Of a stretch of 54,738 bases of DNA, positions 1 through 54,738 are shown piece after piece. Both the position numbers and the translations under genes were made by a program. The stretch covers positions 1-54,738 of the forward strand of contig CAZYIM010000017.1 in the NCBI GenBank assembly GCA_964647565.1. Reading direction: 5' to 3'. Every line of letters starts with the position of its first letter. Position 1 is the stretch's first letter. The notes under the pieces are model-generated. The model was not told the DNA's origin and ran no database searches. It was given only the letters and a program-made list of their open reading frames with translations. The DNA comes from an uncultured Methanosarcinales archaeon (GTDB taxonomy: Archaea; Nanobdellota; Nanobdellia; Woesearchaeales; CAZYIM01).

Positions 1-555
1 GTGATTCATTCTAAGAACTTCAATCATTTAGATAAGATATTGGAACTTGGCGAGCAGGTTGGAACTTCAGATATAACATTTATACCATTAGCAGTTTTAG
101 GTCCTATGCAGGATAGATTAGAGTTGTCTAACGATGAAAAACAGGTGTTGCAGCAGCTCTTGCCAAAATACATACAATTGGCTAAAAAACTGGGAATTGA
201 TACTAATCTTGAATCTCTTCAGGAAGGTACGCCCAATAGTTCTCCTAAAACTGCAGAGAAACTTGCTAGCAAGAGTAAAAAAAAAGAGTCACCTGGTTTT
301 GCCAATACAGCTTGTTTTGAACCATTTCTTCATCTGGTCATAAAAATGAATTATTCAATCAGCCCTTGTTGTATGCTTGATTCTGAGGAGTCTTTAAAGA
401 AAAATAGCCTGAAATCTATTTGGTTTGGTGATTATTTCACTAATTTAAGAACCAAACTTATAGAGGGAAAATTACCTGTAAGATGTAAGAACTGCTTGCA
501 CACTCAAGTAGTCCATAATCAGGATCTGAGGGATGCTTTAAATAAAGAGATTTAA
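1..555 (+). CDS. Radical SAM protein, C-terminal part with Twitch/SPASM-like domain (5' truncated by window edge)
   Basis: CFEPF-x-SPCC ... SLKSIWFGDYF ... CKNC tail matches the complete radical SAM paralogs in the window; the CxxxCxxC motif lies outside the window. Confidence 0.85.
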   Translation: MIHSKNFNHLDKILELGEQVGTSDITFIPLAVLGPMQDRLELSNDEKQVLQQLLPKYIQLAKKLGIDTNLESLQEGTPNSSPKTAEKLASKSKKKESPGFANTACFEPFLHLVIKMNYSISPCCMLDSEESLKKNSLKSIWFGDYFTNLRTKLIEGKLPVRCKNCLHTQVVHNQDLRDALNKEI

Positions 556-689
556 TGAAAATTCTACAAATATTTCTGTTTTTGTCGGTATATTTAAATA
601 GTTTTTTTCGTTCCTTACTAAAAATTCAGGAGGATATTTTTAATATATAACAACATTAGTTAATTTTACAATCCTAACAGGTGGTCAAC

Positions 690-1328
690 GTGAATGCACT
701 AGACAAATTTAACATATTTATTGACAAGACAAAAGATACGCTTGACAGCATCTTTGGCAACAAGCCAGAGGGTGCAGATTATTTCAATCCTCATGAAGAA
801 GTTGAATTCCAAGAAGGCAGAAAAATATCTTATAAGAACTTAGTGAGCTTAGTCGAAGAAAAGCAAGGTAAGCTAGAAATAGATTTAACAGCAATTCTCG
901 TCGGAACCCTAAAAGAAACAGATGGTGGCTACCAGGGATTTGGTTATGGCTGGACAGACCAGATGTACGGCCAAAACGATGGAATAACTCTTTACACATA
1001 TACTCATGTGGTTAAAAAGAAAGCCCATCCTACATATGGATACAAAGGTACAGGTTTTGCATGGGCAGAGATTAAAAAATGTAATTTTGGCGGCAATAAA
1101 TTTAGGTTAAAACAGACCAAAATCCATACCGAGAATACTAGTAACGAGCCAGGATTCCAAGCAATGGGTTATTCTAGTGTTGATGAAATGGAAGGAACCC
1201 TGGGCAAACAACTTAAGGTAACCTTTAAAAGAACGCTTATGGATAAACGTGATGAGCATTCAGCATTATACCAAGGATGTGGAGAAGGCTGGACAGACAA
1301 GGCTAGAGTTACTATAGAACTTGTATGA
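690..1328 (+). CDS. Hypothetical protein with four internal ~38-aa Gly/aromatic-rich repeats
   Basis: Long ORF (track start 681). AGGTGG at 679-684 favours GTG at 690. Motifs YQGFGYGWTD, YKGTGFAWAE, FQAMGYSSVD, YQGCGEGWTD. T-tract follows the stop. Confidence 0.8.
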   Translation: MNALDKFNIFIDKTKDTLDSIFGNKPEGADYFNPHEEVEFQEGRKISYKNLVSLVEEKQGKLEIDLTAILVGTLKETDGGYQGFGYGWTDQMYGQNDGITLYTYTHVVKKKAHPTYGYKGTGFAWAEIKKCNFGGNKFRLKQTKIHTENTSNEPGFQAMGYSSVDEMEGTLGKQLKVTFKRTLMDKRDEHSALYQGCGEGWTDKARVTIELV

Positions 1329-1341
1329 TTTTTTTCTTTTT
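1329..1341 (+). terminator. Oligo-T archaeal-type terminator
   Basis: TTTTTTTCTTTTT directly after the stop of 690..1328, at a convergent gene junction. Confidence 0.45.
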
Positions 1342-2687
1342 AATTTAGATATCCTAGAGATTTAAGCAGCTCAATACTTTTCTTGTTATCTTCCTTTAAT
1401 CGCTGATTTGATTCTATAAACTCATTGAGAAATCTCATCATGTTCTGGCTTATCTCTGGCATCACTCTAAACATATTATTTTGTTCTTTCTTACCCTCTA
1501 CAATATTATACAGCTTTGCTGTGTTATTATCAAACACTAATTTCCAATCTCCCTGCCTGACCAACCAGGAATCCTCCCCAGCAAGGACAAGTGTACGATC
1601 TTCCTGTAATTCCAATAGACTAACACCCTTGAGATTTGAAAAGTCATGGTCAATCTCTAATAGGTCAAGTACTGTTGGGAAAATGTCGATGTTTGAGACA
1701 GGTATTCTTGTTTTTGCATTATTTCCCAGCTTTTTTCCTCCAACGCTGATCATCAAAGGCACCTTAACTACTTCGTCTTTCAATGTAATGCAGTGGTTCC
1801 AAAGGTCTTCTTCACCTAGCAGTTCTCCATGGTCTGAAGTAAGGATAACTAGCGTATTTTTATCTAGGTTTAGCTCTTTAAGCTTAGTCAACACTCTTCC
1901 CATATGATAATCCATGTATTTGATCTCCCCCTCATACAAACCATGCATATATGTAGTCTCTTCTTCGCTAAGTTTGTAACCTACGTATTTCCAAGATTCA
2001 TCTGTGGGTGCTTTAATTTCATTTAAGTATGATCTAATATCTCCTTTGACAAAGGATATATTTTGATTGGTGGTTTTGAGTTCTTTCCTATGTTCTGCAG
2101 GAGGGTTGTATGGATCGTGCGGATCAAAATAGAATAGCCAAAGAAAAAACTTACCTTTTTTTATGATTTTTCTCGAGCCATTCAATGGATTTTTGACTGA
2201 CTTCTTCTGCATTTCTTGTACTCATTGAGTAGATGTCTTTTTGTTTTTCATTTTGGATATCATAGAAGTCAAAACCTATACTATAATATGGATTGGGATT
2301 CTCAGAATCACCAAATAAATGTTGGCTGATAATTGCAGCAGTATTATATCCACTCTGGTTGAGCACTTCTGCAAGCCTTGGTTTATCCTTAACATCTAAT
2401 CTACCGGTTAACATACGTACTACTGCAGGAACAGTGCACGGAGCTGAAGTATAGGCCTGCTCATAGATAGTTTTATCGTTGAAAAATTTATCAATATTGG
2501 GTGTTGTATTCTTAGGATAACCATAGATGCCCATATGGTCCTGCCTGAGTGTATCAACAGTAATTAGAATAACATTACAGTCTGGAGGGCAGTTAACTTC
2601 TTGAACAGCCGCTTTTTGGCATGCTGATAGGAATATAGTGCTAACTACCATGAATATTAGAAACAGGTTTCTTCTTAGGTGTGTCAT
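1340..2687 (-). pseudogene. Sulfatase-like hydrolase/transferase (alkaline phosphatase superfamily) split by a +1 frameshift; predicted lipoprotein
   Basis: ORF 2151..2687 has lipobox LSAC, LITVDTLRQDH and APCTVPAVVRMLTG. ORF 1340..2212 has FFLWLFYFDPHDPY, LTSDHGE and a C-terminal LKSLGY. Removing one base of the A7 run at 2156-2162 joins them (HKK-GKFFLW). Could be a sequencing error. Confidence 0.75.
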
Positions 2688-2724
2688 ATTGGATTTAAAT
2701 CAGCGTTCTCTTTAAGCAGGATGC

Positions 2725-4071
2725 TCATGTGATATAGCCAAGAGCCCTCAATCTTTCTTTCATCTCTTCTTCGTATGGTGAACCCTCGGATTCGGATTTT
2801 CCCTTTTTATTATCATCTAAGTCCTTTAGTTTCTCAACAGGTTCAACTATTTCTTTCAGAAGGTGCAATGGCGGAAGATTTTTCATGTCAGGATCCTTAG
2901 GGATACCTTGTATATGAAGAATTAGTGGTGCAATATCATAAACGCTAAGATTGTTAACTTCACCCAGATTTTTAAACAAGGGGCCTTTTGCCAGAAATAC
3001 TCCGTTTATCTTATGCTGAGCATGTCCTGGTGCTCCATCTTCAAAATGGTGTATAGTCAGTGGATGCTTGAATCCATGATCTGAGACAATAATTATGTTG
3101 GTGCCAGGATCTATTATCTCTTGCATCTTGCCTATGCTTTCATCTGTGTGCTTGTAAAATTCGGGGATTATATTTTCGAATATCTCTTTTTCTTCTTCTG
3201 TTGGAGGATTCCTGAATTTCATATTCTTGTATTCTGGCTGATAATATTTCCAATATTTATGCGAGACTGCATCGACACTGTCATAATACCCTATAAAAAG
3301 ATCTGGTTGGTCGATATTCTTGAGCAGGGATAAAGTGATTTGGATTCTGAGCTTCTCTTTTGAAAATTCAGCTCTCAAGAAAGATATTAATCTTTGATAT
3401 GTTTCTTCTTTTGAATCACTCTTAAAATCTTTATCAACATAATTTAATATATCTTTATCTGTAAATCGTATTATTTCTTGGTATATCTTGTCATAATCAT
3501 AATCTGCCTTATTTTGCTCTTTAAAACCATTTAGAAGCTCCGGAGGATAGGTCAGGTCTGGAACTTTTGCCTTATCCGTCAAGAAATATTCATAATAGCG
3601 TCTGCTTACAATATAACCATTAACTTTTTCAGCCGGCCAGCTTGCATAATACCCCATTACCCCTACAGACTTATTGTACTTAGACAGGATGTTCCATAAT
3701 GCAGGCACCTTTCTATGGTTTGAAGTTAATGTTTGGCCGTCTATTAAGAAATCAGTAATTCCATGCTCTTCGCCTGTTTTTCCAGTCGCAATAGATGTCC
3801 AAATAAGAGGAGTTTTCATAGGCTCAATAGATCTGAGATTGCCATAAGTCCCTTTATCCATTAATTTTTTTATATTCGGAAGTTCATTCTTTTCTATGAG
3901 AGGTTTGATGATATCCCACTCCATGCCGTCGATCCCTATTAAAATCACTTTGTGGTTTTTCTTGGGCGAGATGTTGGTCAGAACCAGAAAAACTAATAAT
4001 ATGAGGCAAATTATTCCGCTTAAAAAGGGTATTATGTTTAGGAATCTGTTTATCAATCTCTTTTTAGTCAT
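2725..4071 (-). CDS. Type I phosphodiesterase/nucleotide pyrophosphatase family protein (alkaline phosphatase superfamily), N-terminal membrane anchor
   Basis: IGIDGMEW, TPLIWTSIATG, DAVSHKYW, VSDHGF motifs; C-terminal ERLRALGY; N-terminal hydrophobic helix. Confidence 0.9.
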   Translation of the reverse strand: MTKKRLINRFLNIIPFLSGIICLILLVFLVLTNISPKKNHKVILIGIDGMEWDIIKPLIEKNELPNIKKLMDKGTYGNLRSIEPMKTPLIWTSIATGKTGEEHGITDFLIDGQTLTSNHRKVPALWNILSKYNKSVGVMGYYASWPAEKVNGYIVSRRYYEYFLTDKAKVPDLTYPPELLNGFKEQNKADYDYDKIYQEIIRFTDKDILNYVDKDFKSDSKEETYQRLISFLRAEFSKEKLRIQITLSLLKNIDQPDLFIGYYDSVDAVSHKYWKYYQPEYKNMKFRNPPTEEEKEIFENIIPEFYKHTDESIGKMQEIIDPGTNIIIVSDHGFKHPLTIHHFEDGAPGHAQHKINGVFLAKGPLFKNLGEVNNLSVYDIAPLILHIQGIPKDPDMKNLPPLHLLKEIVEPVEKLKDLDDNKKGKSESEGSPYEEEMKERLRALGYIT

Positions 4072-6011
4072 TTTAACAGGCTCTTTCCATCTATTAATTC
4101 GCTTTCTTTAAGTCCTAAAGCATCAAAAATTGTGGGTACTATGTCCATTTGGGAAGCAGATTTGGAATTTAGTTCTATATTTGCAAATAGAACTCCCGGA
4201 ACGAATTTAGGATCGACAAGATGGTCTCCAACCCATTTTTTATCATTGTCTGTTATCACCTCTTTTGTAAATCCTCCGATAGCATTTTGCCATGACATCC
4301 TAAAGCCAGGATTAAAACCTATTATTATGTCAGGGGCATCTTTCATACTTTCCCCATTATAAATTTCTTCTCTCTTGTATGCTTTGTTTACTACTTTTTT
4401 TCCTGTTTTAGGGTCTTTTAATTTTTCCAGCTCATCAATAATTTCATCAATGATCGCATCTCTATCTTTCACAATCCCTTTTCCTTCCCTGTCTTGAAGA
4501 TTGACATATATGCTGTTGAATCCTACTGAATAGGCTTTTGTTTTTGACCAGTCCACTTTTTCGAAAAGAGCTCCATCCTGGCCTTTTTTAAGTTCCTCAG
4601 TCAGAGTTATAAATCCATTTTCCACCAGCCATGTGTTGATACTGACGGATCTTTCAAATGATGTGAATCCGTGGTCAGAAATTATTAAGAGAAGGGTGTT
4701 CTCATCAAGCTTTTCAAGAACATTTCCGATGAATTCATCCTTTTCAATAAAGTATTCCTCTATCTCTTCACTGGTTTGGAACCTTTTAGAATTCTTGGTC
4801 AGGACCTTATCTTGCCACATGACATGTTGCAGCCTGTCAGAAGAATCGAAAACAAAAGCAAAGATACCTTTTTTCTTTTTATTGAACTCATTGAACTCAT
4901 CCCAAAACATCTTATTTCTTTCATTCTCAATATCTTTAATCTGTTTTATGAATGCATCCTTATCTAGGAGTTCATCAACATAGCCGTCTGTCTCTTCAGG
5001 CATTCCCAGGGTGTGATAAATGCCGATTGCCTTTGCTAGTTCTTCTGAATATTTGGGCGGATAAGAAATTTTCTTTATTGGATTTTCAGGATCTATCTGT
5101 ATGGCTGTGACATACATCTCAAAGGGATCTATGCTTATCAGATATGTCCTGAATATGCCGTATGCTTTGCTGAATGTTCCAGTCTTGAACTTAACTCTGA
5201 TCCATTCACTCCAGCTATCAAGATCGAGCGAATATTCTTTTTCATTGATGGTTAAAGTGGCTGAGTTCTGATCGTTGGAGATTGAAATCTGTAAAGGTTC
5301 TTTGATATCTACAACATTGCCAGATTTGCTTGTCTTAGGACCGAATATTTCTGTGTGAATGATCCCATCAATTTCTTCAACCTTAACAATCTTATTGCTG
5401 GCCTTTGAGGATTCCTTATCTTCTTCTGAAGTATAATAACTATACCCGCTCAAGAAACCCTTGATATCTGGCACCCCTAGTCCGGACAATAGATTACCTT
5501 CAATCCTTTCAGGAGGGAATGTGACAGGCCATCTGATGACACTTGTAGAAATTCCTTCTTTGGAGCTTATTCTCCAGAAGGGATCTGCTTTTACATATGA
5601 TTGGTAATCCGTACCTGCAATACCGCTTACAGTCTTTGTTAGACTCAATTCAGGCAAGTAGTTCTTAGGGTTCCTTCTTATGAAATCAAAGATGTTGTGC
5701 TTGCCAGGATTAGTACCTGTGGCAATGGAGGTCCATGCAACAGGACTATGCGGTGGATAGCTGGTATTAAGGTTGATAAAAGTGCCATTTTTTACTAGCT
5801 TGTTGAGATTTGGAAGTTTATTTTCCGCTATTAAGGATTTGGCCACTCTCGGATCAAAGCCATCTATACCTATGATTATGACCTTATTAAATCTGGATTT
5901 GGTTTCCATACTCCCCTCTTGAGCTGTAATAAAAATAATTAAAACTAATATTGCAACAACAAAACAAACCACGAATGTTTTTATTAATCTTTTCTTTTTA
6001 TTTTTTCCCAT
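4068..6011 (-). CDS. Type I phosphodiesterase/nucleotide pyrophosphatase family protein, N-terminal membrane anchor
   Basis: IGIDGFDP, SPVAWTSIATGTNPGKH, DRLQH, ISDHGF, GDH motifs; ATGA overlap with next gene. Confidence 0.9.
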   Translation of the reverse strand: MGKNKKKRLIKTFVVCFVVAILVLIIFITAQEGSMETKSRFNKVIIIGIDGFDPRVAKSLIAENKLPNLNKLVKNGTFINLNTSYPPHSPVAWTSIATGTNPGKHNIFDFIRRNPKNYLPELSLTKTVSGIAGTDYQSYVKADPFWRISSKEGISTSVIRWPVTFPPERIEGNLLSGLGVPDIKGFLSGYSYYTSEEDKESSKASNKIVKVEEIDGIIHTEIFGPKTSKSGNVVDIKEPLQISISNDQNSATLTINEKEYSLDLDSWSEWIRVKFKTGTFSKAYGIFRTYLISIDPFEMYVTAIQIDPENPIKKISYPPKYSEELAKAIGIYHTLGMPEETDGYVDELLDKDAFIKQIKDIENERNKMFWDEFNEFNKKKKGIFAFVFDSSDRLQHVMWQDKVLTKNSKRFQTSEEIEEYFIEKDEFIGNVLEKLDENTLLLIISDHGFTSFERSVSINTWLVENGFITLTEELKKGQDGALFEKVDWSKTKAYSVGFNSIYVNLQDREGKGIVKDRDAIIDEIIDELEKLKDPKTGKKVVNKAYKREEIYNGESMKDAPDIIIGFNPGFRMSWQNAIGGFTKEVITDNDKKWVGDHLVDPKFVPGVLFANIELNSKSASQMDIVPTIFDALGLKESELIDGKSLLK

Positions 6012-6208
6012 AATCTCAATACCGCCTTTTTAATTGGCTGAAAGAAATATCTTAAGAAAAATGCGCCTATAGCTGCCAATACTGCTACAATGAATGGCCA
6101 GATTGATCCAACGATCATACCTCCTGTACCCGGATCGATATACGCAAGAACAATTTTCATTGTCATAAGACCAAGCCCGATATGCAGCCAGATTTTTTTA
6201 TTTAGCAT
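5984..6208 (-). CDS. Small membrane protein with AYIDPGTG motif
   Basis: ATG at 6208 overlaps the upstream stop (6202-6204); AYIDPGTGG followed by a hydrophobic helix and a basic tail; 74 aa. Confidence 0.7.
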   Translation of the reverse strand: MLNKKIWLHIGLGLMTMKIVLAYIDPGTGGMIVGSIWPFIVAVLAAIGAFFLRYFFQPIKKAVLRLWEKIKRKD

Positions 6209-7302
6209 TTTTTGTTTAGACAATCTCGTATTTCGTTGTTGATGGAAAAACTCCAGGGATTGCATCTAGAGCAACTCTTTGGGAGTACGTCTTCTATAAT
6301 TGTACCCCTTATCCTATTAAAATATTTACTATTCCATACTTTTTCAAGACTCTTTGCACTTCGTATATCAACACCTTTTGTTGTGAAAAGGAAGCAAGGT
6401 TCTATATGCCCATCAGAGAAAATAGACATGTTAAACCAGGGATAGAAACAGAGAATATTATTGAAGGCCTGATTTTTTTTCTTATCATTATTTATATTCT
6501 TTTTTGTTTCCTTATCCATGATATTTGCCTTTTCAAACAGATTCTGCTGAATAAATTCATCTAGATTTGTTCCAATATTGTTTTTCCTGGCATAAGCCAA
6601 GGCTCTTTTTGCAAGTTTTGAGAATATATTCCAGTTTTCCTTGTTCATCTTGAGGGGCTCCATCTCTTCGGACCAGATGTTAAGGGCATTAACTAATACA
6701 TCATCTACATTGAGTTGCTTTGCAAGTTTGAACATCTCACAAATTTTATCGTAGTTTCTATTACAAATCACCATATGAACCGCTAGAATTGGATTTTTTT
6801 GGCCTTTTTCTGCTTTCAAATCTGAAAAGAGCTTGGCGTTCCTAATTACCTTGTTAAAGCACTTCACTTTCCTAATGTGTTCATGAGTCTTTGCATCAGG
6901 TCCATCAAGACTGATGGTTACCTTGTCCCATTTCAGTTTGACAAGGGTTTCAATGAACTGCTTGTCAAATAAAGTACCATTAGTTATGATTTCTCCGATC
7001 ATCCCCTGTTTTTTTATTTCTGTCATGACAGAGAAAGCGAGATTCCTGTCCAATAATGGCTCGCCTCCGCCGCATATATGCCATTCTTTAACACCCATTT
7101 TCTTGCTCTGTCTGATGATATCCAGCCATTCATCCTTGTTAAGTTCACTGTCTTTTTTAAAGGCATGCTGTTTGGCGAATTCTCTAGTCGGACAGAAAAA
7201 ACACTGTAGATTGCAGAAATTTGTAAGATGTGCTTGAATCTGGGTCGGACCCTGCGGTTGACCTAGGGACCACAACTTAATTCTCTTAACCCGTTCCTCC
7301 AT
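6202..7302 (-). CDS. Radical SAM protein with Twitch/SPASM-like C-terminal domain
   Basis: CNLQCFFC, GGGEP, TNG, SLDG; tail CFYPW-x-EPC...CSRC. Confidence 0.93.
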   Translation of the reverse strand: MEERVKRIKLWSLGQPQGPTQIQAHLTNFCNLQCFFCPTREFAKQHAFKKDSELNKDEWLDIIRQSKKMGVKEWHICGGGEPLLDRNLAFSVMTEIKKQGMIGEIITNGTLFDKQFIETLVKLKWDKVTISLDGPDAKTHEHIRKVKCFNKVIRNAKLFSDLKAEKGQKNPILAVHMVICNRNYDKICEMFKLAKQLNVDDVLVNALNIWSEEMEPLKMNKENWNIFSKLAKRALAYARKNNIGTNLDEFIQQNLFEKANIMDKETKKNINNDKKKNQAFNNILCFYPWFNMSIFSDGHIEPCFLFTTKGVDIRSAKSLEKVWNSKYFNRIRGTIIEDVLPKSCSRCNPWSFSINNEIRDCLNKKC

Positions 7303-7323
7303 GATTTCTGGGAATATCTGCTA

Positions 7324-7336
7324 TATTTAAAAGTTG
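7324..7336 (-). promoter_or_regulatory. Archaeal TATA box for 6202..7302
   Basis: CAACTTTTAAATA on the minus strand; TTTAAATA ends 22 nt before the ATG, consistent with a leaderless transcript. Confidence 0.5.
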
Positions 7337-7393
7337 TTGATAAACTTGCCTAAAAACAATAAATAAATAAGCAAGTAAAGACTCCTAACTACG

Positions 7394-8791
7394 ATGAGAG
7401 TTTCCTTAATATTCGCTCCTTTTGGTCATGTGAAACATTTGGAGAAAACTGAGACTGAGAATGAAGAGTTTGGAGCTTTTCCACCTCTAAATCTAAGTTA
7501 TGTTGCTTCAATAACAAGACAAGCTGGCCATAAGGTGAAGCTCATAGATGCGCATGCTCTGAAACTTTCAAAAAAGCAGGTACTAGCTAAAATCTCAAAG
7601 TTTCGGCCGGATATTCTGGGATTTATGCTTACATCTTATATGTTCCAAAGGACTTTTGATTGGATAAGATATTTTAAGAGAAAGACTGGGTTGCCTGTGG
7701 CTGTAGGTGGTATAAATCTAAGGCTTTTTCCAGAAGAGACCATGAGCCATCCCGAAATAGATTTTGCAATTTTGGGTTCTGCGAGGGCTGCTTTTCCTTC
7801 CTTGCTCCACGCATTAGAGAATGTCGAACCTGTGGATAAAATTAAAGGTATTGCATTCCGAAGAAAAGGAAATGTTGTTTTTAACCCGCCGGATGATTTA
7901 ACAGAAGATCTCGATCTTCTGCCCTTTCCAGCAAGGGATTTGCTTCCTAATCATAAATATTATTCCTATATTTCCCAGAGAAAGAATTTTTCAGTTGTAA
8001 ACACTAGTTTCGGTTGCCCTTATAATTGTGTTTTCTGCGATGAGAGGGCAAGTCCCTACAGGCCGAGAGATCCCAAGAAGGTGGTTGATGAGGTGGAGGT
8101 GTGCGTAAAGAAATACAAAGTAAGGGAGATTGATTTCTTTGACAGAAACTTTACCACCAGTAAAAAGCGAGTTATTAATATCTGTGATGAGCTGATAAAG
8201 AGGAAAGTCAAGATTGAGTGGAGCTGCCGTTCAAGGGTTGATAATGTTGATTCTGAAATGTTGTCAAAGATGAAGCGTGCCGGCTGTAAGATGATCCTTT
8301 ATGGCATTGAGTCTGGTGATCCCAAAATCCTGAAAAATATGAAAAAACAGATCAGTCTGGACAGAGTAAGACAGACTGTTAAACTGACCCAGAAGCATGG
8401 AATTAGGGTTTTTGGTTTCTTTATGATAGGTGCGCCTGGAGAAACTAAAGAAACTGCTATGAGAACCATCAATTTTGCCAAAAGCCTAGACTTAGATTTC
8501 GTCCAGTTTACTAGAACCTCTGCAAAGCCTTTGACTGAACTGCATAAGATGATTACAGAAAAGACAGGTAGAGACTTTTGGAGGGATTTTGTGCGTGGGA
8601 AAACCATCGAGCAGAAGTTACCTATGCCTTGGACTGATCTTTCCCAAAAAGAGATTCATAAACTTATAAGATCTGCCTACCTTTCGTTCTATCTCAGACC
8701 CAAGATTATCATCAGAGCATTTTTTAATCTCAAGTCATTTGACGAGTTATGGAGATATACTCGTTCTACTCTCAAACTAGTTGTTAGATGA
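7394..8791 (+). CDS. Cobalamin-binding radical SAM protein (class B methyltransferase-like)
   Basis: FPPLNLSYVA, VGG, PARDL, CPYNCVFC, YGIESG, FFMIGAPGET. Confidence 0.93.
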   Translation: MRVSLIFAPFGHVKHLEKTETENEEFGAFPPLNLSYVASITRQAGHKVKLIDAHALKLSKKQVLAKISKFRPDILGFMLTSYMFQRTFDWIRYFKRKTGLPVAVGGINLRLFPEETMSHPEIDFAILGSARAAFPSLLHALENVEPVDKIKGIAFRRKGNVVFNPPDDLTEDLDLLPFPARDLLPNHKYYSYISQRKNFSVVNTSFGCPYNCVFCDERASPYRPRDPKKVVDEVEVCVKKYKVREIDFFDRNFTTSKKRVINICDELIKRKVKIEWSCRSRVDNVDSEMLSKMKRAGCKMILYGIESGDPKILKNMKKQISLDRVRQTVKLTQKHGIRVFGFFMIGAPGETKETAMRTINFAKSLDLDFVQFTRTSAKPLTELHKMITEKTGRDFWRDFVRGKTIEQKLPMPWTDLSQKEIHKLIRSAYLSFYLRPKIIIRAFFNLKSFDELWRYTRSTLKLVVR

Positions 8792-8804
8792 AACTTAGTT
8801 CAAT

Positions 8805-10205
8805 TTAAGACAAAATCAATCGGGTTGTACTAATAAAGGTTTTGATGTCGTCAAATGATTTAATTGTCCTTAAGAAAAACCACAGTTTTCTGGGCCGGAG
8901 GTAGAACTTTTGATGAAATTCCTTTTGAAGCCTACATAATTCTTTAAAAGAGCGTCCTTTTGGAACGTAAGTTGCTTTCTTTGATTTTAAATGGCCTGGT
9001 ATGGAAATATAGTCCTCCCAATTAAAATTATTAATCTGTTTTTTCAATTCTTTAAAATTAGCAATAGTGGGGAATGGCGTATACAGATTGAATTTGACAA
9101 AATCAGGATCAAGCTCTTTTGCTAGTTCAAGAGCTGCATACGATTGTTTGCGGGTTTCGCCGGGTAGGCCAATGATAAAAGATGCACGGGTAGTAATTCC
9201 TGATTTTTTCAATATTCTAAAAGCGCATTTTACCTGTTTAAGATTAAAACCTTTATTAATTTGTTTCAACAGCTCTTCATCTGCAGCCTCAACGCCTAGA
9301 AAGATAAATTTGCATCCTGCAGCCTCCATAAATCTTATTTTATCTTCTGTTATCAAATCAATCCTTGTCTCGCAGAGCCATTTGATCTTCTTATGTAATC
9401 CTCGTTTGATCATCTCTTTTGAAAATGCAATTTCTGCTCCTGGGAAAAAAAGATCATCCTGAAAAAGGATTTCCTTGACCGCGTATTTTGACACAAGAAA
9501 TTCAATCTCATCCACTACGTTATTCACACTTCTGGATCTGTATTTTTTTCCCCAAAGCATCTTTGAATAACAAAAGGTGCAGTTAAAAGAACAACCCCTT
9601 ATTGTTAAAACAACATCTGCAGGATATTTCAGGGGCCAGTCTGGTGTTGATCTGAATTTTAACCTGGGTGTAAGGTGTCTTGCAGGAAATGGTAGTATAT
9701 CAAGATTCTCAATAAATTCTCTATCTGGATTGTGCAGAATCCTACCTTTATGAATATAAGAAATACCTTTAATCTTTCTTAGGTTCTTAGGATTCTTTGC
9801 TATATTTAAAAATGTGTATTCGCCCTCATTTTTTACTACTACATCTACAAAACCAGATTCCAGACATTCATCAGACACTGTACTTACATGAGGACCGCCC
9901 ATTACAACTATTGTTTGTGGGAAACTCTCTTTTACTAATTTCGCAGTTTTTAGAGCTACACTATACGTGGCGGTAACACAGGTGATTCCGACCAATTTAG
10001 GATCAGGAATCGATACAAGCTTTTTTCGTAGCATATTAAAATCCCAACTTAGAAGTTCGGCATCAATAATCTGAACTTCCAAATTATTCTTTTCAAGAAC
10101 CGCTGCAATATAGGTAAGACCTAGGTGTGGTAATTTTGGCACAAATGCGCCTAGCTTTCCGTAATAATTTTCTGCATGAAGTGGTGGAGACAACAAGAGG
10201 ATCAT
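8805..10205 (-). CDS. Cobalamin-binding radical SAM protein
   Basis: PHLGLTYIAA, MGGPH, EGE, RGCSFNCTFC, GVE, IIGLPGET. Confidence 0.93.
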   Translation of the reverse strand: MILLLSPPLHAENYYGKLGAFVPKLPHLGLTYIAAVLEKNNLEVQIIDAELLSWDFNMLRKKLVSIPDPKLVGITCVTATYSVALKTAKLVKESFPQTIVVMGGPHVSTVSDECLESGFVDVVVKNEGEYTFLNIAKNPKNLRKIKGISYIHKGRILHNPDREFIENLDILPFPARHLTPRLKFRSTPDWPLKYPADVVLTIRGCSFNCTFCYSKMLWGKKYRSRSVNNVVDEIEFLVSKYAVKEILFQDDLFFPGAEIAFSKEMIKRGLHKKIKWLCETRIDLITEDKIRFMEAAGCKFIFLGVEAADEELLKQINKGFNLKQVKCAFRILKKSGITTRASFIIGLPGETRKQSYAALELAKELDPDFVKFNLYTPFPTIANFKELKKQINNFNWEDYISIPGHLKSKKATYVPKGRSFKELCRLQKEFHQKFYLRPRKLWFFLRTIKSFDDIKTFISTTRLILS

Positions 10206-10227
10206 TTATAGAAGTATTCTAACATCT

Positions 10228-10241
10228 TTTATATATCTTTC
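10228..10241 (-). promoter_or_regulatory. Archaeal BRE/TATA promoter for 8805..10205
   Basis: GAAAGATATATAAA on the minus strand, ending 23 nt before the ATG. Confidence 0.5.
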
Positions 10242-10247
10242 ATTCAA

Positions 10248-11297
10248 TTACTCGAGCCAGCTGTTTTCCAGCAGTTCCTGGAATACGATATCTGCCACGA
10301 TGATGTGACCCTTTCTGTTATAATGTATCATATCTGGTGTTATGCTGCCGGGATCATCAACCTTTATAGTGAATTGTTCTTTTATATTTAAAAATGGAGT
10401 TCCTGTTTCTTGGCTGAAACTCTCGACAAATCCATAGGTGTCGTAATACTTGTTTATGTAGGGGAAATTGATTATGCGGAGGTTGATATCTTCTTTTTCT
10501 GCTTTTTTAACAATCTGATTGAGCTGTTCAAATGAATCCTCATACCACAGATTCAAATAGCTAATCTTGGGTTCAAACCCAAGCCCCCTTAAAATGTTGA
10601 TCATAGCTTCATTAAGTACCCTATAACTTACCAGATTCTTAAGGAAAAACTTATTGAAAGGAAGATTTAGCACATATCTGATCACCTTCAACGAATAGAC
10701 CAATGTCACATTTTCCTTGTTAATATATAAATTATCTGAATTGATGTCGTTTTGAAAAAATCCATAGATTACAAGGTCCGGATCACATTTCAAGGCTTCG
10801 TTTTGAAATACATAATTGATCTGTTTAAGGTTGTATCCGCCCATTGCAAAGTTAAGCACTTCATAATGCTTGGTCAAATTTTCATGAGAATTTAACTTCT
10901 GATAGAGACGGGCACCATATCTCCAATCATCTTCAGTTCTATTGCCTTTAATCATCGATACTCCCTGAGTCACTGAATCCCCTATCAGTATTATCCTGAA
11001 GACATTTTCCTGTTTTTTTTCCTGACAGTATTTTTCAGAAAAGTCATCATGATGCAGAACAATATCTTTATTTGATCCTTCAAATCTCAGGCCCCTTGTT
11101 TCGTGGGGATAACTGTCTGGCGTATCTACCATAATTGTTCTATGAGGATTTTGTACAGTAGTTTTCTTGAAAATCCAACCTTCAGGAGATATTGAATGCA
11201 AGATCAGTTCTCCCACTAGGAGGCATAACAGTAGGGTAACAAATAATATGAGAATTTTCAAATATATGCTGTTTTTTTTCACTTTTTTTTTGACCAC
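10248..11297 (-). CDS. SGNH/GDSL hydrolase family protein, membrane anchored
   Basis: N-terminal TM helix; LIGDSVTQG (block I), NFAMGGYN, QND, DMIHYN (DxxH). Confidence 0.88.
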   Translation of the reverse strand: MVKKKVKKNSIYLKILILFVTLLLCLLVGELILHSISPEGWIFKKTTVQNPHRTIMVDTPDSYPHETRGLRFEGSNKDIVLHHDDFSEKYCQEKKQENVFRIILIGDSVTQGVSMIKGNRTEDDWRYGARLYQKLNSHENLTKHYEVLNFAMGGYNLKQINYVFQNEALKCDPDLVIYGFFQNDINSDNLYINKENVTLVYSLKVIRYVLNLPFNKFFLKNLVSYRVLNEAMINILRGLGFEPKISYLNLWYEDSFEQLNQIVKKAEKEDINLRIINFPYINKYYDTYGFVESFSQETGTPFLNIKEQFTIKVDDPGSITPDMIHYNRKGHIIVADIVFQELLENSWLE

Positions 11298-11469
11298 GTC
11301 CCGGACATATTAAGACTGCAGATGTTTTTATAGTTTTGGTTTTGAGTAATGTGAAAAACAGAACATATAATTGCGTTAGTGATTTAAGCTATCCATTTTC
11401 TAAATCACAACAAATTTAAATAATGGCCTCTACTAAATATCTGAATTGCGTTGGGGTGGTGGATGACAT

Positions 11470-13059
11470 TTGAATAGACCTAAAAAAGACCTAAAAAACC
11501 ATATTGTAGTTATAGTAGTATTGCTGATAATACTGTTTCATGCTGTAAACGGATTTATAATCCTAAGAGCTGACAACCGTCCATCTCAGAATGATGATAT
11601 TTGGGTAAAGGTGGTGGCTATTAGATTATATTCGGATTTGTCTCATAGAAATCCATTAAAGATTCCAAATTATGCTGACAACAAACCGGTTTTATTGCCT
11701 TTGCTTTCTGTCCCTTTTCTTAAACTAACTAATTTAAACAAGATGAGTTTTTTTCTTACCAATCTTTTTTTCTTATCTCTACTGCTTTTTTCAATCTGTG
11801 CAATAGGTAGTTTGCTTCATTCAAAAAAAGCAGGATTGTTGGCAGCTTTTATCGTGGGATGTTTTCCTCAAGTTTTTGGCCTATCAAGAATGACCGAGCC
11901 GTATTTTCCTTTGATCTGTTCATTGACATTTGCTATTTACTGTCTTTTGAAAACTAACAAGTTTGCATCTTTCAAATATTCCCTTTGTTTTGGATTTGCA
12001 TCTGGTTTATGTGCATTAATGAAGACTTCGTTCTCAATTTATCTAATAGGACCTTTTCTCGCCTATTTGTTATTTTCAGTTATTGACACATTCAAATATA
12101 AAAATAGGGCCTTTAGTAGAATTAAAAATCTGCTTGCAGCTTTGATTTTGTTTTTAGTGACTATTATTCCATTTTATATTAATAACTGGAGAGCATTTCT
12201 TTTTGACAGTCAATTAGCTGTAACACACGCTTCCAGTACCCGGCCATTATTAAATACCTTGACATTTTATCTGGAAAATCTTTTTGGACCGCAAATCCTT
12301 CCATTTTTTCTTGTGTTGTTTCTTATTTCAATTTTTATTTTCATTTTTACCATACGTAATTACAGACTGTTAGTTTCTGCATGGTTGTTCTTTCCGTGGA
12401 TTTTTTATTTAGCGGTTGGTCTTGGCCATACTGACATGAGGTTTGCATTTTCAATGCTTCCAGCCATTGCAATTGTCATTGCAGTTGCTGTTTCAGTAAT
12501 TAAAAACAAAATTGCTAGAAAGACCATCATCTCTGTGGTAGTGATTGTTGGTATGATACAATTTATCCTTGTTTCTTATTTGCCTCTAACACATGCACAA
12601 TTACCTTTATCATACACAAAATCCGTTTCAATGAATACATATGACCGCATTTTTTTTGGATTATGGCATGCAGATCCGTATGAGTGGGAACAAGCAAACA
12701 CAAAAGTGATGTTTACTACCTCTTTTTCTCAAAATGATCAAGATAATTATTCAATACTGAATTTTGCAGGTCATTTTCATTTCTCTTTAGAGGAACTTTT
12801 CCTTGAATCAAATCAAGAAACAATAATAATAAAATCTTCTGAGCATCATGATTTGATGCCTGTGATGAATTATGATTATGTTGTGATATCTGCTATGAAA
12901 AAACACCAGTATATGCGTTACGAAGTCAGATATGAAAACAGGAATCTCGATCCAGAGGCATATGAGGCTATAATGGGAGAATTCTCTTTCTTATCAAATA
13001 TTACTTTTATACCGAATGATATCACTTTGTCGGTCTATAAAAGGAATGATTTAGTTTAG
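11470..13059 (+). CDS. GT39/ArnT-like polytopic membrane glycosyltransferase (GT-C fold)
   Basis: Many TM helices; GLLAAFIV, GLSR, GLCALMK pattern; soluble C-terminal domain; paralog of 20131.. and 39930..; TTG start after GGTGG. Confidence 0.85.
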   Translation: MNRPKKDLKNHIVVIVVLLIILFHAVNGFIILRADNRPSQNDDIWVKVVAIRLYSDLSHRNPLKIPNYADNKPVLLPLLSVPFLKLTNLNKMSFFLTNLFFLSLLLFSICAIGSLLHSKKAGLLAAFIVGCFPQVFGLSRMTEPYFPLICSLTFAIYCLLKTNKFASFKYSLCFGFASGLCALMKTSFSIYLIGPFLAYLLFSVIDTFKYKNRAFSRIKNLLAALILFLVTIIPFYINNWRAFLFDSQLAVTHASSTRPLLNTLTFYLENLFGPQILPFFLVLFLISIFIFIFTIRNYRLLVSAWLFFPWIFYLAVGLGHTDMRFAFSMLPAIAIVIAVAVSVIKNKIARKTIISVVVIVGMIQFILVSYLPLTHAQLPLSYTKSVSMNTYDRIFFGLWHADPYEWEQANTKVMFTTSFSQNDQDNYSILNFAGHFHFSLEELFLESNQETIIIKSSEHHDLMPVMNYDYVVISAMKKHQYMRYEVRYENRNLDPEAYEAIMGEFSFLSNITFIPNDITLSVYKRNDLV

Positions 13060-13070
13060 CTAATTGGTTA

Positions 13071-14567
13071 TTAGTTTGATCCCAGAAATTTCTCACTAAG
13101 ATATGTCCATAGATTGATTTCAGGCATATGCTTAAAAGAAAGTGCATTCCATCTGAATTTTGCCCATTGTTTTATTGGAAAGAGGCCAATCTTATATGCG
13201 GTTGGTAGGATATCCCATACCATATCAGATGTGATTATTGAGGTCTGTAGTATGTTTTTCATGATCTTCAGATCTTTTTTCCTTAGATAAGGTATTTCTG
13301 CCACCTTAGAAATTGAGTTGAAATGATCGACATTTATCCAATCCTCCAACTTGTTTGGCACTTTTAATCCTGCTTTGATGCATAAATCAAATAGGGGGGT
13401 TCCTGGTAATGGGATGAACATGCTGAATTCAACTAATTTAGCTAGATTATTTTCTTTTTTCAATCTTCTTGCCAGCATGACTGACTGGATAGATTCCTTA
13501 GTGGTTTCACTGGGGATTCCAAGCATAAAAGAATAATAGGGTATAATCTTGTTTTTTCGGGCGCGTTTGTTTGCTGAAATTACATTTTGCACACTGATCC
13601 CTTTATTGATCAGTTGTAGTAATCTTTCAGATCCTGTCTCAACTCCAAACCTGAAGCTTTCGCATCCACTTCTTTTGATATTGTTCAATTGTTGATCACT
13701 CATACGGTTGAAGGTATCGATTCTTATGCCGGAGGTATACCATCTAATGTCGAACTTTTCTTTAATGAGAAGTTGGGCAATTTTATCAGCTCTTTTCAGA
13801 TCTAAAAAGAATTCATCGTCTCTCAACCAGACAGCATCAAGATTGAATCTTTGGGCATTATTTACTATCATTTCTGCTGTTTTCTCAGCAGATATTGCAC
13901 GCCAACGATGTTTATAGAATGCAGATGTAGCACAAAATCCGCAGGAATGTGTACAACCTCTGGTTGTCATGCCAATATCTAGCTCCCTCTTGCTGTTTTT
14001 CAAGAATTTGCTCTTTTGGATGTATTTTTTAACATTTATTAAATTCCAGGGTGTTTCCTTCAGTAAGTTGAGGTCAAAATAGTTCCTATCTGGATTTTGA
14101 ATAATATTTTTTCCATCCTTGAAGCTCAGACCTTTGATTTTTTTCAGATCTTTTACATCTTTTTTTCCCTTATATAGCAATTGAGCAAGTTCATAGAATG
14201 TTTTTTCTCCTTCTGACCGAATCACCAGGTCTATATTCCTATTTTTTAAGGTTTGCTCAGGAAAGAAAGTGGGGTGCATTCCACCCCATACGATTGCTAC
14301 GTCTGGTGCAATATTTTTTACAAGTCTAGATGCTTCCAATCCATATTTTATCTGCTGGCCGCACATGCTTGTTATTCCGATGCAGCAGCTTTCCCTCAGA
14401 TTTTTTATCAAATGCTTTTTCCAGTCAGAATCGATCCTCTGGTCGATAATCTTCACATCAAAATCTCCTACCAGTTCAGCTGCCAAGCTCAGAAGGCTGT
14501 GAGGCGGTGACAAGCTGCCACCTATATCTAGACCTGTTTTTGGATTGACAAGGACAATCTTATTCAA
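13071..14567 (-). CDS. Cobalamin-binding radical SAM protein
   Basis: PPHSLLSLAA, WGGMHPT, EGE, RGCTHSCGFC, FGVETGS, MLGIPSET; GGTGGTGA RBS before TTG. Confidence 0.93.
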   Translation of the reverse strand: MNKIVLVNPKTGLDIGGSLSPPHSLLSLAAELVGDFDVKIIDQRIDSDWKKHLIKNLRESCCIGITSMCGQQIKYGLEASRLVKNIAPDVAIVWGGMHPTFFPEQTLKNRNIDLVIRSEGEKTFYELAQLLYKGKKDVKDLKKIKGLSFKDGKNIIQNPDRNYFDLNLLKETPWNLINVKKYIQKSKFLKNSKRELDIGMTTRGCTHSCGFCATSAFYKHRWRAISAEKTAEMIVNNAQRFNLDAVWLRDDEFFLDLKRADKIAQLLIKEKFDIRWYTSGIRIDTFNRMSDQQLNNIKRSGCESFRFGVETGSERLLQLINKGISVQNVISANKRARKNKIIPYYSFMLGIPSETTKESIQSVMLARRLKKENNLAKLVEFSMFIPLPGTPLFDLCIKAGLKVPNKLEDWINVDHFNSISKVAEIPYLRKKDLKIMKNILQTSIITSDMVWDILPTAYKIGLFPIKQWAKFRWNALSFKHMPEINLWTYLSEKFLGSN

Positions 14568-14619
14568 ACATCACCACCTAAAGCCATTAATTGACCAGAT
14601 TATATAAATCTTTTTTATT

Positions 14620-14660
14620 AAGACAGCAACATCTACGTGGAGGGTAGGTGTTGCTGCCTT
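14620..14660. repeat. Imperfect 17-bp inverted repeat (hairpin) between divergent genes
   Basis: AAGACAGCAACATCTAC-gtggagg-GTAGGTGTTGCTGCCTT; 15 Watson-Crick pairs, one G-U, one mismatch, 7-nt loop. Confidence 0.8.
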
Positions 14661-14698
14661 GAAAACTATTATATTTAATGCTCATTTTCAATTTCATC

Positions 14699-14712
14699 GA
14701 AAGGTTTATTTA
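14699..14712 (+). promoter_or_regulatory. Archaeal BRE/TATA promoter for 14735..16636
   Basis: GAAAGGTTTATTTA ending 23 nt before the ATG; no RBS, consistent with leaderless mRNA. Confidence 0.55.
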
Positions 14713-14734
14713 GTTTCTTTTCTTCTTTTATTAT

Positions 14735-16636
14735 ATGGATTATGTGTTGGGGTTGGTTGACTTAAAACGTAGAAACTCTTCTGGTTCCTCTGCTGTAAAA
14801 AATGCTTATGCCAGAAAGAAAATCTGCGATTATCATTTTAGGAATCTTCATTTAAATTCTTCCATTGAATTCTATCAATCAGGATACTTGAATATCCAGA
14901 TTTTTGGAAAGATAACCCGAATATATTCTGAGGATTATAACTTAATAGAGTATAGGTATGATCAGATTAATTTAATATCTAAGCTTTTCAAGAAATATGG
15001 TCCTAATTTCATCAATATGATCGAAGGATATTTTCTATTAATACTCTATGATGATTATAATGATCATCTTTATATTTTCAATAACAGGTATTTGAGCAGC
15101 ACTCTCTATTATTATAATGATGGTAAAAAACTTATTTTCTCTAATACAATTTCAAATATTCTTAATAGCATGGATGAACATCCTGGTCTTAACAAAGGGA
15201 CTCTTTTAGAATTTCTTAATGGCTGTTACATCTATTCTGAGAATACCATGTTCAACAACATCTATAGGTTGGAGCCCGGTTATTTTCTCTTATGCCAGGG
15301 TAGAGATGTGAACTTACACAGATATTGGAAGATGGCATTCAATAGAAAGCCAATCAGGAATATGAAAAAAGCTGTTGATCAGTATGAATCTGTAATCCAG
15401 GCAGGTATTAAGGATTTTATAGATTATAATGATACCAAGAAGCTTGGTTGTTATTTGAGCGGAGGTGTAGACACGTCTTTTATTACAGCCCATGCTGCTA
15501 AATTGTTTGATAAAAAAGTACATGCTTTTACAGGAGCGCTAGGTTATGAAATGTTTGATGAAACAGAAAAAGCAAGATTTGTTTGTGACAGGTTTGGTGT
15601 AATTCATCACCCTGTTAAGATCAAATCAGGAGATTTAGATCTTATTCCTTCTATCTTACGCACAGTTGAGGAACCTGCGGGAGATATCTCTTTGCCAATG
15701 TATAAATGTGCAATAGAAGCCAGTAAGTATGTCGATACAGTCATGACTGGGGATTGTGGTGATAATCTTCATGGACAATATTATTCTGTTGCAGAGGTCC
15801 AGAGATATATGCAGTTCACACCATATATCCTCAGAAGATTGCTGCATTCTTTTGCTCTTCTCATGACCAAAATAACCAACTCTGAGCTGATCTGGGAGAT
15901 GGAGCATGTTTCGAAGGTTTTTTCCAAGAAAAATTTCTACAAGGATTTCTATAGGAGATTGGTGACTTACGGTCAGTTTGATGCAGCTGCTAGGAATCAG
16001 CTGTTAAGGAAGAGTTTCATGAAAGGAGTTTCAATGAATCAATGCACGAATGAAATATTAATGACCAGAAAACATTTCTTTGATGACCTCATTGAATCCA
16101 ATGTGACCTATGGAGTTCTACATTATATGCTTCCGTGGACTCATAAGCCGCTCAGCCAGAAAAACACTCTTTTTTATGTGCCCTATCTGAACAAGCAGGT
16201 GGTTGACTTCATAAATACCCTCCCTATAAAGACTCTTGCCAAGGGCTCTTCAGTAGCCAGGGCTCTACATATGGCTGAACAAAGGCATTTCCATAAGAAA
16301 GCCTTACGGAAATTAATTCCTAATGAATTTATCAAGAGACAGAATCAATCCTTCGATCAACCCTTTGATTTCTGGTTTAAGGAAAGGCCAGGTATTCTAG
16401 AAAATTTGGTTGTTTCCCTTAAAAAAAGAGGATACTTTAAAGAATATTATCTTGACCAATTATTAGATCAGTTCAACAAAAGAAAGTTTAGCAAAAAGTA
16501 TATATTCCAGATTTCCAATCATGGTTACAGGATTTTTTCCCTGCTCAATGTCGAGATCTGGTGCAGGGAGTTTTTTGATGATTTCAATAAAAAAAATAAG
16601 GAAAAACCTTTAGAAGATTACTTAGCAGATAAATGA
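14735..16636 (+). CDS. Asparagine synthase-like ATP-dependent amide ligase (AsnB-like, lacking N-terminal Cys)
   Basis: LSGGVDTS PP-loop, EEP, TGDCGD, GATase-like N-terminal domain starting MDYVLG rather than MCGI. Confidence 0.85.
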   Translation: MDYVLGLVDLKRRNSSGSSAVKNAYARKKICDYHFRNLHLNSSIEFYQSGYLNIQIFGKITRIYSEDYNLIEYRYDQINLISKLFKKYGPNFINMIEGYFLLILYDDYNDHLYIFNNRYLSSTLYYYNDGKKLIFSNTISNILNSMDEHPGLNKGTLLEFLNGCYIYSENTMFNNIYRLEPGYFLLCQGRDVNLHRYWKMAFNRKPIRNMKKAVDQYESVIQAGIKDFIDYNDTKKLGCYLSGGVDTSFITAHAAKLFDKKVHAFTGALGYEMFDETEKARFVCDRFGVIHHPVKIKSGDLDLIPSILRTVEEPAGDISLPMYKCAIEASKYVDTVMTGDCGDNLHGQYYSVAEVQRYMQFTPYILRRLLHSFALLMTKITNSELIWEMEHVSKVFSKKNFYKDFYRRLVTYGQFDAAARNQLLRKSFMKGVSMNQCTNEILMTRKHFFDDLIESNVTYGVLHYMLPWTHKPLSQKNTLFYVPYLNKQVVDFINTLPIKTLAKGSSVARALHMAEQRHFHKKALRKLIPNEFIKRQNQSFDQPFDFWFKERPGILENLVVSLKKRGYFKEYYLDQLLDQFNKRKFSKKYIFQISNHGYRIFSLLNVEIWCREFFDDFNKKNKEKPLEDYLADK

Positions 16637-16652
16637 ACTAGGTGGTAATGAA

Positions 16653-18053
16653 ATGCGTGTTTTGTTTGTTTCTCCCAACAGTAGGAAGATGGCGAGTGTA
16701 AAGGAGATTCCATTAGTTACACCACCTTTAAATCTGATGTACTTAGCAGAGGTTATCATTAGGAATGGATATGAAGCCAGAATAGTGGATGCTTATGCGC
16801 TGAACCTCAAGTTTAAAGATATATTGACGACTATCAAGCGTTATAATCCTGATGTTCTTTTCTTTCCATTATACAGTACAGATCTTGCATACATATACAA
16901 GCTTACACAGATTATTAAAATCAGAGATCCTGATACTCCTATTGTGGTTGGAGGTCATCACGCTTCTTGGATGCCTCATGAAGTCTTGGAAGAATTTCAA
17001 CAAGTAGATTATGTTATCCGAGGAGAAGCAGAAGCTATTGTAACAAAACTGACGGATTTCATTAAAAAAAATAAAGGATTGGAAAAAATAAAAGGCATCT
17101 CATATAGGCACAAGGGGAAAATCATTCATAATAAGGATGCCTTGCCGATTATTGATTTGGACAAGATTCCAATCCCTTCTAGAGATCTTATTGATCCGAA
17201 AAATTATTATTCCCGGCTTTCAAAGAGGAATCCTCTAGGGGTTATTATGACTAGCAGGGGATGTCCTTTTCAATGTAGTTTCTGCCCCAAATTGAATACT
17301 CATTTTCAAAAATACAAGATGCGATCACCTGAAAATGTTGTCGCAGAGATAAAAGAGATAGTTGATCATGGCGCAAAGTCAATAGAGATTTATGACGATT
17401 TATTTGTTTACGATGTTAAAAGATGCTTTAGGATTCTCGATCTTATTAAGCAGGAAAAAATGGATTTTGAGTTTAGAATTAGAACTCGCGTCAATTTCAT
17501 AAACAAGGAGCTCTTATCAAGACTGAAATCTGCAGGCTGTTCTACAATATCATATGGTGTTGAATCTGGCAATCAGAGAATACTGGATATGAACAGGAAG
17601 GGCACTAAGCTGGACATCATTGAAAGGGTTTTTCGACAGACACATAAGTTGAGCATTAACATTCTTGGTTTCTTTTTAATAGGCTTTCCTGAAGATACCC
17701 CTACGACAATAAGGCAGACTATCAACTTTGCAAAGAAGCTTAATCCCAAATATGCTGCTTTTGGAAGGATCACTCCATATCCTGGTACTAAGATTTATAT
17801 TGAAGCCAAGAAAAACAAGACTCTTGTAGGCGATTTCAGTGCTCATAATCCTATTCCTTGGGTGAAATTGTCGTGGACTCATAACAGAAACGACCTGGAT
17901 AAGTATGTGGATCTTGCATACAAAAAATATTACTATCGTCCCACTTTTATCAGTAAATACATTTTTTCTAACCTTAAAGAAGGCAATTGGAACCAACTAG
18001 CCTATCTTGCTAAGACTGCATTTCGTAATATAAAGAATGTGGATCTCGCTTAA
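16653..18053 (+). CDS. Cobalamin-binding radical SAM protein
   Basis: PPLNLMYLA, VGGHHAS, GEAE, SRGCPFQCSFC, YGVESG; GGTGG RBS. Confidence 0.93.
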   Translation: MRVLFVSPNSRKMASVKEIPLVTPPLNLMYLAEVIIRNGYEARIVDAYALNLKFKDILTTIKRYNPDVLFFPLYSTDLAYIYKLTQIIKIRDPDTPIVVGGHHASWMPHEVLEEFQQVDYVIRGEAEAIVTKLTDFIKKNKGLEKIKGISYRHKGKIIHNKDALPIIDLDKIPIPSRDLIDPKNYYSRLSKRNPLGVIMTSRGCPFQCSFCPKLNTHFQKYKMRSPENVVAEIKEIVDHGAKSIEIYDDLFVYDVKRCFRILDLIKQEKMDFEFRIRTRVNFINKELLSRLKSAGCSTISYGVESGNQRILDMNRKGTKLDIIERVFRQTHKLSINILGFFLIGFPEDTPTTIRQTINFAKKLNPKYAAFGRITPYPGTKIYIEAKKNKTLVGDFSAHNPIPWVKLSWTHNRNDLDKYVDLAYKKYYYRPTFISKYIFSNLKEGNWNQLAYLAKTAFRNIKNVDLA

Positions 18054-19009
18054 GGATGTAATTCTAATCTTTTTATCCTTTGATTATAGATGTGTAGAGC
18101 TATGAATCCGTAGAATATCTTGAACCAGAATGTGACTAATCTTATTAAAATAGTGGCCATTGCTGCAATTGGTATGGGCGTATTGTATAATATCAAAAGG
18201 CTAAAAAATCCCCCTTCTGCAATGAGGAATCCCCCTGGTAACATAGAGAATGAACCCGCTACTGAAACCAGGACTAATACAATGATGGCTTGGATTATCG
18301 TTATCGAGGCTCCTAGACCTATTAAGATAAAGTAGACAATCATTGAATCCATCAGCCAGGCTATGGATGAAAAGGGGACTGTAACAATAAAGTTTTTTAC
18401 CTTGAGCATATATCTTAAAGTACTATGGGCATTCGATGATTCATTTAAGAATTTCTTAGTCCAGGATATCTTTTTAAGAACAGAACTAACTATATTAAAA
18501 ACAAACTTACTTTTTAAGACAAACAGTATTATTAAAATAAGGATTGTTAAAATGATCAGTGCTTTTACTAGTATAGGTTGTAGTGATAGGAATAACATTA
18601 CCAAAAGTATCAATAATGAAGATATTAAGATCGTTAGAACTGTTGATACATGACAGGCAAATGTTTTTTTTATTGATATGCCCCTTTTTTTCATAAGATA
18701 GACACGAATTAGCTCGCCTATTTTTGCTGGAAGAATACTTCCTGAAAAACCAGAAAAATATATCAATAGGTTATCAAAAAAGGGGATCTTGATATTTGTT
18801 AGATTCGTGAAATGTCTCCATGACAAGTAATCGAAGACAGTGCTTGTTACACTTATGAACAAGGTCAAAAACAAGTACTCCAGACGAATATTGGCTAAGA
18901 TGCGGGTGAGTTCACCTGCTTCAAAATAAAAGAAGACTGCAGAATACAGCAAGAGAAACAATAGGAATATCCATAATACCTTCTTTTTATTGATTTGTGG
19001 TCTCCTCAT
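18050..19009 (-). CDS. Lysylphosphatidylglycerol synthase TM-domain / flippase-like membrane protein (UPF0104)
   Basis: Polytopic; LPAKIGELIR, LPGGFLIAEG, LIRLVTFW motifs. Confidence 0.88.
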   Translation of the reverse strand: MRRPQINKKKVLWIFLLFLLLYSAVFFYFEAGELTRILANIRLEYLFLTLFISVTSTVFDYLSWRHFTNLTNIKIPFFDNLLIYFSGFSGSILPAKIGELIRVYLMKKRGISIKKTFACHVSTVLTILISSLLILLVMLFLSLQPILVKALIILTILILIILFVLKSKFVFNIVSSVLKKISWTKKFLNESSNAHSTLRYMLKVKNFIVTVPFSSIAWLMDSMIVYFILIGLGASITIIQAIIVLVLVSVAGSFSMLPGGFLIAEGGFFSLLILYNTPIPIAAMATILIRLVTFWFKIFYGFIALHIYNQRIKRLELHP

Positions 19010-19010
19010 T

Positions 19011-20138
19011 TCAGTCTTCTTTTAGCCTTTCTTGAATGTTTTTAGTCCTTAGCAGATTTAGGCCACAGCATAAACTGCAGTAATCAGGGATGTTTTTCTT
19101 GATAAATCCTTCTCTTAATCTATTGAACTGTTTGCTGAACCATATATCTTTGATGCTGTCAGTTTTTATGTTTCCAAATGGCTCTGGCAGATCAACACTG
19201 CACGGATAGACATCTCCATTGGGTCGAATGCTTATGAAGAACCAGGGATGATAGCAGGGAAGTGATGTAATATCTGCCTCTTTATTTTTTTCGTCTTCTA
19301 CCGTTTCACCAGTAGATTCTGTTTTTTTTTCAGTATATGACTTTATGACTTCTTTAACATCTGAATCCTTTTCAACCAGCAGGTCATCAAAGGAATCAAG
19401 ATTGATATTCATCCCTATTCGCTTGGCAGTCTGTAGGATATTCGGGATTGATTTGCTGAAGTCTGTTTTTTGTTTATCTGATAACATGAGCTGTCCTCCT
19501 GCATCGTGGTTTTTGACACGCAATGGTTGGACATAGATTTCCTTAGCATTGAGGACTTTAGCTAGTTTTAGGTATTCTTCTATCCTGTTGTAGTTATATC
19601 TGTTTAATACAGGTCTGAGTTCGATGTGGGGATGATCTTTTTTGAGCTCCTTTTTATATTTGTTGATGAGCTTGATGTTGGAAATTGTTTTTTCAAATGC
19701 ACCTCGCATTCCTTTGATTATATCGTTTGTTTCTGCATCAACCCCGTCAAGGCTGAATGCAATGCAATCCCATTCTATTGTAACTAATTCTTTGATTATA
19801 TTTTCTGTAAATAAGGTTCCATTTGTGGAAACAGTACCTTCCATACCTTTTTGCTTAATATATTTCATCAAATTAGGCGTGATATCAGAACATAATGGGT
19901 CTCCCCCTCCACTTAGATGGATATTCTTTACTTTGATCTCTGCAGCTTCTTCGATCAATTTCTTATAGATATCTAAGGTAAGCTCTTCATTCTTATTATA
20001 TTTCAAATCACCCATTGCTTCACAAGTAACACAACGTAAGTTGCACTTGTTCGTGGGTTTGATTTCTATCTGATATGGTGGCATTGGCTTGTTTTTCATC
20101 CATGCCTTGATACGCGTTATTTCTTCCTTCTTAATCAT
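19011..20138 (-). CDS. Radical SAM protein with Twitch/SPASM-like domain
   Basis: CNLRCVTC, GGGDP, TNG, SLDG; CYHPW-x-YPC...CSLCC; ATG at 20138 overlaps the upstream stop (track start 20144 is TTG). Confidence 0.93.
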   Translation of the reverse strand: MIKKEEITRIKAWMKNKPMPPYQIEIKPTNKCNLRCVTCEAMGDLKYNKNEELTLDIYKKLIEEAAEIKVKNIHLSGGGDPLCSDITPNLMKYIKQKGMEGTVSTNGTLFTENIIKELVTIEWDCIAFSLDGVDAETNDIIKGMRGAFEKTISNIKLINKYKKELKKDHPHIELRPVLNRYNYNRIEEYLKLAKVLNAKEIYVQPLRVKNHDAGGQLMLSDKQKTDFSKSIPNILQTAKRIGMNINLDSFDDLLVEKDSDVKEVIKSYTEKKTESTGETVEDEKNKEADITSLPCYHPWFFISIRPNGDVYPCSVDLPEPFGNIKTDSIKDIWFSKQFNRLREGFIKKNIPDYCSLCCGLNLLRTKNIQERLKED

Positions 20139-21882
20139 TTTCAAAATCTTTTCTTTTATACAAATAAAGGGACTTTTCTGTTGGAAGTTGAAACTTTTCT
20201 ATTAATATAAACTTATCTTTATTGTTTATGATAGCAGTTTCCATGTAATGATAAGCTCGGTATTCAGCTGTGGATGCAAAATTACGTTCACCACTAAAAT
20301 TATCTGCCACTATAAATTGTGATTTTATTATAGTATCTTCATAAAATGAGTAGTTTAGATTACATTGACCAAGTCCACATAATCCATAAGGTTCATGACA
20401 CCAAAAAGTAATATTTTTATGCTTTAGCTCTTTTTTGTAAGAGAGCATATTCAATTCAAAATCCTTTGATGAAAATTGGTTGTGTTCCAGAAACAATGCA
20501 AGTTGAACTTGTTGATCTGAATAATTAGTGAGCGCGAAGTATATAGATTCTGTAATCGCCTTATCTTTCCAATCTACCCTATTACTTTGAATCATGCCAT
20601 ATAAATGTCTATTGTTATAAGTGAGTATTTCATCATCTATAAATAGTCCTGCATTTCCATATGAAATAATAAAGAATTGGGTGAATGCCAGAGCGATAAT
20701 AATTGCAACTATAATTTTCTTTATATTAATGGTTAATCCTGATTTTTTATCTGTTTTACGATTTGTTTTTCTTGGAATTTGCATTCTTACGGGTTTTAAA
20801 CTTGATATCATTAAGGCGATTATTATTCCACAAGCGGGAAGATATGGGATTGTAAATCTGCACTCTTTAGCATTAGAGAAGACATATACTAGTGTAAGGA
20901 TGAGATACGGGATTATAATCCAGAAAAACAGAATGAGATGTTTTTTTTTGGATATGAAGAGAAGATATGTTGCGCTGATAAAAAATAAGATAAAATATAC
21001 ATACCCGATCTGATGAATCCACAACTCGTTTAGATAGAATGCGGGTAATTCTAGGTTATTTTTTGATTGATCTGAAACTGCATCATAACCCAATTCTTGG
21101 TTGATATTATTAATTTGACCTTCAGAATATTGTTCAGAATAATACTTAGAATTTCTTTCAAGTATATTTATATTAAATGGATACCAGATAGATGCTAAAA
21201 GTATTAAAACCAATCCCGCAACTAAGATGTTCAAAAGTCTTTTTTGAATATTTTTTTTTTCAAGTTTTCTCTTTTTTATTATTAACTTGGAAAAGAAGAA
21301 TGATTTGATTATGTAGTATAGAGCTGGACCTATGATATAAATGCTAAAATTCCATTTTAACAGCATTCCTAGACCACAAGCAGCTCCGAATAAGATAGAG
21401 TATTTTCTGTTGGTTAATTCCTTGGTTTTAATTAAAAAATAGACTGCCAATGCAACTAATGGAACAAGACAAAAATCAATTGAATAAACTCTTGAATATG
21501 CAAAAATAGAACAAAATGTTGAGACTATCAAGGCAGAAAGCAGCCCAGTCTCTCTGTTGCCAAGTTCCTTGCCAATACCATATACTGCAAAAATAAGAAT
21601 AATGAAATAGATTATGTTGGTCCTGGCTGCAATGTCTTGGCTTATTCCAAAAAACAAATACATTGGTAAGGTGGACCAATAATATAATGGGGGATAACCA
21701 TATCCTTCCATAATTGCTATTCTTAATGGTGAATCCCTAATTTTTATGCTCTGAAGATAATGAAGTGCATTCCTAGCGCTATACGTAGTTGTGTCATTAT
21801 TCAGGATTAGATAATTGTTAACAGCATGAAATATAATTAGCAATGCTAGTAAACCAATGCATATCCTTTTATTAAGTTTCAT
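20131..21882 (-). CDS. GT39/ArnT-like membrane glycosyltransferase
   Basis: YPPLYY, GLLSALIV, YSR, GLGMLLKW; many TM helices; ATG at 21882 (track start 21888 is TTG). Confidence 0.87.
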   Translation of the reverse strand: MKLNKRICIGLLALLIIFHAVNNYLILNNDTTTYSARNALHYLQSIKIRDSPLRIAIMEGYGYPPLYYWSTLPMYLFFGISQDIAARTNIIYFIILIFAVYGIGKELGNRETGLLSALIVSTFCSIFAYSRVYSIDFCLVPLVALAVYFLIKTKELTNRKYSILFGAACGLGMLLKWNFSIYIIGPALYYIIKSFFFSKLIIKKRKLEKKNIQKRLLNILVAGLVLILLASIWYPFNINILERNSKYYSEQYSEGQINNINQELGYDAVSDQSKNNLELPAFYLNELWIHQIGYVYFILFFISATYLLFISKKKHLILFFWIIIPYLILTLVYVFSNAKECRFTIPYLPACGIIIALMISSLKPVRMQIPRKTNRKTDKKSGLTINIKKIIVAIIIALAFTQFFIISYGNAGLFIDDEILTYNNRHLYGMIQSNRVDWKDKAITESIYFALTNYSDQQVQLALFLEHNQFSSKDFELNMLSYKKELKHKNITFWCHEPYGLCGLGQCNLNYSFYEDTIIKSQFIVADNFSGERNFASTAEYRAYHYMETAIINNKDKFILIEKFQLPTEKSLYLYKRKDFEND

Positions 21883-21926
21883 TCTCAAGAAGTTTTTTTT
21901 TAATCAGGTTCTCTTTTCTTTTCATT

Positions 21927-23567
21927 TTAATCTAGCTGTCTGAAATAATCCACAACCTCTTTTTTATTCTTGAAAATTGAGTAGAGAAGATAGAGCAGAT
22001 GCAATGTTTCTCCCTGGCTATCATATCCTCGTTGGTTGTTCCAAACCCTGTCTGAATTCTCATCAGAAATTGCCTGACAATGGCTTTTGTAAGATTGCTC
22101 GATCTGTTTTACTTTTTCAGGCCAGCGAAGACCGTTTATCTCGTCAAACCGCCTGTTAAATTGCTGAATTCCTTTAAGGTTCTTTATATTCTCCCGAATA
22201 TTTTCAATCCCGAATTTTGTTGGATTCAAGCTGATTTTGCTGTTCATCAGCATATACTTTGCAAGATAAAAATAGTTGATATAAGGTTTGTTCCTTTTGA
22301 TGAAGTCAATTGTGATCTGAACATCTTCCTGTCTTTCTCTGGGCATTCCTGCAATCAACTCAAGTTCATTCCAAATGCCTTCTTTATTTGATGCCTGGAG
22401 CATTTTTTCAGCATGAGTTTGGGTGAGTCCCTTTTCAATATATTTAAGCATTTTTGGACTTGCAGACTCCATACCATAGACTAATCTAAAAGCTCCTGCT
22501 CGCCGAAGCTTGCTTAACAGTTTTTGGTCAAGATGTTTCAGATTAGCACAGTCAGACCACATTATGTTGGCATCGATTCTTATCAGTTCATCAGCTAGCA
22601 TCTCAGCATATCTATATGAGGGATTCACATTAGTATTCAGAAAAAGGAAAAATTCGGTCTTATACTTAATTGATAATGCTTTTAACTCGTTTGCAACAGT
22701 TTTAGGATTCCTGAGGATAAGCCCTGGTTTTTCAGTATTCGGGCAAAAGGCACAACCTTCAAGACACCCAATGACAAATGAAAATGGCAATAGTAAAACC
22801 TTTTTTTTGGATTTTATCCCTTTGCTTCTATAATCTGTAAAAGATGGCGAATATAGATCTAGAGGAAGACCTTCAAAAGCAGGTGGTGGAATCATGTCAT
22901 CCCCTTTTATTGAATCAAATAACTTCCATTTCTGCCTATTCTTAGCTTGTTTCAGATATCTATGTAGTGCATTTTGATTGTATGAGATTTTCTGTAATTT
23001 ACTAAGGTCGCCACCCTTTTCAATAATTTTTACAAGGTTAAGTGCAGTAATATGATTATGAAGTACTACAAAATCAATATAGTCTAAGTCTGTCAATGTT
23101 TCTTCATAGATCTTTCTTTGATGACGTACGCCGCCTATGATGATGCGGGCACCAGTGTTTTCTTTGATTATCTTTGATAGTACTATGGTTGAGCCGATAG
23201 TTGAGAAGTTATGGTCGTCACAGATAGAAAATCCTATGATGTCCTTATTTCCAATTTTTGTCTTTTTTAAAATTTGATGTGCTTCCTCTTCAAGTTGACT
23301 ATCGTCACCTTTCTTGATGAACTGAGCGATTCTTTCTCGGTCATCAAATAAAGACATATTGATTTTTTGGCTATCTGATTTTGACTTCTGATTGTTCTGA
23401 AACACCTTAATATCCAAGTCATCTTGTTCAACTGAATATTGGTGCTTCTTTAAGAATGATGTCAAGGTACAAAGACCGATAGGGGGGATAAAAGGTGGCT
23501 CTCTCTGATAGCCAAATTTGCCCTCTTCCAGATAAAATCTTGGTGAATAAAATAATTTAATTTTCAT
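21927..23567 (-). CDS. Cobalamin-binding-type radical SAM protein (VEQDDLDIKV subfamily)
   Basis: PPIGLCTL, IIIGG, GCLEGCAFC, YGMESAS, IAGMP. Confidence 0.9.
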   Translation of the reverse strand: MKIKLFYSPRFYLEEGKFGYQREPPFIPPIGLCTLTSFLKKHQYSVEQDDLDIKVFQNNQKSKSDSQKINMSLFDDRERIAQFIKKGDDSQLEEEAHQILKKTKIGNKDIIGFSICDDHNFSTIGSTIVLSKIIKENTGARIIIGGVRHQRKIYEETLTDLDYIDFVVLHNHITALNLVKIIEKGGDLSKLQKISYNQNALHRYLKQAKNRQKWKLFDSIKGDDMIPPPAFEGLPLDLYSPSFTDYRSKGIKSKKKVLLLPFSFVIGCLEGCAFCPNTEKPGLILRNPKTVANELKALSIKYKTEFFLFLNTNVNPSYRYAEMLADELIRIDANIMWSDCANLKHLDQKLLSKLRRAGAFRLVYGMESASPKMLKYIEKGLTQTHAEKMLQASNKEGIWNELELIAGMPRERQEDVQITIDFIKRNKPYINYFYLAKYMLMNSKISLNPTKFGIENIRENIKNLKGIQQFNRRFDEINGLRWPEKVKQIEQSYKSHCQAISDENSDRVWNNQRGYDSQGETLHLLYLLYSIFKNKKEVVDYFRQLD

Positions 23568-24675
23568 TTTTTCGGTGTCTATTAATCAAAGCTTCCCTTA
23601 ATGGTTTATGCTCTGTTGCCTGCATAGCACAACACTTTTCAAAACAATCTGGATGGATCTTTTTGCAAAGAAGCTGATCCCTGATACTGTTAAAATAGCT
23701 ACCAAACCAGATTTCTTTCAAGCTTTTATTTTTTAGATTCTCCTTGCCTGTATGTATAGAATGACAAGGATTCACACGACCATCTTCCATTATCGATATG
23801 AAGTACCATGGTAAATAGCAGGGGACAGAGAAGAAGGGATTTAGGGGATTTTTTCTTTTGGATTTTTCCCCGACCTTTTTGGTCTCCTTCCTTACCTCTT
23901 TTTTCTTTTTCCATCCTTTCTCCCAGCCTTGTTCATAATAAGTATCTAGGTTATGATGGATTTCATATTTATCACATAACTTGATTGCGTCGGGGATATG
24001 TTTGTGCATTAATTCAGATTGTTTTGGGCTTATCTCGAGATCATTTGCCTTTGAGGTCCATAGGTTCAAAGGATGAAATATTATATTTGATATTTTTTGA
24101 TCCTTAGCTAGAATAACCATCTCTTTTAGCTTATAATAGTTTAGGTTTGACAAAACTGTGTTAAATAAGAGTTCAGGTTTTGATTTTCCCTGTTTATCCT
24201 TTTCTTCATTGATAATTTTTATGCTCTCTATTATCCTGTTAAAAACTCCTTTTCCCCTAACATAGTCCTGACCTTCTGCGTCAGGCGCATCCATGCTGAT
24301 ATATATCTGATCCCAGCCGATATCTACAATCTCTTTGACATTTTTCTTGTTGAAAAGAGTCCCATTGGTAACAGTTTTACCGCGCATACCCTGCTTTTTT
24401 ATCTCTTTCATCATGTGCAGGGCAAACTTAGATGTCATAGGCTCGCCTTCTGCAAACAAGAAGCATTCTCGGACGCCAAGATTTGCACATTCTTTTATAG
24501 CCTTGAGCCATGAGTCCAGGTCAAGAAGTTCTCCATAAATAATGCCTTCATCATGTCCCGGGCAATGGAAGCACTTAAGATTACAGATGCGCGTTATTCT
24601 AAGCTCCGCCTCATATGGTCCGATTGTTTTTCCATTAACCCAGCCTATTAAATGGTCTATTATTTTTTCATCCAT
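23557..24675 (-). CDS. Radical SAM protein with Twitch/SPASM-like domain
   Basis: CNLKCFHC, EGEP, TNG; CYLPW-x-NPC...CFEKCC. Confidence 0.93.
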   Translation of the reverse strand: MDEKIIDHLIGWVNGKTIGPYEAELRITRICNLKCFHCPGHDEGIIYGELLDLDSWLKAIKECANLGVRECFLFAEGEPMTSKFALHMMKEIKKQGMRGKTVTNGTLFNKKNVKEIVDIGWDQIYISMDAPDAEGQDYVRGKGVFNRIIESIKIINEEKDKQGKSKPELLFNTVLSNLNYYKLKEMVILAKDQKISNIIFHPLNLWTSKANDLEISPKQSELMHKHIPDAIKLCDKYEIHHNLDTYYEQGWEKGWKKKKEVRKETKKVGEKSKRKNPLNPFFSVPCYLPWYFISIMEDGRVNPCHSIHTGKENLKNKSLKEIWFGSYFNSIRDQLLCKKIHPDCFEKCCAMQATEHKPLREALINRHRKNEN

Positions 24676-25789
24676 CTTGTTTCTCTAACCAAAATTTCCT
24701 TATTAGCTCCCTGTACATGTCATTGTTGATATTATCTCTGCAATAATGACACATGTCTGAAAGGATCCTTTGCTTAAGATTTTCACGAAGATCAACTAAT
24801 TTTGGGTCAAACCAAACATCTTTGAGTGATTTGCCTTTTATGTTGATATCTTTATAACCTTCACTATATGGGCAGCAGGGGCCTACCTTGCCATTGGCAT
24901 TGATAACAAAGGTGAAAAATGGCTCATAGCAGTAGAAGTTTAAGAACTCTTCTTGTGATTTAGTCAAGTTAACTGTTGCCTTTTCATTCTTGAATGTTGT
25001 GTTGGTCTGGCACTTGAGAGGGATATCAAATTGAATAGGGAATGAGAAATCTAATTGTTCTGCTACAGTGATGGCCTTTTTCATGTTTGCAAGGAATTTT
25101 TTTTCGTTTTCAGGTGGTATTACTAACTTGTTCCCCTCTATGCTTTTTATTGCACCCTCATCAATACGTAGCTTAGATAAGGATAAGTGGGCACAGTTCA
25201 ATGAATGACAGAATCGTACAAATTGATCTAGATTATTATAGGTGTAGTTGGTTATTACAGACTGGATGCGGATGGCTGGTTTGTCAGTCTTCCTCTCTTT
25301 TTTCAGTTTGTTAAAGTACTTTATGTTCTCTACAACTTGATTAAAAGCTCCTGGGCTGCCCCTCAATAAATCATTGATCTCGGGCTCAAAATAATCCAGG
25401 CTGATATATATCTCATCCCAGCCCATATTAACTACTTCTTCAATATCCTTTTTGTTGAATAGAGCTGCATTGGTGGTCAGCATTCCATGGACCTGATGCT
25501 TGGCCTGTTTTATTTTTCTCATAATTCCGAGGGTAACATCCTTTCTTACCAATGGTTCTCCACCACCTGTTATCATCCACGATTTGACATTCAGGTCTTT
25601 AGCTTCGTCCACTATATCAAACCATTTTTCCTTTGATAGTTCTTTTCCTTCTCTTTTTGGACAACAAAATAGACATCTTTGGTTACATCTAAAGGTTGGA
25701 TGGATTAGGATACGATAAGGGTAGACCTCATCTGTTTTTCTCCATTCAAGCAGCCTTTGAGATATCTCTTTTTTAATTTCATCATCCAT
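24668..25789 (-). CDS. Radical SAM protein with Twitch/SPASM-like domain
   Basis: CNQRCLFC, GGGEP; CYEPF-x-GPCC...CHYC; ATG at 25789 directly follows the upstream stop (track start 25819). Confidence 0.92.
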   Translation of the reverse strand: MDDEIKKEISQRLLEWRKTDEVYPYRILIHPTFRCNQRCLFCCPKREGKELSKEKWFDIVDEAKDLNVKSWMITGGGEPLVRKDVTLGIMRKIKQAKHQVHGMLTTNAALFNKKDIEEVVNMGWDEIYISLDYFEPEINDLLRGSPGAFNQVVENIKYFNKLKKERKTDKPAIRIQSVITNYTYNNLDQFVRFCHSLNCAHLSLSKLRIDEGAIKSIEGNKLVIPPENEKKFLANMKKAITVAEQLDFSFPIQFDIPLKCQTNTTFKNEKATVNLTKSQEEFLNFYCYEPFFTFVINANGKVGPCCPYSEGYKDINIKGKSLKDVWFDPKLVDLRENLKQRILSDMCHYCRDNINNDMYRELIRKFWLEKQDG

Positions 25790-25790
25790 T

Positions 25791-27377
25791 TTATGTTCTT
25801 CTACGCCTATATTCTTCAAACTCTAAGTTCTTTTTATTGAGGGCATCATTTAAGCGTTTGATCTTTTCTTCATCATCGCTCATCTGGTTCTGGCATTTCT
25901 TAATTTTTGTGCTTAAATACTGCAATGCTTCTTCCATAACCTTGAATGATTTGTCATAATTTTTTTTATAGATGTGGTAATATCTCAAAGCATGGAAAAA
26001 ATAGAAATGAGCATCATCAAATCCGAGTTTTATACCAAACTCATTAGCTGTCTTGATGACCTCATATATTAAGCCAAGGCGCCATTCAAAATCATTCTTT
26101 CCATCTTTTGTATGCCAATACCATTCCTCTTCCTCTTTTACCAGTCCAAATTTCTCGTAATTGTTCGCAATAGGACTTCCCGTCCTGAGATCCAGCGAGT
26201 ACAATGCAGCAATTGTGTCTATAAACTCATGATTCTGCCTAATAAGAGAGATGGTTTCGGCAAATGTCTCATTTGTTTCACCTGGAAAGCCCACGATAAG
26301 AGCAATCTCAGCTAATATACCTGCTTTAGTGCAGAACTTTAAGTTTTGCTCGATAGATTTGACTGTAATACCTTTCCTCATCTTATCAAGAATTATCTGG
26401 GAACCCGACTCAACACCAAACATTATCTGATGACAACCTACAGCTTTAAGCTTCTTGTATATGCTCGGGGTCATTTCCTTCCTACATTTCATCTGGCCTC
26501 CTATATTGATATGCTTATGCCAGGGCTGTTTCATTAAGATATCGCATAGTTCATTTAAAACCTTAACATCTCCATTCATCACTAGATCATTGAAATAGAA
26601 CTCTCTATACCCTTGTTTATACCTTAATTCCATCTCCATAAAAATATTTTTTGCACTTCTGCTCCTGTAATGAGGCACATTCTGAGGATCCTGACAGAAA
26701 AGACATCTCGATATGCAACCTCTGCTGCCAAGGATAGCAATGTAATCTCTTTGGGTATAATCGCCGAGGGGGAGATCGCCATAATCTGGAAAAGGAATTT
26801 TATCAAGGTCTTTTATAGGCTCTCTGTCTCCACAATCCTTTAGAGATTCATCCCTCCTGATTATTGTTCCTTTACAAAAATCAATTTTTTTTTCTGTTTC
26901 CAGTTTTTTGAGGATTTCATTAATAGATTCCTCACCTTCACCAATTACGTAAATGTCGACAGATTTTTCGTTTAGGAATTCTCTTGTTAAGAAACCTCTG
27001 TGACACTGGGAGCCCCCGAAAATCACAATCTTAGTCGGATCTCTCCTTTTAATTTCCTTTGCGAGTTCAATGCAAATAGTGACTGAATCATATATGACTG
27101 ATATACCAATTACATTTGCACCAGTTTTAAAAAGTTTATCAGCCCAGCGATTTAATTCTTTTCTTATAAAGGAAGATTTATCCTTTATCCATCTGCCATC
27201 AAGATCGCGAGACCAAAGATATTTTTCATCAGGATTAGATCGAGTAAAAGCTTCGATATTAAAATCAAAGGGCGTGACTTTATGTCCCTTATCCCTTAGA
27301 TATGCTGTTAAATAGCCTAATTGTATTGGCGGAGTTCTTTGAGTCCATGGCGGACAGATTGCTAATGCTATTTTCAT
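25791..27377 (-). CDS. Cobalamin-binding radical SAM protein with C-terminal coiled-coil extension
   Basis: PPIQLGYL, FGG, GEGE, SRGCISRCLFC, FGVESGS, IVGFPGET; ATG at 27377 (track start 27395). Confidence 0.92.
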   Translation of the reverse strand: MKIALAICPPWTQRTPPIQLGYLTAYLRDKGHKVTPFDFNIEAFTRSNPDEKYLWSRDLDGRWIKDKSSFIRKELNRWADKLFKTGANVIGISVIYDSVTICIELAKEIKRRDPTKIVIFGGSQCHRGFLTREFLNEKSVDIYVIGEGEESINEILKKLETEKKIDFCKGTIIRRDESLKDCGDREPIKDLDKIPFPDYGDLPLGDYTQRDYIAILGSRGCISRCLFCQDPQNVPHYRSRSAKNIFMEMELRYKQGYREFYFNDLVMNGDVKVLNELCDILMKQPWHKHINIGGQMKCRKEMTPSIYKKLKAVGCHQIMFGVESGSQIILDKMRKGITVKSIEQNLKFCTKAGILAEIALIVGFPGETNETFAETISLIRQNHEFIDTIAALYSLDLRTGSPIANNYEKFGLVKEEEEWYWHTKDGKNDFEWRLGLIYEVIKTANEFGIKLGFDDAHFYFFHALRYYHIYKKNYDKSFKVMEEALQYLSTKIKKCQNQMSDDEEKIKRLNDALNKKNLEFEEYRRRRT

Positions 27378-27674
27378 GATTAACCACTCAAACACACTTG
27401 ATAAAATATCTCCTTAATTCAAACCTATAAAGAGACACCCCCTTACGAATTAATATCTGTCAATGACTTAAGTATTTTTTGGTTTATTTAAAGCTAAATA
27501 AGGATGTTTTTTTGAATATTTCTATTCTGGAACCCTTGATAAATATATAACTACCTTTTATTTACAAAAAATTTATATATGTTGTGTACTGATTTATATT
27601 CGGTTAGATATTGAATTTAAAAAAAGAGTGTTTAATTTAATCTGATTCAACTATTCATATAAATGGTGTTAGTA

Positions 27675-28439
27675 ATGGAATCTAAACCGAAAGTTGACAA
27701 AAAGAACCATACAACCAAGAAAAGCCGGTCTAAACCTATTGTCTTATTTGCAGTGAGTGTTGTTATACTGGTATTAATATTCTTTGTAATATTCTATAAC
27801 AGAGGCGATTCTGAATCAAAAGGCCCATCCTTGCGAGGAGAACCTGGTGGTGAGGTGGCTCCGCCGAATACCAATTATCCGAAAATAGGAACTGTGAAAA
27901 AGATAACTAATTGTGCAAATTTGAATATAGAATCTTCTGATGTTGAGAAAATTGCTGATTTTGAGAATGCTGAAGTCGAAGAATATCCCCTCGAAATTGA
28001 ACTATCTGATGCCAAATTATCAATTAAAAATGAAGATTCCATATGTAAAAAATATTTAGAACTTGATTATCAACATAATGGTGATCCTAGTAGATTCCAT
28101 GCTGCTAGAATCCATATTATGGGTGAAGATAATGTGGGTCTGCTGAAACATTATAAATATCTGAACTTTATTGCAAGATTTAACAAGGCAACTAATAGTT
28201 TCGGCTTTTTCGTAATTGACAAAGATGAAGACTTCTGGTGGTTCAATAATGTAGATTTCTTAGAAGAAGATACCTGGTATTGGTTTAAGATTCCAATTAA
28301 GGATCTTTATATTGATGAAAAATATCCTATGCAAGGAGATAACAAACAGGATTTTGATGATGGATTGACAATTACTTTTGAGGGGAGTTTGGACAGCAAT
28401 ATTGTGTATTTTGATAGCTTTTTCCTTTCAAACTCTTAA
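27675..28439 (+). CDS. Membrane-anchored protein with putative carbohydrate-binding (CBM11/CIA30-like beta-sandwich) domain
   Basis: Basic N-terminus, single TM, Pro-rich linker, IADFEN...LELDY...WYWFKIPIKDL...VYFDSF pattern; GGTG favours ATG 27675 (track start 27663). Confidence 0.6.
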   Translation: MESKPKVDKKNHTTKKSRSKPIVLFAVSVVILVLIFFVIFYNRGDSESKGPSLRGEPGGEVAPPNTNYPKIGTVKKITNCANLNIESSDVEKIADFENAEVEEYPLEIELSDAKLSIKNEDSICKKYLELDYQHNGDPSRFHAARIHIMGEDNVGLLKHYKYLNFIARFNKATNSFGFFVIDKDEDFWWFNNVDFLEEDTWYWFKIPIKDLYIDEKYPMQGDNKQDFDDGLTITFEGSLDSNIVYFDSFFLSNS

Positions 28440-28490
28440 AATCATTATTTTTTTTAATCATTTTTTCTTTATTTATTGAATTCTCAGAGC

Positions 28491-28502
28491 AAAATTTATA
28501 AA
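28491..28502 (+). promoter_or_regulatory. TATA box for the 28533..34525 operon
   Basis: AAAATTTATAAA after a T-rich terminator-like tract; GAGGGG RBS at 28524-28529. Confidence 0.45.
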
Positions 28503-28532
28503 ATAGTGTTTATTCTGAAATTCGAGGGGATT

Positions 28533-29609
28533 ATGACTAATAATAAGTCTCATAAATCAGGATTCAATACGATAAGACCTACTCTGCGACAGATACAATT
28601 CCATCTGACAAACAGGTGTAATTTGGATTGTTTGTTTTGTTGGGTTCATCAAGAAGAGAGGCAAGTGAGTGAGTTGTCTGATCAAAAATGGATTAAACTT
28701 GCTAAGGAAGCTGTCACTCTTAAACCTGATAATTTTGTGATTTCTGGCGGTGGCGAACCCATGCTTAGATCAAAATTAGTATTAGATCTGATGAATGTCG
28801 CTAAACAAGCAAAGATCTCAGGAGATTTGATAACCAACGGATGTTTTGTCAATGATGACTTTGCAAATAGGATTGTGGCACTCGGTTGGGAAAGTATTCA
28901 TGTTACTTTACACGGATCTAATGAAAAAATAGATTCTATTGTACGAAACAGGAAAAACTCTTTGAATCCAACTCTGGAAGGTATAAGAAAAATTGTTCAT
29001 TGTAAAAACCTCCAAAAAAAGAAGTTTCCCACAATAATGATAACTATGGTCATAACTAAATACAACTATGGCGATATCTCGAAAATGGTTAAGTTAGCTT
29101 CTGACTTAGACATTCAAGGTGTAACTATTAGGCTCGTCAATGAAAATTGCCCTGAGTTTACAGGAGACTTGTCTGTTAAAAATAAACATTTTCAGGCTTT
29201 CTATGATCAAATAAGACAAGCTCAAGAATATGCTTTAAAGAATGAAATCGAATTGATAACTGATTTTGATATTAACGAGATTAGAGATTGTATTGAAAAT
29301 AAAAAAATAAATGCATCCTTCGAGTCTAACCTGCCGCTGAAAAAATATTGTCCTTTGCCTTTCTCTGAACTGGTTGTTTTCAGCAATGGTCTGATTAGTC
29401 CTTGCTGTAACTTTTTTGGATTTGTCTTTGATCCTCCTGAGCCAAATTTCCCTGGTGTTGATGATGTTTCAAAAAAATCTTTAAAAGATGTATGGACCGG
29501 GAAGAACTTCACTAAATTTAGAAATATGATTAATAAAGGTGATTTTCCAGAGACCTGTAATGGATGCCCTGCTGATCTTAGACATACTATACAAAGATAT
29601 GAAAAATGA
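28533..29609 (+). CDS. Radical SAM protein with Twitch/SPASM-like domain
   Basis: CNLDCLFC, GGGEP, TNG; CPLPF-x-SPCC...CNGC; ATG 28533 with RBS (track start 28476 is TTG). Confidence 0.92.
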   Translation: MTNNKSHKSGFNTIRPTLRQIQFHLTNRCNLDCLFCWVHQEERQVSELSDQKWIKLAKEAVTLKPDNFVISGGGEPMLRSKLVLDLMNVAKQAKISGDLITNGCFVNDDFANRIVALGWESIHVTLHGSNEKIDSIVRNRKNSLNPTLEGIRKIVHCKNLQKKKFPTIMITMVITKYNYGDISKMVKLASDLDIQGVTIRLVNENCPEFTGDLSVKNKHFQAFYDQIRQAQEYALKNEIELITDFDINEIRDCIENKKINASFESNLPLKKYCPLPFSELVVFSNGLISPCCNFFGFVFDPPEPNFPGVDDVSKKSLKDVWTGKNFTKFRNMINKGDFPETCNGCPADLRHTIQRYEK

Positions 29610-32407
29610 TATATGGAACTCTTGGAAGGACTGGACTGAAAGTATCTGCAGTTGGTTTTGGAGGTGGACCTCTGCAATCAGTAGAATATGATGAATCAAA
29701 AGAGTTGTTAGAGGCTGCATTAGATGCAGGTATGAACATTTTTGATGTTGACAAAGTCCACAAGTCAAATGAAGAGAAACTTAGTCTTCTTAAGAACAGA
29801 CGTGATGAACACTTCATTGCTACAAAATCGCTTTCACAGTCAAGACAGGATATGGAACGGGATATAGCTGAAAGCCTTGCTTTACTGCAGACAGAATATA
29901 TTGATATTTACCAGCTTCATATGGTTAATACTGAAGAGGATCTTAAGATTCGGATGGAAGGAGCTATGAAAGCCCTGAAAAAAGCTCAAACGGAAGGCAA
30001 GATCGGGTTTATTGGTATAACTGGCCATAATATTCCAACATTAATCAAAGCTGTGAAAACCAATGAATTTGATACAATAATGGTTGCGTATAATACTGGT
30101 CATACTATTGCAGATGAACTTTTAAATTTAGCCAAGACCCTGAATCTAGGAGTTCTTTCCATGAAACCTTTGGGGGGTGGTTTTTTAGTGGATCCCAAAT
30201 ATGCCAATGGCACAAATCCTGAGATGGCAAAAAAAATGACCTTAAAAAATGCTTTAACATTTTCAATTTTTGAGTCACGCATTGATTGCACATTTTTAGG
30301 AATAAACCAACTCAGGCAGGTGAAGGAGCTGAAGACAATTAATTTTGACAAGATTTCCCTGAGTGATAAACAGAAAAAATCCATGCAAGCTGCTGTGAGG
30401 AACTTTTTAGGAGATGATTATTGCAGAACCTGCAAATATTGTCTTCCCTGTGCCAATAATCCTGATCTGGAGATTGATGAGATTCTTAGATTAAAGGGAT
30501 TTTCTGAAAAATATGGATATTCTGTGACCCCTCAACAAATATATGGAACTAAGGTAACTGCGTTAGCCTGTGAGAAATGCTATGCGTGTGTAAAAAAATG
30601 CCCTTATAAAATTGATATTCCCAAGAGATTGAGCGAAGCGCATGAAATCCTATGTACAGATGAGAATAGGTATGTGGTGAGTATGCATATTGAGTCTAAA
30701 TATGATGAAGAGTGGAAAGAAAAGCTTGAACAATGGATGCAAGAGGGCAATAATCCGAGTGTGATTGAATTTGCAAGAGAGAATCTTAAAGAATATCCTA
30801 ATAATATTGCTCTACTAAACTTTTTAGGTCCTGCATTGTTCTATGATGGTAATGAGGCAGAAGCAGAGAAAGTAAAGAAAAAACTGCTGGAATTAAAATC
30901 AGATATACACAGATTTCATGAGGCTTGGGGCAATGCGTATTATGAAAGAGGGCGGATTTCCAAGGCGATGAAAGAGTATGAACTTCATATAAAGTCGACA
31001 ACGTCATATAGCGAGAAGCTGCACGCTAAGTACCGTATCGCCATTTGTAAGCGGCTTCTGTTGAAAGGACAAAAATCTTTTTTTAAGTTGATAGGTGGAA
31101 ATAAAAAAGAAGTTGTGAATTTGACTTTAATATCAGATAATGATAAAGTGTGGAAAAATCAGATGGAAAAATGGATGCTGAAAGGTGAACACAAGAAAGT
31201 GATTGATTTTGCTAAGGTTGAGTTGAGGAGGTTTCCTAATAATGTTGGCTTGCTTGGCTTTTTGGGTTCTGCTTTGTTTTTTGAGGGTTTTGAGTCTGAG
31301 GGTGAGGCGATTAAGGAGAAACTGTTTGGCTTGGATCCTGGTGCCAAAGATTTTCATATGACTTGGGCGAGTGTCTATTTTGAGCGAGGCAGATATTCCC
31401 AGGCTATGACTGAATACTTATCTGTGCTTAAGGCTGATGCTGATAAAGATAAGCATGAATTGGATGAGATTCTGGATCGTATTGATATATGCAAGAAGCT
31501 TGCTAAGAGTGGAGGCAAAACATTCTCTAAGTTGATAGGGAAAAACCAGAAAAATGTTGTTAGCATGGCTTTGACTTCAAAGTTTGACAATGAATGGAGA
31601 AAAAAGTTCAATAAAATGAATAGGGCTGGAAAATTGACAGAAGCAATTGATTTTGCTAAGGTTGAGTTGAGGAGGTTTCCTAATGATGTTGCGTTGCTTG
31701 ATTTTTTGGGTCCTGCTTTGTTTTTTGAGGGTTTTGAGTCTGAGGGTGAGGCTGTTAAGCAGAAACTGTTTGGGTTGGATCCTAATGTCGAGAGTTTTCA
31801 TGAGGCTTGGGGTAATGTTTACTTTGAGAAGGGTAACTTCTCTAAAGCTCTTAATGAATATAAGATTGTATTAAAAAACGACTTAAAAACCAAAGATATT
31901 AGCGAGGATGAACTTAATAGACGTATAAAATTATCTAAAAAACTTGTCAAAGTCGGAGGTACTACTTTTACTAAATTAACCCAAACCAACTTAAAAGAGG
32001 TTATGAGCTTTGCTTTAGTTTCCAAGTTTGATGAGGACTGGAGTAAAAAACTTGAAAAATGGATGATGGATGGCGATAATCTAAAAGTTATAGACTTGGC
32101 CAAAGAGAACTTGAGGAAGTTTCCTAATGATGTTGCGTTGCTTGATTTTTTGGGTCCTGCCTTATTTAATGAGGGTTTCATTCAAGAGGCCGAGGCGTAT
32201 AAACAAAAGCTTCTAGAACTGAGGCCTGACCTGCCCAATTTTCATGAAGCATGGGGCAATGCCTATTTTGGCCGAGCCAAATATTCTGAAGCAATCAGGG
32301 AATATGAAACTTATCTGAATACCCTCAATAACAAGGCCGAAATAAATAGAGTACAAAAACGGATTGAGAAATGTAAAAATCTTCAATCAAAAAATGGAAA
32401 AAAATGA
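29606..32407 (+). CDS. Aldo/keto reductase + 2x[4Fe-4S] ferredoxin-like domain + four TPR-like repeats
   Basis: LGRTGLKVSAVGFGG, YIDIYQLH, IGITGH, MKPLGGG; CRTCKYCLPC and CEKCYACVKKCP; four ~146-148 aa C-terminal repeats. Confidence 0.9.
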   Translation: MIYGTLGRTGLKVSAVGFGGGPLQSVEYDESKELLEAALDAGMNIFDVDKVHKSNEEKLSLLKNRRDEHFIATKSLSQSRQDMERDIAESLALLQTEYIDIYQLHMVNTEEDLKIRMEGAMKALKKAQTEGKIGFIGITGHNIPTLIKAVKTNEFDTIMVAYNTGHTIADELLNLAKTLNLGVLSMKPLGGGFLVDPKYANGTNPEMAKKMTLKNALTFSIFESRIDCTFLGINQLRQVKELKTINFDKISLSDKQKKSMQAAVRNFLGDDYCRTCKYCLPCANNPDLEIDEILRLKGFSEKYGYSVTPQQIYGTKVTALACEKCYACVKKCPYKIDIPKRLSEAHEILCTDENRYVVSMHIESKYDEEWKEKLEQWMQEGNNPSVIEFARENLKEYPNNIALLNFLGPALFYDGNEAEAEKVKKKLLELKSDIHRFHEAWGNAYYERGRISKAMKEYELHIKSTTSYSEKLHAKYRIAICKRLLLKGQKSFFKLIGGNKKEVVNLTLISDNDKVWKNQMEKWMLKGEHKKVIDFAKVELRRFPNNVGLLGFLGSALFFEGFESEGEAIKEKLFGLDPGAKDFHMTWASVYFERGRYSQAMTEYLSVLKADADKDKHELDEILDRIDICKKLAKSGGKTFSKLIGKNQKNVVSMALTSKFDNEWRKKFNKMNRAGKLTEAIDFAKVELRRFPNDVALLDFLGPALFFEGFESEGEAVKQKLFGLDPNVESFHEAWGNVYFEKGNFSKALNEYKIVLKNDLKTKDISEDELNRRIKLSKKLVKVGGTTFTKLTQTNLKEVMSFALVSKFDEDWSKKLEKWMMDGDNLKVIDLAKENLRKFPNDVALLDFLGPALFNEGFIQEAEAYKQKLLELRPDLPNFHEAWGNAYFGRAKYSEAIREYETYLNTLNNKAEINRVQKRIEKCKNLQSKNGKK
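30674..32404 (+). repeat. Four tandem ~444-nt (148-aa) TPR-like coding repeats
   Basis: Each unit reads V(V/M)...W...(V/A)I(D/E)(F/L)A...(F/Y)PN(N/D)..LL.FLG.ALF..G...FH..W...Y; matching segments of units 2, 3 and 4 are 444 nt apart. Confidence 0.9.
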
Positions 32408-33462
32408 TGCAGTTATTTAGGAGAAAAAAACAAAGTTATTCACTTCCAAAGTTGATTCTAGATATGGATATTCTTGATAATGGAAAAAAATCTGAAGATG
32501 AGGTCAAGGATATATTGAATTTTTCTTTTGAATCCGGTTTAGACTGTGTTTTTTTCCAGAATAATCCTGAAGTAATAAAAAGACGGATTACAGGAATTCC
32601 TGCTGACTGTAAAATCATATTGGGTTTGGATTATCATAAACCCCTTCCTGGCAAATCTAGAAGCCAAATCATAAAGATTTTTTCTGATTTGCTGAACCTC
32701 TTTGGAAAAAAAAGACCTTTTATGTTGGTATTATATGATATTGTCGCAAACAGGTCCTGGGATGAGATTAGGAACGGGGATTTCTATAAGGCTATGTTGG
32801 CTATTAAAAGAAAAGGCATGATTTCGCAACTGGGGGTACATAGCAGTAATGTCTCTATTATGAAAGATGTCATGGATGATCCTGATATTGATTCAATTTT
32901 TATCTCATTTAATGTCAGAAATACGTTGGCAAAGGAACTTTTCTCCCAGATTAATAATAGTAATAAAACATTGATTGCATTTGACCCATTCCAGTTTGAC
33001 TTATTGAGGGATGATCCTGATTTTCAAAAACACGGTTTTTACAAAGAGGATTTTCTTAGATTTGTCTTGTCACATAACTCTTTTAACTCTGTCCTTTCTG
33101 ATTTTGATAACATTGATGATGTGTGGCATCAAATATCTGCGTCTAGAAAAGAAAAACTGAGTGATGAGGATATGAAAAGAATAATTGAGTCAGCGGATGA
33201 GAAATTAGGGGAACAATTTTGTAGAGGCTGCCAGCTATGCTGGCCATGTAAAGTCCATGAAGGTTTTTTTAAGATTGATATTTTTCAATGTCTTGAAAGG
33301 AAGTCGAGTGTATATGATGATCCTGGAGTAAAAGAAGCATATCATCGCCTTGAAATGCAAGCAGATGAATGCGCCAAATGTGGAGATTGTGAGAAAAGAT
33401 GTCCTTTCCATGTGCCAATAATAAAGAGACTGGAGGAAGCTCATAAGAAGCTGTCGAATTAA
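32404..33462 (+). CDS. Degenerate aldo/keto reductase + 2x[4Fe-4S] domain
   Basis: KGMISQLGVHS AKR-like region; CRGCQLCWPC and CAKCGDCEKRCP; N-terminal AKR motifs eroded. Confidence 0.82.
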   Translation: MMQLFRRKKQSYSLPKLILDMDILDNGKKSEDEVKDILNFSFESGLDCVFFQNNPEVIKRRITGIPADCKIILGLDYHKPLPGKSRSQIIKIFSDLLNLFGKKRPFMLVLYDIVANRSWDEIRNGDFYKAMLAIKRKGMISQLGVHSSNVSIMKDVMDDPDIDSIFISFNVRNTLAKELFSQINNSNKTLIAFDPFQFDLLRDDPDFQKHGFYKEDFLRFVLSHNSFNSVLSDFDNIDDVWHQISASRKEKLSDEDMKRIIESADEKLGEQFCRGCQLCWPCKVHEGFFKIDIFQCLERKSSVYDDPGVKEAYHRLEMQADECAKCGDCEKRCPFHVPIIKRLEEAHKKLSN

Positions 33463-33466
33463 GAAA

Positions 33467-34525
33467 ATGATCTATAGAAAACTCGGTCGGACAAAATTAA
33501 AAGTATCTGTATTGGGTGTGGGCGGAGGAGCGTTCTATAATCCTGAGATAGGTGCCAGGGAGGTTAATTCAGTAATCTCATTTGCAGCCTCGAGAGGTGT
33601 AAACTTTTTCGAGACTGCTGAAGATTATGATGAAGCTAAGTTAGAATCTGCATTTTTAAGAATAAAAAATAGAATTTTAACTTCTAAATCCACTGCATAC
33701 GACGAAAGGACTATGTCCCGAGCAGTTGATTCCAGTTTGAAGAAACTGAACTTAGACTATTTGGATATATACCAGGTTCAGACTTTAACTACTAAACAAG
33801 ATCTGAGAAATAGGATTGATTCAGGAGTCATTAAGGCCCTGAAAAAAGCCAGGTCAAATGGTAAGATAGGATTTATAGGTCTTTCAAGCCATAGGCTAAA
33901 GACGATAATAGCTGCAATCAAGACTAATGAGTTTGATGTTATTGAACTGCCTTATAGCATCGGCCAGTATGCCTCTGAAGAGGTGATCGATATTGCTAAG
34001 CAGCACGATGTAGGGGTGATTGCGATCATGACCTTAGGTGGAGGGATTCTGGTTGACAGAGACGGTGAAAGTAATGCTGCGGATTTTATGACAACCCAGA
34101 ACGCTTTGTCATTTGTGCTTTCCAACAAGAAAGTATCTACTGCCTTAGTCGGAATGAGTAGAATAGAACACGTATGGAGAAATATTAATGCTGTGTCCAA
34201 GCAGACAGTTTCTCTTTCAACAAAACAAAGAAATCGAATTCAAGATAGGGTTTTTAGGTTCTTAGGTAAGGATTTTTGTAGATCTTGCAAAGGGTGCATG
34301 CCTTGCGATGTCCATGGATGGCAATTCAGTATTGATAATTTCTTCAGGTTTCTTGCATTCTGCCAGAAATATGATTATAAGCATTTTGCTCAGGAATATC
34401 AGCATCTGCCAATTTTTGCTGACAAATGCACTGAGTGTGGTGAATGTGAGAAAAGATGTCCATATAATATTTCCATCATGAGGAGATTGAAAGAGGCTCA
34501 TGCTGTACTCTCACAAAATCAATAA
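33467..34525 (+). CDS. Aldo/keto reductase + 2x[4Fe-4S] domain
   Basis: YRKLGRTKLKVSVLGVGG, ETAEDY, YLDIYQ, IGLSSH; CRSCKGCMPC and CTECGECEKRCP. Confidence 0.9.
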   Translation: MIYRKLGRTKLKVSVLGVGGGAFYNPEIGAREVNSVISFAASRGVNFFETAEDYDEAKLESAFLRIKNRILTSKSTAYDERTMSRAVDSSLKKLNLDYLDIYQVQTLTTKQDLRNRIDSGVIKALKKARSNGKIGFIGLSSHRLKTIIAAIKTNEFDVIELPYSIGQYASEEVIDIAKQHDVGVIAIMTLGGGILVDRDGESNAADFMTTQNALSFVLSNKKVSTALVGMSRIEHVWRNINAVSKQTVSLSTKQRNRIQDRVFRFLGKDFCRSCKGCMPCDVHGWQFSIDNFFRFLAFCQKYDYKHFAQEYQHLPIFADKCTECGECEKRCPYNISIMRRLKEAHAVLSQNQ

Positions 34526-34538
34526 CTCGATTTCTATC

Positions 34539-36053
34539 TTATTTTTCAAGAACACATTTGTCAAAGAAGAGTTCATGAGTATCCCAACCGTTCTCTTTAC
34601 TTTCCATAGTTTTTTTAATCATATTGTAGAATTTATTGATCTGTTTTATCTTTTCTTCAGCAGATAATCCCTCTTCTTCAAAGGGTATAGATGACCAAGA
34701 TTGGAACAGTTCTTGTTTATCATCTCTTATCTTAATTTTAAATTTTGAGGGATTAGCAAGCATATCTCCCGCAAGATAGAACTTGTAGAGGTTCATATCA
34801 TCGATATATCTTAAGTTTCTCTTGATAAAACCTACGGTAAACAGCACATCTTTGAGAGTCTCATATGGGAAGCCTGTAATGACATCAATAGTTGTGGTAA
34901 TGCCTTCATTGTGGATTACTTTAATCATCTCTTCAGCTTTATTAATGTTGAAGGGTTTTCTTATGTATTTGAGCATTCGTGGACTAGCAGATTCAACTCC
35001 GAAGACTAATCTTATAGCTCCTGATTTTTTTAATTTATGCACTAACTTTTTATTGAGATTCCCCAAATGAACACAGTCTGTCCATGAGATATTGAGATCT
35101 TGTTTTATGAATTCATTGCACAGAGTCTCTGCGTATTTTGGAGTAGAATTAAAACAGGAATTCAGGAAGTAGAAATAGTTAGTCTTGTATTGTTTTTTTA
35201 AGTATAATATGTCCTCCACAACATCAGGGGGATTCTTGTTGGCAAAGGGGGCTGTTGAGCAAAAACAAAATGCACAATTGTTAGGACATCCCTTTACAAA
35301 AAAATAAGGCAGGTAAAGAATGTCTGAGCTCATTTCTTTTCCATCAACCTTTCTTACGATTTTTCGTTTATAAAGGTGGATTGGTAGACCATTATAGTCT
35401 GGCCTTGTGAATACAATTTTGTTGTAATCATTGGTATGATTAAATTTTAATTTTCCATTTTGTAGGTGCGTAATTCCTCTTAGATCTATTTTTTTTTTAT
35501 CATATGTATTTAAAAATCCTAGAAGAGATAGCTCACTTATTGCATAAACATTAGATCTGTCAAAAACATAGTCAATTAATCTTGATTTTAAAAGTTGTTC
35601 GCTCGTATTATCGCCAATCTGCCCTCCTACAATTACAATCGATCCATACTTATCCTTAATTACTTTGCCAAGACCCATGGCAATGGCAGCTGTGGAGATG
35701 TTTTCATCAGCATCCAAGGAGAGTCCTACAATATCTGGACTTTTTAGATGCATTAATTTTAATAATTGTTCTGACTGTTCTTCAATATCTGGTGAATATT
35801 TCTCATTTTCAAGTTGATTTACCTTTTTTTCATCCATAAAAACATCGAGTTTTATTCTATTATTTGATTCAGAAACAGTATTGTGATGGTGGACTTTAAT
35901 ATCCAGATCATCCTGTTCAACTTTGATGTTGTGTTTTTTTAGAAAACCTGTTAAGGTGGCAATACCCAGTGGAGGAAATTGGGGATTACGTGATATGCTT
36001 CCTGTGTTCCTGTCGCAATGTACTCTTGGTGAGAAAATCAGTTGTAACTTCAT
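34539..36053 (-). CDS. Cobalamin-binding-type radical SAM protein (VEQDDLDIKV subfamily)
   Basis: FPPLGIATL, IVGG, GCPNNCAFC, FGVESAS, ITGFPYE. Confidence 0.9.
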   Translation of the reverse strand: MKLQLIFSPRVHCDRNTGSISRNPQFPPLGIATLTGFLKKHNIKVEQDDLDIKVHHHNTVSESNNRIKLDVFMDEKKVNQLENEKYSPDIEEQSEQLLKLMHLKSPDIVGLSLDADENISTAAIAMGLGKVIKDKYGSIVIVGGQIGDNTSEQLLKSRLIDYVFDRSNVYAISELSLLGFLNTYDKKKIDLRGITHLQNGKLKFNHTNDYNKIVFTRPDYNGLPIHLYKRKIVRKVDGKEMSSDILYLPYFFVKGCPNNCAFCFCSTAPFANKNPPDVVEDILYLKKQYKTNYFYFLNSCFNSTPKYAETLCNEFIKQDLNISWTDCVHLGNLNKKLVHKLKKSGAIRLVFGVESASPRMLKYIRKPFNINKAEEMIKVIHNEGITTTIDVITGFPYETLKDVLFTVGFIKRNLRYIDDMNLYKFYLAGDMLANPSKFKIKIRDDKQELFQSWSSIPFEEEGLSAEEKIKQINKFYNMIKKTMESKENGWDTHELFFDKCVLEK

Positions 36054-37180
36054 CTGGTGGCCTCAATGCCTTGTTTTCTTCTTTTTTCAATCTCCACAAT
36101 CTTTTCTCGCATTTTCCTCCCAAAGCTGATTACCGACATAGCACAGCAGTTCTTGCAGAACTTAGGCACCTTTTTACTTGCCAATTGCTGTCTGACACTT
36201 TCAAAATAATTCCCTTTCCAGATTTCTTTAAGAGTCTTTATCTTTGTATTGTCTGGGTTTATAGCTTTATAATGAACACCGCAGGTGCTTACATCACCAT
36301 TTGCGCATATGTTCATGAAAAACCACGGTGTGAAACAAGGTATAGATAATATATTGCTAGATACGTTCTTTTCAGAATCATGTTTTACTAATTCTTTTAA
36401 ATCATTAGATTTTTTGACAAGTTCAGGTTCGATATCCTCAATATTATGTCTGATGTTGAGTTTTTTGGCTAGTTTTTTTGCTTTAGTCAGATTTACTAGG
36501 AACTCTTTCTTGTTTTCTTCTGTCAAGAGCAATTGTTTTCCAAGACTAGTTTCTTTGACCTGCATTGGCTGTATCATTAGACTATCTGCTCCACAATCAT
36601 GCACAAATTGTACAAATTCTTCAATCTTGATGTGGTTATGTCTGCTTATTACAGGTGCAATGACCAATTCAGGGATTTCTAACCTGAGTTTTTTCTTTTT
36701 TTGAGAAAAAAGCCTGACATTATTTGTGGCTTTTTCAAAAGCTCTAGGCATCTGCCGGAGATAATCATGTGTCTTGGCATCAGGACCATCAATACTAAAT
36801 ACTACTTGATTAAGTCCTTGTTCTGTAAGAGCTTTTATATCTTCTTTCTTGAAAAGCGTGCCGTTTGTGACAATAGAACAGGAGATACCTGCTTTTTTTA
36901 TCCTTGACATTAATTCAATTGTAATATTACGACAAAGAGGTTCTCCTCCTCCTGTAAAATGGACGTTTTTCACTCTTAGCTTGATGACCTGGTCTACTAT
37001 ATCAGAAAGTTGTTCATCTGTAAGTTCTTCTTCTTTAATATAAGATTTTTTTCCCCTGGCTTCGCATGCAAGACATTTGAGGTTGCATTGTTGTGTTGGA
37101 ATAATCTCGATGGATAGAGGCCTAATGGCTTTGCCTTCTAGCCATTTGATGACATTAATAGCTCTAAGTTCTTCAATCAT
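36050..37180 (-). CDS. Radical SAM protein with Twitch/SPASM-like domain
   Basis: CNLKCLAC, GGGEP, TNG, SIDG; CFTPW-x-STC...CKNCC. Confidence 0.93.
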   Translation of the reverse strand: MIEELRAINVIKWLEGKAIRPLSIEIIPTQQCNLKCLACEARGKKSYIKEEELTDEQLSDIVDQVIKLRVKNVHFTGGGEPLCRNITIELMSRIKKAGISCSIVTNGTLFKKEDIKALTEQGLNQVVFSIDGPDAKTHDYLRQMPRAFEKATNNVRLFSQKKKKLRLEIPELVIAPVISRHNHIKIEEFVQFVHDCGADSLMIQPMQVKETSLGKQLLLTEENKKEFLVNLTKAKKLAKKLNIRHNIEDIEPELVKKSNDLKELVKHDSEKNVSSNILSIPCFTPWFFMNICANGDVSTCGVHYKAINPDNTKIKTLKEIWKGNYFESVRQQLASKKVPKFCKNCCAMSVISFGRKMREKIVEIEKRRKQGIEATR

Positions 37181-38727
37181 TTTTTCATATTATTGAATAA
37201 GATGTTGTGTTTGTACAAGAAGAATAATCTGTGGGCATCTGGTGCTGTTATGAAGTTATTAGTAATTTCTTCGTATAAGACATCATAATTCTTTATGATT
37301 TCTTTGATCTTATTATCCCATTTCATGCCGTATATTTCATTAAATCCCCTATTTGACCAGTTATTGTGAGTATTTTTTCTGTCTTCAAATACTTCAATTC
37401 CATATTTTTCAGGATTGTTCATGAATGTGCCCTCGAGCCAGAATTTGTTCAGAGAACAAGCCCCTATGAATTCTTTATGCTTTCTTAGAAATTTGAGAGA
37501 TGCCTGAGTATCGTTTTGAGATTCATATGGAAAACCTGAGATCATGTCAAGTTCAGGCCATATCTTGAGCTTTTTGCACAATTTCAAAACCTCAACTGCC
37601 TTTCCAACTGTAAAATTCTTGTGTATGAGACTGAGGACTGTTGGGCTTGCACTCTCAAATCCAAATACCATTCTTAATGCCCCTGATTTTTTTAATTTTA
37701 CAAGAAGATTTTTATCTAACGGCTCAAAATTAGCACAATCCGACCAAAGTATATCAACATCGTTCTTTATCATTGCATTTGCAAAGGCTTCGGCATAAGA
37801 ATATGTTGGATTGATAGAACAGTTATGGAAATAGAAAAATTTGGTTTTATACTTCTTTGAGAAAAATTTAAGGTCTTCTGCAACAATTTCAGGATTCTTG
37901 CCTTGCCAATAATTCTGCAAAGAATGTGAACAGAAGGCACATTTATGTGGGCAGCCTCTGATGAAAAAATAAGGTATTATTAGAATTTTATCCGTTACCT
38001 TTTTCCTGTTTTTCTCAATAGTAAGCTCGCGTTTGTAGAGATCCATTGGCAGGCCTTCAAAACAAGGCGTTGTGATGGTTATCTCATCTTTTAGGTCGTA
38101 TTCCCTACCATTACGTACATATTTTCTATTTTTAATATACGCAGCACCAACCACATCATTTGATAAGCCTTTTTCAAACTGCTGACAGAACTTCAGAAGA
38201 TTGGGTTCTCCAACACTAGTTCCTGGATGGCCCAATATTCTATAATCAACAAATCCTGTTTCGATAAGTTGTCTATCTACCTCTCCGTGAATTGATCCGC
38301 CAATGATAATAGTGCTTCCATGTTTCTTCTTGAGAACTTTTGCTAGTGCTAGTGCAACACTGGCTGATGAGGGATTATCTGTTGGCATTAAAGAGAAACC
38401 AAAAACATCAAAACCGTCTGTCTTGGTCAATTTCAGGATCTTCTCTGCAGCATCCTCATACCCAGGATCATTTTTTGTTTTAAGAAACCTGTTGTATCTT
38501 TCAAGCTCAACAAATTGTTTTAAGTCTATTTTTTCACATTCTCTCACATTTTTGTTCTTATGCGCTACTTTGATGTCAAGATCATCCTGTTCAACATGAT
38601 AATGGTGTTGTTTCATATAGGCTGTTAAGGTAGATATTCCTAATGGCGGAAAATGAGGTGGATTGATAGGTCTATAATCATTAGGATCGCAGTGATATCT
38701 TGGCAGGAAAAGTAGTTTAAGTTTCAT
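37177..38727 (-). CDS. Cobalamin-binding-type radical SAM protein (VEQDDLDIKV subfamily)
   Basis: FPPLGISTL, IIIGG, RGCPHKCAFC, FGFESAS, ISGFPYE. Confidence 0.9.
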   Translation of the reverse strand: MKLKLLFLPRYHCDPNDYRPINPPHFPPLGISTLTAYMKQHHYHVEQDDLDIKVAHKNKNVRECEKIDLKQFVELERYNRFLKTKNDPGYEDAAEKILKLTKTDGFDVFGFSLMPTDNPSSASVALALAKVLKKKHGSTIIIGGSIHGEVDRQLIETGFVDYRILGHPGTSVGEPNLLKFCQQFEKGLSNDVVGAAYIKNRKYVRNGREYDLKDEITITTPCFEGLPMDLYKRELTIEKNRKKVTDKILIIPYFFIRGCPHKCAFCSHSLQNYWQGKNPEIVAEDLKFFSKKYKTKFFYFHNCSINPTYSYAEAFANAMIKNDVDILWSDCANFEPLDKNLLVKLKKSGALRMVFGFESASPTVLSLIHKNFTVGKAVEVLKLCKKLKIWPELDMISGFPYESQNDTQASLKFLRKHKEFIGACSLNKFWLEGTFMNNPEKYGIEVFEDRKNTHNNWSNRGFNEIYGMKWDNKIKEIIKNYDVLYEEITNNFITAPDAHRLFFLYKHNILFNNMKK

Positions 38728-38828
38728 TTTAATTCTATAATATTGATATATTTAGGATATAAATCTCTATCAGTCCAACCCCCCTCTGTCGAATATAGAA
38801 TTGTTTTAATAATTTTTCTATTTTAGGG

Positions 38829-39914
38829 TTATAGATCCTTAATTAATTGTTCCCTGATGTTGTTGTTTATTGCAAGATGTGTTAGAACGCAGTTAGAGCA
38901 GGCTTTACTAAGCTTTCTGTTGATAATGTTCTTCCTGAATTGGTTGAAAGCATCTCCCTGCCATATTTCGTTGAAACTCTTATTTTTAATATTCTCTTTC
39001 AGAGGGCTTGTTGAACAGGGCCAGACATCTCCATTAGCTTCTATCTTAGGCCAGAGCCAGGGTTCGAAACAAGCAGCATCGAGGAAGGTGCCTTTATGAC
39101 TTTCTTCTTTTTTTTCTCCCTTATTTATCTCTCCATCGAGCTTCCCAGTCTTCTCTATGACCTTGATGCTTTCAAGCTGGTTCACATTGGTCCTGATGTT
39201 GTTTCTCTCTGCCGTTTCAATTATTTTCGGTACTATCTTGTCTAAGAACTCTTTTCTTTCTTCAATATTCATCTGAAGGCTTTTAGAAAAATCATTATTA
39301 ATGCAGATGGGCTCAAAATTGACAGCAGCTATACCCAGTTCAGCTGCAAGTTCTATCATTTTGGCTGTTTCCTTATAATTCCTGTTACATAGTACATAGT
39401 TTACTTCAAGTTCAGGCCTCTCCTTTCCAAGTTCAGCCTTGATATTCTTGAATAATTTGACATTTTCAACTATTTTTTTGAAGCACTTGCCACCCCTGAG
39501 GAAATCATGGGTTTCTTCGGTAGCGCCATCGATGCTGAAAGTAAGGGACTCCCAGCCTAACCTGATCATCTGTTCTACAGAATCCTTATCCCAAAGAGTA
39601 CCGTTATGGATCATCCGTCCTCGAACACCATTTTCTTTAAGTATAGTTATCATTTTCATGAAAAGCTCTTTTCTTGCCAGGGGTTCACCTCCTCCGCTGA
39701 TCAGCACTTTTTTAACACCCATATCACAGATGTCCTTGACTACACTGAGCCAAACACTGTCATCAATCTCATCTTCCCGTCTGTATTCGCCTCTTTTCTG
39801 GGCGCAGAATTGACAGTCTAGGTTGCATATGTTGGTGGGATAGATCTGGACCTCATCGGGGGGAGCTGTTTTTCCTTTTGCCCATAAATTTAATTTTTTT
39901 ATTATTTCTTGCAT
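38829..39914 (-). CDS. Radical SAM protein with Twitch/SPASM-like domain
   Basis: CNLDCQFC, GGGEP, SIDG; CFEPW-x-WPC...CSNC. Confidence 0.93.
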   Translation of the reverse strand: MQEIIKKLNLWAKGKTAPPDEVQIYPTNICNLDCQFCAQKRGEYRREDEIDDSVWLSVVKDICDMGVKKVLISGGGEPLARKELFMKMITILKENGVRGRMIHNGTLWDKDSVEQMIRLGWESLTFSIDGATEETHDFLRGGKCFKKIVENVKLFKNIKAELGKERPELEVNYVLCNRNYKETAKMIELAAELGIAAVNFEPICINNDFSKSLQMNIEERKEFLDKIVPKIIETAERNNIRTNVNQLESIKVIEKTGKLDGEINKGEKKEESHKGTFLDAACFEPWLWPKIEANGDVWPCSTSPLKENIKNKSFNEIWQGDAFNQFRKNIINRKLSKACSNCVLTHLAINNNIREQLIKDL

Positions 39915-39929
39915 TTTCTTAATCAGACA

Positions 39930-41681
39930 TTATGAAGAATCCTGATTTCTTTTAAATACTTTTATGGGTTCCCCCTCAAAATTCCTGAAATTCTGTAATA
40001 GGGTAAAACTATCTCTAAGCTCTGTATACCATTTTTGATATATCATCGCCCTATTTTGCAAAGATGTGTTGTCGTGCCCATAATCATTTAGATAATGTTC
40101 TTCTTCAAATACAATAAAATCTGCTTTCCTGATTCGCAATTTACATACTTCATAATTAATCCAGATAAAAACGTTTCTTTCGTTATTATCTATTATCTTT
40201 TCTTCACAGTGATCTGTTAAGTATAAATCGTCTTGAAAAGATTTCAATGCAAATTCATTGTTTAGACTCCAACAGATCTCATCGCATTTTGTAAAATATA
40301 AGACCTTTTTCGGTCCTTCTTTAGAATTCTCCATTAATTCAAATACTTCATGCGGATCCCAGCTGTCTTTAACAGGATAAAGCCGACCAAGATAATTTAG
40401 GGTATCTATATCTGGGGTGTAGTAATCTTTTAGTTCAGAGCCGCTGATGCTATTTGGGAAGTAATTAATGGAAATATAATAGAAAAAGCCAATAAACAGG
40501 ATTAATACCATTAAAATTGGACCTGCCTTTGTTTTTATGGGTTTCAGTTTCCTAAGTCTGCCCTTTAAATCTATTTCATTTATTCTCGTTACGAACAAAG
40601 CAATAATTATGGCTGCTGCTGGGAGTGCAGCTGTCATCTGTTGCACTACATTATACCCTCTCAGGTTAAAGGAGTATCTTAACATAATGATGCCGAAGGC
40701 TATGAGAATCCAGCTGAGCAGGAGGAATTTCTTTTTTGTTTTTATTAAATATAAGCCTACAACACCAACTAAGAAGAAAATCCAGAAATACCAGGGCATT
40801 ATCATTTCAATATTCTGCAGCCAAAATCTTATAATAGAATCTCCTGGTGGTAGAATGTTATTTGAACTAAAGGCAGAACTGAAAAAATACTTATTAAAAT
40901 AAAGGACAGTCGATCCTCTTCCCTGAGCATATCTTGGTAGATATATGAATAAGCTTAAAATAAACAGTAATACAGCTATTCCAAAATTTCTGACCTGAAG
41001 AATAGGTTTGGCTTTTTTTTGCTTTGATTTTTTTCTAATTAGCTGGTATACAACAGGTCCTATCTCTGCTAAAAAAGGGCCAATAAGAAAGATTGAAAAA
41101 CTATATTTGGTTAATATTGTGATTATTAATGCAATTCCGAGAAATATTGAATATTTAAGATTCTTGAACTGTTCAGTTTTTAACAGTAGGAATATGTTTA
41201 GGCAAACTAATGATGCTTGTGCAAGAATAGGTAAATATGCTCTTGAGGAAGACCAGATCTGTGGAAACAAAAGACATAGGGTTGCTGCAACAAAGCCTGT
41301 TTTTTTTGATGACAGTATAGTGCCTATACCATAGACAGATAAAGTAAGCAGCAACAGGAAGAATATATTGGTCATATTTGCACTATCTTGGCTTATTCCC
41401 CCCAAGATATATGTGGGTTGTGTCACAAAATTCAAAAGAACGCCTTTCTGAGAACTAAATAGCATATCAGTAACACGTTCCAACCTTTCTAGACTGGACT
41501 GTTTTGACTTAAAAAGATGATAATTCAAACGTATGCTGTTTTCATAACTATTGCTTATATCTTGAGTGAATGGGATTGTGTCTTCTTTGAGAACAATATA
41601 ATTAGTGACTGCTGCAAATAGAAATATCCCTAATAATACTACCAAATAAATATCAATCTTGAAGTTTCGTTTCTTCTGCAT
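39930..41681 (-). CDS. GT39/ArnT-like membrane glycosyltransferase
   Basis: Many TM helices; GISQD, SVYGIG, SSR, LTKYSF pattern shared with the other two paralogs. Confidence 0.85.
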   Translation of the reverse strand: MQKKRNFKIDIYLVVLLGIFLFAAVTNYIVLKEDTIPFTQDISNSYENSIRLNYHLFKSKQSSLERLERVTDMLFSSQKGVLLNFVTQPTYILGGISQDSANMTNIFFLLLLTLSVYGIGTILSSKKTGFVAATLCLLFPQIWSSSRAYLPILAQASLVCLNIFLLLKTEQFKNLKYSIFLGIALIITILTKYSFSIFLIGPFLAEIGPVVYQLIRKKSKQKKAKPILQVRNFGIAVLLFILSLFIYLPRYAQGRGSTVLYFNKYFFSSAFSSNNILPPGDSIIRFWLQNIEMIMPWYFWIFFLVGVVGLYLIKTKKKFLLLSWILIAFGIIMLRYSFNLRGYNVVQQMTAALPAAAIIIALFVTRINEIDLKGRLRKLKPIKTKAGPILMVLILFIGFFYYISINYFPNSISGSELKDYYTPDIDTLNYLGRLYPVKDSWDPHEVFELMENSKEGPKKVLYFTKCDEICWSLNNEFALKSFQDDLYLTDHCEEKIIDNNERNVFIWINYEVCKLRIRKADFIVFEEEHYLNDYGHDNTSLQNRAMIYQKWYTELRDSFTLLQNFRNFEGEPIKVFKRNQDSS

Positions 41682-43023
41682 TAAAGTCTCTCTTCTTTTT
41701 TATGATTCCAGACCAAAGTGTAATTGTGGCAAAGGTCAAAGTTTTCAGTCGTGTGAATGATTTTACCTTACTGAGTTGCTGGAATATCTTTCCAATTCGC
41801 ATGTAAAATCTTTTAAATGCCATAGTGTGATAGTGTTTTAACAAATTACTGCTTAAGGGTGTGAATTTGGTGCGGTGTAGTTCGGTCCCTGGATATACAA
41901 TAATTTTATCAAATGATGCATAGTCAGGATCAAGAGTAATAGCAAATTCGATGGTGTCATTGATTGTTTCTTTAGTGTCTCCAGGATTGCCAATTATGAA
42001 ATGTGCGACAGTCTCAATGCCTAATTTCCTGCAAAGAAGAATAATCTTTTTTGCATCTTCTAAACTGATATCTTTCTTCAAATTATCCAGAATTTTCTGA
42101 TTTCCACTTTCAATCCCGAACTTGATCAGATAACATCCTGCTTTTTTCATCCATTTTAAAAGCTCTTCATCAGCACAATCAACTCTGCTGTTGCACATCC
42201 AACTGAAATTAAAATCTGAGTTTATCATCTTTCGACAAAGATATATGAGATATTTTTTATCAAAACAGAGATTCTCATCCCTGAAGAACAATTCCTTGAA
42301 TCCTTGCTGCTTTAACAGTTGAAATTCCTTAATAACGTTTTCAACTGATCTTTTTCTTAACTTTTTGTTGTATAGTACGGGAACAGTACAGAAAACACAT
42401 CTATGCGGACAGCCGCGAGTAACAGCTGCTGTGGTGAAAGGAGTTTTTAGTGCAAAGGGATTCTGATAATCATCCATCTTGGATAGATCTCTTTTTGGGA
42501 TTGGTAAGCTGTTAAGATCGTCTAATTCTGACTTTTTTGGATTGATATATTTTTTTAGACAAACCCCTCTGATTTTTTTTAATTCTTCAGAATTATCGAT
42601 GTTTTTTAGAACGTCAGTTATAACCGGTTCAGGTTCCCCTTTGATTACTACATCGAATATGTCATTTTCATTAATAATGGAGGGATTCATTGTGGCATAA
42701 TGGCCAAAAACGATTATTTTTCCTATCCACTCTTCTTTTAATTGCTTTAGAAATGCAAGATCTTCGTCATAGGTTTCAAATCCTATACTACATAATATAA
42801 ATTCGGGTGCACGACTACAGATTTCTTTAATAGTGTCGTGGTTGTTAATATCTCGTATAGAATAATCTAGAACATACGATTCTGGAATAATTGCCGCTAA
42901 TTGATACAACATCAGAGGTGGCCATGAATAGTTGATATATTTTTTTTCATGCCAGCATCCATAGTACGTATCTCTGATGAACCCCTTCTTATTAGGTGGG
43001 ATAAGCAGTAGAACTTTTTTCAT
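41653..43023 (-). CDS. Cobalamin-binding radical SAM protein
   Basis: WPPLMLYQLAA, FGH, GEPE, RGCPHRCVFC, FGIESG, IIGNPGDT. Confidence 0.92.
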   Translation of the reverse strand: MKKVLLLIPPNKKGFIRDTYYGCWHEKKYINYSWPPLMLYQLAAIIPESYVLDYSIRDINNHDTIKEICSRAPEFILCSIGFETYDEDLAFLKQLKEEWIGKIIVFGHYATMNPSIINENDIFDVVIKGEPEPVITDVLKNIDNSEELKKIRGVCLKKYINPKKSELDDLNSLPIPKRDLSKMDDYQNPFALKTPFTTAAVTRGCPHRCVFCTVPVLYNKKLRKRSVENVIKEFQLLKQQGFKELFFRDENLCFDKKYLIYLCRKMINSDFNFSWMCNSRVDCADEELLKWMKKAGCYLIKFGIESGNQKILDNLKKDISLEDAKKIILLCRKLGIETVAHFIIGNPGDTKETINDTIEFAITLDPDYASFDKIIVYPGTELHRTKFTPLSSNLLKHYHTMAFKRFYMRIGKIFQQLSKVKSFTRLKTLTFATITLWSGIIKKKRDFNAEETKLQD

Positions 43024-43045
43024 GGAACTATGCTACCTCTTGTTC

Positions 43046-43058
43046 TATTTAAAGATTC
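43046..43058 (-). promoter_or_regulatory. Archaeal TATA box for 41653..43023
   Basis: GAATCTTTAAATA on the minus strand, ending 23 nt before the ATG. Confidence 0.45.
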
Positions 43059-44909
43059 TCACTCTAAAAACTCTTTTAGTTTTCTAGGTGCCTTAGGTTT
43101 GGCATCCTGGTCAAAGTATATCTGGTGCCAGGTTTCAAGGTTGAGCAAAGAGAATATACGCATGCAGTTATTTTTATTCGCATAGGCGGACTTTGATTTA
43201 TATTTACTTTTCTGGAACTGGATAAAGATTTTTTTTAATTCATTGCTGTTAAAATATTTCCTTGCCAATAACTTTTTCAATAGTTTGTCAAGCATGTCTG
43301 GATCTTCCCTTAGCCATTTATTTATTGGATTCCTAAATGCCTTTTTAGCCCTCATTGCATATTGTTTTGGTAGTCTCTTTTGCAGTGCTTGTCTGTGAAA
43401 CCATTTGGTGACTGCCTTAGAAAAAAGCTTCTGAAATGGGCTTCCGTGGACTAATGCGGTCTGTGGTAGATTATTTATGAAATTAATCATATTATACTCT
43501 AAGAATGGGGAGTATAGCCTGATGTTTTTATTATCAAAGGATGCATATGTATATGGTAGGAACTGGTAATAGACTGTCTTCTCCATAATCATCCTTACAA
43601 GGAAGTCGAAGTAGGTCTCTTTTCGTTTTTCTGGTTTGAATTCTGGATTGTCAAAGAAGTTTCTGGTTAATAATTTTTTTCTTATCTTATCATCAAAGAA
43701 TCTGTAGCTGGTAAGCATAAAATAAAACTCTTCTCTGTTCATTTTTTTTGAAAACAAACTGCTTATTTTTTTTGCTTCATGAAACTTCTCATTCTTGCTG
43801 ATTTTAGATGTAAGATTGATTGCTTGAGAAATAGCTTTTATGATACCAGATGGAAGATTTCTGAAATATTGGTGTGCCTGGCTGATAGGATAAAGTTGGC
43901 CATAAATATTGTCCCCTCCATCACCAGTCAGGATAGTATCTATATATCTTTCGGATTGTTGGGCTAGGTTATAGAAATTCAGAGCGGTTGTATCTCCTGT
44001 TGGCTCTTCAAGGTTCCATATAATCTTAGGTAACTCATTAAGAATTTCATGATCTAAGAGTAGTTTGTGATGGGTTGTGTTGAATAATCTTGATATTTCT
44101 TCAGCTTGTATGTCCTCATCATATACCGGATCATTGAAGTATGTGTTGAAAGTATGGATCTTTTTTTGGAAAACTCTGTTTGCACAGGCAAGTGAAAAGC
44201 TGCTGTCCAGACCCCCGCTGACCAAGCAACCCAACTGCTTGGTTTTGTTTTTTTGGATAATATCCAAAAGAGCTTTCTCAGCAATATTGAAATACGCATC
44301 TATCTTTTGTTGTTTGTTAATTCTTGTAGACCTAATAAATTCCATTGTCCAATATTTGGTGATACTCAGCTTATTGTTGCTCCATTTCAGATAGTGTGCT
44401 GGTGGAATCCTGAACAGGTTCTCTATTAGAGTTCTGTGGGAGTACATGCTTCCAGAATTGAGGAATTCATTAAGAGCTATTCTATCAAGTGATATTCTTT
44501 TTTGGAGAAAATGAAGGATTAGTCTAATTTTAGTTGAGAATATTACGTTTTTGGAATCTCTGTAGTAATAGCAAGATGACGGAAGATACCTATTATTAAA
44601 AATGAGTAAAGACTTCTTATTTTTATCGTACAATACAATCAGAAAGAAACCGTCGAGGTATTTAATTAATTGTTCTCCTTTATGCTTGTATAATTTCAAT
44701 ATATTTTCAGAATCAGTTCCTATTGTTTCCTTTTGCATGCTGAGAAATCTCAAAGTACCAGTACAAATGATTGAAACTCCATCTTTGCAGTAGATTTCAT
44801 CGTCACTTTCAATTTGGAAATATGTAGTAGAAAATGTCTTGGGTCTCTTTATCAGTCCAATTTCTTTCAGTTTTTTTTCTGGTTTTATGACTCCGATTAG
44901 TTCATTCAT
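43059..44909 (-). CDS. Asparagine synthase-like ATP-dependent amide ligase (AsnB-like, lacking N-terminal Cys)
   Basis: VSGGLDSS, LEEP, TGDGGD; paralog of 14735..16636 (IFNNRY motif); ATG 44909 preferred (track start 44954). Confidence 0.85.
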   Translation of the reverse strand: MNELIGVIKPEKKLKEIGLIKRPKTFSTTYFQIESDDEIYCKDGVSIICTGTLRFLSMQKETIGTDSENILKLYKHKGEQLIKYLDGFFLIVLYDKNKKSLLIFNNRYLPSSCYYYRDSKNVIFSTKIRLILHFLQKRISLDRIALNEFLNSGSMYSHRTLIENLFRIPPAHYLKWSNNKLSITKYWTMEFIRSTRINKQQKIDAYFNIAEKALLDIIQKNKTKQLGCLVSGGLDSSFSLACANRVFQKKIHTFNTYFNDPVYDEDIQAEEISRLFNTTHHKLLLDHEILNELPKIIWNLEEPTGDTTALNFYNLAQQSERYIDTILTGDGGDNIYGQLYPISQAHQYFRNLPSGIIKAISQAINLTSKISKNEKFHEAKKISSLFSKKMNREEFYFMLTSYRFFDDKIRKKLLTRNFFDNPEFKPEKRKETYFDFLVRMIMEKTVYYQFLPYTYASFDNKNIRLYSPFLEYNMINFINNLPQTALVHGSPFQKLFSKAVTKWFHRQALQKRLPKQYAMRAKKAFRNPINKWLREDPDMLDKLLKKLLARKYFNSNELKKIFIQFQKSKYKSKSAYANKNNCMRIFSLLNLETWHQIYFDQDAKPKAPRKLKEFLE

Positions 44910-45018
44910 CGTGCTTAAGACTTGCTTTATAACCCCTGTATTAATAGAAACCAATTATTTTATATACTTTTGTATTATTTAATAAATGGGGAAATGAATC
45001 TGAGGATTTTTTATTAAA

Positions 45019-45717
45019 ATGATTGAGGAATTCATTGATTTTGTCCGATATGAGAAAGGTTATGGCTGGAATGTGGTATTTCGTGACCTCATTAACCTTA
45101 ACCAGCTGCACAAAACTCAATTTCATATTGACAGGATTCTGGAATTTGCTGAGAAACATAAGATGAAATTCACTTTTTTTATGACTGCTAAGAATCTTGA
45201 GAAGAATAAGACTATTCTTAATAAAATACTTAACAAGGGGCATGAAGTTGGATCGCATGGCTATAATCATGTTCTACTGGTCAGCAAATCAAAAAAAAGG
45301 ATTCTTAATGAATTTAAAAAAGCAGATGCAATGTTTCGAAGGTTTGGTATTACGCCAAAAGGATTTAGACCCCCCTTCTTATCGATGAATAAGTCTGTTA
45401 TTGAAATTGCCAAGAGATTCAATTTTGAATATGTTTCATCATATTATACTCCTGATGAGCTGGATTATGCCAAGAAAGAGGATTTCACTCTAATTCCTGT
45501 GATTCGGCCTTATGATTGGGAGTGGATAGTGGTCCAAAGAAAGAAACTTTCTGAGTTGTTAAATATTTGGAGGGGTGCTAAAGGATCATTACTCGTCCAT
45601 CCCAGGATAATTTATAATAAAATCAATATGCTTAATACCTTATTAGACTCAAATCAAGATTACTCCTGCTTGAAAAATCTAACTTCAGGATTAAGTGTTA
45701 CCTTGGATGTGTACTAG
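45019..45717 (+). CDS. Polysaccharide deacetylase (NodB/CE4-like), possibly circularly permuted
   Basis: FTFF, HEVGSHGYNH, GFRPP, LLVHP; motif-1-like VTLDV found at the extreme C-terminus. Confidence 0.85.
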   Translation: MIEEFIDFVRYEKGYGWNVVFRDLINLNQLHKTQFHIDRILEFAEKHKMKFTFFMTAKNLEKNKTILNKILNKGHEVGSHGYNHVLLVSKSKKRILNEFKKADAMFRRFGITPKGFRPPFLSMNKSVIEIAKRFNFEYVSSYYTPDELDYAKKEDFTLIPVIRPYDWEWIVVQRKKLSELLNIWRGAKGSLLVHPRIIYNKINMLNTLLDSNQDYSCLKNLTSGLSVTLDVY

Positions 45718-45718
45718 G

Positions 45719-46447
45719 ATGAAAACCATTTTGATTATTCCAGTATATGATGAGAATTCGGTTATTTTACAAGAGTTGATAGATAAATCCAGGGCTTATA
45801 TATCCAATATCGTTGTAATAGATGATGGAAGTAAAACAAGTCATAAGCTAAACGGCTGTAAAGTACTAAGAAACGACAAGAATTATGGCAAAGGATATTC
45901 CCTGAGAAGAGGAATTGAGTTTGCTAGAACTAAGAAATATGATTGGGCGTTCTTCATGGATGGAGATGGCGAGCATCTACCAGATGATTTACCTCGTTTT
46001 ATAGAAAAAGCAAAAAATTGTAATATCCTTATTGGACAGAGAAACCTATTTAGATCTTCTTCAAGAGCTCGTCTAAACAGTTTTTCCCTCTTTTGGGTAA
46101 GGTTCTTGATTCCTGAAATTAGAGATCTTTACTGTGGCTATAGGGCACTTAATCTTGATGCTTCAAGGGCAATACGTCTTAGAGCTGATGGATTTGAGAC
46201 TGATTTGGAAATGATCCTTGAAGCATGGAAGCATAAGTTGAAAATTAGCTATATTGATATTTCAAAGACAAAAACAGCTAAATCGAAGGTGACGTCCAGG
46301 GATTATATTAGGATCAATAATTTCTTTGATAAATGGCTGTTGCAAAACAAAAATAATTTAAATCTGACTTTTTTTCGCAGATTATTCTTGCTCTTCTTTG
46401 CAGGAGTAGGTTTAATTTTAGGACGGACAATGAGGGGCATATTATGA
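45719..46447 (+). CDS. Glycosyltransferase family 2 (DPM-synthase-like polyprenol-phosphate glycosyltransferase)
   Basis: IIPVYDE, VIDDGS, NYGKG, MDGDGEH, DLYCGYR; C-terminal hydrophobic helix; ATG 45719 (track start 45695). Confidence 0.9.
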   Translation: MKTILIIPVYDENSVILQELIDKSRAYISNIVVIDDGSKTSHKLNGCKVLRNDKNYGKGYSLRRGIEFARTKKYDWAFFMDGDGEHLPDDLPRFIEKAKNCNILIGQRNLFRSSSRARLNSFSLFWVRFLIPEIRDLYCGYRALNLDASRAIRLRADGFETDLEMILEAWKHKLKISYIDISKTKTAKSKVTSRDYIRINNFFDKWLLQNKNNLNLTFFRRLFLLFFAGVGLILGRTMRGIL

Positions 46448-46563
46448 ATACTGCATGGGCATTAATCATATCACATTCGCCATATTACATTATATCTATA
46501 GTTGGCATCTGGTTAATGGTAAGATTAAGAAAAAAGATGAGAAATATGGCAGCAGAGCTTTGA
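46444..46563 (+). CDS. Small single-pass membrane peptide (39 aa), not in ORF track
   Basis: ATGA overlap with the GT2 stop; MNTAWALIISHSPYYIISIVGIWLMVRLRKKMRNMAAEL. Confidence 0.55.
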   Translation: MNTAWALIISHSPYYIISIVGIWLMVRLRKKMRNMAAEL

Positions 46564-46579
46564 AGGAGGATGGAAATAT

Positions 46580-46732
46580 ATGGTATTATCAACAACACAG
46601 GCAATTATTATCACGCAAATTCCAATTGCAGTCGCAATACTGATTCTGGCTTACGAAGTCTTTAAAACCAAGAAAGAGTTCTTAAACTTGCTCGACAAAC
46701 TAGTTGAAGTTAATAAGAAGAAAAAAGAATAA
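46580..46732 (+). CDS. Small single-pass membrane peptide (50 aa), not in ORF track
   Basis: AGGAGG at 46564-46569; MVLSTTQAIIITQIPIAVAILILAYEVFKTKKEFLNLLDKLVEVNKKKKE; fills the gap to the convergent gene. Confidence 0.65.
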   Translation: MVLSTTQAIIITQIPIAVAILILAYEVFKTKKEFLNLLDKLVEVNKKKKE

Positions 46733-46746
46733 GGCGGGTTTAATAT

Positions 46747-47676
46747 TTAATATCTTTGAAGGTTCTTTAAATTTGCAAATGGGTGCTTGAATAATCTATT
46801 GTATTCCAGATAACATAAGGTTGAACAACAGCATTTTCCGCCTGTTGTTTTTTTATCTTGTGACTGTTTGAATCTGCAGGGGCTTATTTTCCCATTAGGA
46901 TAAAGAGTGCAGAAATGTTTACCTGCAATACAGTTAAATTCTTTTATGCCTTGGGCATATATTTTCAGGACTTTATTGCTTATCATCAGAAGAGCTGGAT
47001 TTTTTTTCTTGAATCTCTTCAACATAAGGATCGCATGTTTAAATTCATTGGTTTTTGGGACCAGTTCATCTACAGTATTATATTGATCCTTGAAAATTGG
47101 CAGAAAAGCAATTGGTGTATTTGTTCTCACTGCTAAACTAAGCATCTCCTTTAATCCAAATAAATCTTGTTCAAGGAGAAAATTAGATAGTAACGTATTA
47201 ATATAAACATTCAGTTTATTCTTTTTCATCAATTGGAGATTTTTAATAACATTATCATATGTGTTCTTGCCTCTGATTTTTTCATGGATCTGTTTAGGAC
47301 CGTCAATCGACAAACCTATTAAGTCAATATCTTTCAGCCATGCAACATTTTTCTGGATCAGAAGGCCGTTGGTGCTCATTGTCATATGTAATCCAAGACT
47401 TTTTGCACAAGCAACCACTTCTTTAATATCTGGATGCAATAATGGTTCCCCCCCACCAAAATACCATGAAAGGCATCCTTTGTCTGAGAATTTTTTCATA
47501 AGTTGTTTTATTTCCTCTTTTCTAAGCTCTTTTCCCTTTTGTTTATATAGGCCACAGGATATACATTTCAAATTACATCTATAAGTAATCAAATGCTCTA
47601 CTTTTATCATTGGTTTTTTGTTAAGCAGATAGAGAAATCCTGTCTTTATCAGCTTAAGAAAGCTTGGACGGCTCAT
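46747..47676 (-). CDS. Radical SAM protein, short Cys-rich C-terminus
   Basis: CNLKCISC, GGGEP, TNG, SIDG; CIAGKHFC-x-SPC...CCCSTLC. Confidence 0.92.
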   Translation of the reverse strand: MSRPSFLKLIKTGFLYLLNKKPMIKVEHLITYRCNLKCISCGLYKQKGKELRKEEIKQLMKKFSDKGCLSWYFGGGEPLLHPDIKEVVACAKSLGLHMTMSTNGLLIQKNVAWLKDIDLIGLSIDGPKQIHEKIRGKNTYDNVIKNLQLMKKNKLNVYINTLLSNFLLEQDLFGLKEMLSLAVRTNTPIAFLPIFKDQYNTVDELVPKTNEFKHAILMLKRFKKKNPALLMISNKVLKIYAQGIKEFNCIAGKHFCTLYPNGKISPCRFKQSQDKKTTGGKCCCSTLCYLEYNRLFKHPFANLKNLQRY

Positions 47677-48656
47677 TTTACATTAAAAAGGGTTCTGATC
47701 ATTGATCTTAGATTCAGATCAAATATGAAATTCAGCTCTGTCAATGAATCACTGACACATCTGGTGCACTTTACCTCAGGTAAGCTAAGGAAGGCTGACT
47801 TAAAATTATTTTCCAACTTTACCATGCCTGACTTAGTTTCTTCCATACAACCACAATGGAACATTGTTCTATCACAATTTAATCTACAGAAGAGTTTGCC
47901 TGCAAAACATTTTATCTTTTTGTTGTTTATGTAGTCTGATCTGAAATAATCCAGGTTCTTTTTTGAATTTGAGATGTATTTCCTGTATTTCTTATTTTTT
48001 AGAAGCTGGCCGAAAAATTGTGAAAATTCTTCTTTAGATGGGATATTGTGTGTTATATTTTCTTCCCTACCAACAACATTAATAAGAGGTGAAAAATCAA
48101 TAGGGGCATTGTATTTCTTTGCAGTTTTAAGAAGAAATTCTATCTGATTTAAGTTCATCTTTGATACTGTGGTGTTGAATCCCATGTTTATCTTATTTTT
48201 TTTACAGAACTCTGCAGCTTCAATAGTTTTCTTAAATGCGCCTTTACCGCGTAATGTATCTTGAATTTCCTTAACTCCATCCAGACTAAGTTTTATTTTT
48301 CCAATCCCTTTAAGACTATCTTTTTTTTGTATTAAAAAGGTTCCATTAGTCTTTACAACCACATAGATATTCTTCTTGATGATATATTGCAGGATCTGTT
48401 CAAAGTCTTCTCTTGCCCAGGGTTCTCCTCCATTAATTGAGATGACTGCAGTTCCTAATCTGTTAAGTTCATCAATGATTTTTAATATTGTGGCCTTATT
48501 CATCTCTTTTTCCATGAATTTATATGACTTACAATAAGGACATTTTAAGTTGCACCTATCTGTTATCTTTATATCCACATAAAGAGGTGTCTTAATGCCA
48601 AATAGATGATAAGCAGTCAGTGCTTTTATTATTTTAATTCTGGTGGTCAGTCTCAT
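47673..48656 (-). CDS. Radical SAM protein, short Cys-rich C-terminus
   Basis: CNLKCPYC, GGEP, TNG, SLDG; CFAGKLFC...HCGC...CTRC. Confidence 0.92.
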   Translation of the reverse strand: MRLTTRIKIIKALTAYHLFGIKTPLYVDIKITDRCNLKCPYCKSYKFMEKEMNKATILKIIDELNRLGTAVISINGGEPWAREDFEQILQYIIKKNIYVVVKTNGTFLIQKKDSLKGIGKIKLSLDGVKEIQDTLRGKGAFKKTIEAAEFCKKNKINMGFNTTVSKMNLNQIEFLLKTAKKYNAPIDFSPLINVVGREENITHNIPSKEEFSQFFGQLLKNKKYRKYISNSKKNLDYFRSDYINNKKIKCFAGKLFCRLNCDRTMFHCGCMEETKSGMVKLENNFKSAFLSLPEVKCTRCVSDSLTELNFIFDLNLRSMIRTLFNVK

Positions 48657-48667
48657 TTTCTCATAAT

Positions 48668-50095
48668 TTATTTCTTGAAATATTTTCGCGTATTTAAAGC
48701 TAGTGTTAGTCCATCCTTAAGGCCAAACTCCTCGTATTTAAGGGAAAAAAGAAAATAACTAAGCTTGAAAATTTCGTGATAAATCCTTCCAAAAGGGAGT
48801 CTTATCAGCATCTTAACCAATGGGATGATGATTGGCATACTTACACAAAGGCTGAAAAATTTATGGAGATTCATTATTTCTTTTTTGTTCTTAAGTTTTA
48901 CCCAGTTTGATATGAAAAAACCTCTTTCAAACGCATTGATGTCAAAATGGGATTCGATAAGATTATTTTCAATTACATACTTAGCGATCTCTGTTTTTGG
49001 ATATGGCTGGAGTATATGTGCGTGTGCAAAGTCTGTATTTATCCGTATATTGAACTTAATAGTATTAAAGACATCTTCCAGCGTCTCATTTGGGCTTCCT
49101 ATGAGATTGTAGGTCTTGAGCTTGATCTTTTGTTGTTTTATTGCTTTGGCCGCTGTAACAATTTCCTGGTTTGATAGCTGTTTTTTTAGGATTTGGTTGC
49201 GTATATGTTCGTTAGCTGACTCGATTCCTATCTTAGCAGTAAAACATCCCGCCATTTTCAATGCTTTTGCTATTTCACTATTCATCTTGTCAGCCCTCAG
49301 GGCACATGAAAAAGGAATCTTTATCTCTTTGGAATATATTTTGCAGAATCTGATTATCCAATCTTTATCATGGTTCAAGGCATCGTCTTCAAATATTATC
49401 CTTTTCATGTAGGGATCTTGTTTTCTTAGTTGCTTGATCTCATTAATAACATTCTCAACAGAGCGTTTCCGTACATATTTACCTCTTCCAGAATACATCT
49501 TTTTTAGACCCTTATTAAAACAGAATGCGCAATTATAGGGGCATCCCCTGCCAGTTACAATAACCTTAAGTCTTTGTTTTCTAAAAAAGTCATATTTGTT
49601 ATATAGCTGTCTGTCTGGGAATGGCAGCCGGTCGAGATCGTCTATCAAGGATCTTAAGGCATTCTTGAAAACCTTCTCTTTTTTTCCAATCCTTTTTTTG
49701 ATCCACAGGTTTTGAATATTTGTAATGTCTTTTCTTTTTTGAAGAGTATCTGAAAGATCAAGCAATGCATAATCAGATTCCCCTCTTGAGATTATGTCAA
49801 TTCCTTTTTCATTTAGGATTTCTGGAAAGAAGGTTGGATGTGGCCCGCCAATGAGGGTTATGACAGGAATCTTTTTCTTAATTTTTCTTGCTGTCTTAAT
49901 AACCCAATCCTGTCCGCCTGTTGTGCAGGAGAATGCTATGATGTCTGGATTGATACTGCAGGTCTTTAAAATTAAATCTTTTTCGAGACACTCTACGAGA
50001 ATTTTACATTCATGGCCCTTTTCTTTTAGAATTGCTGACAGATACATAAAGCCCATCTTGACAAACATGTCCTGCTGGATGAATAAGATTTTCAT
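48668..50095 (-). CDS. Cobalamin-binding radical SAM protein
   Basis: MGFMYLSA, IGGPHPT, RGCPYNCAFC, GIES, LIGSPNET. Confidence 0.93.
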   Translation of the reverse strand: MKILFIQQDMFVKMGFMYLSAILKEKGHECKILVECLEKDLILKTCSINPDIIAFSCTTGGQDWVIKTARKIKKKIPVITLIGGPHPTFFPEILNEKGIDIISRGESDYALLDLSDTLQKRKDITNIQNLWIKKRIGKKEKVFKNALRSLIDDLDRLPFPDRQLYNKYDFFRKQRLKVIVTGRGCPYNCAFCFNKGLKKMYSGRGKYVRKRSVENVINEIKQLRKQDPYMKRIIFEDDALNHDKDWIIRFCKIYSKEIKIPFSCALRADKMNSEIAKALKMAGCFTAKIGIESANEHIRNQILKKQLSNQEIVTAAKAIKQQKIKLKTYNLIGSPNETLEDVFNTIKFNIRINTDFAHAHILQPYPKTEIAKYVIENNLIESHFDINAFERGFFISNWVKLKNKKEIMNLHKFFSLCVSMPIIIPLVKMLIRLPFGRIYHEIFKLSYFLFSLKYEEFGLKDGLTLALNTRKYFKK

Positions 50096-50103
50096 TTTGT
50101 TTC

Positions 50104-51078
50104 TTAAATTACTTTTTCATCTAAGAGAAAATTATAAAGCAATTGAGCAAATAACCTGTGTCCTTCTACATTCGGATGTCCATCAACTCCCGGTTCAGGG
50201 AAGTTATGAATAGCAAGATCTTCACATCTATTACTAATGAGTTCATTTAGGTCTTGTGAAAAATCAGAATAGACGAAATCTTCTTTGAGGACAGTTACTT
50301 GATTATAAAATATGGGGGTTCTGCATTTATCACCGTGTAGATCTGGCAACAAGAAAACATAAAACTGGATCTCTTTTTGAACAGCTGAATTATACATTTC
50401 AAAAAGCATATCTTCACTTTTATCCTTGTTTTCTATGATATAATCTATATCTGCATCTCCTCTTTTTATTTTTTTATTAAAGATTTGTAAGTTGATATAT
50501 TTCCCAATTTTAAATCTTGTTAAGAATTCATTAAATGGGATGTTGAGTAGATCAGGGATTTCTGCATTGTAATATGTGATGATATAATTGTCCTTTGTTT
50601 TCCTTATTTTGTATTGATCAAAGTCATTAGTCATTAATCCAAAAATGATGATATCAGGATCATATTGGATAACTGTCTTGTATAGTTTATTTACTTGCTG
50701 GAGATTATATCCATTGATGCCCGCGTTTATAACCCTGAACTTATTGCCTTTATTTTTTGTATTAAGTAATCCTTCTAGGAAATGGGCATAGGTTTCATTT
50801 CTCTTAACTCCTAGTCCATAAGTGAACGAATCTCCAATAACCACTATATTGATTTCTTCATTTGATATTTTATCCATATTTTGTTGAATTTTTTTTTGGG
50901 AATGTACATATATGGGGATTCTTTCATCAAATATGATGTCATTCCTATCAATTATTGATTTGTCAGAACTATTTGGAGCGGGTGCTATAATCTCGAATAA
51001 AAATAATGAAAATAAAATAATGAGTATAGGCATACTGATTTTTAACCAAAATAATTTTTTTTTCGTTTTTTTCTTCAT
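50104..51078 (-). CDS. SGNH/GDSL hydrolase family protein, membrane anchored
   Basis: N-terminal TM; VIGDSFTYG, NAGINGYN, TND, DGHPN; paralog of 10248..11297. Confidence 0.88.
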   Translation of the reverse strand: MKKKTKKKLFWLKISMPILIILFSLFLFEIIAPAPNSSDKSIIDRNDIIFDERIPIYVHSQKKIQQNMDKISNEEINIVVIGDSFTYGLGVKRNETYAHFLEGLLNTKNKGNKFRVINAGINGYNLQQVNKLYKTVIQYDPDIIIFGLMTNDFDQYKIRKTKDNYIITYYNAEIPDLLNIPFNEFLTRFKIGKYINLQIFNKKIKRGDADIDYIIENKDKSEDMLFEMYNSAVQKEIQFYVFLLPDLHGDKCRTPIFYNQVTVLKEDFVYSDFSQDLNELISNRCEDLAIHNFPEPGVDGHPNVEGHRLFAQLLYNFLLDEKVI

Positions 51079-51102
51079 CTTTATTTTGGATCGAATTGAT
51101 TG

Positions 51103-52491
51103 TTAGAATCTAAATGTGTTTAATTTTTTCCATATAGGTTTCTTCTTTTTTGGAGGTTTTTTCCCGCTCTTAAGATAGTAGAGTTGTTCTTTCAATTCAA
51201 GGTTCTCCCGGAAGAGATTGATTAAAGTTGTGTGGACTTTCTCATACTGGGCATATTCTTTCAGGCTTTTTCTTACTAGGCACATGTCTCCTATTACATT
51301 AGGCCTGCACATATGACAGTAATCGGGCAAATTTTTCTCTAGGAACATGGCTCTGGTCTTTTCGAGATTAGGACCAAACCATATATCCTTAAGGCTTTTG
51401 TCCTTAATATTATCTTGACTGTCTTTGCACTCTCCACAGTGTACAGCAACTCCTTCTGCAGTGATCATGAGATAGAACCAAGGATAATAACAGGGTATGT
51501 CTGAGATATCTTCCAGGGATTTTTCTTTTAAGGCAGGTTCCTTGACATTGAAGACCTTGAATTTCTTGGTCTGTATAGTCTTTTGCCGCTTGACATTTTT
51601 CTTGATCACTTCCTTGATATCACTTGTCTTTTCCACGAGTTCTTTGTTGAACTCCTTTTTTTCATCTTCCCCTTCCATACAGCTGATAAATGTGGCGATG
51701 TTGAGTTTTCTTGCTAAGCTCTCAGTCTTTCTTATGATACCTGGCAACTGATGGAGCTCTTTTGAAGTAAGTTTGATATTTTGTCCAAGTTCGCTATGTA
51801 TTATCATGGGCTCGATAAAGATAGCGTCGGCACCTAATTGGCTTGCCATTTTTATCATATCTGGTAAGGTCTTATAGTTCAATGAATTCAAAACCATATT
51901 GATCGTGATTGCAGGTCTATCATCGCCATATTTATCCCGGAATTTCCTGAGCTGACTAACCATTCTAGTGGCTTTATCAAAAGTGCCAGGTATTCTTCTT
52001 ATTTTGTCATGAATATCTGCTGTAGGGGCATCAATGCTGACGCCAATTGAATCCCAGCCAATAAGTACTAATGTTTTCAGATCATTGTCTGTCCAAAGGG
52101 TTCCATTGGTTGTAAGTTCGCCGAATATGTTCTGCTGTTTTATCGTCTTTAACAGTCTCATGGTTGATTTAGGTGTACACATAGGTTCGCCAATACCCGC
52201 AATATTCCATGCTTTGACTTTCATCTTGCCAGACTCCCTTGCTATCTCGAGCCATCTCTTGGCAGATACTTCAACCAATTTAGAATGCTCATTGATGTCG
52301 TGTTTTGCCTGCCTTCTGATACAATGGATACAGTTAAGATTACATCTCCTATGAAGCTCTGCATCGATTCTTATGGGTGGGAGTCTTTCACCATTTAGCC
52401 ATCGTTGCATCCTTAGAGAGTAGTCTCTAATCCAGAGCTCTTTTTTAAAGAGCATTACCTTTGATATAGGGTTGGGTTTTTCAAGCTCCAT
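51103..52491 (-). CDS. Radical SAM protein with Twitch/SPASM-like domain and coiled-coil/basic tail
   Basis: CNLNCIHC, GEP, TNG; CYYPW-x-VHC...CHMC; C-terminal extension. Confidence 0.92.
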   Translation of the reverse strand: MELEKPNPISKVMLFKKELWIRDYSLRMQRWLNGERLPPIRIDAELHRRCNLNCIHCIRRQAKHDINEHSKLVEVSAKRWLEIARESGKMKVKAWNIAGIGEPMCTPKSTMRLLKTIKQQNIFGELTTNGTLWTDNDLKTLVLIGWDSIGVSIDAPTADIHDKIRRIPGTFDKATRMVSQLRKFRDKYGDDRPAITINMVLNSLNYKTLPDMIKMASQLGADAIFIEPMIIHSELGQNIKLTSKELHQLPGIIRKTESLARKLNIATFISCMEGEDEKKEFNKELVEKTSDIKEVIKKNVKRQKTIQTKKFKVFNVKEPALKEKSLEDISDIPCYYPWFYLMITAEGVAVHCGECKDSQDNIKDKSLKDIWFGPNLEKTRAMFLEKNLPDYCHMCRPNVIGDMCLVRKSLKEYAQYEKVHTTLINLFRENLELKEQLYYLKSGKKPPKKKKPIWKKLNTFRF

Positions 52492-53659
52492 TTTCTTTCT
52501 GTCTTTTTAAAAAATCTAAATAGATCTTCATATCCTGCTTTAGTTCAGCTGTCATATCCAGTAGGCCGCATGCTGAGCATTTTTCAGTTGGCTTGTTCTC
52601 AATTATCATTTTCCTAATCTTTTTAAAAAAGGATCCATACCAGATCTGCTCAAAACCCTGCCGAATGTTATTCTCTGGTTTTCCATCACCAGCAGCACAG
52701 CAATAGTTGACATTACCCAGCGGATCAATGAACATCGAATAAAATGGTTCGTAACATAAAGGACTTAGGAACTTTTCCTGGTTTTTTTCAATCGTTGATT
52801 CTTCTTCCTCGTTCTCCTCTTTTTCATTTCTTTGTTCTGTTTCTTCTATCATGCTGACATTGAGATACATATCTGATTTTGAAGCTATTTTTTGGGCTTC
52901 TTTAATTTGTTCGAGCATTATTTTCTCCTGATTTTTATTCAGTTTGAGATGCTGCATTCTGTCACGGGTTTCTTCATACTCCCTCATAGGATGTAGAGCC
53001 AGTTCACTAACTCCATTTTTTATTGCAAACTTTACAATATCAATTATTTGATCAAAGTTCTTATTGCTTAAGACAGTGTTCATCTGTACTAAGGGCTTAT
53101 CTGTCTTGTTCTTCTTTTTCAAATCCTGCAGCAGTTTGAGGTGTTTTGAAGCATCTTGGAATGCTCCTTTGGTTCCCCGCACATAATTATGTGTTTTGGC
53201 TTTACAAGAATCAATACTGACAAGAATACGGTCAAGTCTGCATTTTACAAGCATCATTAACGTATTCTTATCTGGTAAAGTAAGATTGGTGATGATTTCA
53301 CAGATGTTAGTCTTATCATGATTTTTTATCATCCTAATCATGTTTAAGGTAAGCTCTTTTCGGACAAAGGGTTCTCCTCCTCCGAGTATATAGAATTCCT
53401 TTGCGCCCATATCTAATGCATCTCTGACTAGTAAACACCAGTCTATATCTTTAAGCTCTTCCTCTTCCTTGAATCTTCCAACCTCTCTAGCATATGAATT
53501 TGGACAGCAGTAACATTTTAAATTGCACCTATTAGTGGGCACCATAACTATCTTGAATGGCGGTTGAGGGTTATTATCCAGCCAATTATAGATTCTTAAT
53601 ATCTTTTCTGAATGATTTTCATTGTTGTAGCGGAATAAACTTTTTGGAGGTCTAATCAT
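52481..53659 (-). CDS. Radical SAM protein with Twitch/SPASM-like domain
   Basis: CNLKCYCC, GGGEP; CYEPF-x-NYCC...CSAC; ATG 53659 (track start 53665 is TTG). Confidence 0.93.
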   Translation of the reverse strand: MIRPPKSLFRYNNENHSEKILRIYNWLDNNPQPPFKIVMVPTNRCNLKCYCCPNSYAREVGRFKEEEELKDIDWCLLVRDALDMGAKEFYILGGGEPFVRKELTLNMIRMIKNHDKTNICEIITNLTLPDKNTLMMLVKCRLDRILVSIDSCKAKTHNYVRGTKGAFQDASKHLKLLQDLKKKNKTDKPLVQMNTVLSNKNFDQIIDIVKFAIKNGVSELALHPMREYEETRDRMQHLKLNKNQEKIMLEQIKEAQKIASKSDMYLNVSMIEETEQRNEKEENEEEESTIEKNQEKFLSPLCYEPFYSMFIDPLGNVNYCCAAGDGKPENNIRQGFEQIWYGSFFKKIRKMIIENKPTEKCSACGLLDMTAELKQDMKIYLDFLKRQKENGA

Positions 53660-54728
53660 TTTCAAGAGCCTCCCTAAGTTCTCTATTTTCGTCTATCATC
53701 AAAGTACAGCATCTCTGGCAGGCCTCTGGCAGGTCCCAATTCTTCATTCTTTTTCTTAAATCCTTCATTTTTTTACTGTTCCACATGTATTCAAGGGTCT
53801 TATCTTTAACATTGCCGAGCTCTAATGATGGGTGGTTGGCTGCTGCTGCACAAGGAGTGACGTTACCCTCACTACTGACACAGAGTCCAATCCACGGATA
53901 ATAACATGCAATCTTACCTTTGTTTTTAGGTTCTTGCTTTTCAGCTAATATGATATCCTTGGCTTGGTCAGATCTTGAATGAGAATAATCTTTCTTTATG
54001 CTATCAATATTTGTATGAACTTCTAGTTTTTTTGCGAGCTCTTCAGCATTATCAAGTACAATCATTACTTTCTTATTATTGGTGATCTGAAGAACTTTAG
54101 ATTCCTTTGTGAAGGGGATTAAGGGTAATATATTGAGCTTACCAATCCCTTTTTGTTTACAGATTTCCACTATTTCTGGGAGTTCTCTGAAATTAATTTT
54201 GCACATTACAAAATTGAGCTCAACATCTGGCAACCTTTTGCCCTTAGCGTGCTTAATATTGTTAATTTCTGTCATCGCATTGAAGGTCTTATCAAATGAA
54301 CCTTTAATACCTCTGAGCTTGTCATGAGTTTGTGCTTTTGCTCCATCTAGGCTAAAAGCCAGATTGTTCCATTCCATCTCTACAAGTTCATTTAATTCAG
54401 CAGTGTTAAGTAGAGTTCCATTAGTGACCATACTGGTGCCCATCCGATGTTTCTTTGATTTCTTGAATATTTTCATAGCATCTCTACGCATGAACGGTTC
54501 TCCTCCGAGCACTCCAAAATTTATGGTGTGCATCTTAGCTGCAGAGTCAAGCAAATCAAGCATTTTCTCGGTAGGAACCTCTTTTTTTGCACTCTCTTTA
54601 GATTTTTGTGGAAACTGGCAGAATACACATTTGAGGTTGCATCTGTTAGTCAGAAATACATCTAGCTTAAAAGGACCTTTGTTGTTATTTAGGTTTTCTC
54701 TGACTCTATCTATGAAATCTTTTCTCAT
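53652..54728 (-). CDS. Radical SAM protein with Twitch/SPASM-like domain
   Basis: CNLKCVFC, GGEP, TNG, SLDG; CYYPW-x-TPC...CQRCC. Confidence 0.93.
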   Translation of the reverse strand: MRKDFIDRVRENLNNNKGPFKLDVFLTNRCNLKCVFCQFPQKSKESAKKEVPTEKMLDLLDSAAKMHTINFGVLGGEPFMRRDAMKIFKKSKKHRMGTSMVTNGTLLNTAELNELVEMEWNNLAFSLDGAKAQTHDKLRGIKGSFDKTFNAMTEINNIKHAKGKRLPDVELNFVMCKINFRELPEIVEICKQKGIGKLNILPLIPFTKESKVLQITNNKKVMIVLDNAEELAKKLEVHTNIDSIKKDYSHSRSDQAKDIILAEKQEPKNKGKIACYYPWIGLCVSSEGNVTPCAAAANHPSLELGNVKDKTLEYMWNSKKMKDLRKRMKNWDLPEACQRCCTLMIDENRELREALEND

Positions 54729-54738
54729 CTTCTAAGAG

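Follow-up and report, generated by a model that had tools for sequence, protein, structure and literature searches.

What is the substrate of a radical SAM enzyme family encoded eleven times within one stretch of archaeal DNA? A first-pass annotation of the window (the whole stretch analysed, 54,738 nt) had described an eleven-member paralogous family, and this family is real: every ORF is found at its position (Table 1), and all eleven are mutually homologous radical SAM proteins with 25-36% identity in the alignment of members. Pfam detects Radical_SAM in all ten full-length members and SPASM (PF13186) above its cut-off in all eleven (27-54 bits vs 21.5); the proteins are 358-462 residues long. 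The eleven ORFs are part of an uncharacterised radical SAM enzyme family, for which no NCBIfam model scores above its cut-off. The ~30 family genes of this one small archaeon probably reshape surface sugars by chemistry so far unstudied.

Table 1. Features of the window, with the matching half-gene on contig C12
Position	Strand	Feature	Evidence and remarks
1..555	+	Family member, C-terminal half only; gene truncated by contig end	SPASM 29 bits; profile positions 177-364
C12:1-556	-	Complementary N-terminal half of the 1..555 gene	Profile match
1340-2212 + 2151-2687	-	Sulfatase split over two overlapping ORFs	Alkaline-phosphatase superfamily, Pfam
2725-4071, 4068-6011	-	Two type I phosphodiesterases	Alkaline-phosphatase superfamily, Pfam
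6202..7302	-	Twitch radical SAM member	Radical_SAM 84.9 bits, SPASM 33.4 bits; four invariant tail Cys
7394-8791	+	B12-binding radical SAM gene	B12-binding + Radical_SAM
8805-10205	-	B12-binding radical SAM gene	B12-binding + Radical_SAM
10248..11297	-	GDSL/SGNH hydrolase	Pfam
11470..13059	+	GT-C glycosyltransferase (PMT_2)	Pfam
13071..14567	-	B12-binding radical SAM gene	Pfam, NCBIfam
14735..16636	+	Asparagine-synthase-type amidotransferase	Asn_synthase 128 bits; NCBIfam matches all below cut-offs
16653..18053	+	B12-binding radical SAM gene	Pfam, NCBIfam
18050..19009	-	Flippase-like membrane protein LPG_synthase_TM	Pfam 123 bits; TIGR00374 104.6 bits, above cut-off 43.2
19011..20144	-	Twitch radical SAM member adjoining GT-C gene	Pfam, alignment
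20131..21888	-	GT-C glycosyltransferase (PMT_2 and PMT)	Pfam
21927..23567	-	Long divergent B12-type radical SAM gene paired with Twitch gene	Radical_SAM 48 bits, weak B12-binding match
23557..24675	-	Twitch radical SAM member; 11-nt overlap with B12-type gene 21927-23567	Pfam, alignment
24668..25819	-	Twitch radical SAM member; overlaps both flanking genes	Pfam, alignment
25791..27395	-	Long B12-type radical SAM gene paired with Twitch gene	Pfam, NCBIfam
28476..29609	+	Twitch radical SAM member; internal ATG at 28533 the probable start; heads operon with three AKR-type genes	Pfam, alignment
29606-32407	+	AKR-TPR gene	Pfam
32404-33462	+	AKR-like gene with Fer4	Pfam
33467-34525	+	AKR gene with Fer4	Pfam
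34539..36053	-	Long B12-type radical SAM gene paired with Twitch gene	Pfam
36050..37180	-	Twitch radical SAM member flanked by two long B12-type radical SAM genes, 4-nt overlaps	Pfam, alignment
37177..38727	-	Long B12-type radical SAM gene paired with Twitch gene	Pfam
38829..39914	-	Twitch radical SAM member, AF2-modelled	Pfam, alignment, model; 49-50% identity to Aenigmatarchaeota MAG proteins
39930..41681	-	GT-C glycosyltransferase (PMT_2)	Pfam
41653..43023	-	B12-class radical SAM gene, HpnJ-like	HpnJ 201 bits
43059..44954	-	Asparagine-synthase-type amidotransferase	Pfam, NCBIfam
45019-45717	+	Polysaccharide deacetylase	Pfam
45695-46447	+	GT2 resembling polyprenyl-phosphate-sugar synthases	Pfam; partial AglJ, PpgS matches
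46747-47676 + 47673-48656	-	Two distant radical SAM relatives, short tail with the same four Cys as the family, outside family clade	Radical_SAM; no Pfam SPASM match
48668..50095	-	B12-binding radical SAM gene	Pfam
50104..51078	-	GDSL/SGNH hydrolase	Pfam
51103..52491	-	Twitch radical SAM member with ~70-aa C-terminal extension	Pfam, alignment; 56.6% identity to L041:6596-7999
52481..53665	-	Twitch radical SAM member	Pfam, alignment; 53.3% identity to L041:2774-3949
53652..54728	-	Twitch radical SAM member	Pfam, alignment

In the alignment of window members, the CxxxCxxC motif near the N-terminus of the full-length proteins is nearly invariant, and the tail follows the pattern C-x17-C...C-x2/3-C, with four invariant cysteines (C285, C303, C344 and C347 in the numbering of ORF 6202). 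A variable K/E-rich linker ahead of the tail and a KSLKxIW stretch are both visible, bearing out the charged linker and the (S/T)(L/I/F)xx(I/V/M)W-like stretch described earlier. The tryptophan of the (R/K)(I/L)xxW...P N-terminal helix, previously attributed to most members, is kept in 8/10 full-length proteins as read off the alignment. A motif census, using the Twitch and SPASM definitions given in PMC6231123, finds C-x17-C in all 27 full-length members of the source genome and C-x2/3-C, 30-50 residues further along, in 26 of them; there are four to six cysteines per tail. The SPASM motif CX2CX5CX3C is absent from these 27 proteins and present in one of 218 external family members. The tail is thus of the four-Cys Twitch type rather than the seven-Cys SPASM type, as had been proposed. 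On balance, each full-length member probably comprises a full (beta/alpha)6-type core followed by a C-terminal Twitch domain; the AF2 model of the 38829 protein is of high confidence (pLDDT 95.3, pTM 0.92).

Does this tail indicate what the enzymes act upon? The first-pass annotation had moved from Twitch domain to sugar chemistry, a step that does not hold. As set out in PMC6231123, Twitch enzymes include both MoaA (acting on GTP) and SkfB (acting on a peptide), and sequence-similarity clusters in the subfamily track neither Twitch-versus-SPASM type nor function, making fold and function hard to predict; the tail alone therefore has no predictive value for sugar chemistry. The four invariant cysteines are expected to provide complete ligation of a single auxiliary [4Fe-4S] cluster, as the four Twitch cysteines of BtrN do. 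However, since the peptide-acting SuiB and PqqE also carry a fully ligated auxiliary cluster (PMC6231123), full ligation favours dehydrogenation in no special way. A carbohydrate role is nevertheless the best reading, on the basis of the gene neighbourhood and the domain fusions, not the tail; that part of the earlier proposal stands, with oxidation or epimerisation as possible reactions.

BtrN (2-deoxy-scyllo-inosamine dehydrogenase of the butirosin pathway; PDB 4M7T) resembles the family in combining radical SAM and Twitch domains, and 227 of its 246 residues superpose with an rmsd of 3.0 A. Yet identity is 16%, and BtrN is neither the best sequence nor the best structure match; it is also shorter (~250 aa), whereas the family has an extra N-terminal helix and the pre-tail linker, and it belongs to an aminoglycoside cluster rather than to arrays of 8 to ~29 paralogues in glycan islands. 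Could the family nonetheless consist of soluble BtrN- or NeoN-like dehydrogenases or epimerases that act on free NDP-sugars or cyclitols in a secondary-metabolite (aminoglycoside-like) pathway, not on surface glycan intermediates? This narrower form of the first-pass reading seems very unlikely. The tail spacing does fit CX9-15GX4C, the best-scoring stretch of the PDB profile search with BtrN pairs the tail with residues 161-243, the nucleotide-sugar enzymes BlsE and DesII head the structural list, and one related locus has DegT aminotransferase and GFO/IDH/MocA genes. However, no NCBIfam model is matched above its cut-off, BtrN is the closest relative by no measure (profile, Foldseek or VIA-align), and export genes and GT-C transferases indicate a surface polymer. 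The family also lacks a fifth invariant cysteine, which one would expect in a NeoN- or EpeE-type epimerase with a thiol hydrogen donor.

The structural ranking by VIA-align is a tie. BlsE (cytosylglucuronate decarboxylase, PDB 7VOB; Z 25.2 over 302 residues) and DesII (TDP-sugar deaminase/dehydrogenase, PDB 8HZV; Z 24.7 over 334 residues) act on nucleotide-linked sugars, with 15-16% identity to the family, and the peptide maturases SkfB (24.6) and SuiB (24.2) fall within one Z unit of them; BtrN reaches only 18.0 and GDGT-MAS 18.3. Of the eleven members, just two have the BlsE model TIGR04466 among their 25 top-scoring families, at 43-68 bits (cut-off 400). SkfB (1e-27) and PqqE (1e-25) lead the PDB profile search (BtrN, 6e-21), and Foldseek ranks SkfB and SuiB first. 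It is possible, though unlikely, that the enzymes act on a ribosomally made peptide or on a protein of the cell surface such as an S-layer protein or pilin, recognised without an RRE and also decorated by the glycosyltransferases. The top sequence and Foldseek matches are indeed peptide maturases (SkfB, PqqE, SuiB, CteB), among which SkfB (a sactisynthase, PDB 6EFN) shares the Twitch domain. Furthermore, protein O-mannosyltransferases belong among PMT_2 enzymes (Pfam description), TPR domains are fused to some family proteins, the AsnB homologues partly match a lasso cyclase model (109 bits vs a cut-off of 525), and some window B12 enzymes match the RiPP C-methyltransferase model TIGR03975 best (152 bits vs a cut-off of 282).

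Several observations speak against a peptide or protein substrate. An RRE is about 80-100 residues long, and PqqE works with a PqqD partner. In all 27 full-length members of the source genome CxxxCxxC starts at residue 29-51, therefore leaving no space for an RRE, and PqqD has no match at E<=0.01 in the Pfam search of window family members, in agreement with the earlier claim that no RRE/PqqD extension is present. SkfB, SuiB and CteB, by contrast, bear an N-terminal RRE (PMC6231123), against ~30 residues ahead of CxxxCxxC in the family; SuiB and PqqE, both SPASM enzymes, differ further in having two auxiliary clusters. No precursor peptide is found beside the window family genes: the two largest intergenic gaps (27395-27663 and 46447-46747; all others <200 nt) contain no plausible precursor ORF, no small ORF is conserved, and the two window ORFs outside any family have no homologue in related loci. 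Neither a leader peptidase nor a peptide exporter occurs among the window genes or the array neighbours scanned, save a weak Peptidase_S24 match (25.8 bits) on C12. GT4 fusions, and Wzt_C, Wzx, carbamoyltransferase and DegT neighbours typical of glycan pathways, likewise count against it.

The glycan context, which the first-pass annotation had not drawn on, is formed within the window by three PMT_2 GT-C genes, the GT2 and polysaccharide deacetylase pair, the flippase-like protein, two SGNH hydrolases and two AsnB-type amidotransferases, and it extends well beyond the window. The sister islands on contigs C12 and C13 hold four GT2, two GT4 and five PMT_2 genes, Polysacc_synt, ABC-2 and ABC_tran, together with sulfatases, arylsulfotransferases and GH113. 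Family clusters adjoin GT2 and GT4 genes in five of six other genomes of the phylum inspected, with ABC-2 permeases, Wzt (Wzt_C), PMT_2 and B12 radical SAM fusions at individual clusters. Glycan-type or sugar-related neighbours (PMT_2, GT2, GT4, Polysacc_synt, carbamoyltransferase, DegT aminotransferase, GFO/IDH/MocA, FkbM methyltransferase, GDSL hydrolases) occur at 11/16 named-MAG loci, one of which (L047) is counted through GH5 cellulase, GHMP kinase and FGE-sulfatase domains; the remaining five are taken up almost wholly by the array. In G151, an array of ~29 genes lies between a group of PMT_2, ABC-2, ABC_tran and GT2 genes and a pair of GT4 genes, and Wzx, Wzm/Wzt, a deacetylase and sugar aminotransferases are also among the family neighbours. 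Out of the 150 best family representatives, the 25 with the greatest length or with several domains include two fused to GT4, one to Phosphodiest and four to TPR.

Alternatively, the enzymes might remodel membrane lipids (isoprenoid chains or glycolipid head groups, maybe scavenged) by reactions like those of Tes, Gms, GrsA/B, HpnJ or HpnR, a possibility that we regard as doubtful. The B12-type neighbours match HpnJ best (about 200-223 bits), and HpnR and a ladderane-type lipid B12 protein partially, but all far under the curated cut-offs (for the genes at 7394..10205, ~200 bits vs 578). Also pointing towards lipids are the GDGT-MAS structural match and the window's flippase-like MprF-type protein and GDSL hydrolases; in addition, the C13 array includes an IspG gene, UbiA prenyltransferases lie close to two arrays, and publications on radical SAM enzymes of archaeal lipids mention DPANN lineages. 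However, Tes (NF045702) scores only ~50 bits, in only 2/11 members, glycosyltransferases and polysaccharide exporters rather than lipid synthases dominate the neighbourhood, and GT4 is the fused partner in some proteins.

Radical tailoring of lipid-linked surface glycans is the explanation we favour, at somewhat better than even chances; substrate class, cluster role and reaction type are what we infer, while the analysis itself establishes the family, its cysteine pattern and lack of an RRE, its copy number and old paralogy, the glycan context and the GT4 fusions. The arrays lie within probable surface-glycan islands, which encode GT2/GT4, Wzm/Wzt or Wzx export and GT-C (PMT_2, DUF2079) enzymes, along with deacetylases, SGNH hydrolases and radical SAM enzymes that depend on B12. 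Each paralogue would act in the cytoplasm, taking a hydrogen atom from one specific position of a sugar residue in a lipid-linked (polyprenyl-phosphate) sugar or glycan. The auxiliary cluster, being fully ligated, would accept the second electron, as has been suggested for BtrN and anSME, and a keto sugar would result. Reduction of this sugar, perhaps by the AKR/ferredoxin proteins encoded alongside, would amount to a net epimerisation; other routes would be C-methylation through the B12 enzymes or some different processing. A GT-C enzyme would transfer the product after its export. The AKR type of the window recurs within arrays of other MAGs, and a close homologue of the 28476 member (L028:14475-15524, its second-best match, 36% identity) likewise adjoins AKR genes. 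In the mycobacterial DprE1/DprE2 and Emb/Aft GT-C arabinosyltransferase pathway, and in ArnC/ArnD/ArnT, a sugar is altered on polyprenyl phosphate, by oxidation-reduction epimerisation or deacylation, and then transferred by a GT-C enzyme outside the membrane. The GT2 and deacetylase pair, flippase-like protein and three GT-C genes of the window may parallel this arrangement, an analogy without a claim of homology; the Dpr and Arn pathways use flavin/NAD enzymes, not radical SAM ones. Counting against the glycan explanation, we know of no precedent for two dozen distinct radical steps on a single glycan, and a related single-copy gene in another genome (G100) stands amid housekeeping genes.

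How old is the paralogy? With an HMM built from the ten full-length window members and a threshold of 150 bits, 30 ORFs are found in the source genome (2.7 Mb), ten each on C12, C13 and C17, and five related MAGs have 24-26 copies apiece, arrayed in runs of up to ~29 genes. The family had been called locally expanded, a view that the comparison contradicts: 10/11 window members are most similar to a protein of another MAG, above any paralogue of their own genome, paralogues are intermixed with foreign sequences in the tree, and no long near-identical DNA connects family copies. The polyphyly that the first-pass annotation had named as a refutation is not seen either: the members form a single clade (98% SH-aLRT) against the source genome's other radical SAM proteins, in a tree without BtrN, NeoN, anSME, PqqE or AhbC/D. 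The family is an old set of ~25-30 paralogue lineages maintained as arrays in Aenigmatarchaeota-like DPANN archaea. Within the tree, the 19011 member groups with 36050, 23557 and C12_9837 (95% SH-aLRT).

All eleven ORFs that the first-pass annotation had grouped into one paralogous family are present, ten at full length (358-462 aa) and the eleventh as a C-terminal half only, its gene being cut at the contig end. The Radical_SAM model (PF04055) scores 55-85 bits in 10/10 full-length members against a cut-off of 29.5, and the Pfam SPASM model lies above its cut-off in 11/11. Against a family profile the full-length proteins score 369-465 bits and the truncated protein 197. Pairwise identity is 25-36%, and besides the start the only invariant columns in the alignment of window members (A1) are C285, C303, C344 and C347 (ORF 6202 numbering). 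The CxxxCxxC motif is nearly invariant across A1, and C30, C34 and C37 are invariant in the alignments A2 and A3. A1 also shows three features described earlier: a variable, K/E-rich linker, the KSLKxIW stretch and, at the N-terminus, the (R/K)(I/L)xxW...P helix. Judged by their sequences, the window members are plainly homologues and no chance pattern. The features discussed here are located in the table.

Positions of the features discussed (window, contig CAZYIM010000017.1; C12 and C13, further contigs of the same genome; L, loci with family members; G, other genomes)
Feature	Sequence	Position	Strand	Detail
Truncated family member	window	1-555	+	profile positions 177-364
Family fragment at contig end	C12	1-556	-	profile positions 6-165
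Unmatched ORF	window	681-1328	+	internal G-x-G-W-T-D repeat
Sulfatase-family gene	window	1340-2687	-	two overlapping ORFs: N-terminal 2151-2687, C-terminal 1340-2212
Unmatched ORF	window	27663-28439	+	membrane anchor at N-terminus
Twitch gene coupled to AKR-TPR gene	window	28476-29609		
AKR-TPR gene	window	29606-32407	+	four repeats of ~440 nt in a long TPR tail
Family member modelled by AF2	window	38829-39914	-	
IspG/GcpE gene	C13	43241-44287		L019:3241-4287
Split family member	C13	46441-47615		L019
Split family member	C13	47659-48842		L019
Family array	G151	11.5 to 53.2 kb		
Giant multi-unit radical SAM gene	L026	6727-13023		
Giant multi-unit radical SAM gene	L021	14729-19174		
Cys-rich protein gene	L035	2838-3410		
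Cys-rich protein gene	L045	2893-3465		
Cys-rich protein gene	L031	2604-3173		

According to PMC6231123, a SPASM domain carries seven cysteines (CX9-15GX4C-gap-CX2CX5CX3C-gap-C) and binds two clusters, and the Twitch domain is a truncated SPASM form with one cluster; the Twitch domain of BtrN provides four cysteines, and its [4Fe-4S] cluster is fully ligated. Our motif census covered 27 full-length members from the host genome and 218 external members. The first pair, C-x12-G-x4-C (equivalent to C-x17-C), occurs in 27/27 and 213/218 proteins, respectively, with a spacing of 17 in 209 of the latter. It is followed 30-50 residues later by C-x2/3-C in 26/27 host-genome members, and by the same motif at any downstream distance in 212/218 external ones. 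The CX2CX5CX3C block is found in 0/27 and 1/218, and the tails hold 4-6 cysteines in the host genome and 4-8 outside it. The family hence lacks the seven-Cys pattern of SPASM and carries the Twitch motif; PF13186 matches despite the missing second half because the model spans the first half, common to SPASM and Twitch. The AF2 model of ORF 38829 (pLDDT 95.3, pTM 0.92) places a strand (296-298) and helices (314-331) between the Cys pairs. On the motif census and this model together the family tail is Twitch-type, and binding of an auxiliary cluster is predicted, which bears out the four-Cys, Twitch-like tail proposed in the first-pass annotation. The further step taken there, from Twitch to sugar, is undercut: the Twitch enzymes MoaA, BtrN and SkfB form no joint cluster and share no common function (PMC6231123).

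How old is the family? Of the 62 radical-SAM-type ORFs that an HMM of ten window members finds in the host genome, 30 exceed 150 bits; C12, C13 and the window contig carry ten of these apiece. A quick maximum-likelihood tree was made from 101 rows, the external set of which came from a single-member search and is hence biased. In it, one clade (98% SH-aLRT) unites the ten full-length window members with 14 proteins from C12/C13 and 43 external ones. The remaining host-genome radical SAM proteins, including the two distant window relatives 46747 and 47673, fall outside it. Within the clade, host-genome paralogues are interleaved with foreign sequences, and 10/11 window members (the exception is ORF 24668) are closer to a protein from a locus in another MAG than to any paralogue of their own genome. 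For ORF 51103 the identities are 56.6% versus 38.5%, and for ORF 52481 53.3% versus 32.3%. Gene order is partly conserved in locus L041: homologues of 53652 and 52481 lie side by side there, like the window genes, and two inserted genes separate them from the homologue of 51103 that comes next. No long near-identical DNA was found between window copies, the best repeat being 81 nt at 78% identity, and recent duplication or gene conversion among them is rejected on this count. From the interleaving, the foreign nearest relatives and the lack of near-identical DNA, the family is an old set of paralogue lineages, and not locally expanded as had been supposed.

Related loci were found with an alignment of the 38829 orthogroup. 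The named relatives are mostly Aenigmatarchaeota MAGs, together with two Woesearchaeota, one Nanoarchaeota and one bacterial (Hydrogenedentes) locus, and an exhaustive profile search returned 6,622 cluster representatives at E<=1e-30. Among 150 further genomes sampled from the phylum, 17 have matches at E<=1e-40. The loci also led to five MAGs with 24-26 matches apiece, and three of these assemblies are just 0.6-0.7 Mb (rounded; completeness not given). In genomes G151, G152 and G154 (reached via L028, L035 and L031) the 24-26 copies form a single array, taking ~4-5% of assembled bases. For Aenigmatarchaeota-like DPANN archaea the share of assembled bases spent on the family would be several per cent, and up to ~5% in 0.6-0.7 Mb assemblies, for which completeness is not given.

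The host assembly, of which the window is one entire contig, amounts to 2.68 Mb in 86 contigs and is 86.9% complete. The fragments at the ends of C12 and of the window contig are complementary halves of a family gene with their ends in register; the two contigs therefore probably abut, giving a single island of ~120 kb. Sequence overlap was looked for between these two contig ends and none was found. C12, C13 and the window contig have a G+C (34.1-36.4%) below that of most of the 27 other contigs among the 30 largest (mostly 37-41%, with overlap in two, at 35.9% and 36.6%).

What do these proteins act on? No NCBIfam model is reached by family members, which score 71-129 bits with the tungsten-cofactor maturase TIGR04317 (cut-off 380), 56-114 with AhbD TIGR04545 (500), 44-101 with AhbC (650), 59-116 with PqqE TIGR02109 (381) and 48-88 with N_Twi_rSAM NF033640 (170). 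The twitch domain of N_Twi_rSAM is N-terminal; in the family the twitch-like part, which matches profile positions 2-87, stands at the C-terminus. The family likewise falls short of the equivalog cut-offs for the heme and heme d1 synthases AhbC, AhbD and NirJ, and no curated BtrN model appears among the best 25 NCBIfam families per protein. Against PDB sequences the family profile ranks SkfB (1e-27), PqqE (1e-25) and BtrN (6e-21) ahead of BlsE, SuiB, MoaA, CteB and anSME; BtrN stands behind SkfB and PqqE here, and its best-scoring stretch aligns to the family tail. Foldseek places SkfB and SuiB on top, and VIA-align gives Z scores of 25.2 for BlsE, 24.7 for DesII, 24.6 for SkfB, 24.2 for SuiB, 22.0 for PqqE, 21.3 for anSME and 18.0 for BtrN (rank 36). 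ESM Atlas returns generic 'radical SAM/SPASM' clusters only. The modelled fold leaves the substrate unsettled, because its tied top rows mix sugar-acting and peptide-acting enzymes.

With peptide-acting enzymes among these rows, the modification of proteins or peptides instead of sugars has to be weighed. The annotated absence of an RRE was borne out: the first residue of CxxxCxxC lies at 29-51 in 27/27 host-genome members and at 30-39 in 180/216 external ones, and a Pfam scan of the window members gave no PqqD-type match at E<=0.01. Intergenic gaps in the window are all <=300 nt, and a search for a precursor gene in the two largest revealed just short ORFs without a distinguishing feature. 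Both marks of an RRE-dependent RiPP maturase were thus missing, the RRE/PqqD domain and a precursor gene in these two gaps, and we consider protein or peptide modification unlikely. Two window ORFs that match no family (table) were rejected as conserved substrates since neither has homologues in related loci or the rest of the host genome.

Gene context speaks for carbohydrate. The window also contains ten B12-class radical SAM genes, the class having 34 ORFs above 150 bits (class HMM) in the host genome, as well as three GT-C (PMT_2) genes, a GT2 gene partly matching polyprenyl-phosphate-sugar synthases and adjoining a polysaccharide deacetylase, one flippase-like protein, two AsnB-type amidotransferases, two SGNH hydrolases, alkaline-phosphatase-superfamily genes and three AKR-type genes, of which two have ferredoxin domains as well. 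In one AKR-domain protein the repeats of a long TPR tail are 61-81% identical to the reference copy, and the gene of this protein is translationally coupled to a Twitch gene. The sister islands on C12 and C13 add four GT2, two GT4 and five PMT_2 genes, a Wzx-type Polysacc_synt, ABC-2 plus ABC_tran, sulfatases, arylsulfotransferases and GH113. The window's own sulfatase-family gene shows up as two ORFs, through either a frameshift or a real division. Sulfatases usually bear the formylglycine signature C-x-P-x-R, and the Cys-containing motif of this one departs from it.

The same surroundings recur elsewhere. Of six other genomes inspected in the phylum, five have their clusters next to GT2 and GT4 genes; ABC-2 permeases, Wzt with Wzt_C, PMT_2 and giant fusions of B12 radical SAM proteins accompany some of them, and in the sixth genome a lone copy stands amid housekeeping genes. 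The G151 array has PMT_2, ABC-2, ABC_tran and GT2 on its upstream flank and two GT4 genes on its downstream flank, encloses two DUF2079 membrane proteins, two AKR, two B12 and one GDSL gene, and gives way beyond its flanks to ordinary archaeal housekeeping genes. In a set of 25 proteins, the longest or multi-domain ones of the 150 best representatives, the family is fused to GT4 (two), a phosphodiesterase (one) and TPR repeats (four), most others being tandem multi-unit radical SAM fusions, one with a B12 domain. Glycan-type or sugar/carbohydrate-related neighbours accompany 11/16 named MAG loci (PMT_2, GT2, GT4, Polysacc_synt, carbamoyltransferase, DegT aminotransferase, GFO/IDH/MocA, FkbM methyltransferase, GDSL hydrolases), a count that includes L047 on its GH5 cellulase, GHMP kinase and FGE-sulfatase domains; in the remaining 5/16 the array fills almost everything. 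Soluble small-molecule sugar pathways are a rival setting that we regard as quite improbable. The neighbouring genes and the fusions support a carbohydrate role, and the family is embedded in a surface-glycan pathway.

That the family performs glycan tailoring, in general, is to us somewhat the better bet; dehydrogenation or epimerisation in particular is a tentative reading, more doubtful than not. The enzymes would be cytoplasmic and act ahead of export, on lipid-linked sugars or glycan intermediates; lipid-linked substrates are suggested because groupings of GT-C, Twitch and B12 genes recur. Lipid remodelling, as a rival to this, seems improbable. If sugars are tailored, a hydrogen atom could be abstracted first, after which the fully ligated auxiliary cluster would take up an electron, yielding a keto sugar; an electron-accepting auxiliary cluster is proposed for BtrN and anSME in PMC6231123. 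AKR/ferredoxin proteins recur in the arrays of the window, L028, L031, L035 and L045; L-galactose dehydrogenases and a DON 3-epimerase, through its AKR chain, are among their closest solved relatives. These AKR/ferredoxin proteins could reduce such ketones, for a net epimerisation. A bolder scheme, which we hold to be a long shot, is an oxygen-independent radical assembly line, made up of a conserved, ordered set of ~25 Twitch paralogues, B12 radical SAM enzymes and AKR/ferredoxin reductases, that rewrites the sugars of a surface polymer at their lipid-linked stage. Pairs of a Twitch dehydrogenase and an AKR reductase would then be anaerobic counterparts of DprE1/DprE2-type epimerisation and supply dedicated GT-C transferases, and the product would be a hypermodified glycan of a novel kind, possibly central to host-cell attachment.

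A handful of antibiotic pathways, with one or two such enzymes each, make up the known radical SAM chemistry on carbohydrates. In the archaea bearing these islands, which have very few biosynthetic genes besides, one uncharacterised Twitch family provides each genome with two to three dozen conserved paralogues inside surface-glycan islands. If the substrates are sugars, these would represent a large and so far unexploited collection of glycan-tailoring enzymes that activate C-H bonds regio- and stereo-specifically, and DPANN cell surfaces, which mediate episymbiotic life, would bear still unknown chemistry. Full-text searches, which brought up papers on lipid enzymes and unrelated subjects, yielded no description of such arrays (subscription journals lie outside this coverage). 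Twitch radical SAM enzymes are already known; conserved two-to-three-dozen-gene sets of them in glycan islands are not.

Some observations concern the arrays themselves. On C13, two diverged tandem members each consist of a core ORF (265-266 aa) and a Twitch-tail ORF (126-128 aa) overlapping by ATGA precisely at the linker. Since the diverged copies have the same split layout, this suggests a genuine two-polypeptide form and not a sequencing error. Relatives also encode giant multi-unit radical SAM polypeptides (loci L026 and L021; proteins P0113 and P0108). One giant, of 2098 aa, has four Radical_SAM and three B12-binding stretches, and another, of 1927 aa, a B12 unit followed by Twitch-family units. 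Three arrays from other MAGs, but not the window, encode a conserved protein of ~190 aa that is rich in Cys, matches no Pfam family and has a membrane anchor at its N-terminus. Finally, a full IspG/GcpE gene sits amid the radical SAM array of C13 (NCBIfam 470 bits, cut-off 345; Pfam 477 bits), an unexpected place for an MEP-pathway enzyme in an archaeon.

Follow-up and report, generated by a model that had tools for sequence, protein, structure and literature searches.

The DNA analysed here, hereafter the window, is a 54.7-kb contig (C17) from a DPANN-type archaeon whose genome, G000, is 87% complete. It carries two interleaved modules rather than a single ArnT-like line: an array of W-type twitch radical SAM enzymes (module I), and B12-type radical SAM genes in the company of GT-C transferases (module II). 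On balance, we think it probable that the enzymes of the locus remodel lipid-linked sugars by radical chemistry and that these go into a surface glycan, which is exported. Radical SAM enzymes normally number one or a few per pathway, and we found no description of such a radical SAM glycan locus in the literature searched. That about 19 fixed, distinct enzymes are kept in distant archaea points to undescribed radical chemistry building or editing a surface glycan.

Radical SAM genes and their neighbours

From the 73 open reading frames (ORFs) listed in the window we took the 42 that are not nested. Twenty-two combine CxxxCxxC with a Pfam Radical_SAM (PF04055) match above cut-off, and the 5'-truncated SPASM-domain half gene at 1–555 brings the total to 23 of 42, in agreement with a preliminary description that had counted 22 complete genes and one truncated, about half of all genes. 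Chance expectation is 2.2 per 54.7 kb, and the maximum in any window of 2,000 random placements was 14. The rest of that inventory also stood: Pfam gave three PMT_2 GT-C transferases (described as GT39/ArnT-like), a GT2, an LPG_synthase_TM protein (the flippase-like gene), a NodB-type deacetylase, two SGNH hydrolases and two AsnB-like ligases; four AlkP-superfamily ORFs were found, two of them halves of one frameshifted gene, and three AKR-ferredoxins, two by Pfam and the third by alignment. Among same-strand neighbours 17 of 31 overlap, as expected of the overlapping-codon operons described, and both ends of the window are contig ends past which the locus continues. None of the 22 radical SAM genes reached an NCBIfam cut-off (HpnJ, BchE, PqqE, AhbC/D, NirJ and other named families), which sets them apart from characterised housekeeping and cofactor enzymes, and neighbourhoods of B12-radical SAM, GT-C and GT2 genes recur in other genomes. 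No tRNA and no Rfam family were found in the window; promoter-like sites at 26.5–28.6 kb were discarded, because a search with a bacterial consensus placed them at shuffle level. The genes are as follows.

1..555 (+) W-type twitch radical SAM, C-terminal half; SPASM match; N-terminal half ends C12
681..1328 (+) orphan, 215 aa; no Pfam, NCBIfam, usable Atlas or locus match
1340..2687 (-) AlkP-superfamily 'sulfatase-like' gene, Thr nucleophile position; frameshifted at an A7 run (about 2156-2162), which is unchanged in X1 and X2 run contigs that span it
2725..4071 (-) AlkP/phosphodiesterase-family enzyme, membrane-anchored, Thr nucleophile
4068..6011 (-) AlkP/phosphodiesterase-family enzyme, membrane-anchored, Ser nucleophile
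6202..7302 (-) W-type twitch radical SAM, ortholog group 1 (13 genomes)
7394..8791 (+) B12-type radical SAM, module II
8805..10205 (-) B12-type radical SAM, module II
10248..11297 (-) SGNH hydrolase/acyltransferase, membrane-anchored
11470..13059 (+) GT-C (PMT_2) transferase
13071..14567 (-) B12-type radical SAM
14735..16636 (+) AsnB-like ATP-dependent amide ligase; SGGxD kept, N-terminal Cys missing
16653..18053 (+) B12-type radical SAM; top-scoring model HpnJ at 223 bits (cut-off 578)
18050..19009 (-) flippase-like protein; TIGR00374 above cut-off, LPG_synthase_TM
19011..20144 (-) W-type twitch radical SAM, no group assigned; reciprocal best match in G064
20131..21888 (-) GT-C (PMT_2/PMT) transferase
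21927..23567 (-) 'B12b' divergent B12-fold radical SAM, travels with module I
23557..24675 (-) W-type twitch radical SAM, no group assigned
24668..25819 (-) W-type twitch radical SAM, no group assigned
25791..27395 (-) B12-type radical SAM, 66% identity to G064 ortholog
27663..28439 (+) membrane-anchored protein, weakly related to CBM11-like family of other arrays
28476..29609 (+) W-type twitch radical SAM, group 18
29606..32407 (+) aldo-keto reductase, ferredoxin-type Cys motifs, TPR repeats
32404..33462 (+) degenerate aldo-keto reductase, ferredoxin-type Cys motifs
33467..34525 (+) aldo-keto reductase, ferredoxin-type Cys motifs
34539..36053 (-) B12b radical SAM
36050..37180 (-) W-type twitch radical SAM, no group assigned
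37177..38727 (-) B12b radical SAM; model fold like TsrM/OxsB/AprD4
38829..39914 (-) W-type twitch radical SAM, group 19; structure modelled
39930..41681 (-) GT-C (PMT_2) transferase
41653..43023 (-) B12-type radical SAM, adjoins AsnB-like and deacetylase genes; G064 counterpart adjoins deacetylase, then AsnB-like gene
43059..44954 (-) AsnB-like amide ligase without N-terminal Cys
45019..45717 (+) NodB-type polysaccharide deacetylase
45695..46447 (+) GT2, polyprenyl-phosphate-sugar synthase-like (weak AglJ/PpgS scores)
46747..47676 (-) radical SAM, short twitch-like type
47673..48656 (-) radical SAM, short twitch-like type
48668..50095 (-) B12-type radical SAM
50104..51078 (-) SGNH enzyme, membrane-anchored
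51103..52491 (-) W-type twitch radical SAM, group 16, C-terminal extension
52481..53665 (-) W-type twitch radical SAM, group 17
53652..54728 (-) W-type twitch radical SAM, group 15

The window very probably lies within a larger locus

Two joins, which we infer with confidence, very probably make C13, C17 and C12 a single 144.5-kb locus with the window in the middle. On the left, 1..555 encodes the C-terminal half and the end of C12 the N-terminal half of a gene, the two being complementary against a paralog and having a common best match (L111:11515); on the right, the start of 53652..54728 overlaps the stop of the arylsulfotransferase gene that ends C13. Four public DNA runs, aligned to positions 1–8000, yielded no letters past the window's left end. 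A further join, of C42 and C35 by an 8-nt end overlap, was treated as chance. The joined locus holds 55 radical SAM genes, half of the genome's 110, with 28 W-type and 9 other twitch genes among them. Wzm, Wzt, Wzt_C, GT2, GT4, Wzx and GH113 genes are carried by C12/C13, and Wzm, Wzt and glycosyltransferases stand together on C12 (joined by inference) in a layout that other genomes share. The surface-glycan context proposed in the preliminary description was upheld. One Arn-like line for the whole set of 23 was not supported in that form: the half gene and the ten complete twitch genes form part of another, conserved array, tied to Wzm/Wzt, GT2 and GT4 on the neighbouring contigs.

The locus has roughly double the density of homopolymer runs; since it is also more AT-rich (34.8 versus 38.6% GC), we do not claim phase variation. 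The genome encodes MetK, an IscU-type scaffold and, on C16, AglB; SufBD, DXR, GGGPS and class I/II ribonucleotide reductase were not found in the 87% complete assembly.

Module I is a conserved, set-wise retained array

The W-type family comprises 25 full paralogs in G000, of which the ten in the window all match PF13186. At a support of at least 0.9 the family resolves into 19 ortholog groups, mostly single-copy, 15 of which occur in 8–13 of 17 genomes in a recurring order. The array is common to this archaeon and Aenigmatarchaeota, hence to two archaeal phyla, and Aenigmatarchaeota genomes of 0.6–0.7 Mb bear a minimal module I. In other archaea it lies between Wzm-Wzt-GT2 and GT4-GT4-GH113-GT-C, accompanied by few or no B12 enzymes. 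Within the phylum of G401, 13 of 371 genomes match the array, 11 of the 13 at the maximum score of 5, so that retention is near all-or-none. A recent, lineage-specific pile of duplicates with no shared pathway would resemble G267, where all four best matches are own-lineage paralogs. In G000, however, the nearest relative of every one of the 25 W paralogs lies in a different genome (an own-genome paralog is the best match for 7 of 26 B12-types), and 25 of the 42 window genes have a reciprocal best match in G064 cluster loci. Duplication of this kind is already contradicted for the W set, and we give it next to no credence.

CxxxCxxC and the SAM-binding motifs are kept in 215 of 216 W-type proteins, and at least 98% of the 216 conserve four cysteines in the C-terminal domain, the predicted ligands of one auxiliary Fe-S cluster. 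Each group has its own conserved, largely polar residues on the barrel strands, and active-site columns differ strongly between groups. W domains also occur fused to GT4 (P0135) and to AlkP (P0107), and in tandem fusions of two to four radical SAM domains, most of which are less than 42% identical to any group and mostly not assignable to one. Single-copy groups, set-wise retention and multi-domain fusions would suit subunits of a fixed hetero-oligomer (a scaffold or Fe-S electron chain), but the intact catalytic motifs and group-specific barrel residues argue for sequential catalysts, making such an assembly very improbable.

The modelled W-type protein (38829..39914) has as its top fold match the nucleoside-sugar enzyme BlsE (Z 24.6, rmsd 3.4, 300 aligned), tied with the peptide maturase SkfB (Z 24.1); further matches are Tes (Z 17.7), BtrN (Z 15.9) and SpeY (Z 9.6). 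SkfB ranks first in Foldseek and by sequence, lists that PqqE and SuiB also lead, and C12 carries one PqqD-like ORF (below cut-offs) with peptidase S24-like and nucleotidyltransferase genes, all of which would fit maturation of peptides or proteins (RiPP-like or sulfatase-maturing). We nonetheless consider this unlikely: with only ~20 residues ahead of the barrel, W-type proteins have no RRE domain; no conserved precursor-like small ORF was present among ORFs of at least 60 aa; the PqqD cassette is matched in just one fetched locus (L112, G064), and there apart from the array; and the AlkP enzymes with a readable motif, five of the eight proteins, have Thr or Ser, not Cys, as nucleophile, without the Arg of the CxPxR formylglycine motif. 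The match to Tes, an IspG gene within the C13 array and the use of lipid-linked sugars by calditol synthase and HpnJ bear on another reading that we doubt to a similar extent, namely remodelling of membrane lipids (host-derived isoprenoid cores or sugar head groups) as by Tes, Gms and calditol synthase. Against it, polar side chains predominate at the variable barrel positions, a polysaccharide ABC exporter and glycosyltransferases make up the conserved neighbourhood, IspG has no match in any other fetched locus, and GGGPS and DXR are among the genes not found in G000.

Conserved glycosyltransferases are few, about three alongside 22 or more twitch enzymes, a disproportion that makes simple tailoring of a small repeat unit hard to fit. 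Module I might instead build the chain, each W-type enzyme adding one unit at a fixed step by C-C coupling from SAM-derived adenosyl or NDP-sugar donors, to give a non-glycosidic polyol or C-linked polymer of defined length that glycosyltransferases prime and cap and Wzm/Wzt exports. The near all-or-none retention, the single copies in recurring order, the tandem fusions and the scarcity of glycosyltransferases are consistent with this, and HpnH makes a C-C bond in joining adenosyl to lipid (PMC13459092). However, such strong active-site differences between groups would be expected of distinct reactions rather than of a single step repeated, the array's unassigned neighbours show no recurring nucleosidase or dehydratase family, and most fusion domains are distant from every group; chain building is a possibility to which we assign only a minor share.

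Module II joins B12-type radical SAMs to GT-C genes

Module II, in which GT-C, GT2, flippase, AsnB-like and deacetylase genes accompany the B12-type enzymes, was found on its own, with no module I, in 6 of the 13 relatives that we examined. The ten cobalamin-binding genes of the preliminary description are borne out by size and architecture, although PF02310 reaches E<=1e-5 in only six; their N-terminal B12-binding domain suggests cobalamin-dependent (class B) enzymes, with cobalamin use predicted. HpnJ is the best NCBIfam model for five of the seven canonical members (116–223 bits against a cut-off of 578), and HpnJ and BchE models match most of the length of 41653–43023. The genes at 21927, 34539 and 37177 form the divergent B12b subfamily, the last modelled with a fold like TsrM/OxsB/AprD4. 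Both GG and GE cobalamin-tail motifs, as in PMC9204698, are present in five of the ten; 41653 has G and GE, 37177 has GG with a displaced GE, and 7394, 21927 and 34539 have no GE at the usual place. No cobalamin importer (BtuF- or FecCD-type) was found in the 87% complete genome.

Of 72 B12-binding matches, 15 lie within 10 kb of a PMT_2 match where 2.8 would be expected, a comparison with no control family and among glycan genes that cluster anyway; genome-wide counts of the two correlate weakly (rho 0.32, p 0.044, n=40), and counts per Mb gave rho 0.19 (p 0.23, n=40). The GT-C proteins have PMT_2 matches only, with no NCBIfam ArnT match, and their profile matched no solved (PDB) structure, ArnT included. 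Both window AsnB-like genes lack the N-terminal catalytic Cys of glutamine-hydrolysing AsnB, which is present in L108 and L115 homologs. In the AKR-ferredoxins the catalytic tetrad positions vary and some homologs have lost the second Cys motif, which weakens the idea that they donate electrons.

Proposed pathway and its significance

Gene content, orthology, co-occurrence and folds are what the analysis establishes; a carbohydrate substrate is proposed with moderate confidence, and every reaction type, carrier and acceptor named below with much less. In module I, GT2 and GT4 would assemble a polyprenyl-linked sugar chain on the cytoplasmic side of the membrane, in which ~19 W-type and three other twitch enzymes, each distinct, would abstract hydrogen at specific sugar carbons and there oxidise, epimerise, dehydrate or decarboxylate with the aid of one auxiliary Fe-S cluster. 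AKR-ferredoxins may reduce intermediates or transfer electrons, and Wzm/Wzt would export the product. In module II, the small GT2 would place single sugars on polyprenyl phosphate, to be tailored by the deacetylase, AsnB-like ligases and B12-type enzymes (C-methylation or HpnJ-like ring contraction), carried outward by the TIGR00374 flippase and joined by GT-C enzymes to the exported glycan or to protein, with SGNH, AlkP and arylsulfotransferase enzymes decorating outside the cell. The C-methylated, oxidised or epimerised products of the preliminary description are likewise conjectural. HpnJ takes a lipid-linked sugar as its substrate, once a GlcNAc transferase and then a deacetylase have acted (PMC13459092).

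More speculatively, the ~22 twitch enzymes could constitute a mobile, set-wise retained, non-templated radical assembly line, whose defined, carbon-linked or wholly rearranged surface polymer would be exported by Wzm/Wzt and, in this genome, grafted with radical-modified side sugars by the B12/GT-C module. Small host-associated archaea would thereby gain a coat resistant to the glycosidases of hosts and viruses.

A surface polymer of undescribed chemistry is predicted on DPANN cells, with a bearing on host and virus encounters. In the W set, uncharacterised C-H functionalising enzymes are available for study as a group whose substrate class can be tested, and the two-module split shows experimenters which genes belong together.

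Comparison with known systems

Wzm/Wzt glycan pathways (O-antigen, galactan and S-layer glycan types) share with the joined locus Wzm, Wzt, a Wzt_C domain, GT4s and a GT2 with a coiled-coil-like segment. Here, however, Wzt_C is a separate gene and Wzm and Wzt score well short of the cut-offs set for the galactan and teichoic-acid models; the literature searched offered no parallel for 28 W-type and nine other twitch genes on such a pathway.

The Arn pathway is defined by ArnA/ArnB sugar synthesis and an SMR-type ArnE/F flippase. Module II has the logic of GT2, deacetylase, flippase-like protein and GT-C in common with ArnC/ArnD/ArnE-F/ArnT and three-component lipid-carrier systems, but the locus differs from Arn in several respects: the flippase belongs to another family (TIGR00374/LPG_synthase_TM, presumably not of ArnE/F type), B12-type radical SAMs are many, ArnA/ArnB equivalents are absent among the 42 window ORFs, and the GT-C enzymes match no solved ArnT. 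To our knowledge, no archaeon has lipid A.

In the HpnI/HpnK/HpnJ hopanoid branch, and with the calditol synthase Cds, a radical SAM enzyme likewise acts on a lipid-linked sugar after a glycosyltransferase and a deacetylase (PMC13459092), but the window has ten B12-type genes, not one, and the scanned cluster genes include no squalene-hopene cyclase. Anammox ladderane clusters are similar as multi-gene envelope pathways with proposed B12-radical SAM steps, whereas FabF, FabZ and ACP were absent among the genes scanned here and TIGR04072 stayed below cut-off.

Known twitch enzymes number one or two per pathway. BlsE, BtrN, SpeY and SkfB resemble the W-type proteins in having a partial barrel and a C-terminal domain with four conserved Cys, but the W-type proteins are only 14–21% identical to them, bear extra N- and C-terminal helices and form, within a single locus, a conserved set of 19 or more paralogs.

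Extent and gene content of the locus

The window spans the entire contig C17, which belongs to genome G000 (2.68 Mb in 86 contigs, 86.9% complete). We retained 42 non-nested open reading frames (ORFs) from 73 of at least 90 amino acids, with 17 of 31 same-strand neighbours overlapping. The preliminary description had counted 22 complete radical SAM genes and a truncated one; we recovered 22 ORFs carrying both CxxxCxxC and a Radical_SAM match, plus a SPASM-domain half gene at the left end, and every accessory gene it had named was found. The 22 comprise ten W-type genes (twitch-domain paralogues with the N-terminal consensus RLxxWxxG...P), two shorter twitch-like genes, seven canonical B12-type genes and three of a divergent B12-fold subfamily, B12b. 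None of the window's radical SAM proteins scored above cut-off against NCBIfam models. The genome as a whole has 110 Radical_SAM matches, or 2.2 expected per window, and random placement gave at most 14 in a window in 2000 trials, versus the 22 seen. Forty relatives had 3–54 matches per genome (median 14), and the genomes G064 and G267 had 95 and 60. Individual features of the window are:

1–555, SPASM-domain half of a radical SAM gene
681–1328 (+), 215-aa orphan with no match among families, Atlas or fetched loci
1340–2687 (−), AlkP-superfamily gene interrupted in an A7 run by a frameshift of one base
53652–54728, W-type gene at the right end

Contigs of runs X1 and X2 repeat the letters of the frameshift identically, which leaves a pseudogene, phase variation or a slippage site as possible accounts of the AlkP-superfamily gene.

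The cluster had been described as open at both ends, and we could indeed follow it outwards, onto contig C13 on the right and C12 on the left. The right end of C17 shares a 14-nt overlap with an end of C13 (chance expectation 1e-4); across this join a C13 arylsulfotransferase gene terminates over the start of gene 53652–54728, and the order of W groups, 13-15-17, is that of G064 and G406, with one gene intervening in G404. The left end of C12 carries part of a W gene, coding for its N-terminal 185 aa; this part abuts window 1–555 at the same paralogue residue, and both halves have the same best match elsewhere. As judged from sequence, C13, C17 and C12 very probably form one locus of 144,532 bp. 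The joined locus has 55 genes with a radical SAM core (28 W, nine other twitch-like, 14 B12 and four B12b), with C12 and C13 contributing Wzm, Wzt, Wzt_C, Wzx, GT2s, GT4s, GH113, six further GT-C-like genes, arylsulfotransferases, methyltransferases and IspG.

The IspG gene (GcpE, Pfam 477 bits; L007:9241-10287 on C13) lies within the W array and was seen in none of the other fetched loci. Also on C13, two W-type genes (L007:12441-13615 and 13659-14842) are each divided between one ORF for the radical SAM core and another for the twitch domain, with a 4-nt overlap; similar pairs of a core and a 71–91-aa ORF occur in G267 (L113-L116). On C12, a cassette at L002:13379-17244 comprises a PqqD-like ORF, a peptidase S24-like gene, an NTP_transf_5 nucleotidyltransferase and a radical SAM gene, and is seen too in G064 (L112).

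Module I: the W array

Scanning species genomes with a W alignment placed the best 80 of 113 matches in 49 loci, chiefly archaeal (Aenigmatarchaeota or unclassified) and in a few cases bacterial, and many of these loci have 10–15 W genes in a run. Genes recur in the order Wzm-Wzt-X-GT2, three twitch genes, the W genes, an AKR-ferredoxin gene and GT4-GT4-GH113-like-GT-C. The set is patchily distributed: within the phylum of G401, 13 of 371 genomes carry it (11 of the 13 with at least five matches, five being scored per genome), as do at least 7 of 401 genomes in G000's own order (best four candidates scored per genome). One array, in a record labelled Syntrophomonadaceae, may reflect transfer or misbinning.

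We compared 216 W proteins from 17 genomes, leaving aside three duplicates, bacterial loci that lack an array, and single loci. All 25 full-length G000 paralogues are nearer to a protein of another genome than to one another. A FastTree tree resolved 19 groups at support ≥0.9, 16 of them strictly single-copy, and groups 1–15 are each present in 8–13 genomes; 29 sequences, seven from G000, fall outside. In G000, 18 of the groups are represented by intact genes, and the split gene stands for the 19th. CxxxCxxC is kept in 215 of the 216 proteins and four C-terminal cysteines are conserved, while 19 alignment columns are fixed inside groups and different between them. Barrel or twitch strands hold most of these columns, in an alternating pattern, and many are polar; the group-specific columns are predicted to face the active site. 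For a modelled W structure (pLDDT 90), BlsE and SkfB were equal as predicted fold matches, and peptide maturases head both the Foldseek and the sequence-search lists.

Aenigmatarchaeota arrays also contain a 91–94-aa ORF (L075:13028-13312 and relatives) matching the C-terminal part of the post-Wzt protein. Its appearance, a coiled coil plus an amphipathic helix, recalls chain-length rulers.

Module II: B12-type radical SAM genes with GT-C

In 13 relatives that lack the W set, we surveyed stretches dense in radical SAM genes. B12-type, GT-C and GT2 genes occurred together in six of these 13, the loci having been picked for radical SAM density, frequently with flippase, AsnB-like, carbamoyltransferase or deacetylase genes. 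B12-binding matches number only one, none and three in G402, G403 and G404, which carry the W array. B12b and AKR-ferredoxin genes were seen solely alongside the W set in the loci compared. Proximity of B12 and PMT_2 was assessed on the best 150 of 224 and the best 150 of 254 matches, keeping radical-SAM-sized frames and excluding G000 and W-bearing genomes. Among the matches listed, with kin included and no control family, 15 of 72 B12 matches had PMT_2 within 10 kb (2.8 expected); such pairs occurred in 8 of 21 genomes, which are partly related and not independent. Genome-wide counts of the two domains correlate weakly.

The two modules are interleaved in both G000 and G064, which belong to different families; reciprocal best matches among 195 G064 cluster proteins exist for 25 of the 42 window genes, and the same GT-C subfamily is expanded in both. 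A further module II cluster on contig C35 (L009-L010), open at both ends, has about seven GT-C-like genes, five B12-type radical SAM genes, two carbamoyltransferase genes and a flippase-like gene.

Host genome and cofactor supply

S3Ae, NMD3, TFS, DUF460 and AglB mark G000 as archaeal, and its order comprises at least 136 families with genomes mostly of 0.6–2.3 Mb. It is probably a DPANN archaeon of the Woesearchaeales. The window was recovered, mostly at ≥99% identity, in marine DNA runs from two studies, which may include the source sample. G000 encodes MetK and an IscU-type scaffold, the latter found in all six array-bearing genomes G401-G406; BtuF, FecCD, SufBD, GGGPS and DXR had no match in this 86.9%-complete genome. 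GG and GE motifs, as defined in PMC9204698, are both present in 5 of the 10 window B12-types. The gene starting at 16653 is one of these five; that at 21927 has no GE at the usual place.

Other clusters were noticed. On C29, L012:2775-12476 combines five radical SAM genes with nucleotidyltransferase, thymidylate-kinase-like, cytidylyltransferase-like, NUDIX and histidine phosphatase genes, suggesting a separate nucleotide-modifying cluster. On C40 (L013-L014), radical SAM genes cluster with DUF362 and small ORFs, presumably resembling a His-Xaa-Ser-type system, judged by eye. C16 carries additional glycan loci around AglB (about 4–21 kb and 35–51 kb), with genes resembling CysD/CysN sulfate activation, sugar-nucleotide and heptose enzymes in their N-terminal sequence. 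A relative (L119; G163:C1:454001-474000) has a run of multi-domain radical SAM proteins of 893, 953 and 1481 aa.

Proposed function

The window adds the largest form observed, the contig joins and the division into two modules. We favour, with moderate confidence, a locus for radical remodelling of carrier-linked sugars destined for an exported surface glycan. Radical enzymes would act on these sugars in the cytoplasm, the module I product leaving via Wzm/Wzt and that of module II via the flippase and then GT-C, and acyl, phospho and sulfo decoration would be added outside the cell. The chief difficulty for this reading is that there are only about three conserved glycosyltransferases for at least 22 twitch enzymes; it keeps in play the idea, unlikely in our view, that the module I enzymes instead build the chain itself.

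The array is real, conserved and undescribed within the open literature searched: no description was found in the open full text of PubMed Central and bioRxiv, a coverage that takes in few subscription journals, nor in the accessible part of bioRxiv 10.64898/2026.06.07.730766.

We read the locus as a previously undescribed variant of the lipid-carrier glycan pathways, with some chance that it is of a new kind altogether. The proposed radical chemistry has a precedent in BtrN. BlsE, SpeY and AprD4 (identified by PDB title) are others, as are HpnJ and Cds, covered in the review PMC13459092.
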